This document shows, piece by piece, positions 1-64,000 of a DNA stretch of 64,000 nucleotides (position 1 is its first letter; each line of letters begins with the position of its first letter). The stretch spans positions 4,933,863-4,997,862 of the forward strand of contig CAJINV010000003.1 in NCBI GenBank assembly GCA_905178155.1, written 5' to 3'. The notes under the pieces are model-generated. The model did no database searches. It saw only the letters and a list, made by a program, of their open reading frames with translations, and was not told the origin of the DNA. A program made the position numbers and the translations under genes. Source of the stretch: Amoebophrya sp. A120 (Eukaryota; Protista; Dinoflagellata).

Positions 1-2019
1 TGCGTGTATCTCCAACTGCGTACATCCCCGCCTGCGCGCAAGCTCCCCGCGAACCAAGAGTCCTCGTTTGCAAGAAAACTCTCGTCACCTCCACGCACAA
101 GCGATCCTATGGCTCGTAGGTATTCGAGCGGATAATCATGAGCAATCCACTGCGCAGCGCGTTCGAAGAAGCTGGATATCTTCACGTCTTCGCTCGTTGT
201 GTTCGATACTCTTCTAGGAAGCGGCACTGGAAAAAGTTTGTCTCTTTCAGTGCCCGGGCCTCCGCCAGAAGAGTTATTTGCCTCGCTTATTTTGTGAGGG
301 ACAGCAAAATCTAGCTGCTCCAGGGTCGTTCGAACAGCGACACGTGGCTCTAGACGCATGGATCTCCACCTCCCCCAATCCGGATCCGGATCCCAGTAGT
401 GAGCAACGCGATCCGCGAAGCCCCACCGCAATGCGCTTGTACCAAGTGGCAGTGCAACTAACGGTAGGCTGGCCGGTTCGAAATGAGGTTTCAGCTGCAA
501 TTGTAAGAGACTCATGAAATTCCCCTGCACCCGTTCAATTTTCATGTCATGCTCGGCTTCGTAGGTCGTCCCCCAAGGTATAACGCTGCTCGGGTCGAAC
601 CCCGAACGCAATAAGACATCAATGTCCGTGATTCGTTCAAGCTCTTCCGCAAACAGCGACGCTGGGTGTTGCGTAGACGTCGCGTCGACCCCGCCGGTGC
701 TGGTGGCAGTGCCGACGTACTGCGTTGGAGCACCCTGCTGCTGGTCGTAAGCGTCACTGTTCTCATACTCTTCATCCTGCGGACCACCTTGCACTTCTGC
801 GATTGATGTCTTCTGCGTCCCGCTCTCTTTATATCGGAGTGATATGGCTCGTGCGGCTTGCAGCAAGGAGTCGGTCGCACTCGTGGTGCAGAAGAAAAGC
901 CAGATCATCCGCGCGGTCATTTCTTCGGATCGGTCAAAGATAGCCGCGGAGAAACATCATGAACAAACTGGCACCTGGTGTAGTGACGCGGACAGGGCTG
1001 CTGCCGAGAGGCAAACCGTTCGTCTCCGCACAGGTTTGCCTCGGCGGTGTCGAACCCCTCGACGGGGTTCGACACCGCTCTGCTAACACGGAGGCTCGGC
1101 CCGTGCCGATTCCCGTAGGAACTTGTTGGACTAAAGCCTCGCAAGCATGATGTATAGCCGAGTTTCCGTGCGGTCCAGTTTCATCTTTCTATACTAAGCA
1201 TAAAAGACACAGTCTGTCATGGATGATAAACTAAAAAAAAGAAGAAAGATCATATCGATCCCGGCAATAATTTGCAAAATGCCGATGTTGCAACAAAAAT
1301 GAAGATAAACATAAATTTATGGGATGTTGGTTGGATGTTCCTGGAAAATTTCTTGATGCAATGGTACAGCACGCGTCCATGAAATATTAACAAAGCTCTG
1401 TAAAAGCCGCATCGCATTCGGAAGCCGACATCCATGTGAATCAAATTAGGCAAGAGCATGAGTATCACAACCCGATGAAAGCCGCACCGGCAAGAGGAAC
1501 CGAGAAAAAAGGCATCAATCCGCATGTATCATGATATTCGAATGTATAACGATTTAGATTTTCTTGATGTTGCATTGAGCCGTACAAAAAACACCGATGG
1601 AATACGAGATCTGCAGCAGCTGGAATCCGGCAGATGCCGATTCATCAGATGCACCAGACCGCGACCGATTGATACACACTTTGACTGTCTGCAGGCACTT
1701 CTCCTGAAACGAACCTGTATCTGGTGGACCGATTGAATATTTTCTGAGATTCACAGGCAAAAAAGCAGAATCTTCACTGGGTCGTGCCGACAATTTCACT
1801 GCCTTCCGCGATGGGCAGATGGATTGCTTTGGAGCATCCCCCAAAGACAAACCGATTCTTGTTGGTTGGCCAATTTTCAACCGAATAATTCATACATTCC
1901 AGGACACTATCTGATGTCGCTCGGCGCACACGAGACCATGAACAAAGACCGACAAGAACGAAAGAGAACAGAATAATGGAACAAACACCATGTAAAATCG
2001 AAGGTACGATCACTGTCAC
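1..2019 (-). CDS. Hypothetical multi-exon protein, possibly with an N-terminal hydrophobic segment; probably runs off the window start
   Basis: Minus-strand ORF fragments 1774-2019 (hydrophobic VCSIILFSFVLVGLC), 1554-1880 and 1250-1525, plus GC-rich coding-like sequence at 1-1150. Exon structure is not resolved. Confidence 0.3.
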
Positions 2020-2415
2020 GTAGCTGCGCTGGCCGAAAATTCAGAAACCCGGCTCGGTCATGTCAACATCATTTTGAACTGGATATGAGAGAAGTTGTGG
2101 AGAGAGCCCTGTGATTTTCCTTCGTATTTTGTTCATTATCATTTTCTGGCATCATCTTCTCTCTAAAGATTGAGTATCGAAACTTTCACAAACTCGAATA
2201 CACATTCACATTAGGTAACAAGGAAGCACGCACTAGTACTAACTACTTAATACGACGATTCAAATCATCGCGTAAACAATGCGACGACAAAGTGACACGT
2301 TGGTAAAAAATCGTTCGCCGGAAGCATGGACGGTGCATGCATTTGGAATCGCACCGAGTACCACGGACTCCGCTCCGTAAACCAGAACCACGAGAAAAAT
2401 GTGCAACTTGACCAA

Positions 2416-4170
2416 TCACCACAGCCGCTGAAGATGCGGTTGCAGAGAGGAGGACCAGTCCGTGGAGCGCAGATCGCGCAAGGCGCCGGCAATGGACACC
2501 GGCTCAATTGGAGTGGGCTGTCGCACCCGGTAGTTGCCTCTGTGCGGGTCTAGGTCAAAGACCGCACCGGCAGTGTAAACACGATCGTCAACCCGGCGGT
2601 TCAGATTTCCCATGTACCGCTCGTACCCCGTTTGCAGTGCCCGGCTGGAGGACTCGAAGCCCCCCAAGCGAGATTGCGAGTTGGCCACCTCACCGAACGA
2701 ACGACCGCTTCCTTCTTCCCCTTCCAGCGCGCTGCGAGACGTCGAACCTGAAAAAGTGACCGGATTTCGATTTGCAAATGATTGAAACAAATACTCATCG
2801 CATCAAAGTGTCTATAAACTTGCGCGATGATCGTCGGCAGGCGTGAGAACCTTTTTCTTTGTATTTGAAGACTATATGCTCGACGCGATGGCAATTTATC
2901 ACCACTCCACTCACTTGTTCTCAGCACCACATCACAAGCTACCGAGCCTTGAGCGGACGGCAGGGAAAAACGTCGCCGGGACGCGATAGTGGAGGCACGT
3001 GCTCGACTTCGCGCGGCGCAGACCGGTACGGGGGGCGCTGTGGTACCTCGCGCCTGACAGGTAATTGGTGCTCTGGAACGCGGACATCACGGCCTCCGTG
3101 GCTGACCGGGTTGGCTCGAGGACGGGGATGCGCTGCCGCTCCTCCTCCCGCAGCGACGCCCGGGCGGCTTCCGCTATACGCACCGCCTGATCCGCAGACC
3201 GTGTCACTTTGTACAGTGGCTGCTGCTGCAGAGGAGACGGGGGCAGGAGTTGAAAGATGAGGGAATTTTTACTCGAAGGCGGCACCGAAGAGGACACGGT
3301 AGCAGGTGGTGGACCATTCATCATCATCGCTCCGTTATTTGTGCTGAAATAATTTCTTCTAGGGTCGCTAGTAGTTGTAAAACCGTCAGCCTGTAATTTC
3401 GCTGGTGTACGGCCTCGAGTTGCTAATCGATCCGGTCCAGCAGTTGGTACGGGCATAGCATCCGCTGTACTACCCGATGCCGTGTCTTTGCTGTCCATCG
3501 TCGGATCATCCCCGGCATCAGATCTGTTTCGTCGAAAGAGAAGATGTCCCCCGTTCGATCGGTGCTCATCGAGAAAGGACCGGACCTCGGGAAAGAGCTT
3601 CTTCTTCACTTCACGTACGGTGTCCCGCAGCAGAAGAATGGGTTCCAAGGCGGGCGTGGGAAGCTCGGGATCCTGCTCCTTCGTGAACACCGACGGCGCG
3701 GCTGTACTGGCTCGAATGTGCTTCCACGACTCACGCGGCGCGGTGGCCTCCCAAAAGTCGCCCAGCAGCGCCGTGACGGGCGTTTCCACGTAGTCGTACC
3801 TAGAATAGGATCGATCGAGCGCTCGTGAGGACACCGGGAGGAAAGAAGAACTACTCCCGTTCTGTTCCAGCAGCGATCGCGGTTCCGACGAAGACAGGGC
3901 CGCAAACTCCTCGGGTCGAGGTGAGGACAAGCAACTCGTCACACCGTTGTTCTCGCCATCAGCAAGCTGAAGTAATTGCACCGGTCCGCGAAGGCAACCC
4001 GCACTTGCTTCCGCTGGCGGCAGACTGTCAACGCTGTCCACAGCAGTCGCGTGACGGTGGTGGCTGTATCCTTTGGCGTAAAAGGCTCGGTCTAGGTCAT
4101 CTGCCAAGGCCTCTGCTCTTTCGAGCGCCTCCAACGCTCGAGACGGAGCTGAGGGCATTTCTCTTTTCAA
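2416..4170 (-). CDS. Hypothetical protein (412-aa exon plus probable downstream exon)
   Basis: Long ORF 2932-4170 and a coding-like ORF 2416-2790, separated by an AT-richer intron-like gap. No recognisable domain. Confidence 0.55.
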
Positions 4171-4800
4171 TTTTTCACGGCTTTTCGTTTTGGAAGCTGA
4201 GGATTACGATCTTACAGCTACTTTGGAATTCGATGACTAACGTGATGAAATAGCCTTCTTTCTTCCGGTGGCTACAAACTGATTTCAGCTGGACCCTTGT
4301 GATTATCTGCGTTCTTGTCTTTGCTAGGGCATCAGACTGCCAAGCATGTAGTCTGCGCACCTTGCTCCTGAATAAAAAACGTTGCTCTTCCTTTTGTATT
4401 TTTGAATATTGCATGTATTAAACCAAAACCCCGTGTGTCAGTCTCTCGCTTTTGTTTTTCTCGCGTGGTGCAACGACAAAGACTAGAAAACACATCCAAT
4501 AGTGATAAATCTCGAAAGAGACTTAACTGCACTGTGGGTTCCGCCGTGCTTATCTTTTCTAGATGAACACAAAGAGACACATCTGTACACGGAGGTGCAT
4601 TTTTGCCCAGTCAGACCTCTGCGAAGTCCGTCGTTGATCTTGTTTCTCGTATGTGATTTTGATTTTGCTCAAGCAGATTTACTCCGCTCGTTGAAAATCG
4701 AATGACGACATACTTTCAAATTCGGTCATGCAGGTTGACGATACAGTCGTGCGACGACCGCATGGTCGGCACTGTTGATGTCAGCAGATGCAGTCGCGGA

Positions 4801-5400
4801 TCACTGAGTCCCTAAAAGCGTGTATTTGATAAGAGTGAAAAGGACAAAGTAAAAGGCAACCTCATTCAGAATACGAACATACGCAAAGCAAAAGCAGGCA
4901 TCCGTTGCCCCATCGCAAGCTTCGGCTTCTACCTCGTCTACTTCCCAATTTATGTAGCATGAGGGGTGTAGTTCTGCCGCCTCCCCGGCTACTGGCCTCG
5001 GTAGTAGAAGTGTCACCAACAGGACGAAAAAGCCCTCCGACATAAAATGCCGCGGAGACCAACAGGACGACTTTCTTGCGGCTCTAGCGGCGGCGAGTCC
5101 AGCGACAAATGCGCGCGTGTCATTCGCTTGCTCTCCGTTGTGCGTGCGCCGCTTCGCAAGCACGACGCTGTTCGATGAAGTACCCTCCCCTTCTCCTCCT
5201 GTTCGCCGTCTGCTTCTTGCTTGTTCCCTACTTACACCGCTTTCGGCGCCCCAGCAATCACCCGAACGATACTCCTGATCGTGGTCAGTGGCGGCCGTGG
5301 CCATCATCTCTTGCGGCAGCGCCATACTTTTCCGACGAGCGCTCGCACCAGCACAGATCCTGGCTACGAGTGAGTGGCTCTCGCCCTCGTGGCGCCACAC
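4801..5400 (-). CDS. Hypothetical protein with hydrophobic segments
   Basis: 199-aa ORF containing FFVLLVTLLLP. Boundaries are uncertain. Confidence 0.3.
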   Translation of the reverse strand: MWRHEGESHSLVARICAGASARRKSMALPQEMMATAATDHDQEYRSGDCWGAESGVSREQARSRRRTGGEGEGTSSNSVVLAKRRTHNGEQANDTRAFVAGLAAARAARKSSCWSPRHFMSEGFFVLLVTLLLPRPVAGEAAELHPSCYINWEVDEVEAEACDGATDACFCFAYVRILNEVAFYFVLFTLIKYTLLGTQ

Positions 5401-6321
5401 TTGCTCTTCTTAAATGGCCTAGGAAGTAGTTCCCATGATCACAAGTACGCAATGGGTGAAAGTAGCTACGGGTCCTGGAAATAGTAACTAGCAGTAAGTA
5501 GTAGTTTTACTCATTTACCCAGCCGAGGTGTAAATATTTGCCAAAACAAGGTGTTCAACTCTCTCGTGGTCCCCATTCCACACACGACGGGAAAAAAGTG
5601 AAGACAAGTGCGAAAGCCCTTCCGATTTCGATAAAGTCGTGGATATCTACTCTTTTCGTTTTCCCCATACAATCAAAGCCCAAGCATGAGTATGCTTCCT
5701 TTCGCACGGTGGCGGTGCTGTGGTCTATTTCTTCTGATGTAATACTCTGACTGCTTACTGGACCCGAGCAAGCTGCAGGAAATAAAGCAACGTCAGGTGC
5801 GACTACATCTAAATTTTCTACTTACTTGCGCTTCTCTCTAAGGACGATCCTGCTAAGGTCTGGGATCAAACCTGACAGTAGCGTCACCCTGACGTCGTGT
5901 CTTTGGGGTTGAGCTATAGCGGACCGAAAAAGTATAGTTTACGTTTGTGGAAAAGACGCAAGACTCTTTTCGCAACTCTTCATGAGAGCAAAGCGAAAAT
6001 CTTCCCTCAAACGACCGCCTGTGGGAAACAGACCCGACGATAACTCTCTCGCGTTCTGCAACCGAGTCTTCCGAAAAAGAACAAACATCATAGCATTTGT
6101 TTCCTCTACAAGTGCTGCAGTGCTGTAGTAAATTGCCTTCTTATATATTTTTCGTTGGCTTTTTCTGTTCTTCTCGAGCCCGAAGGATGCGCGGTGTCGC
6201 ATCGAGCACACATTGCTGAAAAAACACATCTTCACGCAATGACTGTGAACATCTTGGTCGCTTCTGTCTTTCTTTGTGCTCGACGCGTTGGGGAAAGGAC
6301 TCCGGTAGTCGGGCAAGTGAA

Positions 6322-9300
6322 TCACTCTCGCTTCTTCCGGCTGGGTACCTTTTTTGTCGTTGCGCTCCTGTCCCGAGCGTCCGCTTGTTTTTCACGTGGG
6401 GATTTGGTCGTCTTGTTTTCCCGGAGCGTCTTTGCCCGGCTCTTCGTGCTTGTTGCTCGCGAGTCGCTAATGTCGTTTTTAGCTGCTTTGTTCACCGCTG
6501 CCGGGTGGCAACCGGCGGAGTGACTCGACGGTTTTGGTGATACGACGGGCGGCACACTTGCACTACCCGCTTTCCCAGCATGAGCGACCACCGCGGGGGA
6601 ATTTGTGCCGGAGGTGTTGTTTTCAACATGATCTTGACTTGTTTTGCTGCTCCTGGAACCAGGCTTCTGCTCGTTCCTCGCAGCGCTGCTGCCACTCACG
6701 AGACGGCGCTGTCTCGCTCTCTTCTTGTCGCTGTCGGCTATTTCAGGGCTTAGCGTGGTCCCGGCGTGGTCCACCTTTTTCGCACCCTTCCGCGTACTGG
6801 ACCGTCCTACCGCCGTGGCACTCCTGGGACTGGGAGTCGTCGCGCTGCGACTCGAGCTCGATGTGCTACACGCCTTCAGCTTCGTTGATTTTGCCTTGGT
6901 ACTATCGCATTTCGCTGCGGCCTTAGAGTTCTTGATGTCCTCGCCTGCCATCGTTCTCCTGTCTTTTTGCTCTGCAGGCACATCATCAGCTTCCTGCCTT
7001 TGCAGTTGAGTCTCAGCTGGCGTCGCTGGTCGTGCGGTTGTCTCCTGCCTGCGGTTTTGACAAGTTTCTTTTCCTTCGTCTTCCCGGACGCGCTTCAGCC
7101 GCGTCAATTCTGTCGAGTGGTCGAGCAAGTCCAGCTTTGCGCGGGTGCTAGCCGACGGCCCTTTCGGATTACTCGCAATTTTCCTCTTCTTGGCCGGGTG
7201 TTGCTGGTGAGAAGCGTGCGGGTTTTGTTCTGCTTCTTTTTTCTGTCGCGCCGAGGAAGCGCCCCCGTTCGTATCATTCTTACTTTCCTTGTCTATCTCA
7301 GTCGCTGTAACTTTGTCAACGACCGGAGATGGCTTTAGTCTTTCATCTTCTCCGCTGAGTTTCTCATTGACGAGCTTGTCAAGCACGGCTAGCTCCTCCG
7401 AAAGCTGCGCTTTTTCTTGAGTCTCCCCATGGAGCTGATGGCGCGTCCTCGGCAAAGAGGACGCGTTGCCGGTGGCGGGGGTCCCTACTTCTGCGGTCTC
7501 TGCTCGCTTGGCTTCCGTGACAGACCTCGGCGCGGCCGCCGGAGGTCGGTCTTTCGCAGAGGCAAGACCGCTTCCTAGGGGATCTACTCTCACCGCGGGC
7601 CGCTTTCCGCTCCTGCTCACATCCGCAAACCCGGCGTTCTCTGGAACGCGTTGCCCTTGCCCGCCGTCATGTACTGTAGTCAGACGCACAGTAATATCTC
7701 CTCCCTCTCCGTTAGGACAAAGGAGCTGCGGTTTACAAACAGAGGAGCTACTTGAAGATGCGCTTGCGCCACCGTTCTGCGTGGACAGTGTGCTCGAGGC
7801 CGTTCTCGACCTAGCGCCGCACGAGGGAACAACATCGCAGCCAGCGTCTCGTATCGGGGATGGCAGTGCCTCCCAAGAACTAGACCTGTCGACTGTTATT
7901 TTCGGCGAACCCGTTTGTTTCGCCGGTTCTGCGCTTGCTGCCTGCTCCCCCGTCCTTGCGGAGGCGGCTGCACCGCCGTCCAGAGGGTTTTTGTGAGAAG
8001 GAGCTGGCTCGATCCTGCTGCAATCTGCAAGTACGAGCGACTGACGGGCACCTTCTCTACGCACGTTGTTGTGGTTCGATCCTTTCTCTGGCGGACCTCC
8101 CCCTGTTCGCCCGCCCGTTGTTGAGGTGTTGAACGCGTTTCCCTTGCTTTCAGACACTGTTTTGGCCCGACGCGGTGGCGGTTCGCCATCCTCATCTTCG
8201 TCGGAGGAAAAGGGGGAGTGCATCTTCTGGTGTCCGCGCAGCGATAAGCCTTTGTGAACATCGATCTCGGAGTCGCTCTCTTCGTCGTCGTAAAACGTCT
8301 CTTTCTGCATACGCGAAAGGCGAAAATTGTATTTCGTGAGCTTGGGAATGTCTATCTTCAACATCTTTGCGGCAATGCTATCAACCTCGTCGTGCAGGTG
8401 CTGCTTTGGTGTGCTTGTGACAATCCTTTGTCGAAAGGCCTCTTGAATCTCGAGTTGACCTGAGATTTGCAATTGGAACAGTTATTTTTCTGCATCTATA
8501 AAGATGACCTCAACCTCTTCGCGAAATCAAATACTCAAAAAAGACGGGCGACAATGTAGATTGCGCTTCACATTTTACGGCTTGCTCTGTTGAGAAACGC
8601 AACATCAGCTCGAGACGACAACGACGGGGTGCCACCAGAGAGATGGCCCGACGCTTTTCATCTTATTCTTATACACTGCAGCCAGCAACGACCACGCACG
8701 ATAATTGTAATAAAAAAATTGTTCTTTTGTTGTCGCATGAAAAGGTGAAAAAAAATGAGTGCAAGTCAAAACTGTTTACGGTAGATTCTGTCGGCGAGGC
8801 GCCAGTACTCCACGTAGCGGCGCGTCTTGTTGACACCAATATGCTCGTGGACCGCCTCTTCCAACCTTTTGCCCGGGCGGTCGGGACTTAGGACGGCAAG
8901 CTTCGGCTGCCGCTCGCGGTCGTCGGCTGTCATCTCGCTCTCCCGCTGTTCCCACTTCCGCAAAATGTCTTCTGCCTTCTCGCGCACTTCAGCGGGTAGA
9001 GGAACCTCGGCGTTTGCTATCTCGGCGAGTCGCCGCTTCAGCCCTGTGGGCTCCCCCGCCCGAACACACTTCAGCTTGTTCAACACAGACGGCTCGATCT
9101 CCAGGCTATCCAACTGTCGCAAGAGCAAGAAAAGCGTGCGGGCCTCGCGCGTTACCAAGACAAGCTCGGTGAACAGATTCTTCTCCTTGATCTCTTTGTG
9201 AAACGTGTCTAAGTTGAAACCCGTTTCGTACAAAATCCGGGACGAACCTGGTACTCGCTTAGCATCCTGCTTCTTCTGTTTCGTCGCTGCAAAGAGAAAC

Positions 9301-10664
9301 CTGTATTGCAAGGCACAAAATCCATGGATACACGACCTTTCACTTGTTTCAGAGTGTGACTCTTGTACTAAGGAGGTAATAAGGGTTGACGCTGCTCTAA
9401 GAAAACACGGAGCTTCAAGCTGTGTTGTGCGAGCTACCGCCAGCAACAGAATTTAAAAAGCAACGACCTACTAATTTGGCGTCAGGAGTAGATAGAAGTT
9501 GTACCATTTCTCATCCGCCGTCATGATCGTGTGCGAGTCATGAGGCCAAAGGCGAAGATCTGCTTCCCACGTCGTGTGCGCGCCGAGCTCCTGGTCTGCG
9601 TCATCTTCTGCGGGCGATCGGGCGTTCATCCTTCGTCCACGGTCCTTTGCTTGCTTACCCGAATCTTCGAAGGTTTCGTAGGTGATTGTTACCTGTATAT
9701 GAATAAAAAGTTCCGAAGGATCGATGAGAAAAGTTTGCGGATCAAAGAAATCAGTTGCGTATCCGCCTTTGCGTTTTGATGAAAATACTTAAACAACCAC
9801 GATAAGTCGTCGTAACAACGAACTGCAGCCGATAAATAAATATTCAGCCGGGGAAAGAAGAAAAGGTACTTTATCCTCACAACAGGTCAGATCTGTTGAG
9901 CGTGATAAATGTCAAGAAGTCATCCTTCTGTATGGCCGCAATCTGCACATTCATTCTTTCTTGCTCCTCGCAAGGGAAGTTGATACGAATAAAATTTGTC
10001 TCTCCGACCTATACCGGATCTCCACTGAGTGTTGTGACTTTGTCACAGAGGAAACGCGGCTCAAACTGGGTAGAATTTCCTTTAGCGCCAGCTAGAAAAG
10101 GAAGGCAATCAGCTACATCAAATCAAGCCAGAATGCCCGCTGGAATGACGCGTGGTACTATGAGCGAGTGTCACAGAGAAGCAAGTTGACGCGAACAACC
10201 TTACACATACAACGACGTCAAGAAAAAACTAATCTAAATTTGCAAAAGAGAGCAGGAAAAAGTGTAAGTGAGTAAGTAGGGAGCACCTCGTAGGTGTGCC
10301 AAGGGTCTTTGCTGGGGAGGCAATGCTCCTTCGTATCTGGCCCGGTGGAGACCTGGAGCTTGGAAATTTTCCGGATGACCTTAATCGGCTTGGCCGTGCA
10401 TTTCTGCAAGTCTACTTTTCCCAACTCTTCGAGCAACCGGGTGAGCCACTTCGAGTGACAGGACAAGTCGCGACGCTGGAGCAAGGGATTCCCCAGGTTC
10501 AGGATCCAGTCAAACTTCGCCGTCACTATAGCGCGATCCTGTGACGGAATATTTTTGTCGCGGTCGTCGGTCCGTAGGTGGAAAATTCTGTGGCCAGCAG
10601 AAGACGATGAAGAAGACGATGGTCCGCCAGTGCCTCCGGTCGACGCTGAGGACGCGTTGGACAT
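6322..10664 (-). CDS. Large multi-exon protein with a possible TFIIS N-terminal-like helical domain and a long low-complexity basic/Ser-rich C-terminal region
   Basis: ORFs 10218-10664 (ATG start), 8766-9446 and 6322-8472. The segment LLLRQLDSLEIEPSVLNKLK...AEVREKAEDILRKWEQ resembles the TFIIS/IWS1 LW domain by eye. Joining these into one gene is inferred. Confidence 0.5.
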
Positions 10665-12157
10665 GATCCGCTTCCACCGCTCTCTAGCAGCTATAGAGCC
10701 GGCGAGTGCTTGATGTGCTTCTTCTCGATTCGTGTATCTTTCTTCCTTATAATCCCTCTAGCTTTATTTTCTGAAAATTATCCGCACGTTGCTTTGTCTC
10801 CTTGTTCCACGGCGCCACAATTTCTCGCCGATTACCTCCTTCTTTCCAGCACCCACCCGGGTCTCCGACGCACACAGCGGCTTCGGTTTTTCAGATATTG
10901 CGCTCCTCCGTACTGTGCGTTTCTTGAATTCAGGTGCTCACTTTGACTTTCTCAACGAGCTACTGGTAATAATTTGTCTGGATGGAACTTGGCATATGTA
11001 AAGGGCTCCTCGTTCGAGTCAAGATTTAGGCGTGAGCACGGGAACGACTGCGTGAGTTTTCTGGTGGCCGCAAAAGCCTCTCGCCCTGCTTTGGTTCTGC
11101 TGCGGTACTGCCGCGGAAGCAGCGCTAGTTGAAGCGCCGCGTAAATCGAGAATTCTGGATTACCGGACATTATTTTTCACGCTATCTTGTTCTGGCGATA
11201 CCAGCAGCTGAGCATCAAATATGCTCCCTGGAGTGTTGCAGATGAAAACGAACTGTTGCCTGGTGTAGCAAATTGATTCAAAGTGTCGTGGTAAGATTTT
11301 GTGGGTTAGGGTTAATGCGTCAGGCGTCTCTTCATGGACTGAGTGACTTTCTCGCTTACGTGTCCTATGGGGATGAATGAAGAAAGATTTTGTTCGTCTG
11401 TTGAGGGTATCCTTTTGGTCGACTTTCAACTACAAGTTCAAACTGGAAGAGGCTGCGACGCACTCTCCTATGAATTACAGATTAGTCACGGGGTGGTACG
11501 GGTAAAACTAAAACCTCGATGTAAATCGTCTTCGCTGTGTCTTAACGCTGCTCGGGTATGATTAGCTCCATCTGATTCTGTATTTCTTACTGCGCTTCAC
11601 GACGTCGTCCTATTCGCTGTATAGTTACTGTTACCTCGCTATGTGGTGAAAATTGATTAAGCTTCAAAAAAATTTTAGTAGTACTCACTTCTGAGCGAAT
11701 TACGTTACAAGAGGGGATTCTGATCTCTGCTGTCCTGGAGCTAGAATGTAGAAATCGTGATCACTGGTGACATCTGGGCGAACAGCGCGTGCGCAGATCC
11801 ATCCACACTACTTCGTTGCTGAATCCTTTCATGGCATGAAGCGATAGCGAGGAATACGAATAATCTGCCAACTACTTTTTTCTCTGCGACAGCGGCCAAT
11901 GGAAAAAGCCTTTGCCTTGGGTCTTTGTGCTATAGTGCGGCTACTCCCATCATAGCTAGTAGCGTGTTCTGATGCGAGGATCTTCAAGGAGCAAGTAGCA
12001 CAAAGATATCGCATCTGCGTCTGCAATTAGGTGGCAGAGCGGAGCCACTTACTTCAACCCTCGATAGACCACAGGAGCGGAGTATCTACGGGTCGCAGCC
12101 TGGCAAACGACTAGGTGTTTTAAGCTTGTGTGGTAAGACTGACAGCGCAGGACTTTT

Positions 12158-13335
12158 TTAGTGGGATCGATTTTTCCTATTGGGTTTCATCGAATTGGAA
12201 GGGCGGGAAGTCTTGCCGAAAAAGAGCTTGCCTCGGGTGGTTACCGGCAGCTCTATTTTCACCGCGGCCGCCTTATGGCACGCCAGAGTTTCCATGGGAC
12301 AGGCACGGCGTCTTGATGCCCGTCCGCGCCACGCCGAATCAAAATTTCCGCCAACTTGCGGTCCATCTTCCGAAGAGCCCGACCGAGTTGATCTCCATCG
12401 CTTACGCCGTCTTCTTGGAACCACGAGGGAGCGCTGGCAGGCACTGATGTGAATGAGCGAAGACAAGATTCCTATATGGACATAAGGAAGCAAGGGACCC
12501 AGTTCAGTACTTAATACGTTCGAGATACTTACGTTACAACATCTTTAGAGTTGCATGTGAAGAAAATCGAGCAGAAAAATGAGATATCATTACAGATTCC
12601 TTGTCATGCACTCTTCCTTCTAAACGCTGTCCTATGGCTGTTACCTGCAGGAATATCCTGTTCTTCGGTAGACTCCGCAGATGATTTGTCGCCCTGACCG
12701 ACCTGAGTCGCGCCTGCTCCAGCATTTATTTCTTGCGCTCCATCAAGAACGGTTCTGTGCCCGCCTCCCAGCTGTTGTCGAATCGCTCCTCTCTTCCGTG
12801 GGTCGAAAACGACGTAGCTGTAGTCGGCTTGTGGAACCAGGCTCTGCAACAAATGCCGCGAGGACATGGCGTGCCGGCGCTCCGCCGCGAAGAGCGCTGT
12901 TAGTGTCTCGCTTTCCGCGTGCAACGCATCTACTTCCCGCTGCAGCAGTTCCAGCGTGCGTGTCAGCGATTCGTTCTCATTCGTGATGTTATCCAGGGAC
13001 TCCATGCTGCTCTTCAGCGACTCGTCCAAGCTGGCCTTTAACCGTCGGTCCCGATTCACCTGCCCAAACAGCGCTTCCCACTCCACTTCAGTAGTCGTTG
13101 TGGACGTCGCGAGCGCTCCCGCTTCTCCCCCAGCCTGATCATGCCCTGATGCGCGGTTTCGTTCCGGTACGACAGCCTGGTGCTTCAGCTCCTGCACCTC
13201 ATCCCGGTATAGCAAAAGCAGGTCGTCTACGGTTGTAGTGGTCGCCCGCTTGCGCTGCTGGTACAACCGGAGCAGATACCATGGATCCGTGAGCAAGGTC
13301 GGATCCACTTCCACTTCCGACACACGGAAGGTCAT
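12158..13335 (-). CDS. Hypothetical coiled-coil protein (at least 2 exons)
   Basis: 243-aa ORF with heptad-like LKSSMESLDNITNENESLTRTLELLQREVDAL, a GTAAC donor near 12645 and downstream coding-like sequence at 12158-12493. Confidence 0.55.
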
Positions 13336-13854
13336 TTTTATTTCCCAATCCAGGAAGTACTTACTGTCGGGGGCTCAGACATTGACAGCAAAAGTGAACC
13401 AAGTTGAGGCAGTGGCTACGAGTCCCTTGAATTAGCAGGTGGACTACAACGTAGTAGAGACAGCGGACACAAAAAATGTTCGTTTCCGACCCTCCGCTGT
13501 TGAAGATGAACACTTACCAGTGTCACAGTAGGTACGCAACGTGATGGTTTCTAGGCTTTATCCTATTTTTCATTTTCACATCAACTTCAGCAACTACAAT
13601 TGAAGCATACCGATTTTTTCTTTTGGCGCTGTCAAATCCTTCAGTTTCTGCTGATGTGTGCGCTGTATTCTTAGAATGAGGCTGCTCCTGCGTGTAAGAA
13701 GAATAGACAAGTAATAAAACTCAGTTGTCAAAGATCGGCACTCGGATCGTCGGCATTTGAGATCTGAGATCCGTCTTCGGCGTAAAAAGTAGTTCTCTGT
13801 TGTCGCAGTTACCAGATTCGGCGAAACAAACGTCGCGGCAAGCTCCTTAGCTGC

Positions 13855-16497
13855 TCAGGCTTCCGGGGTGACCGGCTCGGTGTCGCTGTTTTCTTCCTCC
13901 TCGTCCGGTACGACGCCCTGCAGCCTTGTCGCTGCGTCGGTTGCCAGCGACTGAATGCAGGACCGCAGAAGCAGCTCCTTGTGGTAGGAGAACCGCATCA
14001 CTTTTGCGGAGGCCTCCATGTAGTTTTCGTGCTCCCGTAACCGGCGACTCAACTTTGCCACCAAATTGTTCATCCGGCTGTCCATAAACACCATTCGATC
14101 GCTGTTATGATGATTTTTTTGCATGAAGATGAATAAAACTCGTGCGCTCATGGCGGTCATTTTCAACATCAACCAGTCTTGAATTAAGTTTAACGATCAT
14201 CAGATCTTCATCCTTTCTGCCTTCGCAATGTGGTCAACGAGGTTCATAAGTCGCCTATGAAAGAAACAGGAAAAAACAGGCAAAAAGCGTATTAGTAAAG
14301 TGATGTACAAGAGCTGCGGCAAGTCCTGGTCCCCCCATCCCTGTAGCTTTTCTGCTTTGGGCATCCGGGCCATGTACTTTTTCCAACGGAAAGACGAGTC
14401 GGGCTCTCGCTTCACCGCCAGCGAGTCTTGCTCGCCCCGAATGTATCGCCTTCTGCTCGCTCGTTGCTCCGCCACGGGGTCCCGTCGATTCTTCTCGTTA
14501 AAAGACTCCTGGTCGTACGCCTCAGCGAGGTTGCGCGCGACGATCGCCAACGGCACGGCAATGATCAGCACCCCCGCCAACGAGGCAAAAATCCCCGCGA
14601 TGCGACCCATCGGCGTGAAGGGATACTGATCACCATAACCGACACTTGTCAACGTTACCAGTCCCCACCACAGCGCTGTGGTGATACCTGCAAAGAGAAA
14701 TAACGGTCGTTATTGAACAAGAACCGTGCAAGCCGAGCTTGCGTTTGTCTTTGCGGTCTCTGCCGACGAGTAAGAAAAATAAGTAATTTCCTACGTACTT
14801 ATTAGCTTTCGGCACCTCTGGTTCTTCCAGAATGGGTAAGTGCAGACGGCAGAAGCAGCATTTTGCAGACTATCTAAGCTGAAGTTAGAAGAAAGTGACG
14901 AAGGTCAGGAATCAAAGCCATGTACTGGTAAATGTGTGCGGATGAAATCCATCATGTTGAAGGTCGCAGCACAAAAACTTGTTCTCGGTCTCGTATCCCG
15001 GGGAGACTCGGTCGTAGGTCTTGTCGTCAATTTTGCGGAAAATCGGTCGACTCTCGCACTCTGCATAGTAAGCATCCAGTTCTGCCGACGGGCCTCGCGC
15101 GAAGTCGATCTGCAGCGATAAAGTTTGGACACGGCTTGCACTTGCTTGTAGTCAGAAAGTTTACAGGAGTTCGTCCTTCTCGAACGTGATGCTCACCTTC
15201 AACGAAGAAGCAGACAAAAAGCAGGGAGTGCTTCACATCACTCAGAAAAAAGCATCGACACAAAGAATCAATACGTTGACTTGCGGACAGGAAAGCTGCT
15301 CGAAGAAGAAGCCACAGGCGGCGAAGAAAATGACTCCCATAAGGAGGAACATGAGCAGAACCAGGAGGATACTGCTAGACTTTGCGATGGCCGTGACCAT
15401 CAATCGAAGGCCGTTTGCGTACTTGGACACCTTGAAAAGCCGGCCGAGCCGAACCAGACGGACGATACGGAGCAGCTTGAGCATTTTGGTTTTTCCGCCC
15501 GCAAAGGCCATTTCCAGAAAAAACGGACTGATCGCGAGCGCGTCCGCGATGTTCCCGGGCTTCAAGAGAAAATCGAGCTTGGACAGACGGTTGTGGAAAC
15601 AGGACACAAAGCGGAGGAGGAACTCGACGATGAAGACCAGCGTGCAGATGAGTTCGAGTCCATACCAGAAGTTGCCCGCGTCGCGAAGCACAGGCTCCGT
15701 TTCGAGGATGAAGCCCAGGATGGACAGAATGATGAATACGTGCATCGTCATGTTGATCGTCTTCGCAAACCGGCTCTGGTCTTTCATCTCGAAGATGTTG
15801 TTCTGTTGTTGTGTATGTACACTTGATTTTCCCTATCCATGCAAATTTTCCTGTTTTGCATGAGTATCTTCACGTGTGGCTTATGCAAGTACAGTAGTGC
15901 CTGTTCTTCACGACGCCCCTACCAGCAGCTACACATCTCTCCTAAACAGAATCATGTGCCTAATAGATTTAGAAAGTAAGTTGAGTGCTATAGCACTTCT
16001 TACCAGAAGCCATGTGTACTTGTAGTAAGCGGACGCTTGCTGCATGGCCCGTTCATACTCTTGTCGCCACTTGAGCCAGACAAGCCACACCTTCTGGATC
16101 GCCATGGCGGCCTGGGAAGAGCAGCAGGAGATTGATTCTTTTATTGATGTTCAGGGCATCAGCATCACCAGCATCTGGAAAACAAACAGATGCAAGGGTA
16201 CTTACTTCTTATCACCAGTACACAAACACAACTCTTTCGAAGAAGACATGCGCAACTAACTTTAGGGAAGTAGATTTTCTCCTCGCGTGAAGCTCTTAAT
16301 ACCTCCTCCTCTTTTATCCGCCTTGCACTTTTTGCACCGGGCTTGCCATCTATCTTGCCTTCCTGTTTGGGTTTCTCTCCCTCTTCGGCGTCATCGGCAC
16401 CATACAGGTCACGCAAGTCTTGCTCGGTCTTCGGTTCAGCGTCGATATCGAGCTCGTCCTGGCGATTCGACCGCCCGACAGCACCGGCACCCAACAT
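13855..16497 (-). CDS. Voltage-gated potassium channel (Kv/Shaker-like, 6TM), multi-exon
   Basis: S4 segment KMLKLLRIVRLVRLGRLFKVSKY, pore WWGLVTLTSVGYGDQYPFTPMGR and S6 AGVLIIAVPLAIV. Canonical TTTGCAG acceptor near 14690. Confidence 0.92.
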
Positions 16498-17640
16498 TGT
16501 GCCGCCACTCCCTCAAGCTTATTTCCACCAACACTCGAGTTGACGTCAATTACGAGAGTCAAGTGCGATGAATCTAAAAGATTGCAGCTTCCTGAAGATT
16601 TGGTCCTCGAGCACTACCGCTACAGGGGTTCTGCTGCCCGTAGAAGCAGGTGTTGAAACACTACTAACTTACAGTGTTGCGAAATGACCGAATAAAGAGT
16701 GCTGTTGTACCTTTTGCTAAACCATTTCAAGAGTTCGAGATGGATAAATCGATGTGTCAACAAGACATTCGGAATTTATGCATCATGTCGAACGAAATTA
16801 ATGTCATAGTGCCCACGCTCATGAATTCCTATCACCCGCTCGCACGTTTCCCTGTTTGCGTCGTAGGCGAGTCAGGTAATGCGCTTCTCTCGAAAATTGC
16901 CACGAAAAATGCTGACTGTCCCTCTCCGCCGAAACACGAAAAAAATGCGAAATCGATATGGCTTTTTCTGTACGAATACGACGCCGGCAAGAACACGTGG
17001 CCATGCTGATTAGATTCCCAGACGAGTGTTCATCAAGTTTAGTGATGTGAAAGGGTCAAGTCAAGGCATTTAAAAATGTTTGTCCAGTGCGTACATTAAA
17101 CAGAAACTGCGATGAGCAAAATTTGTTCATGGTCCCGCCCACTCGGATTAAGTACTGATGTGCGTTTTCCGGGTGAAAAAATCAGTACAACTTCCTAAAC
17201 ATGTTGAATCTGCACACGACGACTCGACATCTCTCAAAGAAATACGGTAAGATCGCCAGTAGGCGCGCATGGCGGTCTCGTATTCCAAGAGCAAACCCCG
17301 TGTCGAGTTCGCCCTTTTGACATTTTGTGTCCGGCTTTAGTACAGCTGGTGACATCATACATAGGCCAATACTAGTCTACAACTACACAGATTTATTTTC
17401 ACATATCCGATAAACAAACAAAACGAAAACAAGGCGATGGGTATCCACCTTAACAGCAGCTACACACTAGCTAAACCTAAATCGTGACAGGGTCATAGTC
17501 GTCGTCGCGTCAATTATCACCATAGCGTGCGCTCCTTGATGTCGTGCATTCAGGCCTACATAGACATAAGCTAAATCCTTCTGCTGTGCCAGGATACTCG
17601 AATTGAATCTCCTTTCTAGCAGCATCTCCCAATCGCAATC

Positions 17641-19745
17641 CTACAACCACAGCGAGACGAAATACATGACCCAGAGCACCTTGAACTGCACGCCGTAAAG
17701 ATCATGCGCATCGATCTTTGCAAGGTAGGCCAAGTAGAATCGGTACAGCGCGTAGAAGAGAAAGTTCCACAGGGGAGGCGTCGTCGCAACCGCATGTGCT
17801 CGCTCCGGCGTGTATCTCGGCCCGGCGAACGCCAACGAAAGAGATGAAGAAGGTGCTGGGCCAGTCGTTGCCGCAGCGGACGACAAACCGCTTTTACCCG
17901 GAACAAGCTGTAATGAACAACAACTATCGACCAGTCGATACAGCCCTGGTTCTGCCGTGTCCCACCCGTAGAGCTCGGTCGTTCTCGAAAAAATTTCCCG
18001 CGCAAAAGTGACGGGCGAGAATAGAAACGTGGCGAAGTAGGCACCGGTGGGGACAGCTTCTGCATCGTCTCCTGTGTGAAGCTTTATTCTCGACACTGGA
18101 GGATAGTGGTCTAACGCGAATTCTTTCGCTGGCTGCACCACATTGACGTGGTACCACACCAGGTAGAGGTATCCTGAGTAAAAACGTACCCACACCAGAG
18201 TCAGGATGGGGATTTTGCAACACAAACCTAGGAGTTTTGTGAGTCACGCATGACAAGTTGCGCTCTGCAGTGTAGTGCAGGTTAGCAAGTGCAGCCGCAT
18301 CACAAATCCAGCTGCTCATCCTGTTCACAGCATCACAAATTCCAAAACACGATTGGAAATGGCTCTCATGGGGAGGCGCATTACAAGTCTTCCTGTCTTT
18401 GCAAATCTGCATCACAACTCTGGTGTGGGTACGTTTTTACTCAGGATAAGAGGGCGCAGGGAAGATGGTGTGCCAGCAAGTCGAAGAATCTGAAGGGATT
18501 TCCCCGGAGTCGGATGCGGTTGTCCACGAGCAAACACCTTGGGTGGATATCAAATGCAAATATCAATATGTCTGGGTCTGGAAGAATGCAAGTTTGTCAT
18601 GCTTGTCTGGCATGGCTCTATAAATCTGTGATGCAGGAGCAGGAAAAGGGCCTTTTGCCTGTCATGCAAAAACGCAGTTTGTCATGCGAAAAACGAAACA
18701 CACAGCAGCGCAAAAACTTGTCATGCTGGGCTCCATATTGCACTGCGCCCAATAATCGGAAATTTGCATCACAAGTTTCCAGACCCAGACATATTTGCAA
18801 TGCATAGTGGACCCACACAAACAAAAACGCAATCAGCGCCACGTGAATGATGGTCGCCCGGATCGCCCGTGCGTAGTCGTCTAGAAAGGACCCCGGCAAG
18901 AAAACGTGGACCGCAAGCGCCAGCAGTGTCCAAGACGTGAAATACCGGCAGTTGACACTCAAGGCGAAATGATAGAAAAGGAGCGAGTAGGAACACAATT
19001 GCTCCTCTTCTCCTGCTGGAAAGGCACTTGATGTACTGCTGACACCACTACACGAGGCCGCTTTGTTGTTTGCACCAGCAGGCATGCAGTTCTTCAACGC
19101 CGCCGCCGACAGGACAATACTCGTCCGCTTCCTTGGCGTTGTAAGCCCACTGGGAGTGCTGTCGAGAACGACGCACCCATCGACGAAAGGCGACAGGGTA
19201 CCACTTCTACTCTCCGCCTTGCAAGAACCCTTGCCGTGATGTTCCTTCCCGGGACTGCTTTGCTCGGAATCCGTTTCCGTGCTTGGCGTTCGCGACACTG
19301 ATATGGATGTGTCAGAGTTGAAATCGACAAAGTTGAAATAATTTGTCATGCATAAAATGGACGCCAGTTGGAACCCAGTTAGTAAGTGGCGCATGACAAA
19401 TTTCGGTGGTCCCTAAATCCAGTTTGTCATGCTGTTTAGGCAAAGAAGAGTGATTTTCTCATGCTACTTTAGCAGCTCGAGCTGTAGCCCCCAACAGGCT
19501 TACAATCGGCCTCACTTGCCTGCTCTGCAACGCACGTGCCTCTGGTCATGCATTTTATGCATTACAAATTATTTCAACTTTGACGATTTCAAACCTGACG
19601 CTTCCATAACTGAAATAGACGGCGTATCGTCGCTGTCGCCTGTCCAGTTCGGCACCAATTGGGATTTTCGCCGGGTAAGGGACACATGCCGGCGAAGCGC
19701 TGCGAGATCAAGAAAGACCTCGGCGCCAACTTCCTCCGTAGTCAT
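17641..19745 (-). CDS. Multi-pass membrane protein interrupted by three TIR elements; weak FAR-17a/AIG1-like motifs
   Basis: Removing elements 19302-19608, 18548-18806 and 18170-18448, each with one TSD copy, gives one ORF: MTTEEVGAEV...DDTPSIS|VSRTPS...FLFVWVH|PRCLLVDN...HHLPCAL|YLVWYHV...VSLWL*. It contains YFTSW and HHLP motifs. Confidence 0.8.
18170..18448. mobile_element. Introner/MITE-like element, TIR family B (279 bp)
   Basis: Perfect 32-bp TIR TATCCTGAGTAAAAACGTACCCACACCAGAGT. Perfect TSD AGAGG at 18165-18169 and 18449-18453. Six GCA(T/A)NACA motifs inside. Removal restores the frame. Confidence 0.95.
18548..18806. mobile_element. Introner/MITE-like element, TIR family A (259 bp)
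   Basis: Left end TATCAAATGCAAATAT(CAATAT)GTCTGGGTCTGGAA; right end TTCCAGACCCAGACATATTTGCAATGCATA. Perfect TSD GTGGA at 18543-18547 and 18807-18811. Removal restores the frame. Confidence 0.95.
19302..19608. mobile_element. Introner/MITE-like element, TIR family C (307 bp)
   Basis: About 58-bp imperfect TIR TATGGATGTGTCAGAGTTGAAATCGACAAAGTTGAAATAATTTGTCATGCATAAAATG. Perfect TSD ACTGA at 19297-19301 and 19609-19613. Removal restores the frame. Confidence 0.93.
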
Positions 19746-20325
19746 TTTTGAGATAGATCTTCGAGCGCGGATAATGCTGAATTCAGGCGAAGTAAGTAAT
19801 TTAAAGAATCATACAACTGCACAAAAAACTCCCTACCGGACTGTGATCGCATTGTATAGTGTACTTGTTTTCATGGGCTACGAGTACGGGTAATCTCACG
19901 CCTCCGGGGCGGGGACCTGCTGTTGCAGCGATGTAGTGTGCACCAAACTTTTTTTCAAAACGACACGACTACTTGGCATCGCTGTTATATCGACCCGAGA
20001 GAGTAGCTCGCTGATAGGCTTCCATGTAATTAGTAGACTCGATAGAAATTGTGAATTTTAATTGTTCTCACAAGCCTCGCTCACAGTCACTCTCTCCCAT
20101 AGCAACTTGGGGCCAAAAAAAAAAACCGATTCGACTGAATTTTCAAAGTACTTACTTCTGTATCTCTATCTGCAAAAGGACAGAGAACGGCATTTGCCGA
20201 CACGCCCGCAACGTAACATGCAACGCTTGCGCAAGAATAATACTGGTGAGTTTTCTGTTGGCTCATCATTTTTTCTGCATCAAAGCTTTGTAGACATCGT
20301 TACACTGTTCTTAACTTTTAGTTCA

Positions 20326-21562
20326 TCAAATTTCGTCCTCCTCTTCGAGGAAAGCAAACGGGTCCAAAGCTGGAAAGTCTCCGACCACGACGTTTTCACA
20401 GCGCGAAAAGCAACCGTATTTTTCGCCGCGACAGTCGAAATAGCGTTCCCCGTCTTTTGTGCCATCATTCATGCCTTGGGGCTCATCTAGCTCCACACCA
20501 ATCCAGGTCCCGGGCGCACCTTTCACTGGGCCGACAAACCTTATTGGTAGTTATGGTTTTTGACACTGAAAAATAAATGCACATAATTGTTGAGAGCTCG
20601 ACACTGTGAAAATACATCAGAATGACTGAAACGTCGTAAATGCAGCAACCATGTAAAACTAGCTACTTACTTGATTGTTCCTCGCCTCCCTCCGGGGTTG
20701 CACTCGCACCGCTTGCCGACGCCGTAGGCAACGTGCACGTCCTCGGGCGTTTTTGGGCGCTCCGCCGCCGGCTCCCCCTCGCCTCCCTCTCCGGGTTTCT
20801 TGGCAAACATGCGGAAGTTCGGGTTTTTCTCCCGTTCCGCTTTTACGTGCGCGCGTAGGGTCTTCTCTCTCTTGTCGTAGTCATCGTCCGTCATTTTGTA
20901 TTTCTCCACCAAGTTTACGTTTTCCAATCCTCCGCCCGCGGCCAGCGAGTACGGATCCGTGTCTTTGATGAATAATTCCATGTCGTTCCCAGCCCCGTAG
21001 GTGCGCAGCGTCTTGTAGTCATCATAGAGAAAAATGGTGTCCGAGTTCCCCGACCTGAAAGTAGAAGAACAAAAAGCCGAGATGGCCAGAAGAAAGGATA
21101 TGCTGCTCATCTTCACGTTCATCGACACCTTCCTAAAGCTATGGTGTATATGTCCATCGAGAGACAGACGCCTCACGGCAAAACATCGACCTAGTAGAGC
21201 AACCCATCGTTTGTAGACATGACGTCCCGCACGCGCCCGCGCGCCCCTTTCACGCATGAGCCCGCGTTGTAAATGCTACATTACAGCAATTCCCTACTAG
21301 TGGACCTGTACCTTCTCAGATAGAGCTCCATGTGTGCAACGGATCCTGCGCCGTGCTTGTGGAGCTTCTCCTTCACACCAAAAATGGTGGAGTCGAGGTC
21401 AAAGCGAAGATCGTGCCAACGTTGCTCCAAGTGATTGTGTCGGATGTCCATGCGGATAAAGCCCTCCGCTTGATTTTGGTGCCGGTTTTCGTCATTGGCA
21501 GTCACCCAGCTGCGCATTGCATCGCGCATTTCGCCCGCAAACACCGTCCCTTTCTCCGGCAT
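20326..21562 (-). CDS. TBCB: Tubulin-folding cofactor B (ubiquitin-like + CAP-Gly), 3 exons
   Basis: Ubiquitin-like region with TIFGVKEKL...MELYLRR, linker VEKYKMTDDDYDKR, CAP-Gly GTWIGVELDEPQGMNDGTKDGERYFDC and C-terminal DEI. Two GT-AG introns (GTACAG...TTTCAG and GTAAGT...AATAAG). Confidence 0.93.
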
Positions 21563-22334
21563 CTTGTGCAACCAGAGCGACTCTCCGTCAGTACTTCTAA
21601 AAAAAAGCACTTATAAACGAGCACTCTACTTGAGCTAAAGCTTGAATGCGATTCACTGTTCAGCAAGCTAAATTTCAGAGGTTGAATTGCATATACACTT
21701 TTTTCATTGACTGCTGTCTCTTGATGTAGTAGGCGAATAAATATTTTTAAACCATTACAGTTACAGTTTCGCGCGTGCGCCTCCTTCTCGTGCACCAGAC
21801 AAGCTTCCTCTATTGTTATTCGACTTCACACAGCAACAAGTCAACCACGCCACTCGCTGCACACGTGGTGCTACATTTTGCACAACGTCAATCTCAATTT
21901 TTTCGATCACCTACATTTTCTCTGTAACTGGACGTCCATTGATTGTCGAGAAGCGGCACCAAACGCAACTACATGGAACACATTTTTTTACGACCAGACA
22001 TATATTCGAAACGTCAATTGTCCACAAAGTTCACCCGATATTCTTATCGTTTTCGGTTGGAATGGCGAATGAAAGGACCGGACTCAATAAACGTCGATGG
22101 TTTTTACTTCCGTGCTGTAGTACTTTTTTCTATGCACAGTATGTGGGTCGTCTTAACGTCAATATGCTCATGAATGAATATTACATCTTCATCCTCTGTC
22201 GAAACATGTGTATGTGATTGTGCGTTTTAGTTCTTTTCGTGCCCATTCTACACGTACAAAGTAGCTAAGTAAGTGCGTATCTATCATGAAGAAAAAAAGG
22301 TGGGATCGTGTCGCATACGGGTCTCGTCTTGCTC

Positions 22335-23384
22335 CTATTTCCTATTTTTCTCTAACTTTTCCCGCGTACGCCGTTCGTTCCCTTCGACGAGCATTAAGGG
22401 TGTATCATCGCCTTCTTCCTTACAGATCGCCCGCATCTTGGCACACACCTGCAGAAGCTCTTTCCACTGCTTCGCTTTGCGCAGCTTTGGCAACTCGTCG
22501 TCTAGCCAGTCGTACTGCCTTCGCCGGGCGTCACTTTCCGCCAGCTCCGCGGGGCCCAAACTGCAAACTGGGCACTTGCAGACGAAACCGTAGTCGCGCT
22601 GGAACACCTGCTGCCGGAAGCCGTGGTCGTGCCAGAACCCGATGTAGGAAAATGTGAGCTCTTCTCCTTTCTCCACGTTCCTGGCAGCAAAAACCGTGAC
22701 CTTTCCAGCCTGAACACGTCGAGTGCAATTCGGACTGCAGGAGTGGTTCAGCCTCGCAGTCAGCAAAAACAGCATGTCGCTGGACACACTTCCTCTAGTG
22801 CTTCCGCCAGCCACGTCCGCCATGCGTGTGGTCTCCTCGGGCTGAAAAGCGTTTGTGGCGAAAGTTTGGACGAGCTGGTGGGGGGATAATTCTGCAAAAC
22901 GACTGTTGTTGCTCTTGTTCGCCAGCGACCGCACTCTGCTCTTATCGCTCTCGGCTAAGGCGGAGAACTGGCCCCAGAGCATGGAGATCTCCTCTGGATG
23001 GAAAGAGTGGCTTGTGGCAAATTGTACCGGTCTGCAGTGGGAGAGCACCGGCGTTTCGACCCACAGCAGCTCTCCCTTCTGCACCGCCTCCAAGGCAATA
23101 ACGCCCTTCCCGCGTCCATCTACTTCCATCACGCGGAAGGCATTTGCGCGCTCACTTGTAACACGAGTGGTTTGCAGCTCCCCGTCCGCGGTGTCTTCGA
23201 ACTGCAGGTTCGTCGCCTTCACGCTTAAACAGGCCTCGTCGCTCGCGAGGCGGATTTGGAAACGATTTTTGTCGGGAAGGTACTTCAAAACTTTGGCTCG
23301 TGCCCCATTCAACTCTGGTCGGCTCTGAAGTCCCGCGATTTTGGCCTGGAGACCGGCCTGCGACGCCGCGCACAGTTGTGTCAT
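22335..23384 (-). CDS. SET-domain lysine methyltransferase (SMYD/Set5-like)
   Basis: Motifs GRGKGVIA, ARLNHSCSPNC and KGEELTFSY, and post-SET YGFVCKCPVC. Single ORF. Confidence 0.92.
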   Translation of the reverse strand: MTQLCAASQAGLQAKIAGLQSRPELNGARAKVLKYLPDKNRFQIRLASDEACLSVKATNLQFEDTADGELQTTRVTSERANAFRVMEVDGRGKGVIALEAVQKGELLWVETPVLSHCRPVQFATSHSFHPEEISMLWGQFSALAESDKSRVRSLANKSNNSRFAELSPHQLVQTFATNAFQPEETTRMADVAGGSTRGSVSSDMLFLLTARLNHSCSPNCTRRVQAGKVTVFAARNVEKGEELTFSYIGFWHDHGFRQQVFQRDYGFVCKCPVCSLGPAELAESDARRRQYDWLDDELPKLRKAKQWKELLQVCAKMRAICKEEGDDTPLMLVEGNERRTREKLEKNRK

Positions 23385-23626
23385 GCTCAAAGGTCGTGGG
23401 ATTGTCTAGATCGATGACATAGAGTTCCGATTCAAGGCTGCTCGAGGAGCAGTCTACAATGAAATTATTTGGATTTGCGTTCTTCAAAATAAAGCACATA
23501 AGCCCAGACCGGCAGTTGGTGGAGATATTACCGCTAAAACCTCAGATGCCCCTGTGTCACTGAAAAAAAAAAACCCAAATCGTGGGAGAATGTCTTAGAT
23601 TCACTCTGGGCGCTCATTGCGTGACC

Positions 23627-23670
23627 CGAAGGAACACGGACCCGAGCTCGAAGGAACACGGTCCCGAACT
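23627..23670. repeat. 22-bp tandem duplication (2 copies) in intergenic DNA
   Basis: CGAAGGAACACGGACCCGAGCT followed by CGAAGGAACACGGTCCCGAACT. Confidence 0.8.
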
Positions 23671-23880
23671 CGATTTTTTTTGTAAACATATTGCGTTTGG
23701 CGCTTCGTGATTTTTTCTGCGCGCCCAGAAGTGGGTCGGGGATCTGCATGTGCCTCGGCGTAAATTGTTATTTTTCGTAGTTCTTGTAATTTTTGCAGTG
23801 GATTGAGTTGCGTCAACATGATTTCTCACCGTTTTTCTCTGTGCCAGTTCTTGCACACAGGATCCACGAGCACGATACTG

Positions 23881-24939
23881 CTACGTCGACATTCTGATCT
23901 GCTGCGGCGCAACCTCCGCTGGCACATCCCTTGACCGGAAGAGGCGCCGTCTCGCTAGAAGCAGGGAAGCGGTGCTGCCTACAAGGCAACAGCAAATTTC
24001 GTTGGCGCTACGTTGTAGGAAAAACTGCTCCAAAGGCGTGGGTGCGGGTAATAGGAGCGCGCCCCTTCCAAAAGCCTCGGAACCGCACGCACATCGCAGC
24101 ACTCGCAGACCTGCGTCAGCCGCCATCTGTATTGCCTCAGGCCCTGCGGAGGCCAACGCTTGTGCAACATACTGCGCCCCGTCGGTCGTGACAAATACGA
24201 ACAGGTCGCGCACAGCGGCGGTACCCTGCGCAAGGGCGTTGAAACCGTCGGCGATGAGGCGCGAAGACCCGTCCACTAGCAGGTACTTTGCGAACGCTTT
24301 TCCGTAGGAACAGCTCCAGCAGACCCAGTATGCCGCCTCCACGGAAAGGCCTTCGCGCTGCAAGAATTCGTGCCAGCGTGTGCGGTGTCTTTGGACCACG
24401 GGGTTCGAAAAAAAATTCTCGGTCGTTACGTCGAGCCGGCCGCACAGCCCGATGCCCTGGCGCAAGGCACACCTCGCGGCTTCGTCTGTAATGGCACAGC
24501 AGGTTCCCGCGGGGAGGTGACAACGACTCGGCAGGACGCCACAGCAGCTGTCCGCCAGTCCGCAGCAGGGGCAGCAACAAGCACAAGTGACTGCGCTGGG
24601 TGTGGTCAGGACGGGACAACAACTATGCACGCAGCCGGGACAGCCCACGTGCTGTGCGAAGCAACAACAGACATGAGCAGCGGCGAGCCATGCACACACG
24701 GACGCAGCCTCACAGACCGGTAAACTGGATGAGTCTCCTTCTTCTGCCACCGTGCCGTAAGTACAAGGGCACGTCTCCTCTTGGTCTTGCAACATCCTGC
24801 TTCGGCTTAGAAGCGTCGCTGGCGCACTGCTACTGGCCGCCCTGGCTGTTTCACACAATGCTGCAGCAAGGAAAACACCTACTTGCAATCGCCAGCGCCA
24901 CATTTTAGCCGGGCACAGATTCGCTCTAGTACTACTCAT
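23881..24939 (-). CDS. Cysteine-rich protein with predicted signal peptide
   Basis: 352-aa ORF with a hydrophobic N-terminus (LQVGVFLAAALCETARA) and dense CC/CCC clusters. Confidence 0.7.
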   Translation of the reverse strand: MSSTRANLCPAKMWRWRLQVGVFLAAALCETARAASSSAPATLLSRSRMLQDQEETCPCTYGTVAEEGDSSSLPVCEAASVCAWLAAAHVCCCFAQHVGCPGCVHSCCPVLTTPSAVTCACCCPCCGLADSCCGVLPSRCHLPAGTCCAITDEAARCALRQGIGLCGRLDVTTENFFSNPVVQRHRTRWHEFLQREGLSVEAAYWVCWSCSYGKAFAKYLLVDGSSRLIADGFNALAQGTAAVRDLFVFVTTDGAQYVAQALASAGPEAIQMAADAGLRVLRCACGSEAFGRGALLLPAPTPLEQFFLQRSANEICCCLVGSTASLLLARRRLFRSRDVPAEVAPQQIRMST

Positions 24940-25826
24940 AGTTCCTTTCAGGACGGTTCGAAGTTAGTAGCCGCCTCGGGCAATAGCGGTAGGAAAATAA
25001 AGTGAGTTGTAGGACACCTAGTTATTCTTTTACTGTGCCGGTGCACATCTACGAAAAACAGAAGTCGTAGAAGCGACAGATTGTGATCGTGCAGAGTGCT
25101 CGTGTAGTCAGCGTGCGTACACAAAAACGCGTATGGGACCATCAAAAAAACACACACGTATAATGGCCATCTACAGTGACAGTTCATCAGCACTATGGGA
25201 TCACGATTTCTCAGGATCGCGTGCTTCGCAAGGAAGTCGGATCTTGTGTGTCGGTACTGTGTTTGTTTCGCCGGACCTGCGCCCCGCTCCTTCGCGTAAG
25301 TACTCACAAGTTGAACCAGGGATCTCGGCTGCAAAAATCATCGTCGCTCGCTTGATACCTGAACCCGGAAAAGTGAGATGCAGATCGCTACGGTTGAAAC
25401 CTGAACCCAGCAAAGGTGCAGATCGACTTCATCCAACGCCTCCAGCATGATGTTCCACCGATCTTCTACACACAGACAGCAGCTAAAGTGATCGCCAAAC
25501 TGATCCGTTGCAGTCTTCATCCAAATCAAGGCTAGAACTCGCTTTGCAGCTCGTGCTGGTATCGTTCTGTGTCTGCGTGTAGAGGTTATCATTATTTAAG
25601 GTGAGTTTACACGGAGACATACCGTTTAAAGTCGACGCGGCTATTTTTACAAGTGCTGAACTGAATATTCTAAATTCTGTATTCTCGGTTCTGTTTACTG
25701 CTGTGAGGATTGCGCACTAGGTATATTACGAAAGATTTTCCTTTTTTCAATTCTCCGCTAGGCAAGGAAAGCGGCTGCGGAAAAAACGCGCCAGACCCCT
25801 GCATCGATGCCGTGCCGGTGGAAGCG

Positions 25827-27275
25827 TCATGTTTCTGTGGCACCGTGGAGGAATGACACAGTTCGCCGTGGAGACGTGGCGCGAGCCCTTGGGTTTTCTC
25901 TGACTCCCGCGGATCTGATGGATTCGTCCGCTACTCGCGGAAAAACTACGTGAGCATCAGGGGGTCGCAGACTACTCCGTTGATCAGCGCTGAACGGCGC
26001 TCGGTGCTGCGCTGCCGAGACGGACGGAAAAAAATGCGAGATGACGGAGAACAACTGCGAACCTTGCTCGCGATCCGAGTTTGACGTTGGACGCGATTCC
26101 GCTGCCGTGGCTCCGCGTCCTCCATTTCGTCCGCGGTGGTGTTCTTGTCTGCGGGATGCAAACGCGGGCGCAGCGAGGATTTCTCGCACTTGCTGGTCGT
26201 TCCACCGCAGGTATTCCTCCTCCGACACTGGATTATATCCATCGGCCTCCGGTCGTCCCTCTTCCAAACCGCGCCGCCGCTCGTGTTCAGCGACGCAGGC
26301 CACGGACCATGCCGTGGCGCACAGCAACGTACCCACTCCCATACTCATCTGCGCAGGGGGCGGAAGAGCATTCACAATTTGTATTGATTTCTGTACGCCT
26401 GGAATCACCACTCGTCCCGCCCAATACGCGCACTCGATCGCGGGCAACGAATTTAGCATGCCCTCGGTCAGCTGTAGTGGAGCGTAAAATGATGGATCTC
26501 ATCCGTGGACCTAAACCACTCCAGACCAACACGTCGAGCAAAGCATTTTTTAGATAAAATGAGAATGACAGGTCACGCCTACAAATGTCAACAAACCGAA
26601 GTAGCACACGACGCCAGCACTGAGGGGCTGCAGGTGTAGATATTCGATAGTTATGAAGATCGATGTGCAAAAAACAACAGAAGTGTCTGTGCTTCTACTT
26701 ACGGCCAGATTTACTTCGTCGGCGATGATGGAATCCTGGGTTTCTGTCACGCGAAAGTTGGCGACTCGCATGCACGACGAAGCGACGAGAAAGCAACGCA
26801 GGCAACCGCGGCATGTCTCGTCAACCAGGCAGCAATAACCCGGCCACTGGGGAGCAGCGACGGAACACACATCTTCCACACACTGCGGAGTGCAGCAGCC
26901 GTTGTCGGTGGGGCAACAGATCTCCGCCCCAGACGTACCACAGCTCTTCGCGACCTCCACCGCGACGTCAACTGCACTCCCATAGCACAGATCGCAACAC
27001 GCCCAGCACTGGGGGTCCAAAGTTACCGCCGTCGGTTGAAAACAGCAGTATGTAGCGGCGTGCACAGGACAAACGACCTGCGCCACAGCACAGGGCACGT
27101 GCGCCGCAGCCGCGTAGCTGCAACAAATCGCCCAGTTTGAAGGTCTCTCGAGCGCCTGTTTCACGGCGGACAAGTGCGGAGCGCGGAAAGACGCTGCTCT
27201 GACCTGCGCGATGTTGGAGTAGAGACCGCAATACGCAACGGCTTGAAGCGCAAAAAGGAGCTTTTGCAGCTGCAT
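25827..27275 (-). CDS. Cysteine-rich protein with predicted signal peptide; probable paralog of 23881-24939; at least 2 exons
   Basis: ORFs 26550-27275 and 25827-26459 with a GTAAGT donor near 26700. Shares AAAHV..C..AQ...CP, P.AVT and AYW motifs with the neighbouring gene. Confidence 0.65.
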
Positions 27276-28044
27276 TTGAAGCGCGACGCGAGGTTACTAG
27301 AGCGCTGTTGACGTTCTGTCGCTTCAAGTTGCGAAACCCCGGCCTTCGTAAATTCGTGGGTTCCATTCCTTGATCCAGTTCTTGGAAGCCAGCCTGCTGC
27401 CGACTCAATTCTCGCAAACCATGAACCGTCGTCGAAGAAAGAACCTACGCAAAGAACGTCGCGATGTCAGTGGGACGACAAGCTGAGAGGTCACACCTGA
27501 ACAGCAATGGAACACTGACAGCAAAAGAGGCACTATCTTCTGCCGCATTCGATCGATACCCCAACCCGCGGCGGCGATGCTGCGTGACTCCTTTGAACGT
27601 TATTGCGTCTGTTTCGTTTCAGCCGAGTATTCTCTTGGTCTGGCCTTCGGATTTCATTACACGATGACGAAACGTCGAAGCAGGACCATTGATAGTGCGC
27701 GTGCCACGCGCACCGAGCAAAAATGAGAGACTCTTACGCGCAAGGACGCTGTGGTGCAATCATTCGTTGACGTAAGCGGAGAATGTAAAAGAAGGCGCAC
27801 ATAAGGACGGCGATGCCCATGCGTCATCTAGATTGATACTTAGTGGCAGGACATCACTGGCCGCAAAGAACTTCGATGCTCGCAGCTGCTTGGCTGCACA
27901 ACGAACGTCGATCAGCGTTCACTAGTCACGCCTCCGCTTGTAGTTTAACTGGATTGATTCAGTGGAATGACGATCGATCGGACCTCGCGACCCACATCGA
28001 TGGAAGAAGTGGCCGCCTCGACGGAAGTCCTGTGTGTGAAATCT

Positions 28045-31000
28045 TCACGCACCGGCGCGGGACGATGATGTTCTTAAACTTTCGCTCGAGCACGACCTTT
28101 TCTTCTTGCCGCTCTTCTTCTCTTGTCGTCTTCCCGCAGCGCTTTCGACATTGCCACTTTTGTTCTCTGGCGCGCTGGTTCTTCTTTCCTTTTTTGACTT
28201 TTTGTCCTTCTTCCCATCGGCGTGCCGCGTCTCCGCGGTCGTGTCACGATTGTCCTGACTATCGTCTTCTTTCTTGCTTTTCGCCTTCTTCTCTTTCGGC
28301 CGAAGTTCCACGCGCGGCGGTTCATCGGAAGTTGCATCTGCGTCGTTTGGCAGAAGCGTCTCCTTCTTACCGCAATTATCTGTCGTGGCGGCACTCTGAA
28401 ACGGAACGTGTCCTCCACCAGCTTCCGACCCCGCCACATTCCCGCCGGCGCTTTCGTCCCGCTGCTTTTCAGCTAGCATAAACTCGATAGCTGCGGCGTC
28501 CGCTTCTTCCTCGGAGTCTACGTCCGTCATCTTGTCGGATTCCGGGACGTACTTCTTCCATTCGTCCGCCTTTCTGCCAAAAGCGATCTCCTTGTAAATG
28601 TTGTACATGACGGCCAGGTCGACTTCCGTGTATTCGAATTGCTGGAGTTGTACCTCTTCCCGGGTGTATGTGCCGGCCTCGATGTACTGTTTCAGCCTCT
28701 CCCACCCATGCATCAGGGCCATGCGTACAGCAAATTGCTCCTCTGGCCAGAGAGTACAGTAGACGGAAAACAGCCCCCTTTTCCTTTGCTCCGCAATTTT
28801 GTCGGTGCTCCATCCAGGCTGCCAGTACTTCGGGCTGTACTTCCGGATGATTTCCCAGCGCCGCTGCCGCACCTCCTCCCGGTGTGCCCTGTAGTTGTCG
28901 AGCAGCTGTCTGTGGTTCTTGGGTCCGTCGCATGTGTGGTTCACCCCTTCGCTGACGGCGTCCCGCGGGGTCATGTTGCACAGGAGGCAGTGAAGCGTCA
29001 GTCCGTCCTCACATTTTTTGCTATCTTTCGAGGGTTTCAAGATTACCCACTCGTAGGGAAGCTGACGCCCCGGAATGCCGGCAGAGTAGCACCAGAATGC
29101 GTACTTGGGGTGGCTATACGTCCTCGGCTGCCGCTCGGCAAGGTGCGCGATCGCCTGGTGGTCCTGCCACGTCTTGCTGACGTTCCCTGCTTTATTCAGG
29201 ATGCTGTTATTGCTCGTGGATACTCTGGAGTAGATGGACATCCGATCCTCCAGCACCTGCTTCTCCCACGGCCCGGCATGATTGCCCTGGCTGCTGCGAC
29301 TGGCGGCCACCTGCGACTCCCGCGCGGCCCCGAGGCGTGACAGGTTCGAGGGCGTGATCCGGTACGTTTTGGCAGACGCGTAGCTGCTTGCTCCGGAAGA
29401 ATGCCGCCCGCGTGCGGTCATCGGGAGACCTGCGAAACACAAAATTTGCGGTGCATGCCTGCCCAATCGATCCAGTTGGCACTCCTCGTCCTTCAATTGG
29501 TACTCCTCCTCGTCGAGGTCGCCTGGGTAGTTGCAGTCGATTTTATCTTCGCCTCTTTCAGCACATTTTTAGTGGGGCCTCTTCTAATTCGTGACCTAGC
29601 TTCTCAATGGTGAAACGAGTATGAGTTCTGCAAAGCCGAGAACTACGCCAGGCAGTGCGGGGCCGCTGGTTCCTATTAATGTATCGAGGTCGCAAAGGCA
29701 AATAAAAATGTCAAAAAGTATAAACTTACGTCCCAAAACGGCGGAGGCTTTCAGGTTGTAGGTGCGTTTTCGGAAGTTGTACGGCGAAAACATATTAAGC
29801 TTGTCCAGCTCTGTCTTTGCGCGTGAGTACTCATCTAAACCCTTGGGTACCGGGTCCATGGTTGCGAAGTCTGGGTCCCATTCGAGTTGCTCCGTGCGGC
29901 TCTGTTGCGTTGCCCTCCCGCCTGACGACGCAGACTCAGTGGCCTGGTGCTCGCGCGCAGTAGTGCCGTCGACGCTGCCGGCACTTTCCAGCGCAGTGGC
30001 TTCCTCGGAACGGAGTCTTCGTCTCAAGGCGGAACGCTGCTCGGCGGTTAGGTTGGAAGCTACAGTGTCCGGCACTTCGTCAAACGGTGGCGGTGGAGCT
30101 GGCTTGCATATAAGGGAGGTCCCTTGCCGGGCTATCTGCGAGTTTGGAAAGAAGAACCAGACGTGGGCTTGCACGTGTAAAAACGACCACACACACACGC
30201 TAACTTTGAAGACACGGAGGTTAGAAATTGCGAAGCAAGAAACTGTGGCAGCAATAGATACGTCGATGTTCCGCAGCGGTCTATCCTGTGCCTCCTTTCG
30301 AAAACTCCAGTGTGCGTATCGCTTGCGGTGGATGGCGGATGACAAATGCTCTTCATCCGGCCAGCAGTTTTTATTGTGGCACAAATGGCATTTGACTTCG
30401 AAGTACTTTGCACCGTGGTTGTCCACAAACAGAACCTTGAAGACGTCGGGCTCCTTGAAAAATTTTCCCGGTACCTTGTCCGGAATGTCCAAGGAGTGGC
30501 CCTCGATGATGTTGTCCATATGCTGCGAACTTGTTACGTCGATCGTCTTTTTCATTCCTGGCTTGTCGCTTTGAGACACTGTTGGTGCTGCCGCCCTCGC
30601 GTTTATTCCCGCCCCGCTAGCGGATGCGACGTCGTCAAGGTGGCTGATCGATGAAAGTTCGGCGTACGACTGGAGCATAGAAGTACTCTGCGCCGGTCTG
30701 CCAGATGAAGAAAGATCTAGCGACGCACCAACCGTTGCGGCGGTGGGGAAGTCAAAGCTGACACTTGGCTCCTGTAAGTCGCCATCTTCTGGCACCGGTG
30801 CGAGTCGCGCGGGCGTGAGGGCATCAAGCGGGTAGAGCACCATCTGGCTGGCGCCGAAAGTCTTGTACTGATCCCATTTTTTCAGGTGCTTCTCAGACTC
30901 GCGGTGCTCCTCACCTGGGTGCGCTTGTTTGTTGCACATCTTGCAGTGCACATACAAGTAGCTGTACTTGCCCGAGCCGCGAACTGCGTAGTCGTAAATA

Positions 31001-31659
31001 TCCGGGTCGTCCGTCATCCAGGCATGCGTCTTCTCATTCTCCAGCCCGTGGCTTTTCAGGAGCTTTCGCAACTTCGCCTTGGCAGCGCGCGCCTTCTCCG
31101 CTTTCCGCGTCGCCTGAAAGTTAGCATCGAGCTGGCAGTGGTATTCTAAGCCTCCACGCAGGAAAGTTTCAGATTTCACCTGGCTAGACCTGCTGGACGT
31201 AGAGGAGAAGTGCCGCTCGCCGTCCGTGGCAAAGAACGACTGCTGCTCTTCTTGCACGTGCTGGATCGAGGAAGCTACGCTGGCGTCAAGTAGTGCCGTG
31301 TGCGTCGCACGCGCAGAGAAACTGGCATTTTCAACACCTGATCCTCCAGCCCCATCGCCGTTTGGGCTTGCGTCGGATTCTGGACTCCCCTCCCCTCTTC
31401 TGCGCGCTTTATCTTCCTCGTCAGGTTCTTCGTCCGGCGACGGGTCGTGCTGGTTGCACTTCTTACTAGATTTATTCTTTTTCTCCTTCTTATTTTTTTT
31501 CTTTTTTACGATCTCTCCGCGGTCGTCGTCGGAAAGGTCCAGGTTCGTGTCTCCAAACAAAGCAGCGCCCGCGGCTGGGGTTCGGCTTCGCTTCTTTTCT
31601 ACTTTCCCGGTCTTTTTCTTACGGCTTTGCCTTTCGGGCGAAGTAGAACACGAGGACAT
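28045..31659 (-). CDS. Protein with about three matrin/U1-type C2H2 zinc fingers and Lys-rich termini, multi-exon
   Basis: HCKMCNKQAHPGEEHRESEKHLKK, KCHLCHNKNCWPDEEHLSSAIHRKR and HCLLCNMTPR...NHTCDGPKNHRQ across ORFs 29596-31821 and 28045-29496. Joining is inferred. Confidence 0.7.
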
Positions 31660-32426
31660 CTTGGCCAGCAACAACAAGTTAACGAGTATGCAATGCAAAA
31701 GCAAAAAAGCAGAACGTACACTGAAGAATTCTGCCTTGTTTCGCTTCAGTAGCTCACGCCCTGAGACATTCTTGTACACGTATACAAAAAAAACGCAGCA
31801 AGCACAGGCGACAAAGTACAAATGAAGATCCCTTTTCTTTTTGGTGGATCTTACCGCAACCTAGACGACAACTGGCAGGATGACAAAGAGTACGACGTAG
31901 GATCCAGGCTGATGAACAGCACAGCATTATCCATCTGTACTTGCAGGATATCCACAATCCGTTGGGTCACGAAGAAAAAAAATCGAACAGCCTGGCGCCG
32001 GCTCCGTGACGCATACGATACCACCCTAGATAGGTAATAGGCTAGCCTACGCGTCAATCGCAAGTGAACCGCCTGAAAGTTCCACAAACCCGCTTCCCGC
32101 ACTCTTGTTCACGTCCAAAGATTTGGATTTCATTTCCACTGATTTTCGGGACACACTATATCGGAGGAGCAGCAGCTCTGATGTGATATGAAGTTGAGTT
32201 TACGTCGAGCTGAACTTCAGTGTTGTTCGATTTTGATTCCCGCATATTTGAAAGTACGGTGTACTATGTCGCCACATATTGTAGTTTACGTCTCCTCGCT
32301 GCATATATTCGGAGGAAAATTCAATCACCGTGACGAGCACCGCTGACTGACAGGTCGCTGCAAAAAACGCAAAAAAGGTCTTGTAGACGAGAACACGGCT
32401 CGGGTTTATTCTCTTCTACGATTTTA

Positions 32427-32487
32427 AAGTGCTCTTTGTATTTGTGCTAGTCTATCTTGTAGTTGTTTGAAGTGCTCTTTGTATTTG
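32427..32487. repeat. 18-bp perfect direct repeat downstream of a CDS (likely 3' UTR)
   Basis: AAGTGCTCTTTGTATTTG at 32427-32444 and 32470-32487. Confidence 0.75.
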
Positions 32488-32577
32488 CTTTTGTTGCAAA
32501 AAGCTGCTAAATGGATAACGACTCCCCCTCGTCCAGGCCCTGTCTTTACTAGCCCACACCTTCCCTGCTCCGACATT

Positions 32578-34089
32578 CTACGGACGGTAAAAGCTCCTCC
32601 GGCTCCGCGATGACGACGTTTGATCTGCCTTGACCTCCGCAGACCCTGATCCCGTGGAACCCGAACTTGACGCCGAGGACGCGGACCGGCTCTTCGAGGC
32701 CCGATTTTTAGAATAAGTACGCCTACTTCGCGAGGAGTTCCTACCTCTCGAACTTGTCCTTCGTCTTTTCGTTGTCCGCTCTGGTGATTTAGATTTAGTC
32801 GTGTTGCCTTTCGAGTAAACGCCCTGGTCGTTCGTGTATAGTAGATCTTCCTTCGCTACTGCCAGTGAAAATTTCGGAATTGGATATTGCCGGAGCAACG
32901 TGGAAAATCCTTCCGCGGTCCTGCGTGGCTTGTACATTTGCGGACGACCCGGAAGTACTGTCTCGGAAGCTCCTGCAACCGATGAGGTTTGTTCCTTTCC
33001 CGGTTCTGGCGACGATTGTGTTTTTGAGACAGTTGTTTTTTCATCGCCGCGATAATCACCGTTTTCATCGGAAGCACCTGCTGATGCGCTGCGGTTGGCG
33101 ACATCCTCGGCGGATGAAGAACTGTCCCGTCCTTGCTGCTTTCCCCCTTCTACTTCCGGCTGGTCCTGACCTTTCTGCTCGCATTGGTTCGTGACCTGAG
33201 TCGTGATGCTTTCTCCGAAAAAGTCGAAATCTCGACCGAGACGCGGCCGGGTTCCTCCGTCCGAGGAAGAGCAGGTGGAGGTCTCGTCACTATCCGAATC
33301 ATAACCAAGCGGGTCGTCCCCACCAAACTCCTCATCCGCGTCTTCCGGTAGTTCCTCTGCGCGACTCATCTCCTTCCCGTCTGCACCTGCCGACCTCGCG
33401 GTTACGTGATTTTCCGGCTTGTCCAGGTCTTGATAACAGGCCCACATGAACCACTCCTCCTCCTCCGCGAGCGTCATTGGTCTATCCGCGTCCGCCCCCT
33501 CTTCCGATTCATCGTCTGGTGCTGGTGCATGACCCTCCTGCATGTGGATATTTTCCTCGTTCTTCATCTCGTCGGCAAGAATGTCGTCCTGCTCGTCTAG
33601 TACTTCCGCGTGGTCCACGGTCTCCTCCTCGTGTCCCCGACCTTCTTCGGCCTCCATGATTTTTTCTGGCTTCAATTTTTCCGCCAAAACCTCGTCGTCA
33701 CTGGAAGCTGCATCCGTGACCACCTCTTCTTCGTCTTCGCTGGTCACGTAATCAGAGCTCCCGGAACTCGCTTCCCAAGCCGCGTCCCACAACGACCGCG
33801 CGCCCGGTCGCTGCGAACTTTTTGCACCAGCAAGAGCGGGGTCGTGTTTCTTTGCGCCATCCGAGTGGTCGGTAGGAGAGTCGTGAGAGGGACAAGGGGA
33901 AGATCCAGAGGTGGGTGAGGGAGTTCCTGTCGTCGCCGACGACAGCGGGCTCAAACGCGCGCCGTGGTCCGCTCCTTGTGGCTGCTCAAGAACATCCATC
34001 TGTGGAGGCTGTGGAAAAGAAGTAGAAGGGCAACCGGTGATGGTGGTACTGCCTCCCGTGAAAGAGGAGGAAGAGGAGGAGGAGGCCAT
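32578..34089 (-). CDS. Acidic/Ser-rich low-complexity hypothetical protein with an Arg/Ser-rich tail
   Basis: 503-aa ATG-started ORF. Confidence 0.7.
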   Translation of the reverse strand: MASSSSSSSFTGGSTTITGCPSTSFPQPPQMDVLEQPQGADHGARLSPLSSATTGTPSPTSGSSPCPSHDSPTDHSDGAKKHDPALAGAKSSQRPGARSLWDAAWEASSGSSDYVTSEDEEEVVTDAASSDDEVLAEKLKPEKIMEAEEGRGHEEETVDHAEVLDEQDDILADEMKNEENIHMQEGHAPAPDDESEEGADADRPMTLAEEEEWFMWACYQDLDKPENHVTARSAGADGKEMSRAEELPEDADEEFGGDDPLGYDSDSDETSTCSSSDGGTRPRLGRDFDFFGESITTQVTNQCEQKGQDQPEVEGGKQQGRDSSSSAEDVANRSASAGASDENGDYRGDEKTTVSKTQSSPEPGKEQTSSVAGASETVLPGRPQMYKPRRTAEGFSTLLRQYPIPKFSLAVAKEDLLYTNDQGVYSKGNTTKSKSPERTTKRRRTSSRGRNSSRSRRTYSKNRASKSRSASSASSSGSTGSGSAEVKADQTSSSRSRRSFYRP

Positions 34090-34896
34090 GTAATCAGGAC
34101 AGAAAGACGCTTGTTTAGAGGCTCGATGCTCACACAGTCATAGATTAAAAAGATGAAGATGTTCGTCTTTGGCAGGAAAGACAAGTAGCGAGTCCACAAT
34201 TCAAATAATGTAAATGTAGGTGTACCGATGGATAATAAAACGCGAACGCACAGTAAGAACAAGTGCCATGATGATAAAAATAGAACGTACTTCCACGCAT
34301 TTTCTCCGTTAAAATGTTTGAGTGTCGCGTTCGAAAACGCAGTTTCCGACGCGCAACCTTCTGCCCTAAACAACCTATTGCTACATATCGACCACCTTCG
34401 TCCGAAAAATCATCTTCATGCCTGCGATTAGACTTAATTCGGCAACTTTCGAATTCCGAAGCGGCATAAACAAACTTCATCATGTTGTGCTCCGTGAATA
34501 AAACGAAAAAAATGTGTGATCAAGCGACACTCGAAGAATAAGATGCAACTTATCCGCGTCGTGCAGATAATGATGATCATCACCAAGTCAGCGGCACGTG
34601 CGGGTTTTCAAAGAGCCGCAACCCGTAGCCGCCGTCTTCTGCATACAAGATATCAGATCTTTCTGAAGAAAGCAGTTGAAAAGTAAGAGTGTCACGGTGC
34701 CCTACCATCAAAGGGCGAGCCTCGCGCCGTTACATCTTTGACTTTTTCTGCCTGTATATGAGCACGGTCTTCCGAAAGCTGCTGCAAGATCACCGGCTTA
34801 CTTGATGAGCGCTATCGACGCCTTTGCTTCTGCACTAGAGGCTGTTGCGTCACACTCAAGTTTCAAAATTCCAAAACTAACACAGACTCTTGCGAG

Positions 34897-36393
34897 TTAA
34901 GCGAGACCAGTTTCCGGACCCTTTGCTTGTGACGTGAAGACATTGTAGGGCTTCGCGGCGTTCCACACCGCTCCCGTGGGGTCTAGAGCCATACAAAATT
35001 GCATGTCCCGTTGAAACTTCGCCCCAAGCCGCTGCCTCCACTCCTCTGAGAAACCGTTGGAGCTCTGTCGAGACTCCAGATCCGCGAGTGCCCGTAGCCA
35101 CTTTTCGCATTTCTCTGGGTGCTCTTTCGCCGCGACTCTTATCGCCGCCACTTGCACGTCCTGAAGCTCCATCAGTTTGCAATTCTCGTAATCGACCGAA
35201 CCTATTGCAGACAATAAATTTTTGCCATGTATTTGTGGTCGAAGCTTGCATCATCAAAAAGTAAAGCTAAAAAGTCATATGTTGTCTGAGGTAGCAGTAT
35301 CCCTGCTGGTACCGTCTTCGTTGTAGGCTATATCCCAGGTTGGGTAGGTGCGGAAGTTGTCAGTTCTCCTGGACCTGTGCCACAGAACCTGCGCCGGATG
35401 CAAGAAGGGCGCGTCTGTTGGGGCATCGTCGACATTGTGCATGAGCTGGTACTTTCCGGTCGGAGAGTGCATCAGTTGCTCCACTGTGATTTGCCCACCC
35501 TGACCCACCTCCGCCGGATATTTCGCCAACCGTTCCTCGTAGAATTTTCGCGGGTTCAGTGCGTACCGAGTGCAAGACCGGCGCGTTCCGCATACATCCT
35601 CGGGGTCAATGTACTCGCGGACAATCTTCAACTGTGGATCCGTTCCCATTTCCTCCAAAATCTGCAGTTCCTCCACCATATTCGGTGCAATTTGCAGTGA
35701 TTGGCTCGGGCAACCAATCCGTTCCGCCTCGTAGCCGCGCCAGGAAGCTTCGTGGTCCGCGGCGGTCGAGTCTAAAGCAAAGACTTTCACGCCCTCGCCC
35801 ATCGGATTCTGCTGCGGTGGGTTCGCTGGTCCTGGTGGGATAGGGATTGGCGTCGCGGAACCCGAAGATAGCACCTAAAAAGACATGAATCAATTTGGAG
35901 GAGGTCAACTCGTCGTGGGCGCGGATGCGGCAATCATGGTAAGTAAAACGCCTCATTGTGAACATCCTCTGACTGTTAATTATGAATTATGTGCTGGAGC
36001 ACTGCGTCCATGTTTGTAAAAAAGAGCGATCGTTTGTACTTACTGAGCTACTTCTTGCAAAATATTTTTCATGGGCAGTACGTAAAAATAGACCTGCTGA
36101 TTTGGGCCAAAGCTTCCGTAGTTGGGTTGCTGTCCATAATTCGGGGCCCCCATGGGAGGGGGTTGCTGTCCATAATTGGGGTACTGTGGCGAGCCTCCGT
36201 GGCCATAGCCTGTAGGGAAACCGCCCGGTGCTCCGTAATTCACGCCTCCGCCGTACGCCTGATGATCCACGTACGCATTTTCCCTCTCCCGCTTCTTCTG
36301 CGCTAGACACCGCACGAGGGAGATGATGCCCAGGACGATCAGAATTATGGCATAAACCGCCAACTGAACCAGTTGCGGAGTGATGTTAACCAT
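34897..36393 (-). CDS. Hypothetical single-pass membrane protein with PNYGQQP repeats, multi-exon
   Basis: MVNITPQLVQLAVYAIILIVLGIISLVRCL transmembrane segment and a Gly/Pro/Tyr/Gln-rich stretch. A GT-AG intron leads into ORF 35275-35874, then 34897-35214. Confidence 0.6.
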
Positions 36394-37194
36394 CTTTCGA
36401 GCGGTGGTATTGTCGAGGTCGAGGTCGCGTGGAACAAATACAAAATAAACTTTCAGGGTACAAGAAAGTAAAGAACGCTTTTCGATTGCGAGTTCAAAAC
36501 CGGACCAACGAAAACTCAGCTGTACATTATTGCGTACATGTCGAACTGAAATGCAACTTTTTGGCTTTGCTCGCACCCAGGCCTGTTGCGCGACTAAATG
36601 CGAATGGAATCATGATCGCATGGCTCACTGTTTTGATCAAGATCCACCTGCTTTTCAGTCACAAGGCAATCAGGATCAGAACGAGAGGGAGGATCGTCTC
36701 CAACACAGGATGTTGACCTTTGCTACAGACTAAATTTCTCGCCGCCGCAGCAGAATCCATCATTACGCTGTTTCATTCCGCCTCGCAGGAACAAAAAGCC
36801 ACAAAGAAAACGAAAGCTAGCAAAAGAGCATCATCAAATCACTAGCAAAGTACGGAGGAAAAAGAGCCATAGCTTTGCTCGGTAAGTAACGATCTCCGAA
36901 AAGAACACTGACATGGACATACACAGCGACAGCATAACTTTGCTCGGACTAAATGCCGACGAAAATCAGGATCGGGAAGTCTTGCTCATTCGTTAGATGT
37001 AAAAACGGCATGTGGGTCAAACAAAAGGAAAAGGGAGATCAGAAGGTTGTCGCGGGGATACGCCTGGCGGTTCGCCAGGAACGAGGGGGAGGATTGTACA
37101 AGCACAAAAAAATGGCTGCAGGACCGCCACTCATGTAAACAAAGGTGCTTATCACTACGCGGGTGCAACAAGAACCACAAAAAAGCACAGACGC

Positions 37195-40100
37195 CTACGC
37201 CGCGTCGCTGTTTAAGCGGTCGATGGTGTCACCGAGGAGCAGGCTGTAAGTCCGCGTCCGCTGCGGGTCCGTGAGGTCTTCCCAGGAGGTCGTGAGAAAC
37301 TCCTCGTCCAAGCCGTCCAGGGCCTGGAGTTGGAGAATCAAGCCCCGGCGCACGCTAACGTCCAAACACCCGTCCTTTTCGATGATGCCGTCCGCCCAGG
37401 TGCCGAGCACCTGCCGTGTGCGCGGGCGGACCTTGGTCCGACTGTCCTGGAGCCGCTGCAGCACGGACTTGTGCTCGAGCAAGACGTGTGCCGCACTCTG
37501 GATGTCGTTCTCCAGGATGCGCACGACCAAGGCCGCGATCAGAATGTCCACGTTCAGCGAGGATGCGAGGGGTCGTGCGCGGGAAAGCAGACCTTGGTTG
37601 TCCTCTAAGGTGTGAACCGCCTCCTGCACCTCCTGCGCCTCGATGTACGCAAGACAGTCTGTCGTCTTCCCCTGGTCCGTGTACGCGGGTCGCCGGCACA
37701 TCGGGCAGAGACAACTACTCCCCTGCGAACGTGCCCATCGCTCTAGGCACCTGTTGTATAATCGAGACATTATGTCGAGTAGTTCCGATTCTACATCTAG
37801 TTGTACTTTTAGCTGTAGTTTCAAACGGAAAATGCTATCCTGAGCTCTCACAAAAGCATCGGTCTCAGCCTCATCCTCTTGATGAGTAGTCCAGAGTAAT
37901 CATCTTTCTACGACCAGTTTCAATTTCTACTTGACTCAATAAACTCACAACTACATTCCCAAAAAAACAATGCGCAAATTATCAATACGCAGCGTGGTAG
38001 ATGTGGTCGCACTCCGGCATAGTCCGCACCAGCTCCCCTTCCTCGAACTCCGTGAGACAGATCGTACAGCTAGGGGCACTGTCGCTGCCGCTGAGACTGG
38101 TGGCACTACTTTGCCTTTCCGCGCTCCTGGTTCCCAAGAGCGGCTCCTTCCTCGGATCTGTTGCTTTATTGCTGGGCGACGGCGAAGCAGAAACTACTCG
38201 TGCGGCTCCACCTGCGTTGGGCCGCGCACTGGCTTGTTCCTCGCCTTCTCCAACCTCGACGCCGAGGAGCAAGCGCTGCCGCCTCGCGTTGGGCGACACG
38301 TTCGACTCTGCTTGCTCTCCCTCAGCACGACCCCGTCTTCGTCCGCGATTCCGCCGTGTTGACGCGGTTGCTGCTTCCGCCTCGTCCTGGTGGGAGAACT
38401 GAAACGTGCGCTCGAACGTACTGGTGAGATAATCCATGATCGACCCCGGCGGTGCAGCGCCGGCCGCTCCCGTCTCGCCCTCCTCCGTCTGCGGTCGATC
38501 GGACACGCCGGTCTCTGCTGGTCTCGCCCCCCGGGCAGACGACGGGGACCGCCGCGCCGTTGACGAGGAACTGCTGGAGGTGCCTGTCAGAGGTCGTTGT
38601 ACGTGGACCGGTTGAGAAGAAGATTGATCCATGTTTACTGTTACCACGAGATCGCTTGGCGCTCGTGTACTCACCGTAGAGGTAGTTGCCTCGGAGAGTA
38701 TAGACGCGTTGTCATCTTCCATACAACCGCCCACAGGATCATCTAGCTCGCGAGCCTCGTCCCCGCCACTGCGACCACCGGAGCGGGGTGGTCCTACGAC
38801 GTCGGTGGCGCCGTCGTCGTCCTCCGATGAAGCCGCGGGAGCCGCGACATCGAGTGCAACATCATCGGCGTCCTCTTCAGGATGGACCTCTGCTGGTTTT
38901 TTCCTGTTGGCCGCGCCACCAAGCTTCTTTTGCTCCTCTTTCTTCTTCCGCCGCGCGTCCAAGTTGTGCAACTCGCGCGAGAACGGTTCCGGCGTCAACA
39001 AAAACTGGGTATTCGGGTCCGGCCGCTCTTCCGGTCCATCCATCCCCGGGTTCCAGCCGCGCCCGCGTCCGCGCATGCCAATCAGGGCGGCCAAAAATTG
39101 CGGAAATTTCCGCCCCGTGGCCGTGGTCGACAAAAGCAGAAGGTCGCACCCTGTGGTCGAATCATGTATGACAAAATTGTGGACAGTAATCAGTATCAGT
39201 TTCAGTAGTTGGTCATTACGATCTTCTAAAAAATGAAACGCAAGATATGCTCGACATTCAGCCGAACATCAAAACATGTTTGTAATGGAGTCTCATGCTT
39301 GTTCTACTTACATTGTCGAAGCACATAGGCTAGAACTATATCTACACTAAAACTTACTTACCCATGAGGAAGCTGAGAATCACGAGCGTTATCCTGCGGA
39401 CGTCGTATGTGCCCGGATCGACGTTGTTGTGGTCGTGGTCGTCCTCCTCCTTCTTGATTAGGACGGTGAGGCACACCCAGTCTGCCGAGAGGAGGATGAC
39501 GAAGAACGCAATGCGACCGGCCCGGAACACGGAGCAGGGCTGCTCGATGCCGTGGCCCATGGCAAACACCATGGCCACGAACTTGGTGAGGATCAGCGAG
39601 GAGAGAAACAGTCCGAGCCCGTTCATCTTCTGCAGGACGAACCACTCCTTCGGCGCATCGGCCGCGGCACCGTAGAGTGCGATCTGGATATTCAGGATGA
39701 CCAGCGGCACGACAAAGAACACGATCCGCGTCAGCACGCAGAGTCCCACCTGGTTGGGGTTGTTCACCCCCCGTGCCTGCAACCGGTATCGTCGTGTGCA
39801 GTCGAAAAGCTTGCGGCTAGAGCACGCGATAATCAGCAGCACCAGGAACGGCACGCAACACATCTCCTTCAGAAACTGGTGGCCGGTTACCGCGCCGACG
39901 CCCAGAATCGCCACTGGGTTCGCGAGCCACACCATCGGAACTAGCAGCCCCATTTTGCGTCGAAAGCAGGCCGGCCCAGACTCCATCTAAAAATTTGAAT
40001 AAGTCTTCCTCTTCGATTGCCAAACAAACAACCAGGAAAGGGTATATTCAGGGTTTAAAAGTAAAACCAAAGAACCCACTTGTGCAGAACTCGGGAAGCA

Positions 40101-40458
40101 TTTTTCACCTAACTAATATCTCATCTTGGTGAACACCTACTTACTACTGCAAACTGAGATGCCTGTCTCAACATTTTCATCTTGTTTTGAGAGCAGCAGC
40201 GGTGGCACATCAAAACAATGGGCTGTAGTGCAATACCAGTCGTCTGAGCACGAGCATGCTGAAGGTGCCAATCGCGAGAACGCCGATGGCGTAGGCACAA
40301 ACGGTGCAGATGTACCAGCTCGCGGCGTCCAGCTCGCCCTTGCTTTGCGACCAGTGCGTCCAGAGGAGCGCGCCGGGAAACAGCCAAAATAAACCCACGC
40401 CGCAAAACCGCATCACGCCAGCCTCCAGGTCTTCGATCGACAGGCGGGGCCACGGCAT
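37195..40458 (-). CDS. Membrane-anchored RING-H2 E3 ubiquitin ligase (ATL/RNF-like), multi-exon
   Basis: CTICLTEFEEGELVRTMPECDHIYHAA|CLERW...CPMCR, joined across a GTATT...CAACAG intron. Hydrophobic upstream exons at 39354-39986 and 40210-40458; their attachment is inferred. Confidence 0.85.
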
Positions 40459-41255
40459 AGTGCCCGTTGCTGCTGCCCTCCTTCTTGCGCCGCGACGTAG
40501 CTTCTTCTATCCGAATTCTTGTCGGTATGGATCAATATTTTGTTCTCACGCACAAGGCCGTAGGTACTATGCGTGCCATTTTTCTTTTCGGCGAGCGGCG
40601 AGGAGCCGAATGCTGCCTAAAAGTTCCGCGTCGCTTCTGCCACGTCTTGCGATTCTTACATCTTCGATCTGGGCGGAGATAGAATGGAAGCACGAGTAAG
40701 TCTCGAAAACGCGACGATGCGAAGTATGGGGGCGAGAACGAAAAAGGGGATGCCTTTCACTTTTACAATACTTTGTTCGACGACACATTTCTGTTCGCTT
40801 TCGAGAGACCTGTTTCCACGTTTTTGTCCGCGAGGCCGTCGGGTCACTTTGCTAAAAGATTGTGATTCTCTCAGTCCAAATAGAAAAGAGAAAAAATGAA
40901 ACCGACCGCCATCGACAAGTTCAAACCACGTACAACTGAACACCCTCGTCTCTGTTTTTCCACGGAAGGTTCTCCCGTGTCAGCTATTGTTCTTGGTCGT
41001 GCAAACAAAAACCTAAACTTCGCATAGACAACTTTTAGTTTTGACTGGTTCGTTCTCAAAGACGTGTTTTTTCGAACTTTGACGGACACAGTACAACGAA
41101 GTGTGAAAATTGTAGCCGTCACAGACATTTATGCGAATTGACCAGGTGAGAAGTGGCAAAAACATCACAATCCGAATCCTTGCTAAAGCTGCATGAGCAT
41201 GATTGCTTTTGCACGCTCGGTGCCTATTGTACACATAATATTCGTAAGTACATCG

Positions 41256-42935
41256 TCAGCCAGCTTGATTATAATTCTGAGGTTCCTTCCTGTCCGCTTT
41301 CGCCGCCTGATCTTTCTGCGTTTTCTGGAAGGGCAAATCCCAAAACCCAGCTGGTGTGTAGCTCACCGGCCAGTTCTCCCATTGGGTGCGGATCTTCTTC
41401 CGCAGCGGTTCCCGCTCATATGGGTTCTGTCGCTCGTAAGAAATTTTTTCCCAGACGTTCAATTTCTTCTCGGCGTCCCCTTCTCCCGCGTTAGAAGACC
41501 CACTCTCTGCCGCCTTTCTCGGACGCTTTTGCTGGAGGTACTGCTGCATTTTGGCATTGCGAGTATTGCCGCGCGTCGTACTCGAGGACGCAGCGCCGAC
41601 GTGGTGCGGAATCGGAGCTCCTACTTCTACATTTGGCTGTATTTTCGTAGATGAAACAGCACTTGCTGGTGCTCCACCACTGCCAAGAAGTATGTCGCTT
41701 CGTGTGATGTGTCCCTTCTTGTTCGAAGAGCTAGCGTTATTGGTCCAGAATTCGCTATCTAGCGGGGGCACTCGAGAAATCGCAGAAGGAACACCCACCG
41801 CAGCTGGATCCTGTTGCACGTTCGCATTCGATGAAGCGCTTGAACTTGTAACTGCAGCTACAGATGCACCTTCATCTGGACCTGTCTTCATCGTTGGCCG
41901 AGAATTCTTGTGGCGGCCTTTTTTGTTTTTCTCGCCCGTGACTAGCAGAGAGAAGTCCGACGGATTGTCTGCGAAGGCGTTCCGGTTGGCGCGAGTCTCA
42001 TTTTTGCCACGAGGACCCGTAGTATCATTTCCTGCCTCTGCGACAATCTCGTCTGGAGGTCTCGAGCAATTTCCTGCAGCCTTTGTCCCGGCAAACGCCA
42101 AATTCGAGGATGAACTGCTGTCGCAAAACTCTTTATTCGGTTCCACGATTACATCAGTGCGCGGTCTCTTGTCTGGCCTTTCAGAGGACCCACAAACCGT
42201 GCTGCCGGCTTGTCCACGCAAAACTCTCTGCTTCTTGAAGCCTTTCCGTCCCGACGCAGGACCATCGCCGTAAAAGACAACCTAGAAGCAATAAAGCAAG
42301 CACTATGACAACCTCGCGTAGACAAGAATGGTAAGAGCACTATGACGTGACGACCTCGCGCAGACAAGCAAAGGGCACACACAGGTCCACCTCCCCTACA
42401 TACTTATATGGAAGCAGCGAAAACCAAAACATCACCAATAGTAAGTCCATACCTTCTCCTGCTCGTCGTCACGTGTGCTTTCCTGCAGTTCAGGTTCAGG
42501 TAGGGCAGCATTGCCACCAGTGCGAGCGGTAGTTCGTTCTGGTTTTCTCATTGCGTCTGCGCTGCCGAGCTCGCCCTCCCCATTTTCACGCAATTTGACT
42601 GCCTCGCGCCCCTCCGGGGTCCTCTCGGCTGCATGCCCTACCTGCCGGTCGCGTTCCTTATCAGCAGGCTGGATAATTGCTTTCGTCTCTATTGCGTGAT
42701 TCGGTTCACGTCCGGTAGCAGGAGCGGTAGCCGCCGCAGAAGTACTAGATGAACTAGCTGCTGCCTTTCCCTTCGCAACCGCAACCGAAACGGCCAGCTG
42801 CCCCTCCAAGAACGTGATCCGCTTTTGGAACTGCAAGATCTCTTGTGCATGGGCTTTTTTCATCCGCGTGACTTTGCTCGTCAAATCCTCCACCTTGCGC
42901 CGTAGCTGCTGTATCTTCTCCGCGTCTGTCGCCAT
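41256..42935 (-). CDS. Hypothetical protein with N-terminal coiled coil, at least 2 exons
   Basis: MATDAEKIQQLRRKVEDLTSKV..., a GTATGG donor near 42450 and a downstream ORF 41256-42221. Confidence 0.6.
42299..42368. repeat. Imperfect ~30-bp duplication within a probable intron
   Basis: AGCACTATGAC-AACCTCGCGTAGACAAG versus AGCACTATGACGTGACGACCTCGCGCAGACAAG. Confidence 0.7.
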
Positions 42936-43520
42936 CCTTTCTTGATTCTTTCGGTGCGGCAGGCTCAAACGAACAAAAACAACACTAGACCAAAAGTCAC
43001 ATTTGGAATTCAAAACGAAAACCGTGCGAACGAGGACTTGAAGAGTGGTATTCAGCCGACGCTCTTCGAGCAAACACGGTGATAGAGTACAGATCAATCA
43101 GAATCCAGAACGGCACGACGCAAAAGTCTCACCAAGCAATGGCTCTCCCTCTTTCAAACACGACAAAACTCACAGGCAGACAACGCGATCTCCTGAAGAC
43201 AAAGCATCACACACGAGCACGATGATGAACACGAGTATTCCTCTTCCTCACCTACAGCGTTAGAATACGTATGCCGTGCCCCTCTTTGCCTTTATTCACT
43301 TGCTTCAGAGGACACAGGTACATTCGGACACATACGGAATTCATTGCGATGTTGTAGATGAGCGAGGATCGCCCAAGTAAGAGGCACTTGACAAAATAAA
43401 TCAGTGCTATTTTTCAAATGGAATGAGAATTGCTCTACCGCGATGACGATGAGAATGTGCATGCGCTTACTCTTTCACGCACTTTCATCTTACGGCGTCT
43501 TTTTGTACCAGGCGGAATCG

Positions 43521-46500
43521 TCAGCCAATCCTTCTCGTATTTTCGAACTGGATCAGAGGACACTCTGCAATCGCGCCACATACTTCGACTCTGCCCGACT
43601 CTGACACATTATCCTTGAAGAGAACGCGGTCTCCTTTTTCGAACACCGTCCCTGCCAGGCCGTACTCGCAACCGCGAAAGTAGGAATTGAGACACCTGAT
43701 ATCCAGTCGGTGAGGAGCAGCCGCGCTGGTCAAAAATCCCCCTTTACGGCTCCCTTGTAAAATGTGGACGGCACGCCTGACATTCTCGAACGCCGTGCAG
43801 TTCGCCTCGTCCACGACTGCGCCGGATTGATAAGTCTCTGAGTCGATGTGTATCCAGCTACCGCTTAGAATTTGGTCGACTTCAATCGCCGCAGATAAGT
43901 TGTGAAAATTGCAACCCAAAACGCACACGGAGCCACTGACTGACTGAATTCCAATGGTACTGCCAGTACTCGGAGGCACGAGGCCGCGATCGCTATAAAA
44001 TTTGCAGCGAAGAAAGACCGCTGGCGCTATCGAGGGCCCACAGGCAACGCCTGCGACCGAGGGGCGACAAAGGTTGAAGCGGCAGTCTGTGAAATAAGGC
44101 CCCGGCTGTTCGAAACCCACCTCCGTGCAGCATGCTTTGGCTCTTGGTGCAAATAGCGCGTGAGTCGTGTTTTTGCTCCCAAGATTGTCGCTCAGTAAAG
44201 CCTTGAGGCCAGCCTGCGCCGCTTCAATAGTTGTGATTGCGTTCTCGCCGTTCTCCGCGCCCCACGATGTACCAGCTGGCGCAATCGCTACGGCCTTGAC
44301 TTTTCGCGCATCGTGTGCGTCCCGGCGGGACATAGGAGGTAGCCATCGCTTCTCTACAATCCTGCTCCCACAAACAATGCCCGCACGTTCAGCCCAAAGC
44401 GGATTCGCCTCGTCGCTAGGTAATTTACGGACGCACAGGGACGCATTCGGGACCAGCTTCAGGGCGAGAAGCTCTTCCGCTGTGGGGGCGATAGCATCAG
44501 CAGCACCTGTCTTGGGCCCACCGGCTTTGTACAATACGCCTACCCGTCCAGATCGTGCCTGCACACCCTCAACAACCATCATTGCGGTTGCAGTCTGGCC
44601 TGCCATCGTGCTGCCGCTCCATTTTGTTACTGCTTCGCTAGGCGGTCGGAACAGGATTCTGCGGAATTGGCATTGCCGATTGTAGACGCGGAGTGGCTAT
44701 CCACGGAAAACAAGTTTGTGTCTAAGTGGTTGCAAAGCTTGCACCTGTATCTGCATACCGCTCGGGTGGCGTCAACAGGCCTCATGTCTTCAAGATCCGC
44801 ATGCAGAAAGGCGCAACGCGTTGGCTATGCGACGAAGCCACTTCTAGCGCGCGCTAATTATGAAACACATTCAAACTTATGACTCATTGACCTATTGGAA
44901 GCCCTTACGTGCAAAGCAACCCTCCAGACCCAGACCTTGTTGCAAGGCATAGACAGCCAGGGCCTACCTCCAAAACCGCCGCGCCGTGCAGTTGGTCCTC
45001 ACGCTGGAAGCACTGCTTCGGATTGCGCGCCTGCATTCGCCTACGATAGCGCCGCGCCTCTTTTCCCAAGGGCCGGCCTTCGATCAGCAGGGAGCCCCGG
45101 ATCTCCAGCGGCTTCAAAATTGCTTTCCCCGTCTTGACAGTTTGGTCTTCAAGCAGCACGATTCGGAAGTACCGGTCGTCCGCCGGCGCCTGTGCAATCG
45201 CCTCTGCAAGCGTTTCGCAGTGATCGGGCACCAGAATGCAGTACGGATCGTTGAAGGGACTTCGCATAGCATCCAGGGAAAACATGTCTGGGTCTGGGAC
45301 ATTACAACTTGCGGCCCTGGCGCTGCCTTTGGATTCTACAGAGCTATGCATTGCGTGGGCAGGCACGGGAGTCCAGTTTTTGCCACGACGAGAGGCCATT
45401 TCTCATGCGGCATATATAAGGAGCCATCAGGAAGCCCTCACGAAGTCTGTAAAAATTTTGCGGCACCCATTAAGAACATCTTCATGGGTCATGCAAAATT
45501 GGGATGACTATGCGCGAAATCTGCCTGACGCAAACATATTTTCAGTCAGTACATCGCGACCGGATGCGACAACGCCCACGACGGCAGGGCGTCAGAATCC
45601 TGCGCCGAGAGGCTGCTTCCGCGGTGTGTTTCGTGGTACAGCTCGAGCGCCTCGCGACTCAGCCGGCTCGAGATTGGGTCGAGAAAGAGACGGAAAATGC
45701 AAAACGCGATCCGCTGGTATGCCCCGGCCACCCCCAGCTCCAGGATTCCCGTTTTTGTGTCCAGCTCCAGGCGCACGGTGGTCGCCTTGCCGCGTAGGCG
45801 GGACACCTGGCGGCGGCTGCGTGCCTGCTCGGACATCGCTTCACATGCCTCCCCGTCTGCGGGCCTTCCCGTTGGCGGCCGCGTGAGTTTCTCCAAGTGC
45901 AGAACGTACTCGCAGCGGTAATGTCGGTCGCCGATAGGTCTCCATCTCGGAGGCTGCAAAAGGTCTGCAAGACATTCACACTCATCGTCACGCGCGAGCA
46001 TCAAGGCCACGAGCGGGCGTCCGGGCGGTTGAAAGCGAGCCGCGTCCGTGTCGGTCGACCCCGCTCCGTTCAAAAAAAGATCGATAAAACCCCGCCGCAT
46101 TTCCTTGCCCATGCCGGGCGGGCGGAACTTCCCGCGCAGTCGGTGCTTTTCCGGAAGGTCTCGCAAGAGCCTCTGTGCTATGCTGGCAGAGAGCTCGCTC
46201 GTCAGAAACTCCGCGCTGCTGCAGTGGATGACGCGAAACCGCGGATGAGCCTTGAGTGTCCTGTGTGGCAAGCGGTCGGCATAGGTTCCAGCCGCGTCGA
46301 AACAGGGGCGGCCCGCTTGCTGCTTGTATCGTGTTGGTAGCTGGAAAAGGCTCGAAGTTTCTTGCGCTTCTGTGTACCAGCAGCGCCCGCTTTCTGCCCA
46401 TCGATTCAAGTCGCGATACATGTCGAACGCTTCGCCCTCCTGCTTCAACAACTCGGGCAGAAAAACGCCTCGAACGAATTCCCCTGGAGGTGTTGGCTTT

Positions 46501-48427
46501 GCGGCGACCCCTGATCGCTTACTGCGCAGAGCCTGTTCCTCCTTCTTTAGCAGCTCCTGCAATAGGGCCTCTTCGGTTGAGATCAGACGCGAAACGAGAG
46601 CAGCTCCGGAATCTACTTGCGAAAATCCGTCCACTTCTTCTCCCTCTTCCTCTGTGGCAGGAGCGGCTACTGCTTTCCTAGCCTTCCCCTTCTGGTACGC
46701 CGACAGCTTGGGCTTGACGCTCTCCAGAACGCGCAGAGGGGTCATGCCGCGAACCCACTCCAGCTTCGGCCAGTTGCGCCGGTCGTAAAAATCATCGCTA
46801 TTCACGTTCACATCCCTTGTTCGATCGAACTCTACGTCCACAACCGCGAAAGGCGTCACCGGGCGGCCTTCGTGCTCGACCTCGATCATGTTTCTGTGCC
46901 GCGGCTGCATTTTATCCTTGTCGAGCTTTCGCCTGTCCCTCTCTTCCTTTTGCTTGTCGTTGTCGTGCTTCTGTGCCTGGTTTTTCGAGAAGAGGGAATA
47001 CGTGGCCGGGTCGCGGCGGTGCCGATCGCGATACTCCTCGAGCGAGACCGTCTGCCCTTGGTTTGGTTCGTGGGGGTCGGAAAACTCCGGGCACCACATC
47101 CGCTCCCGCTTGTCGTTGAAGCAGGCGCGCAGCGATGGCGATGGCTTCGTAAGCAGGTCGTCGAACACATCCTCCCAGAACTCCGCCTCGAATTCGACGA
47201 CGCAGCGCGGTGCAGGTGCTTGCTTGGAGCTGCTGCTACTTAACGAACGAAGAACCTGGACCAGCTGCTGTCTGTCAACGCCCGAGTCTGTGCTCCGGTA
47301 CAACCATCGCGCGTCCTTGTTTGCCAATCGCACCAACCGGAGCCGCCACCCCTTTTCGACCCTGCAGCCTGCTTCATGCTCATGCTTCGCCGGCTTCTTC
47401 GCTCCAGCGCTGCGCGTCCACGGGTCGACCTCAAGTGCGCCGGATCCGGCGACCTGTCCTGTCTCGGTGCGGTTGTCCACTGTTTCTCTGACGTGCCCCG
47501 TCTCCAGCTCGATGTAGTTCTGCAGAAGTGTCAGCGTTTCGAGGTGAGACAGCTCGAAAGCCCGCCGCTGAGAGTTCACCTTGTCGGAGCAGTAGAAGTC
47601 TTTCATCCTTGGCAGGTTTGCCTTAAAAGCGGTCAGAGTCTCCTTGCGAATGACGCGGACAGAGTCTTGATCTACAAGCAGGGGGCGCTCGACCATCTCC
47701 GCGCTAGAGGGTTTTTCCGAATCACCTAGCGCCGTGCCTTTCTCTTGTCGCGCCTGTTCTTCGCCGCTGGCGTCGGAAGTCGCGGCGGCTACATCGGCGG
47801 AAGTTTCTTTGCCTGGCGGAGCTCCTAATGCCTTCCAGTCTAGGTGAAGAGAGATTTTTACTTTCTCCTTGTTTCTGGACCATCCGGTTGACGAGAAAAT
47901 GTAGCAGCGGAGCCCTTATCAAATGCAAACATGTCTGGGTCAGGGTAAGAGCTGCACGCGACTTCGCTTGTCGTAATAAATGAGTATCTATTGCGTAACT
48001 ACACCGCGCCGCTTTGCACGGCGTAAACGCATCACAAATTTTTCGGGTGGGGTGGCATTGCGAGGTTTGTTTCTGCAGTATTTTCTTTGCATGCACACAG
48101 GCTTCCACCACAACCCAAAATAAAGTGGCAACAGCCACACGCATTCATGCGTCTTTCAAATTTCGCATCACAAATCAAGACCCAGACATGTTTGCAATGC
48201 ATAACCCCAAGACCTTCGGGAAGAACTTCCGCATGACCATCGCGCGAAGCTCCAAAAACCCGGGAAAGAGCACAGAACTTGGACTGAGCTGCTCTAACGT
48301 CTGTGCCGCAGTTGCGCCGAGCTCCCCACCTGCCCCAGCAGCTGCGTCCTTGCCTCGGACCGGGGCTGTGACGTGAGTGCAGTTTTTTTCTTCTCATGCC
48401 GACTATTATCTCTTCTGCACGCGCCAT
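43521..48427 (-). CDS. Large protein with a probable C-terminal right-handed beta-helix (pectin-lyase-like) region, interrupted by three degenerate TIR elements
   Basis: Removing each element plus 5 nt joins ...FFPKVLG|(L/F)RCYIF..., ...HPVAM|RSPFNDPY... and ...EVGPG(C)|LRVYNRQ.... ILVPDHCETLAEAIAQAP...RIVLLE...KPLEIRG resembles a beta-helix N-cap. The start is uncertain. Confidence 0.7.
44698..44951. mobile_element. Highly degenerate family A element (254 bp)
   Basis: Right end TCCAGACCCAGACCTTGTTGCAAGGCATA; eroded left end TATCCACGGAAAACAAGTTTGTGTCT. The TSD is no longer recognisable (GTGGC/GACAG), but removal of element plus 5 nt restores the frame. Confidence 0.7.
45270..45551. mobile_element. 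Degenerate family A element (282 bp)
   Basis: Left end CATCCAGGGAAAACATGTCTGGGTCTGGGA; right end TGCCTGACGCAAACATATTTTCAGTCAGTA. TSD CATAG/CATCG (4/5). Removal restores the frame. Confidence 0.82.
47917..48203. mobile_element. Family A element with eroded TSD (287 bp)
   Basis: Left end TATCAAATGCAAACATGTCTGGGTC; right end GACCCAGACATGTTTGCAATGCATA. TSD GCCCT/ACCCC (3/5). Removal restores the frame. Confidence 0.9.
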
Positions 48428-48533
48428 GGATGCCTGATAAACTGCGCTCCATCTTATACGAATAAAACTTGAGAGGCTCTGCGCCTAAGTGCGTGCATTC
48501 GAAAGACTAAGCACATTAAGAAAATCTACATAG

Positions 48534-49262
48534 TTACGATGTACCATTCAGCTCTGGAATGTACGCCCATCCGCAGCGATCCTTCCGGGGAATTCGTGGA
48601 TCTGCGTGCCTGATGTCGCGGATTCGTGCTTTCTTGTCGACCTCGATGCCGAACTCCGCGAACCATGTCTCTGCGTCTTCCAATTTCAGAGAGTCATAGG
48701 CCAGGTCAATGTCTTCCATGAAGCAAAATACCGGAGTGAGGAACGGCGTGAGCGGCAACGAAATTCCCCGTGCCCAGAGCCACACGCTGATGAGCCGAAA
48801 CGTTTCCCGGTCAACATCCGAACGGAAGACCTGCTTGCCTGTGCGGGTAAAGGGGCACCCCTGGGGCCCACAGAAGTACGACACTCCTCCCTTGGTCTTG
48901 TCGCGCTTGAAGTCTTGCTCCCTCTCCACGTCTTTGGTTCTCAACCAGACAAAGAGCTCGTAGAAAATCCATTTCTCCAGATCACTGAGGCCGTCGCGCT
49001 TGCCGTACCGCCACAGGGTGTCACCCTTCCAGTCCTTGACACGGTTACCCTTCTCGTCCTCCCCGTCGAAGTTTGCCAGAGCGGCATCGATGCGGCGATT
49101 TTGCTCGTGGTTATATAGCGACTTTGCGAGCGCCAGCGCAGCGGGTTCAGATGGCGTTCGTAATTCGTCGGGCTGCTTCGCCTTTTCCGAAGTCTGCACC
49201 AGAGCAAACCCATGGCTATCACGCATGGCACTGGGCGTGGTAGTGCCTTCTGCGCTCGTCAT
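48534..49262 (-). CDS. Hypothetical protein, 242 aa
   Basis: ATG-started ORF with globular-protein composition. No recognised domain. Confidence 0.7.
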   Translation of the reverse strand: MTSAEGTTTPSAMRDSHGFALVQTSEKAKQPDELRTPSEPAALALAKSLYNHEQNRRIDAALANFDGEDEKGNRVKDWKGDTLWRYGKRDGLSDLEKWIFYELFVWLRTKDVEREQDFKRDKTKGGVSYFCGPQGCPFTRTGKQVFRSDVDRETFRLISVWLWARGISLPLTPFLTPVFCFMEDIDLAYDSLKLEDAETWFAEFGIEVDKKARIRDIRHADPRIPRKDRCGWAYIPELNGTS

Positions 49263-49959
49263 TCTTTCATTTGCGCGGTACGTAAAAGAGCCGGTGTGCG
49301 GTCACACCTGAATAAAGACAACCACAACACAGTCACAGCAAGACAATCTTCATATAAATTACAGGAGATACAGCATAACCATAAGCTTAAGCATAAAGCA
49401 CTAAAAAAATAAATGGTGCAAACAAGACGATACCAACAGCAGGTAGCGGATAGAAGTAAGTTTATTTCTCCAGACTGGCCAAAACATCTAAAGCAAAATC
49501 CACAATCACAAAAAAGACTCCGTACGAAATCCACAAACAGCAGCGAAGAACTTTTCGGATCGCTAAGATCGAACCAACAGCATCGTCAAAATGCCTCGAA
49601 TTGAGCAGGATCTTCCCAGTACTCCGAAAGATCAGAGACTGATCGTATGTGAAGAACCCTGATCGACAACGATAAGAACCTGTCTTGAGGCACAACTGCA
49701 CCAGGCTCGCTTTATTTTCTTGGCACAACTACAGGAGACTCACATCGAACACATAAGGCAATCACGCAGATCGCGCGTAATATTCAGTCATGATATTAGC
49801 AACTGCCTGTAATCCGGCCGCTTGCGAGGTAAAAGCTCGCCATGATCAGAAAAATACTCGTTGTCGCTATGGTGTCAGAACAAGAACATGTGACTAGGAT
49901 GTCTGTGCCTACTCTCGTTTCGTTGAAGAAAATCCAGGTGTAACCAACTTTACACGTTG

Positions 49960-51987
49960 TCATCCCATGAGGGCTAGATTCCATGCCTCTGGCTTTACGT
50001 TTGCGCGCGGCTGCGCGATTTTGAAAGTGCACATAATGCCTTTCTTTTCCAGATACACACCAGCCAACTGATTCCAGTGATCACGAATGCTGCTCTTGGA
50101 GAGCAGCATTTTTGCTTCGGCCAACTCTTCAGCTTGTTTCGCCTCGGGAACATGCGGCATACGGTTGAAAGCCACTACCCGCGACAAGTGTGCGAGCAAC
50201 GCCGGGCCAATGGTGGCAAATTTGCAGTAAACGTCGCAGCCGAGCTTTTGGTAGAGATCCTCGCAACGCAGGTACCCGAAGCCGCCGGTGTCGCGCGAGG
50301 GGTGCCACGTCACGACGTGTCCGCAATACGTGTGCTCAGGATCGATTACCTTGTCGGGCATCGCCAACGCATTGGCCGGAAGATGATTCCCCTGCTCTTT
50401 CCACCCCTGGGCAGTCGAGGACGAGCCCGCCTCGGCCTCGCCGCCACCCTGCCCGGGCGCGGGACAACCGTACTCGTCCTTCCAAAAGAACTCGAGCCCG
50501 ACCGCCATCTCCTTCTTCTGGACGCCGTCGCGCTTCGACTGCTCCAGCGTGAACAGCACGCACAACTCGTCCTGGTTCTTCGCTAGAAATTCCGTCACCT
50601 GCTTGCTGTCAATGGTGTTTATGTCCAAGTAGCGACGGTCGCTGCGACTGATGAAGTCCTGGTCGCATTCCTTCTTGAAGGCCGGGAACTTCCGCAGCGC
50701 CCGCGTCACCTCGGTGAGCAGCACAAAAATGTCCTTGCTACTTTGCAGCGGATACTTCCCCGTGTGCAGACCGTGGAAGTGCGAGTGAGGCCGGATGAAA
50801 CCGAAGTTCGCGCGAAAGTCCACCAACCGGCCTAGCGCTCTTCCCGCCGGCAAATCGTAGTGCCCGTCCGGCACCAGCCACTTCTTAAGGCCCTTGGGTG
50901 CGTCCTTCGACCTGCCGAGATCAGAAAAGTAGCGCGCGGCTTCGGCCGGGTCGAGGTCCCTTTTTCCGCCACCTTGCACGTTCATCGTGGCGTTTGGTCT
51001 AGGAAGCGGAGCACTTGTCGTGGCCGCTGCGCTCGGAACTTTGTTGATATTTTGTGCCCCCGTGTTTAACATCATTCCAGTTGCAGCACCTCCAGTTGCT
51101 GTTGTACTAGTGCTTGACGACGCTGGGAGCTTGTTCATCCCGACTTTCTTCTGCATGAGGGCAATTTGGGTTGACATTTGGTCGATAGATTTCTGGAACA
51201 TCGACAGCACGCCTTGAGGCGCCACAGGCTGTTTAGCCGTAGCACTACTAGTACCAGAGGAAGCTGCACTAGCCCCCGTGCGAAAGTCACGGTCCGCGGA
51301 CGAGGCCACGCCCTGTTGCGTCAGGTAGTTCCACCAGGAAGCGTCGTTCGTCGCCCCTCCCGCAAAGGGGTTTGAGGTCGAGGAGGAGGCGCCCCCTGTT
51401 CCGGCGGCCGCCCCGGTGGACGAGGCTGTGGCGCTCCACCAGTCGTTGGCTGTAGCGCTCGGATTTATTCCCCATGAGGCAGTATTGTTCCAGTCGTCAG
51501 CGGCACCAGTGCCCCAATTATTCCAGGACTGGTCGTCCGTGCGGGCCATCTTCGGTGCGCTCCCCGCGGCTGCCCTGGTGGCTGCGGCGGCCGGGCGCTT
51601 GAAGGAAGCTGCCCCGCCCGATGCGGGTTGATTTGGAAAGTAGCCCTCCAGATCTGCCCACATCTGGTTCCACTGTTGGTCGTCACCCGCTCCGTAGCCC
51701 TGCATGATGTTGTTCTGTCCGTACATTTGCGCATTGCCATTGTTCCCGTAGTTGTTTTGAGCGAACGCATTTGGGAAAGCTGTTCCCTGCGGCTGTAACT
51801 GCGCCCCGTTCCCACCGAGCGTCTGAGTCTTCTGCGGGGCATTTGTCGCGGTGGCCTTGGTGAAGGGGAGAGAATCGAAATCGGGCACCCACGCCTCGCA
51901 ATTGTCACACAACTTCTGATCTGACGTCTCCACCTGCGCCTGACAGGCGACACACACAGGAAAGTCCACCGGTGCAAGAAACATCAT
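49960..51987 (-). CDS. Cold-shock-domain-like nucleic-acid-binding protein with an N-terminal CxxC...CxxC zinc ribbon
   Basis: CVACQ...CDNCE at the N-terminus. RNP1-like GRLVDFRANFGFIRP...DIFV and GHVVTWHPSRDTGGFGYLRC...DVY. Q/N/G/W-rich disordered linker. Confidence 0.7.
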   Translation of the reverse strand: MMFLAPVDFPVCVACQAQVETSDQKLCDNCEAWVPDFDSLPFTKATATNAPQKTQTLGGNGAQLQPQGTAFPNAFAQNNYGNNGNAQMYGQNNIMQGYGAGDDQQWNQMWADLEGYFPNQPASGGAASFKRPAAAATRAAAGSAPKMARTDDQSWNNWGTGAADDWNNTASWGINPSATANDWWSATASSTGAAAGTGGASSSTSNPFAGGATNDASWWNYLTQQGVASSADRDFRTGASAASSGTSSATAKQPVAPQGVLSMFQKSIDQMSTQIALMQKKVGMNKLPASSSTSTTATGGAATGMMLNTGAQNINKVPSAAATTSAPLPRPNATMNVQGGGKRDLDPAEAARYFSDLGRSKDAPKGLKKWLVPDGHYDLPAGRALGRLVDFRANFGFIRPHSHFHGLHTGKYPLQSSKDIFVLLTEVTRALRKFPAFKKECDQDFISRSDRRYLDINTIDSKQVTEFLAKNQDELCVLFTLEQSKRDGVQKKEMAVGLEFFWKDEYGCPAPGQGGGEAEAGSSSTAQGWKEQGNHLPANALAMPDKVIDPEHTYCGHVVTWHPSRDTGGFGYLRCEDLYQKLGCDVYCKFATIGPALLAHLSRVVAFNRMPHVPEAKQAEELAEAKMLLSKSSIRDHWNQLAGVYLEKKGIMCTFKIAQPRANVKPEAWNLALMG

Positions 51988-52856
51988 CGGCCGTCCATTC
52001 GCGTAGTAGGGTCTGCGTCTTCTCTTCCTACTTTACTTATGTCAGTCAATAGGAAAGAACGATGTTCGGACAAATGATTGTCGCCCCTAGAAGTGGTATT
52101 GCGCGACAGACTTTCTGGTTGCCATAAAGTCGCATCAGTTCGGAAAAATGAAGCGTAAAATGAGGAAATCGCTGAGGGTAAGTACCGCTGTGAACTGGAG
52201 TTCTAGCTAATTGATTCCGAGGCATTACCGCTAATTTCTTTGTATCGATAATCAGAACAAAGAAAAAATTTGATCCCAGTCCGGCGCAGCGCTTGGATCG
52301 CTTTTGTGTGCACCACTCGAACAAGAACTCAATCTGATGAGACTGGTCAATTTTGGTGCGCTATGCCACGCGCAACGGTATGAAGTTCATTGATTGCGAT
52401 GATTCGCTTGAAAGCTAGATTCTACAGTGTAGGTAGGTCGAGCGCTTGAAGCTCTGTCAGAGTCAGTGGCTCTTGAACAAGCGCAAACTACATCAGCGTG
52501 TTACTACTGTGCAACTAGTATTTCTGGCAAGCGTCCTGGCATGGCATGACCACGGACTGCAATGCTGCTCTAAGCTCTGAAATTCGAAATCAGTGAGAAA
52601 CTTCTTGTAAGTTTGTGTGTGAGAAGATAGAATGAAACGTGAGACTGAGGATAAAAAGACGAAGACGAAACTTGACTACAAGTAATTTTACGTGTAACAG
52701 CGCGAGCCCGGACTACTATACAAGCGACTGTTTGGAGAAGAAGAAGACCACGCGGGAAGCTACAAAAACAGCCCTGATCTCATCAGATATAATTGGAACG
52801 ACAAAGTACAACCCGTTTTCGTTTTCTGTCGCTGTTCGCCTTCGAGTATTACTACC

Positions 52857-55800
52857 TCAGGCATTGAGCAGCCCCCACTTGCGTCGGTAGCTGTGAAACG
52901 CAGCCAGCACATCCCGCAGGTGCGGGACAACATCCTGCCCGCGTCGGTCCTCCCCGGTTAACAGTGGTGCGCGCTGCTTTGTGCCGCCGGGCGCGTGCTG
53001 CATGGTGACCGCCTGTATCAACTGTAAAAGTGTCTGGGTCTGGAAGAATTCATGTTTGTCATGCTTGTCTGGCATGACTCTGAAATCTGTCATGCACGTT
53101 ACCCAAGAGCTCCGTTTTTCTATGATGCAGAAGCGCAGTTTGTCATGCAGAATAGGCAACACCTAGGAGCTCAGAAACTTGTCATGCTGAGCCAGCATCT
53201 GTAGCCTCATCATGAGACGCCACCCAGCATCACAAGTTTCCAGACCCAGACATTTTTACTTTTGATAGCCTGCAGGACCTGCATGGCATTCTGTGCCTTT
53301 TCCATCAACAGCCGGCGGTTGCGATCGATGACCAGCAGACTGACGGTATGCAAGAAAAAAACTGTGTGAGTGTAACTCTGTGATGCAGAAAGTGGAAAAC
53401 TATTACACTTGTCATGCTGGATCTGCGTCATAGGCTACTTTCATACGTGTTTTCACGTACTAGCTGCGCATGACAGGTTTTGCCTGTAATGCAAAACGGA
53501 TTTGTGATTCTGTTTTTCCTACAAAGTTACACTTACACAGTTTTTTTCCTGGATAGACGGTTTCGTGCACCAAATCGAGCTGCAGGAACAGCACCCCGGT
53601 GTTCTGGAACAAATCATAGGTCACCTTGCGCGCCTTGCAGAAGCTGAAGATCTGCGAGTGCGTGCAGCGATCCAAGCCCGGCACCTCGCACGTGAGCACG
53701 ACCAGCGCCACTCGCTCATTCGCGGCGTGGTCGGTTTTGTGGTAGCCTGGGGCGTGCGGCGCCAGGTACAGGCGTCCGTCGTCGCCCAGCTGACACTGCC
53801 CAATGAACTGCAGCGCGGCAAAAGCGGAAGCAGCGTCCGTGATCCTGACGTCCACATCCACAACCCAGAACCGGTACGGAAAACACACGTTGCGCATCCT
53901 GTTGGTTGACCAACGATATTTCTAGTAAAGCTACAGCTCGTTTAGGTGGAGATGAGCACTTGAAAACGAAAGACAACAAAACAAGACGGACATCACGACC
54001 AAAGGATCAAGTCCAAGCCAGGCTGTTATTTCTGTATATTACCCTGCAACGGTGCACGGAAGCACGACATTCTCCCGAAACTCATCTTCGGTTTTTTCTT
54101 GCAACAGCTTGCGCGCCTGCACGGCGGCCTCTGGATCGAAGGGGGTTCCCGGGGGTTCCGGCGATTTGAATGGCGCCAGAAACTCCCCCGTTTGACCGGG
54201 GTCAAGTGGCCTTCGCTCTTCGGGCTCGAAGTCCTTGTTCTCGAAGCATACCAGATCCACCGAGGCGTGACCAAGCATGTCCTTCGCGGCTAAAACACGA
54301 CCTGGTGACAACGACCATGTTAATGTTGTGAACAGCTTCCGTTTATCACCGGCGAAATCAAAGTAGCTCGCGCATCAAAGGGTCACGCGATTGAAAGATG
54401 AAAAACAAGAGGTTTCTTGGAGTCTGTCGCTTAGCAAGTAGGTACCTGTGCTCTGTGCGAAGGCCTCACAGACGGGGAGCGGCACCTGATCGGGACTTTG
54501 CAGTGGCAGGAGGCACGCGACTGGCTCGAAGTTCGAGCTGAAAATGTATTCCGAGGTCGCGAGCAGCTGGGTGCGCTTTTCCGGTAACACCTGAAAATGC
54601 ACGGTGGGAAAGCTGAGCACCTCGCCGGGAACTGCCTGTATTATGCCGCCCCGCTTGCAGAATTCTGGGATGAAATCAGCCAGCTCGCTGGGGTACATGC
54701 GACCACCGCCGCAAAGCAGAGCTTTCTTGGGAAACGCACGCGCAACCACGTCGCGGGCCATTCGGATTAGAAGATCCCGTAACTCGGTACTAACTGGCCC
54801 GGCGCTGCTCACACGATACAAGCCCGCCACACGGTCAACGGTCACGTCACTCGTTCTTTTACCTGGTGAGATAGATCGATAGTACAAATGATATCGATTC
54901 CGACTGACAGAAAAATCAATGTTCCGCGAAATAAAACTTCGTCCAATCAACACCTTCTGCGGTTGCCGAGTGCAGGAAGCTTTCCATGGCCCGATGTTGC
55001 AGTTCGGCAATGCTCTTGCGCACGTTTGTGTCCACATGGAAGATGGCGGATCCCTTGCCGCGGAACTCGTCGTCAATCTTAAAAATCCATTTTGGCACGG
55101 TCGGGTGCTCGTAAAGCTGGACGCCAAACTGATGGTACAGCTCTTCCTCGTCGTAGAGGTCTACGCTGGTTGGCGGGTGCGGTACCTGCGCCAGAGTCAC
55201 CAGGCGCTGCATGGCGCTCTTTGTTCCGAGATAGTCCACGTTTTTCGGGTTTGCACCATACAGGGGAACGTTGAGCTGTGCGGACAACTGCAACTCGGCG
55301 AACGTGACGCCGTGTCCCGGGATGAGAACGCTGCGCTCCTCCCGTCCGCGGATGAGAACTTTTTTTTTTTGTTCGTCGGAATCCTCTTTTTCTCATGATC
55401 ATATAGATACTCACAAATTGCAAGAAATAATAATTCTTCTACGTAAAACTAGAGCCAAATCGATGATCAGCGACATTTTTAACAGGCCAACAGTTGAGTC
55501 GTTACCGCGCAATCGGTTCATCGCTCTGCGGGAGAGCAGCAAGCAGTGCGCGAGCGTCATGTGGGCGGGGATCGCGGGGCTGTCGAGCTTTTCCGGCACC
55601 AAAATTTGCAGACGGCCTTGCGGATTCTGGATGCCGCGGTACTCCATGACCTTCGCCATGTACTCCAACAGGTCCTCGTGCAGCGGCTTGGAGCACACCA
55701 ACACCACGTCCGGTGGCGGCTCGTCATTTTTTGGGCCGCAGTACCCCAACCGAAACAGCCGCGAGATTTGTGCGTTCTGCACGCTGGGAAACGAGTGAAT

Positions 55801-58800
55801 ACACGCGCGCCGAAACTCCGGCACCGAGAGGGACAACAGGTGGATCTCGAGCCGTCGGACCGTGCGGGCGGCCTGCGCAGAACTGCTGAACTTCGACCGC
55901 AGCCGCGTGAACCGCTTTACCTCCTCCTCGCGCACCAAATTAATCGCCTTCTTGGTTTCCACGAGGTTCTGGCAGCTCACCCAGGCAACCTGGATCGTTT
56001 TCGCGGCCCGGTGGAACTTCAGAAGCAGCGCCATTTTCAGTTTGCACTGAAACATCTGCCACCCGCCCCAGATGCACTCCGCCGCGAGCTCGCGTCGCAG
56101 AGGCCCCCGAAACCGCAAACCCGGTATTTCGTGCTCGAGGAACGGCAGCTCCTCCAGGTTCTTCACGCACGTGCCCACAATTTGCGCCTCCGAGAAGTTG
56201 CGGCGGTCGCGGTTCCCGAGGGCGAAAATCACGTCGATCATCTTACTAACGTCGATGATCGCCAGGGGCGCTTTCTTCAACTTTCGGCACAGCAGCGTAA
56301 ACACGTCCAGCAGCTGCGGCCAGTTGTTGCGCTGATTCTCCTTCAGGTCGGCGAGGTTCTGGAAAATGTTGCCGTATCGGATGCACACGTATCCCTCGAT
56401 CTCCTCCCGGGAGGGCACGTGGTGCAGTCCGTAGCGCGCCAGAATTTCGCGGCGCGCGAGGTCTTCCGCCTCGTGCTGCAAAGGATCGTCCTGTTCCTGC
56501 CGCAGCAGGTCTCGCCTACTACTACTGGAGGACGTGCCGTGCTTGCGGTGTCGGCCTTTCCTCGCCTCCCCGGCCACTCCAAACGACGTGTTGGGTCTTG
56601 GCGCGTCGGCGTCCAGCGGAACCAGTGCCGTCGAAGATGAACTGGGCGCGTTCTGTCCTTCGGGCGGTCGCCCATGCGGGATGCCGTGGGGGTCGGCAGC
56701 GAGATCGGCGCCTCCTTGACCACTGCGTGAGGCATGCACCGAAAGATAGGATTGCAGAACCGACGGAGCGGACGCTCCATCTGAACCGGCTGTTGGTCCT
56801 GCGTGGGACGTGCTGGTCCTTTCTCCAGGATGATCTGCGGCCGCACTTCCGAGGACGCCCCCGCCCTGTTCGTTCTCGTAATACAAGATCCTTTGCTTGG
56901 GTTGCTCACCGGTGGGTTTCGGACTCTTGTTGTCGAGCGTCTGGTCTTCGGGGATGTTCTCGAGCGCTCGCGGCAGCTGCGCCGCACTGGTCGACGCGTG
57001 TATCTGTAGGCGGGAAAACGCGGCGGGGTGCTCCACGGGATTGAAGTTGCCGAGCACCTGGGTGCGGAAGTAGCTCACCGAGTATTCGGCCGACGGCGCG
57101 TCGTCGTCCTCAGCGAAGGAGTGGCTCTTCTCGTCCTCCACGTTCTTCTTGGAGGACCACAAGACCCGCCTTACCCAGGGGTCGACGGCTAACGTCTCGC
57201 GCGCGATGATGGTGTTCGAGGACCGTTCGATTGTGTACGCCTCCTTCAACACCAGCAAGTTGTTGCTCACCAGCGGAAACACCAGCGGCGGCGGCTGCGG
57301 CTGGTGGATCTCGTCCATCTCCAGGCTGCGCTCCTCCTCCTTGGCGGACGATGCCGTCAGTCGCTGGAGCAGGTCCGCACTCAGCAGCTCCTCCCACACC
57401 GCCACGTCGGCCGGGTCCGTGGTCGTGCCGCCGCTGGTCTCTACGTAGTAGTAGATTTCCTTGGCAATCCGGTTGGCCTGCTTGTCGATGCTGAAGATCT
57501 CGCGCTGGAGCAGGCGGTCCTTCCTCTTGTCCACGGTGAAAAGCTCCTTCGACAACAGGTCCTGCGAGTTGCGATCGATGTGGAACACCTCCTTCACCAG
57601 ACGGTCCTCGTATCAAATGCAAATATGTCTGGGTCTGGGAGAATGCTAAATTTCTCATGCATATTTTCCATGCCCCATGAGGTCTGGAATGCAGGACCTA
57701 GCATGACAGGTTTTGCGAAGTCTCTGCCATGCCTATCCTGCATGACAAACTGCCTCTAAACTTGTTCAAAAGTGGACAGCTTTTGGTAATCACGCAACAC
57801 AAGTTTTTGTACGATCCAGACTTAGCATGACAAGTTCGCGTCCTTCCAGACCCAGACATATTTGCAATGCATACCTCGGTCTCCGACGCAATCACCTCCT
57901 TCTTCACTGCGTCGTGGCTCATGTGACTGCTGCTCGACGTACTTGCGGCAGGAGCTGCCCGCTGTTGTCCCGTGGACGACGAGCCGGAAAACATGCCCTC
58001 CTCCCCGGTTATGAAGGTGAAGTCTCCCGGGTCGTGGTCCATCCCACCAGACGAGGCTGCACCAGCTCCGGGGCCACCTGATGTGTGTACAGTTTCATGT
58101 ATCCATCTGCAAAAGGCCGTCCGAACAACATTCTCGTGATCTACTTATCGCGCAGTTTTTAGCATGAACGAAAGACCGACAGCACGTATGCAAAAGAACA
58201 AAGCATGTGTAGCTCCTCGCAAAGAATTCTTAAAACCTCCTTTCCCTTGCAACCGCGCCATTGCCTCTATACTTTCGTCTCTGAAAAGCCGCGTCTCATC
58301 GGGGCTGGGGCTCCGCAAGACAATAGCGTGGTTGAGGCTCGCCTTTTCCTCCTCGGACATAATCGGTGGCGCAGGACTTGGGGCACTACGAGGTATTCTG
58401 GGCAACAAGTCCGTGAGCGGCACAAGCACATCACACTCGCCTGATTGATTTTTCACTCGCTTTTGTCGACGCGATACCTAACAGGCGGCAGCGAAGTGCG
58501 TGACTTTTATTCCCGGGCGAAAAAGATGCAGATAATTATAAATGTCTCTAGCGAGCTACAAGTACTTTTTACCATGACTGTTGATGTAGCTGCGCTGTCC
58601 TGCGATTGCACTCCTGCTATTCCCCCGCGATGGCGGCTTGACGGGGCAGGGTACCACTGGCGTGTGGTCCAGTTTGACCATGGCCGTGGGTAGGTTCACC
58701 GCAGTTGCTCCTTTCTGCGCCAGCCGGTCGTGCGGAGCGTACATGCGCGATCGCTTTTGCTTCACCACTTCCTGCAAACCGGGCGTGAGATCCACCGACG

Positions 58801-59850
58801 CGGGCAAGAATCCGCGATTTCGCAACGAATAAAGCCCGCATTCTAAATCTCGCTCCGTGAGTTCTGGGGGCTCTGCGCCGGGGTCCTTTCGATTGATTCG
58901 CGGAAGGATCCTGATGAATCAGAATGTGACACGCCTAGCTATCCAAAATAACGTATAATTTTTGGTCGAACAAGATGCACACAGAATTTGCTCCACATCT
59001 TCGCCCCAATCCACTGTAGAAGGAGAAGAAACCCGAAGCCGCACACTACTAAAAGTATGGGAATGGGCTGCATCTATTACAGATGAGAGCATGATGAAAA
59101 TCAAAATGAAGGACTGAATAAATTAATATCTCCAAAATCTTGGATCTTCAAAGAAACACCTCTTGGACGCGGCAGTCTTCCCGCGGTGAACGGATGACCG
59201 CGACCGGGGTCGGGCGGTGGAGGACGAGGATCCGCCGGCCACCTCTTGTGGCGTACTGAGCAGCGGAGGCACGACGCCTGTCCTTGTCGTTCGCGATGGT
59301 CGCCGGCCAAAGGTCGAGGACTTTCGCTTCGCCTCCTCCTGCTGCTCCAGTTGAGCTTGATAGGCCAGGATCTGTTGTGGTACAGCACATGATCTCCTCG
59401 AATCATAAACTCAGATTGAAACGACGGATTGGATATAGTTGTTGCAAGTTCGTTTCAAGTGAGAGCGCAGCAGCTTGGGTTCTTGCTCCTTTTCCTACGT
59501 TTATGTACTTCGTGAAAAATTCTATCAGAGGGTTGCGAGCCATGCGCTTTGATTTGAAAGCAATTGCATCGAACCTGCATGATGTATATACTTTTTCCCA
59601 CGCGGCGCACGCCGCGTGGATTGGTTCTTATGTACTTCGTGAAAGCGAGCGGACAAATCTATAATTGCTTTTCAAGTAGCGTAAGTCGTACCTCGGCTGC
59701 TTTGCTGCGCAAGTTCTTTTCTGCGGACTCGAGCCGCTCCCGTAGAACCCCCGTCTGGCTTCCATCTCCGGCCGAGTTCTCAAGTTCGGCTTTCAGACCA
59801 CGGAGATCCGCATGGAGGTCGTACAATATGCGACCGACCGACACCACCAT
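52857..59850 (-). CDS. IQCH: IQ-motif-containing protein H-like, multi-exon, with three TIR elements and several GT-AG introns
   Basis: Motifs AAKTIQVAW, EIHLLSLS, QNAQISRL, LGTKSAMQRL, WIFKIDDEFRGKGSA and GHASVDLVCF. Element removal joins ASETE|DRLVKE, VHETV|SLLVID and QVLQA|VTMQH. The 5' exons (58145-59850) are less certain. Confidence 0.8.
53016..53267. mobile_element. Family A element (252 bp)
   Basis: TIR TATCAACTGTAAAAGTGTCTGGGTCTGGAA / TTCCAGACCCAGACATTTTTACTTTTGATA. Perfect TSD GCCTG at 53011-53015 and 53268-53272. Confidence 0.95.
53347..53555. mobile_element. TIR family D element (209 bp)
   Basis: 31-bp TIR TATGCAAGAAAAAAACTGTGTGAGTGTAACT with 3 mismatches. Perfect TSD GACGG at 53342-53346 and 53556-53560. 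Confidence 0.94.
57611..57873. mobile_element. Family A element (263 bp)
   Basis: TIR TATCAAATGCAAATATGTCTGGGTCTGG / CCAGACCCAGACATATTTGCAATGCATA. Perfect TSD CCTCG at 57606-57610 and 57874-57878. Confidence 0.95.
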
Positions 59851-60399
59851 TGGGAGGAGATCGCCACTCCCACGAGGTGGCTACTCTGCTACATGGTCCT
59901 ACCCCCAGGAGCCGCCCCCTTCAGCGGTTCATTCCCCATCTACCCTTACGCTCTCACAGGTTGCGCTCCGAAAACGACGTAAAGACGAGGTCACGAAAAA
60001 ATTATCGTACCGAAAAATGATACGACGCCACAAAAAAAGTGGTATAGAAAGAACTGCATGTTTGATAAAGCAGACGAAGAGACTCTCAGCAACCAAGCCC
60101 AAAAATAAAAAAGGAAACCCTGCAGCCTTTGAAAAGTTGCTCTCGTGTCCGCGCTCAGGGTCTCTCGCAACCCAAGGTCAAGACAGCACACAGGTCTAAC
60201 ATACGAGTCGGTCGTGTAGAAAAGCCCTTGCAATCCGGTTCTGTCGCCGTCAATCCAAAGAGAGACTACGACTTTCGGTATGTCGCGCTCGCGTCTCAAT
60301 TGAAACTGAAAATAGGAATACATCTTTGCACATACTAAGCGATGGAGATTTGTACATATGAACATGTTGCAAAAAGGAAACAGCATGGCGCTGTTTTTC

Positions 60400-62550
60400 T
60401 CATGATGTCTGTGCCAGAAAATCTACAAGGGCGGCTTCAATGGCATCATCCACATTGTAATTCTTGTCTTTGAAAATGCGCCACAGCTCTGCTTCATTCG
60501 CAAGCGTTACCACTTTCTGAGGGTTTTCCGGAAGGCAGTCCTGCAGCTGCGTATGGAAGTCCTGGAAAGCCCCAAGATGCGGATTCTCTGCTTCAACATT
60601 CTGCTGCTGCGCTACGCCTCCTCCAGTTGCGCCGTTTGAAAGCGAAATACCGCCTCCGGCACTCAGTAGCTTGCGGACCTGGCTGAGGTTCAGCTGAGCC
60701 CCGCTGCCGGATTGTCCTCCGCCTGGTCCTGGTGCGGGCACGACTAAATTGTAGTGCTCCCCCCCTATGTAGGCCAGAAGTACGCAGGTCCCCGCAGATT
60801 TTTTTCTTGAACTCGCCAACGACTGCTCCCGCTTCGTTCTCAGCTCGGCGGCCCTACTAGCTGCGGCGGCACGCTTTTTTGCTGCTTGATGCAGCGTTTC
60901 CTTCTTCTCAGTTGCGAGAGGTCGCGCATCGCCAACTTTTACCGCTTCTTTGGTTTGTCCTTCTTCAGTTGTAACCCCCCGTATTTGTGATGTGGCATCT
61001 TCTTCGCCACTTGCTGCGGACTCCACGTTGCCCCCGAGCTCTTCGAAAGAAACGATGTGCAAATCGGAATCTTCTTGTTCGGAACGAACAGCAGCTTCGT
61101 CGTTTTCAACAAAAACCTCCTTTGGCGTACTGCCACCTGGCGTCTGCCCTTCGTGTGGCGTCTCGACGTGGTGAGTTGGGCACTCGATCTCGTAGAACGT
61201 GAACGAATATTCATCAGAGATGCTGCCCGCGGTGCTGCCTCCAGGAGCATTTTTCCGCGGGGTTGCGGCCGTCTCCCCCGCCGTACTGCGCTGAAAAATG
61301 AGTACGTCGACCGCAAAGTACCGACACAGAGCCAGAATCTCGAGCTGTCCGGCCCAAACGCCCTCCTCGCGCATGTTCGCCACGTAGTGCGCGTAGCTGC
61401 CGTCCGTCTATCGAAAGGAAAAATCCCCCCTCCCCATATCGAAAACGAAATTTGTGATGCTGTATTTGAGGTCACAAAACGACTTGTCATGCTAGAAGGC
61501 CAAGAGCCGCAGTCGTGGCCTCGTTTGCAGGCAATTTGTCATGCTGTTTCCCGCTCTCAGCTGCCTCCTATCATGCTGAAGATGCAAGGCTTGACCACGG
61601 CACCCAGCACTACAGTCCGTATCTTTTCCCGTGTAGCATGACAGAGCTGATTTGTGACAACAAATCTGCATCACAGATTTCCGTTTTGATATGGGGAGGG
61701 GGAATTTTCCTTTTGATACCGTCTCTTCGTCGAGGAACCACCGATACTCTTCCTCATGGGCGAGGAGCGTGTCGCAGCAGAAATTCCTGCAATCGCCGTG
61801 GAACACTGCGGCATTTCTGAAAACGTGCTGCGCGAAGGAGCGGAACAGGCAGTTGCCGTCTTATCAAATGTAAAAATGTCTCGGTCTGGAAGAATGCGCG
61901 ATTTGTCATGCAGCTTTTCCATGACCCATGAGGTCTGGAATGCAGGACCTAGCATGACAGATTCTCTGAGGTCTCTATCATGCCTTTCCTGCATGAAAAA
62001 CTCCATCTCAACTTGGTCAAAAGTGGACACCTTTTGGTACTCACGCAACACAGATTTTTGCATCATTCAGATTTAGCATGACAAGTTGGATTCTTCCAGA
62101 AGCAGACATTTTTACACTTGATACGTCTTCCGCCTGTCCGATCATCTGCAGGCCGCGGTCGCCCAGGTAGGCTGTATCAAATGTAAAAATGTCTGGGTCT
62201 GGAAGATTCTGACACTTGTGATGCACGTTTTGCATGAGCCATGATGTCTGTGATGCATACCCTAGGAATACAGATTTCTTGAGGGCTTCTTGATGCCTAT
62301 TCCGCATGACAAATGCCTTCTCAGCGTAGCAAAAATTGCATTCCCGTTGGTAATCATGCAATACAGATTTTTTTGGAATCCAAATGCAGCATCACAAGTT
62401 GCATTCTTCCAGACCCAGACATTTTTACATTTGATAGGCTGACAAAGCGCGCAACTCCGCCTCAGACGCGGTCTCGCCGCGCTTCCGGCGCTGTCGATTT
62501 TCCTTGCGTTGTTTACGTGATCGCCCATTCTGCTGCCTGCCTCCACCCAT
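60400..62550 (-). CDS. OTU-family deubiquitinase (OTUD3-like) with a possible C-terminal UBA/CUE-like domain, interrupted by three TIR elements
   Basis: Reconstructed MGGGRQQ...ALSA|YLGDRGLQMIGQAED|GNCLFRSFAQHV...FLDEET|DGSYAHYVANMREEGVWAGQLEILAL...LAYIGGEHYNLV, which contains the Cys-box, the W-G-x-x-E helix and the His-box. Confidence 0.92.
61409..61718. mobile_element. TIR family E element (310 bp)
   Basis: About 52-bp imperfect TIR TATCGAAAGGAAAAATCCCCCCTCCCCATATCGAAAACGAAATTTGTGATGC. Perfect TSD CCGTC at 61404-61408 and 61719-61723. Confidence 0.95.
61862..62123. mobile_element. Family A element (262 bp)
   Basis: TIR TATCAAATGTAAAAATGTCTCGGTCTGGAAGAAT / ATTCTTCCAGAAGCAGACATTTTTACACTTGATA. 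Perfect TSD CGTCT at 61857-61861 and 62124-62128. The interior is collinear with 57611-57873. Confidence 0.95.
62175..62436. mobile_element. Family A element (262 bp)
   Basis: Perfect 32-bp TIR TATCAAATGTAAAAATGTCTGGGTCTGGAAGA. Perfect TSD GGCTG at 62170-62174 and 62437-62441. Confidence 0.96.
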
Positions 62551-63177
62551 ACTGTGCGGGTTTATGAATGTTGTATCCCTTGTTCTATTGGTACTTCCTT
62601 CATGGGAGCAGGGGGACACAGTAGCGAAACAGACGGAACGATGTGTACACTGTGTGGAAAATGACTTGCTACTTCCTGGACGTTCTTCTACAACGTAGAT
62701 CTAGAGTCAATCGCAGCTCTCCAAGCTGTTCGGGAGTTGATCTTCATCGAGCATCGCTGCTGCATTTTGTGCGAGTCAGACCTTTGAACTCGTCACTATC
62801 AGTGGTGATAGGGATCATGATGGATCATTGCACCGAATGAACTGCGACAAAATTTCTACTGAACTAGTGACTCGGCTTTTCGCGATAGACCAGCCGGCGA
62901 CATCCCCTTTCTGAAAAACCCACTTGTTTTTTATTTCTTGTTCGTCCCGTCATTTGATGACAAATCGCGTATATGACAAAGTGCGTACGATTTCAGTATC
63001 TTCGATAATCTAGAAAACATATGGCTTATTTCCTTGGTAATTATTGACCAAACCTGCACGCGAGCGATCACGTGTGCGTGTGCTATTGATAGTTGCGAAA
63101 TGAGATGACCAAGAGATGAGTGAGCAGTGTGCTATACTTACCACTTTAACGTTCCGACCTCAGGAGCGCCCGGCCGA

Positions 63178-64000
63178 CTAAAGGAGCGTTCGAGCTGACC
63201 GAAGCTTTCCGCGGATGAGCGACAGCTCTTTCTCGACGTCAAGGAGCCTGGCTTCCGCTTGCTGCTTGTTTTTGCGGTCGGTCAGCGTCCGCCCCGCTGA
63301 ATTCGTGGGATACTTCATCAACGTGGCTTCCAGTGCTGTTCGCTCCTGGTTCAGCTCCATCATTTTTCCCTCGAGCTGCGCCGTCTGATGTTGATTTCAT
63401 TGACAAACAATGCGGTGCCCCAGCAGACCAGGCATGTGTATCAGGAGGAACAGAGAGCTTCATACCTAACTCTGAACGACTCTACCATTGAGCAATAGCA
63501 AAGGAAAAATGGACCGGAACCGGTGTGTAAAGCAATAGGATGGCTCTTCTATCGTCTTCGTTAGTAACCTAGCAATGAAGTGATCATTACGTCGATAACG
63601 GGAGCTGCCTTGAAGTTACTTCTCGAAACTTGGGTGTTGTCGTGGATGTCTTGCATCTCGAACACCCGCCCATAAGGTCCCAAGTGCTCTTCCTTTCCCG
63701 CTTGCGTGGCACCCGGACTCGAGGAGCGCGCGCGACTGATAAACGGTGAGCTTCCCCCAGCCGGCTTTTCAGGCCTACCGCGACCCGTCCCAGGAACTGG
63801 ATCAGCTGTTTGTAGTAAGGTGACAATTGTATCCATGTCCACGCAGCGAAAGTGACACGTACAACATGAATCATAACTGCAGGTGCAATAAATTCATCCG
63901 ATGGGAAGATACAGCTCACGAGCAGCACTAGTACCGTAGTCGCTGCCGTAAAGTGTGTTCCAGTCTCCCGAGAGCTTTTCAGGCTGCGATTCGCCTGAAA
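63178..64000 (-). CDS. 3' end of a multi-exon gene with a C-terminal coiled coil (enkurin/MPHOSPH9-like C-terminus)
   Basis: LEATLMKYPTNSAGRTLTDRKNKQQAEARLLDVEKELSLIRGKLR, an upstream exon near 63600-63840, and continuation past the window end. Confidence 0.5.

Follow-up and report, generated by a model that had tools for sequence, protein, structure and literature searches.

Our analysis of a 64-kb stretch of the Amoebophrya sp. A120 genome (hereafter, the window) suggests that the transposon-like elements interrupting its genes are likely removed in a single, constant register, in which cutting falls 1 nt ahead of the first TAT on the 5' side and 4 nt past the last ATA on the 3' side. The elements are kept in the DNA, and those open to checking are absent, together with 5 flanking bases, from transcript contigs and public gene models; neither GT, AG nor matching target site duplications (TSDs) are needed for their removal. 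They belong to the A120 introner elements already described (Farhat 2021; Gozashti 2025) and are not a new discovery: the TAT motif, the 5-bp repeats and the RNA support, like the elements themselves, have been in print since 2021, and four of the junctions considered here are already present in public gene models. What is new is the likely pinning of the cut positions to a single spot.

How Amoebophrya disposes of tens of thousands of introns with neither GT-AG nor a detectable U1 is left open by the papers considered, as the sequence-only reading of the window had held. Within the open-access literature covered (for Farhat 2021, its text and not Fig. 3/S19-S23), no paper was found to define where the cuts fall or to put the mechanism to the test in this genus. 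If the register applies genome-wide, it would provide a simple rule for seemingly signal-free borders and correct intron annotation, give exact positions at which to seek lariats or circles, and explain the invasion of any exon position in either direction.

Elements and host genes in the window

The window hosts 12 elements of 209-310 bp with TAT...ATA ends (decayed in one), all in genes on the minus strand, and each element breaks its gene. Nine are flanked by perfect 5-nt duplications, and the copies are imperfect at 44698 (1/5 matching), 45270 (4/5) and 47917 (3/5). All of these elements and perfect TSDs had been counted by the sequence-only reading and were recovered. The terminal inverted repeats (TIRs), which it put at 30-58 bp, are present as well but imperfect, with 16-30 matches among the first 30 bases and weak pairing at 44698 and 45270 (folding z-scores of -1.0 and -1.7, respectively). 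At the left end, TAT is followed by 7 looser bases and AAA in 10 of the 12 elements, the exceptions being 19302 (no AAA) and 45270 (CAT start). Chance does not account for them: the window has 13 TAT..ATA pairs with at least 18/25 complementary bases, 8 of which are flanked by a perfect duplication, compared with 0 in each of 20 shuffles.

Summed contig depth, which is not a copy number, reached up to ~250,000 over the elements versus ~44 elsewhere, and relatives 82-96% identical to 9 of the 12 were found in sequences L001-L158. Short, non-coding, bounded by TIRs and TSDs of fixed length, and present in many copies, the elements have the properties of MITEs; they are non-autonomous DNA transposons inserted with a 5-bp duplication into A120 coding exons. 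A viral scan yielded 3 matches of just 22 bases, which we attribute to chance.

A gene with no assigned family at 17616..19810 (minus strand; ends approximate) hosts three elements with perfect duplications: 18170..18448 (279 bp), 18548..18806 (259 bp) and 19302..19608 (307 bp). Their introns (18166-18449, 18544-18807 and 19298-19609) are predicted from the open reading frame (ORF) test only. A second gene (43521..49301, minus strand), for which a Pfam search matched no family, carries three decayed elements and a GT-AG intron (48366-48544), and has a 1587-codon frame after their in-silico removal; public model P0007 is a partial version of it. These elements are 44698..44951 (254 bp, weak terminal stem), 45270..45551 (282 bp, decayed ends CAT...GTA) and 47917..48203 (287 bp), with introns at 44694-44952, 45266-45552 and 47913-48204 in the common register described below. 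The IQCH-like ATP-grasp gene (52389..59950, minus strand; 5' end approximate), represented by public A120 model P0003 (1622 aa), contains 53016..53267 (252 bp), 53347..53555 (209 bp) and 57611..57873 (263 bp), all with perfect duplications, in addition to several canonical introns, and transcript-like contigs place its poly(A) at 52389. Finally, a gene with an OTU-like deubiquitinase domain (60319..62650, minus strand; ends approximate) hosts 61409..61718 (310 bp), 61862..62123 (262 bp) and 62175..62436 (262 bp), again with perfect duplications. The first of them splits the OTU domain (Pfam positions 4-52 lie upstream of it and positions 56-94 downstream), the second lies inside the Asp-x-x-Cys catalytic motif of that domain, and the third lies in the upstream part of the gene. 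Since P0003 and P0007 are named A120 proteins and are 100% identical to the window exons, the window belongs to Amoebophrya sp. A120, which bears out the earlier suggestion of Amoebophrya introners.

Papers with an accession number are cited here and below from parts of their content. In Farhat et al. 2021 (PMC7789003), the non-canonical introns of the same organism have inverted repeats of TAT, 7 bases and AAA, direct repeats of up to 5 bp, a length of ~240 nt, strain-specific positions and RNA-seq-supported removal, and nothing in the parts considered differs in kind from the window elements. Our comparison with Gozashti et al. 2025 (PMC12130899) covered 38 of the 58 A120 rows of supplementary file 8, where families of 208-209, 252, 278-279 and 305-313 bp are assigned to TIR DNA transposons of unknown superfamily and family 38 is annotated as '5-bp TSD, TA/TA Termini'; the likeness to the window elements is one of description, and the splice sites differ in being given as annotated, and mixed.

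Junctions and cut register

If retained, the elements would shift the frame in 7 of 12 cases and bring stops in all three frames in every case, so that the earlier claim of a frameshift or in-frame stop in each element holds. After in-silico deletion of the element plus 5 nt, the minus-strand frame runs open through every one of the 12 sites, again as claimed; this ORF test is weak at 19302, and at 47917, 53016 and 53347 it does not single out the length of +5, which RNA or public proteins settle. Sliding the junction reaches GT-AG or GC-AG at 2 of the 9 intact elements (57611 and 53016, the number first given) and at none of the other 3, leaving 10 of the 12 with no such reading.

Runs X3-X6 were taken as RNA based on a tool's guess together with poly(A), GT-AG joints and uneven cover. 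The RNA-only contig comparison covered five elements (44698, 45270, 47917, 53016 and 53347), with window region 1-43399 left out. At four of these five, transcript-like contigs skip exactly the element plus 5 nt, as the sequence-only reading predicted, whereas no contig from the four RNA-like runs bridges 47917. More specifically, the joints at 53016 (skip of 257, depth 19-56) and 53347 (skip of 214) occur in 4/4 RNA-like runs, that at 44698 (44691->44951, skip of 259 with 2 ambiguous bases) in 2/4 runs at a depth of 3.8-4.4, and that at 45270 (45264->45552, skip of 287 with 3 ambiguous bases) in 1/4 runs at a depth of 3.6. The runs with element joints also contain poly(A) and GT-AG joints, and the exactness of the element joints agrees with the earlier expectation that cryptic GT-AG sites are not used. 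In addition, X3 contig pieces stop at 57605 and at 61403 (the latter with 391 further letters), in both cases immediately before the left duplication copy. The RNA evidence consists of cDNA-derived contigs from one sample, which may equal the data behind the public models; among the raw RNA reads of X9 and X10, 78 and 2, respectively, matched in part, all of them on element sequence and none on the strain's genes.

Four elements have already been cut out of public gene models, namely 53016, 53347 and 57611 (P0003) and 47917 (P0007). The IQCH-like gene shows 76% identity to A25 and is gap-free at two junctions: the A25 ortholog P0004 is gap-free over 53016 and 53347, and P0005 over 53347. P0001 (A25) was rejected as a junction witness because its start falls after the 57611 junction, and P0006 because it is too distant (24% identity) for any junction.

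We defined the register k as the number of upstream-copy bases that lie inside the intron. Contig joints allow k of -1..1 at 44698 and 0..3 at 45270, and P0007 allows 1..5 or -2 at 47917, which it crosses with Leu294, a residue that would not be encoded if the cut lay right at the border of the repeat. The only value shared by these three elements with decayed duplications is k=1, which argues for one common cut register; it draws on two low-depth contig joints and one public-model residue, and the aligner behind that model may have preferred a border that is half canonical. With k=1, every one of the 12 introns has T at position +2 and A at +3, and the 3 canonical introns seen as joints all begin GTA. 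GT-AG is found in this register only at 57611 (1/12), which becomes a complete GT-AG intron (57607-57874). Given that 44698, whose copies match at 1/5 and whose hairpin is weak, still loses the element plus 5 nt, the identity of the duplication is not what sets the junction, and matching copies are not required for removal. The earlier proposal that hairpin and TSD set the junction therefore needs modification as regards TSD identity.

Relatives in a second assembly

A second assembly contains relatives of the window elements in both orientations (74:83), and the same is true within each of the 10 families with at least 4 members, so there is no fixed internal branch point. The first T of TAT is changed at 0/194 transcript 5' ends and 4/194 3' ends (not significant alone), the second base at 2 versus 2, and the third at 6 versus 2, so the A at +3 shows no 5' preference. 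AG at duplication positions 3-4, the acceptor at k=1, was observed in 20/169 cases versus 12.5 expected (p=0.025, uncorrected, with 4 positions tested), and G at the would-be +1 showed no excess (59/169 against a background of 31%). A GT/GC-AG reading by any slide was reached in 16/169 cases, and the GT/GC donor and AG acceptor of U2 spliceosomal introns are present in 1/12 window elements in the common register. Proto-splice-site targeting (duplication NNAGG) was unconvincing, at 7/169 versus ~3.4 expected.

A codon test at duplication position 5 leaned towards k=0 over k=1 in 11/14 cases with all pairs, and in 6/8 once the 6 pairs differing at 4-5 positions, for the most part the result of wrongly called boundaries, were removed. 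A retained-copy test gave 14/15 at first pass for pairs with at least 2 mismatches, with a purine/pyrimidine asymmetry of 37:12. With the 6 pairs at 4-5 mismatches left out, most of which reflect misplaced boundaries or an 8-nt duplication, it gave 8/9 (p=0.04) at 2-3 mismatches, 19/36 at single mismatches and 27/45 overall (p=0.23), with an asymmetry of 16:11, i.e., a weak signal.

Routes of removal and known systems

We lean towards a putative spliceosomal route, in which a relaxed spliceosome would recognise the base-paired termini of the elements in place of GT and AG. In the register given above, the mRNA would keep four upstream-copy bases and a single downstream-copy base, as the three decayed copies suggest, and the terminal T and A would occupy intron positions +2/+3, like host GTA donors. 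The TAT-N7-AAA ends, base-paired and probably protein-bound, may replace the missing U1 and AG in end definition, and the U2/U5/U6 core would perform the chemistry. In the parts of Farhat 2021 (PMC7789003) considered, U2, U4, U6 (U5 in A120) and 83/89 spliceosomal proteins were found and U1 was not, and 15% of canonical A120 introns share the same repeat layout. More tentatively, and on balance doubtfully, we postulate an A120 splicing code in which N-TAT(N7)AAA ... TTT(N7)ATA-N4 would define an intron in either orientation, without G at +1, AG or matching duplications; a dedicated end-binding factor (possibly from a transposase DNA-binding domain) or a non-spliceosomal enzyme would undo the 5-bp insertion stagger on RNA, making any exon position a safe insertion site.

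The main rival to the relaxed spliceosome, which we regard as less probable though quite possible, is a separate machinery, either non-spliceosomal or a second one, that acts on RNA and positions its cuts by distance from the paired ends. A similar mechanism has been proposed for the nonconventional introns of euglenids. Here, a nuclease and a ligase would act at the base of the stem, cutting at a constant stagger and perhaps setting free a circle. Such a route fits the independence from orientation, the lack of a need for G or AG, and the conserved pairing of the motifs in arm positions 1-3 and 11-13 (mismatches in 4-12/194 related elements, versus 46-109 at positions 4-7). Moreover, the paired motif of Euglena has a donor spacer of 3 nt and an acceptor spacer of 5-6 nt (PMC12501133), and the spacings of 1 and 4 nt at k=1 amount to a comparable stagger of 3 nt. 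Against this route, T and A at +2/+3 are shared with host donors, 57611 is a canonical intron at k=1, most of the spliceosome is found in Amoebophrya (Farhat 2021, PMC7789003), Fritillaria copes with mostly non-canonical introns by a modified spliceosome (PMC13326754), and the euglenid N3-CDG ... CHG-N5-6 signature is absent from the window's intron ends.

Reverse-transcriptase template switching across the hairpin between the direct repeats would place the joints only in cDNA. All RNA data are indeed cDNA-derived contigs, and a hairpin with short direct repeats is a known recipe for false introns (PMC8240250). We nevertheless consider such an artefact (falsitron) very improbable, since its product was lost in that study when one repeat was disrupted, whereas 44698 (1/5) and 45270 still join exactly; in addition, the joined contig carries the gene's full depth at 53016 and 53347, and, apart from the elements, the genes show no damage and are conserved with A25, so something must remove the elements in vivo. 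Even less credence is given to programmed DNA excision like that of ciliate internal eliminated sequences, with transcription from an element-free genome copy, which the sequence-only reading had offered. Inverted repeats, TA-like ends and precise frame restoration fit transposase-type excision, and a minor empty-site population is conceivable, as contigs drop rare variants. However, DNA-like run X1 (one run, life stage not recorded) has a single gap-free contig over 44001-53041, the pieces listed for it run across the borders of elements at a depth of 36-45, with the elements at single-copy depth, and there is no empty site among the 15 joints listed, 285 others being outside that list; RNA-like runs skip the elements and also contain element sequence. 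To our knowledge, no separate germline nucleus is known in Amoebophrya. Least probable of all are pseudogenes, read-through of the elements, or splicing that uses cryptic GT-AG sites close by. Such readings are accommodated by 18170, 18548, 19302, 61409, 61862 and 62175, which have no direct joint or public model, but they are already refuted for six elements by exact joints at four and public models at four (two of them shared), and the public peptide at 47917 is reproduced by none of the GT/GC-AG pairs within 30 bases.

Elsewhere, euglenid nonconventional introns resemble the A120 elements in their paired ends, non-canonical borders, fixed unequal spacers and TSD-like repeats, and differ in their CDG/CHG motif, lineage and reported circular products (PMC12501133, PMC11282704). 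Introns of Fritillaria borealis are likewise MITE-derived, with TIRs and TSDs, and are removed without GT-AG, but prefer AG-AC/AG-AT ends and keep U1; this adaptation has been traced to duplicated U2AF and changed m6A (PMC13326754, PMC11282704). Introner-like elements of the dinoflagellates Polarella and Symbiodinium share TIRs and TSDs, and some are bidirectional, but in the parts of the report considered their donors start with G and their acceptors are AG without exception, whether carried or recruited (bioRxiv 10.1101/2020.10.14.339549), whereas the A120 elements mostly have neither.

The A120 elements may be spread by a transposase encoded elsewhere, perhaps integrase-like; five long elements of the second assembly (457-972 bp) contain no frame of more than 150 codons and none of transposase size. 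Membership in Ginger2/TDD, which requires TG..CA termini, was rejected given the TAT..ATA ends. IS3EU/GingerRoot transposons (PMC10045372, PMC6839031) share TA..TA termini and terminal inverted repeats with the A120 elements, which have no visible transposase; membership was rejected because the duplication of these transposons is usually 6 bp, whereas here it is 5 nt in 240/319 cases and 6 nt in 0/319.

Element structure and reading frames

Two scans and a repeat search recovered all twelve elements (starting at window positions 18170, 18548, 19302, 44698, 45270, 47917, 53016, 53347, 57611, 61409, 61862, and 62175), and the observation made in the sequence-only reading, whose coordinates they reproduce, is real and well described. 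The elements are 209-310 bp long, and they start with TAT and end with ATA, except for element 45270 (CAT...GTA). Flanking 5-nt direct repeats are perfect in nine of the twelve and imperfect in 44698 (1/5 positions matching), 45270 (4/5), and 47917 (3/5). The window holds 13 TAT..ATA pairs of the element type, as against none in each of 20 shuffled windows. In addition, the motif TGT(C/G)ATGC recurs inside the elements; counted in either orientation, it is present 38 times in their 3,226 bp versus 4 times in the remaining 60,774 bp of the window. Its copies, plausibly transposase-binding sites, mostly point inward from each end and are nearly lost in the most decayed elements. Short size, lack of coding sequence, terminal inverted repeats, a duplication fixed at 5 bp, and this internal motif make the elements MITE-like.

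The link to published Amoebophrya introners was also well founded, as these elements are already known: Farhat et al. (2021, PMC7789003) describe A120 elements with TAT + 7 + AAA inverted repeats and 3-5-nt direct repeats, and report RNA support for their removal, leaving border position and mechanism unresolved. In Gozashti et al. (2025, PMC12130899), A120 families whose lengths agree with these are entered as TIR transposons (superfamily unknown), one of them tagged "5-bp TSD, TA/TA Termini". According to PMC10045372 and PMC6839031, IS3EU and GingerRoot elements share the TA..TA termini; however, their duplications are usually 6 bp rather than 5 bp.

The minus strand carries 14 of the 15 frames of at least 330 codons in the window. 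When an element and one repeat are retained, the frame shifts in 7/12 cases and stops appear in all frames in 12/12; deleting them opens a frame across all 12, as had been claimed. This frame test, which is the evidence for the 18170-19608 trio, 61862, and 62175, gives by itself no unique removal length at 47917, 53016, and 53347. Normal borders are as scarce as first noted, with GT-AG or GC-AG reachable by sliding at 57611 and 53016 only. Some of the elements interrupt an OTU domain, whose Pfam positions 4-52 and 56-94 lie on adjoining exons. A SET-domain gene (22338-23405) and a RING-finger gene (37985-39268) were also seen in the window, most other long frames of which gave no Pfam family. 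A possible thirteenth, more decayed element at 4304-4501 has TAT..ATA ends, a perfect 5-nt repeat, and a terminal duplex of low stability (-21 kcal/mol); of three removal lengths compared, the element plus 5 nt left the best open frame (55 and 41 codons).

Elements in DNA, RNA, and public gene models

Removal of the elements is at the RNA level. The DNA-like run X1 has a flat depth near 44, a single 33-kb contig covers 44001-53041 gap-free through three elements, and the listed pieces cross element borders at unchanged depth. Empty-site joints were absent from the 15 X1 joints listed (there were 285 further joints). The RNA-like runs X3-X6 come from one sample, and their RNA status is an automated guess; GT-AG joints occur in them, as does a poly(A) end. 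Five elements were covered by our joint survey of these runs, and at four of them the runs skip exactly the element plus 5 bases, as predicted: 53016 (257 bases) and 53347 (214 bases) in 4/4 runs, 44698 (259 bases) in 2/4, and 45270 (287 bases) in 1/4. For 47917, no bridging contig was found in X3-X6. Pieces of X3 end at 57605 and 61403, just short of the left-hand repeats that flank 57611 and 61409; the joint itself is unseen there, but the ends agree with this rule. Separately, 78 reads of X9, an RNA run with none of this strain's genes, match the interior of 61862 (62037-62100) and then continue into other sequence; a related element may be transcribed elsewhere, either in a different strain or in a different context.

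An exon adjoining 53347 matches P0003, a public Amoebophrya sp. A120 protein (IQCH-like gene), at 100% identity; against the A25 ortholog P0004, which is gap-free across the 53016 and 53347 junctions, identity is 76%. Since P0003 holds all three junction peptides predicted for loss of the element plus 5 nt (53016, 53347, and 57611), the public annotation already includes these introns; it is reported as built from transcript alignments (PMC7789003). Within the first intron of this gene, at 59500-59660, lies a direct repeat of ~17 nt at which contigs of both DNA and RNA are interrupted or fork; depth there rises to 366, and the sequence is therefore repeated elsewhere. Another frame in the window shows full identity to P0007, a further A120 model. 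At 43521-49301, in-silico removal yields a 1587-codon frame, the public P0007 is a 511-residue partial, and the annotation probably splits this low-expressed gene.

Cut position and candidate machinery

Where the repeats are perfect, six junction positions are equivalent. We define k as the number of transcript-upstream repeat bases that leave with the intron. The 44698 joint permits k = -1, 0, or 1, and the 45270 joint k = 0 to 3; Leu294 of P0007 requires k = 1 to 5 (or -2) at 47917, excluding k = 0. These ranges overlap at one value, k = 1. With two joints of low depth and a single annotated residue as the basis, introns would start one base before TAT and end four bases after ATA. At 47917, six cuts within 30 bases yield the public peptide, none of them GT/GC-AG. 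At k = 1, 12/12 introns carry T as base +2 and A as base +3, and 57611 reads as a normal GT-AG intron; the canonical introns seen as joints all start with GTA (3/3). In the literature searched, which left out the figures of Farhat et al. (2021) and subscription journals, no paper fixing the register was found; our analysis adds a concrete, cheaply testable rule for cut position.

The sequence-only reading had the hairpin and the duplication set the junction. At 44698 the loss of the element plus 5 nt holds, but this element is removed despite a 1/5 repeat match and a weak terminal duplex (-21 kcal/mol versus -34 to -61 in the ten less decayed elements; folding z -1.0), and therefore matching repeats and a strong hairpin are unnecessary.

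U6 contacts the intron at +2 U and +3 A, and the k = 1 register would preserve both bases for this contact. Given these retained bases, the presence in A120 of U2, U4, U5, U6, and 83/89 spliceosomal proteins, with U1 reported as undetected, and the same repeat layout in 15% of canonical A120 introns (both according to Farhat et al. 2021, PMC7789003), we lean toward removal by a relaxed U2-type spliceosome. The main rival, to which we assign a real though smaller chance, is a separate machinery that would measure from the paired ends by analogy with Euglena, where a paired motif is described as requiring spacers of 3 nt on the donor side and 5-6 nt on the acceptor side (PMC12501133).

Joints produced by a reverse-transcriptase jump are improbable: hairpins and repeats as described in PMC8240250 would suit such a jump, yet a jump accounts neither for the precise 44698 joint nor for the conservation of the genes. 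IES-like excision, also offered by the sequence-only reading, is contradicted by the DNA run X1 and deserves scarcely any weight; models based on DNA excision and on repeat identity are excluded by our analysis.

Elements in a second assembly

A pattern scan yielded at least 158 loci from one other assembly; those listed share none of the window's unique sequence and hold at least 319 distinct short elements. Among the 319 listed, 240 have perfect 5-nt repeats, 51 match at 4/5, and none has a 6-nt repeat. Coding potential, used transcript-free, oriented 220 of 317 elements, with strand agreement in 52 of the 54 loci holding two or more oriented elements. Sliding of any kind reached GT/GC-AG in only 16 of the 169 elements with perfect repeats. 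At the would-be +1, G was not enriched (59/169), and AG at the k = 1 acceptor was mildly enriched (20 versus 12.5 expected; p = 0.025, uncorrected).

In all 10 families of at least four members, elements point both along and against the gene (74:83), and therefore the symmetric ends must carry the signal. The two arms rarely differ at positions 1-3 and 11-13 (4-12 of 194) and often at positions 4-7 (46-109 of 194, or up to 56% of elements). This pattern resembles a motif read by a protein more than it does a simple hairpin. The first T is altered at 0/194 transcript 5' ends versus 4/194 3' ends; for the second and third TAT bases the 5':3' counts are 2:2 and 6:2. A codon test for the kept repeat copy was weak (27/45 after dropping 6 doubtful pairs), gave 8/9 for pairs with 2-3 mismatches, and leaned toward k = 0 at repeat position 5 (6/8).

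Five long elements of 457-972 bp (L063 3001-3972, L041 3862-4492, L065 2530-3025, L040 571-1051, and L021 3314-3770) have intact ends, perfect duplications, and extra non-coding cargo; if they are spliced, interior length is irrelevant. At another locus, L059 3329-3608, the duplication is apparently 8 nt rather than 5 nt.

Follow-up and report, generated by a model that had tools for sequence, protein, structure and literature searches.

The window, a 64,000-nt stretch of the Amoebophrya A120 genome, carries protein-coding genes interrupted by short elements that run from TAT to ATA (Table 1). The earlier note had placed all host genes on the minus strand, and this is borne out by Pfam matches in 8 of 48 minus-strand ORFs versus none of 11 plus-strand ORFs; held-out 4-kb tiles (n = 16) were called minus in 15 cases and plus in none, with 1 uncalled, and canonical introns seen in transcript contigs have CT..AC borders when read on the plus strand. 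The IQCH-like gene encodes a 1622-aa ORF from the first Met, its exon at 54919-55392 matches ATP-grasp_IQCH (PF24923, E 1.4e-16), and the 5443-nt model plus 10 T of an untemplated poly(A) tail equals the 5453-nt transcript contig. The OTU-like gene matches PF02338 slightly below the cut-off. Window models also reproduce the annotated A120 proteins P0003 (511/511) and P0001 (414/414), the latter upon removal of the 18548 element plus 5 nt together with two neighbouring elements.

Table 1. Host genes and inserted elements in the window (class, orientation of a family A element; TSD, target-site duplication).
Feature	Position	Strand or class	TSD	Remarks
IQCH-like host gene	52389..59956	-		12 exons, 8 GT-AG introns and 3 elements
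OTU-like host gene	60319..62643	-		3 elements; upstream end inferred from the length of the transcript contig
Host gene with three decayed elements	43521..49262	-		1574-codon frame
Family A	18548..18806	class B (as 53016)	GTGGA	no register with a GT/GC start or an AG end
Family A, in IQCH-like gene	53016..53267	class B	GCCTG	one register permits GC-AG
Family A, in IQCH-like gene	57611..57873	class A	CCTCG	one register permits GT-AG
Family A, in OTU-like gene	61862..62123	class A	CGTCT	no GT/GC-AG register
Family A, in OTU-like gene	62175..62436	class A	GGCTG	no GT/GC-AG register
Decayed family A	45270..45551	class B	CATAG/CATCG	ends CAT...GTA; frame needs +5 (mod 3)
Decayed, family A-like ends	44698..44951		1/5 matching	interior unassignable; GT-AG at +4 breaks frame
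Decayed, family A-like ends	47917..48203		3/5 matching	interior unassignable; GT-AG at +4 breaks frame
Other-family TAT...ATA element	53347..53555		GACGG	no GT/GC-AG register
Other-family TAT...ATA element	61409..61718		CCGTC	no GT/GC-AG register
Other-family TAT...ATA element	18170..18448		AGAGG
Other-family TAT...ATA element	19302..19608		ACTGA

Five elements of ~260 nt with terminal inverted repeats (TIRs) form family A; their boundaries in the earlier note are all exact, and each copy lies between perfect 5-nt direct repeats. The TIR starts with TAT followed by a run of A, as in the published A120 introner elements, and the ends are mirror images over ~50 nt, including a TGTSATGC motif. 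In the folds predicted for either direction, 23-34 of the 35 leading nucleotides are paired with the opposite end. Among 320 TIR pairs picked blind to the TSD, the duplication is exactly 5 nt in 242, 4 nt in 3 and 6 nt in none, and the 242 target sites show no base preference. With TIRs, a fixed TSD, high copy number, a repeated subterminal motif and no coding capacity, the elements resemble the MITEs of TIR DNA transposons and are likely non-autonomous DNA transposons themselves. An autonomous partner was not found; five longer copies (457-1031 nt) hold no frame above 151 codons. Searches against Rfam and viral contigs and a homolog search returned no match.

As the earlier note had claimed, the family A interiors fall into two opposite classes, those of 18548 and 53016 being the reverse complement of those of 57611, 61862 and 62175; for instance, of the 24 positions in 53135-53158, 23 agree with 57730-57753 read as its reverse complement. 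Alignment of the five interiors on both strands, with 50 nt trimmed off each end, showed cross-class pairs to be antiparallel and within-class pairs parallel: for the six cross-class pairs, scores are 70-104 in reverse complement versus 44-56 on the same strand, within-class pairs score 153-248, and dinucleotide shuffles 31-37 +/- 7-8. Since each interior scores only 31-61 against its own reverse complement, the interior is not palindromic and orientation is defined. Over their full length, 53016 and 62175 align antiparallel by BLASTN (69% identity, E 4e-15), and the decayed copy 45270-45551 faces as 53016, giving 3:3 in the window. Both orientations do occur within the one IQCH-like gene, as 53016 and 57611 share a single 5.45-kb contig.

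Family A is repeated across the genome, and we surveyed 152 copies outside the window in 149 loci located by a sequence pattern. The loci total 406 kb, come with a single exception from one assembly, and are biased to copies with an intact TIR core. After setting aside 12 copies whose TSD has more than one mismatch and 48 with no host-strand call, the sense versus antisense count that the earlier note had proposed genome-wide was run on the remaining 92, for which a codon model of the host strand predicts a 1:1 orientation (45:47, p 0.92). On 72 held-out tiles the element-level strand caller left 47 uncalled and was correct in 25 of the 25 that it called; two callers agree in 67 of 67 cases, with one model common to both. 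Subfamilies each fixed in one direction were ruled out (Fisher p 0.12; in 54 of 97 cases the nearest neighbour faces the other way), pairs at least 90% identical face the same way in 16 cases and opposite ways in 17, and even 95%-identical siblings face both ways.

In 52900-62700, transcript contigs skip each element together with exactly five further bases. In four runs of one sample (X1-X4, taken as RNA; the evidence consists of cDNA contigs), joints 53010-53268 and 57605-57874 skip 257 (252+5) and 268 (263+5) nt, those at 61862 and 62175 each skip 267 (262+5), and those at the other-family elements 53347..53555 and 61409..61718 skip 214 (209+5) and 315 (310+5). Thus all six elements in 52900-62700, including all four family A copies, are skipped, in 4 of 4 runs and in the same contigs as 8 GT-AG introns. 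The earlier note would have been contradicted by one orientation being retained in mRNA; both classes are skipped, class B being represented in RNA by 53016 alone, which allows GC-AG. The joint at 18548..18806 rests on annotation and orthology, as transcript contigs do not cover it, and raw RNA runs X8 and X9 placed only 78 and 2 partial reads.

Reverse-transcriptase template switching across the hairpin, between the direct repeats, could mimic such skipping while the real mRNA retains the elements: this anatomy is a classic, orientation-blind source of false non-canonical junctions (PMC4176328), and the RNA evidence here is entirely cDNA. Retaining 53016 would merely shorten the longest frame from 1632 to 1600 codons, and with 62175 retained a 469-codon open stretch remains. 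Coding constraint nevertheless makes the artefact very unlikely. Most copies carry stops in all three frames (class A, 42/48; class B, 45/49), yet the flanks are open for 120 nt on each side after +5 removal in 31 of 36 class A and 31 of 37 class B insertions, as against 15-23 after +3 or +4 removal. The 18548 junction, at aa 209, is collinear with the A25 ortholog P0002. Moreover, the 1574-codon frame of 43521..49262 survives in only one of 27 combinations of removal lengths, +5,+5,+5, although one TSD there has decayed to 1 of 5 matching bases; P0003 likewise requires +5 at 47917..48203, with register k=0 excluded. Excision from DNA in the transcribing nuclei has a precedent in ciliate IESs, to whose removal the exact undoing of a TA-ended insertion in either orientation bears a resemblance. 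Amoebophrya A120 is not known to have a germline/soma split, and contigs of the DNA-like run X5 pass from flank into element among the matches listed, which makes this route less likely still.

An ordinary spliceosome that removes only those copies whose TSD provides GT/GC-AG, as for the two-way introners of Aureococcus and Polarella, would fit both IQCH copies; the IQCH example of the earlier note is by itself weak, because 53016 is readable as GC-AG and 57611 as GT-AG. However, 4 of the 6 RNA-joined elements (53347, 61409, 61862 and 62175) have no such register, and across insertions one is possible in 4/41 of class A, 5/41 of class B and 15/157 overall, near the 7.5% expected by chance (p 0.29), which renders this the least probable of the explanations considered. 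Selection for canonical borders was not significant in a set of 74 either (10/74, p 0.08). AG is not preferred at the would-be acceptor (15/157 versus a 7.1% background), and G shows a weak excess at the would-be donor (38% versus 30%, p 0.056). As a group, the insertions do not conform to the GT/GC donor and AG acceptor of canonical U2 introns.

Both facings are about equally common and skipping takes one 5-base repeat along, so it is likely the mirror-image ends, rather than splice letters, that are recognised. The earlier note had proposed that the interior carries no essential directional signal and that TIRs and TSD suffice. Its first half stands insofar as the facing of the interior makes no difference to whether an element is removed: copies of either class are skipped, they number 45:47, and element+5 restores the frame in each. 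That TIRs and TSD suffice does not follow, as a directional signal within the mirrored ~50-nt ends would look the same in either orientation; with both ends alike, each signal would be available in both directions, and removal could leave the asymmetric interior unread. TGTSATGC was ruled out as a 3'-specific branch signal, as 3' bias is absent: the terminal motif lies in the 5' end only in 38 and in the 3' end only in 31 of 191 (p 0.47), the role of an end in the RNA (5' or 3') makes no difference to its conservation, and 10 canonical introns lack the motif in their final 60 nt. Matching TSD copies may not be required for removal, because the 1574-codon frame requires +5 (mod 3) even at its three copies with decayed TSDs, where 1, 4 and 3 of the 5 bases match; constant +5 removal at such sites points to a ruler, not repeat matching.

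The explanation that we favour, at somewhat better than even confidence, is that these are A120 introners, inserted in both directions and skipped with one TSD copy, whose hairpin is cut at fixed distances, probably by a relaxed spliceosome. The mirror-image ends are predicted to fold into a terminal hairpin in either direction, and the cell itself would remove the elements at the RNA level. The 5' cut would fall one base before TAT, the invariant T taking the place of the U in GU, and the 3' cut four bases beyond ATA, with the chemistry presumably performed by the spliceosome. In A120 this is reported to comprise 83 of 89 spliceosomal proteins and U2/U4/U5/U6, but no U1 (PMC7789003, section 10). 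Exact TSDs leave the register undefined; the one-base register puts 54 of 109 insertions in phase 0 (p 0.002), and k=4 gives phase 0 too. The one-base register is also favoured by Table S4 of PMC7789003, whose choice of register may differ, where T is second in all 9 predominant A120 borders, by the GTA with which 7 of 10 canonical introns here begin, and by P0003, which excludes k=0.

Such NT-start borders and the phase bias resemble a spliceosome and weigh against a non-spliceosomal RNA cut-and-join, in which the terminal hairpin or TGTSATGC is recognised and a staggered cut made 5 nt apart, as proposed for euglenids. This alternative, which we rate as possible but rather unlikely, would account for dispensable border dinucleotides, for ends lacking 5'/3' asymmetry and for the two decayed copies in which a GT-AG at +4 would break the frame; euglenid TIR/TSD introns leave as circles, with lariats absent (PMC11282704, section 6), and a spliceosome disregarding both donor G and acceptor AG is hard to picture. 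More doubtful still is a sequence- and orientation-blind, non-spliceosomal RNA "undo" of tens of thousands of transposon insertions, which would gauge its stagger of 5 nt from where the TAT...ATA hairpin begins, ignore GT-AG even one base away and tolerate unmatched target copies.

Neither the elements nor two-way introners as such are new to the literature. Farhat et al. 2021 (PMC7789003) report 29,850 introner copies in 1954 families from the same organism (P0001 is 99% identical), with inverted repeats that open with TAT and a stretch of A, direct repeats of 3-5 nt, and ~240-nt non-canonical introns absent from transcripts. That paper describes inverted repeats of 8-20 nt and variable direct repeats, whereas we find a strict 5-nt TSD and ~50-nt mirrored ends; the parts covered contain no analysis of element orientation, which is predicted here to be 1:1, and we find a constant element+5 removal. 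An integrase-like TIR element is also described in A120 (PMC12130899). Two-way insertion has been published for spliceosomal introners: those of Aureococcus anophagefferens and of Polarella glacialis classes 2, 3, 6, 7, 8 and 10 are likewise TIR/TSD DNA-transposon introns from which mRNA is restored (bioRxiv 2020.10.14.339549; Huff 2016 via PMC10228655). Their G[T/C/A] donors and AG acceptors are either part of the element or recruited, and a one-orientation bias is reported for simple two-way classes there, whereas A120 borders are free and orientation shows no bias (45:47). Euglenid nonconventional introns share a TIR hairpin joining the ends, TSD-like repeats, non-canonical borders and a proposed MITE origin (PMC11282704, section 6). 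In euglenids, moreover, the junctions follow a pyrimidine|purine consensus and the excised RNA is circular. Neither the 1:1 orientation nor the fixed +5 geometry was found in the literature searched; Figures S19-S25 of PMC7789003 and the datasets of PMC12130899 may bear on orientation or register. Taken together, even orientation and free borders leave only the mirrored ends, ~50 nt each, to hold the signal. PMC7789003 leaves open how Amoebophrya non-canonical introns are removed, and opposite-facing 95%-alike siblings, together with loci whose TSDs are mismatched, among them 44698, 45270, 47917 and 42 copies with a single mismatch, provide ready test pairs for deciding between a relaxed spliceosome and a new activity that joins RNA.

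The five family A elements that the earlier note had placed exactly in the window each run from TAT to ATA between exact 5-nt direct repeats (target-site duplications, TSDs), and the 24-mer quoted for 53016 and 57611 indeed matches at 23/24 (elements are named by window start). Alignment of the five interiors on both strands, with the terminal inverted repeats (TIRs) trimmed, revealed two opposite orientations, the interiors of 18548 and 53016 being reverse complements of those of 57611, 61862 and 62175 (scores of 70-104, vs 44-56 for same-strand alignment and 31-37 after shuffling). A palindromic interior is ruled out: self reverse-complement scores are 31-61, so the orientation of the interiors is defined. 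The hosts lie on the minus strand, as had been proposed, with Pfam matches in 8/48 minus ORFs and 0/11 plus ORFs, a held-out codon model assigning 15/16 tiles to minus and 0 to plus, and intron polarity in agreement.

Features in the window and long elements found outside it
Feature	Position	Remark
Family A, class B	18548	left end with about 6 additional bases vs own right end (18557-18564)
Family A, class B	53016	in IQCH-like gene
Family A, class B, decayed copy	45270-45551	third member of the 53016 class
Family A, class A	57611	in IQCH-like gene
Family A, class A	61862
Family A, class A	62175
Other families, like anatomy, intact	18170, 19302, 53347, 61409
Like anatomy, decayed	44698, 47917
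Tight element clusters	61409-62436, 18170-18806	intervening exons about 44-140 nt
IQCH-like gene	52389..59956	minus strand
Ion-transport, SET and RING domain genes	14203-15832, 22338-23405, 37985-39268	minus strand
Segment in canonical intron 59372-59691	59565-59635	probably another repeat
Long elements with ends of family A type, 481-1031 nt	L046:571-1051, L047:3862-4492, L063:2990-4020, L074:2990-3961	possibly nested or composite; no frame >151 codons

To follow removal we used contigs of four runs (X1-X4) of one sample, presumed to be RNA, which behave as cDNA in having an untemplated 10-T end at 52389 and in skipping 8 GT-AG introns. All four runs skip element length plus 5 nt (+5) at 6/6 elements of 52900-62700 (257, 214, 268, 315, 267 and 267 nt). 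Both orientation classes are skipped, and a single contig lacks both 53016 and the opposite-class 57611, bearing out the claim that one IQCH gene holds both orientations; the model of this gene (5443+10) equals the contig (5453) and has an ORF of 1622 aa. At 18548, where annotation and orthology take the place of transcript contigs, the adjoining exon matches a protein of Amoebophrya sp. A120 at 99% and also an A25 ortholog, and subtracting element+5 yields the annotated protein P0001 at 414/414, with a gapless junction at residue 209 against that ortholog (11/21 identical). The elements are present in place in the DNA-like run X5, and excision at the DNA level is very unlikely. In the probable repeat at 59565-59635, X5 depth is raised and X1-X3 show loose ends.

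A TIR-core scan gave 149 further loci (L001-L149), a single assembly supplying every locus except one, and their copies reach 96% identity to window elements; L145 is the sole pattern match from another metagenome contig. With host strand predicted by the codon model, sense and antisense family A copies outside the window, for which a genome-wide count had been suggested, show no bias in this sample, at 23:23 on a strict strand call and 45:47 on a wider one (p 0.92; 92/152 copies). Orientation does not track subfamily, as pairs at >=90% identity split 16:17; siblings of 53016 at 95% face both ways (L089 the same, L055 and L015 opposite), and outside family A the closest relative of an element faces the other way in 53/84. 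Stops occupy all frames in 42/48 and 45/49 copies of the two family A classes, and 120-nt open flanks are restored best at +5 in both (31/36 and 31/37, vs 15-23 for +3/+4). Among 320 unique TIR pairs chosen regardless of flanks, the TSD is an exact 5 nt in 242, has one mismatch in 42, and measures 4 nt in 3 and 6 nt in 0; target sites show no base preference.

One gene is interrupted by three copies with decayed TSDs, and among 27 length combinations only +5,+5,+5 gives its 1574-codon frame, a test that distinguishes removal lengths only modulo 3. Two of the three copies can also be read as GT-AG at +4, and either reading breaks the frame. Template switching (PMC4176328) would make the skips artefacts, which is compatible with element anatomy but leaves unexplained both decayed TSDs and intact frames around stop-laden copies, and we consider it improbable. 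TSD mismatch per site is about half that of the TIR core (4.2% vs 9.3%, the latter biased by the search), as neutral decay would give. The annotated A120 protein P0003 requires +5 at 47917 and rules out register k=0. Three hints, short of proof, point to a cut one base before TAT: T is second in all nine commonest A120 borders (Table S4 of PMC7789003), GTA starts 7/10 canonical introns, and this cut places 54/109 insertions in phase 0 (p 0.002). Phase after the 5' TSD copy is 27:54:28 (p 0.002; window plus L001-L149) despite the lack of target preference, the skew lying mostly in G-ending TSDs (8:27:4 vs 19:27:24 otherwise; post hoc). Single TSD mismatches at host-strand positions 1-5 number 8, 8, 4, 3 and 3 (L001-L149), which may hint at register or wobble.

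An exact TSD allows six or more equivalent border registers. These include GC-AG at 53016 and GT-AG at 57611, so the one-gene example is compatible with the normal spliceosome too. No GT/GC-AG register exists in the remaining seven intact window elements, four of them RNA-joined; such borders are possible in 4/41 vs 5/41 copies of the two family A classes and in 15/157 insertions overall vs 7.5% expected, and ordinary GT-AG splicing is a most unlikely explanation. The 10 canonical introns of 53899-63934 end A/C-rich (ACAG, ATCAG, ACCAG, one A-run), with no polypyrimidine tract evident at their 3' ends.

The mirrored terminal region spans about 50 nt, and folding predicts a terminal stem on both strands. 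Within it, TGTSATGC points inward 30-45 nt from the ends, is present in 261/284 elements (10.3 per kb inside vs 1.0 outside) and recurs from family to family, internal repeats being asymmetric; it often recurs about 31 nt further inward across TAT...ATA families. We infer that these are transposase sites, and their sharing by all TAT...ATA families suggests one transposase for many families. Ends that serve as the RNA 3' end show no higher conservation, either of the motif or of any of the first 32 positions. The interior need not be read, in keeping with the earlier note; its conclusion that TIRs and TSD suffice goes beyond the data, since end signals are offered twice. Our preferred reading is that a relaxed spliceosome, guided by the hairpin and acting at a fixed offset, would take the elements out of pre-mRNA; a euglenid-type cut-and-join reaction that does not use the spliceosome (PMC11282704) is less likely.

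The window elements fit the published A120 introner elements, with TAT-starting inverted repeats, 3-5 nt direct repeats, non-canonical borders and 29,850 copies (Farhat et al. 2021, PMC7789003); A120 families are also discussed in PMC12130899. Two-way introners have been published with canonical-type borders, unlike these, in Polarella (orientation bias in simple classes; bioRxiv 2020.10.14.339549) and Aureococcus (PMC10228655, bioRxiv 2020.10.14.339549), and the method of PMC9860276 permits opposite-orientation matches. The open-access text searched holds no statement on A120 element orientation, and the uses of "orientation" found in PMC7789003 concern gene order. The elements are real and already known, and the orientation and geometry constraint is apparently unreported. 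In A120, U1 snRNA was not found and the removal mechanism was left open (PMC7789003); the constraint bears usefully on how A120 introners are removed.
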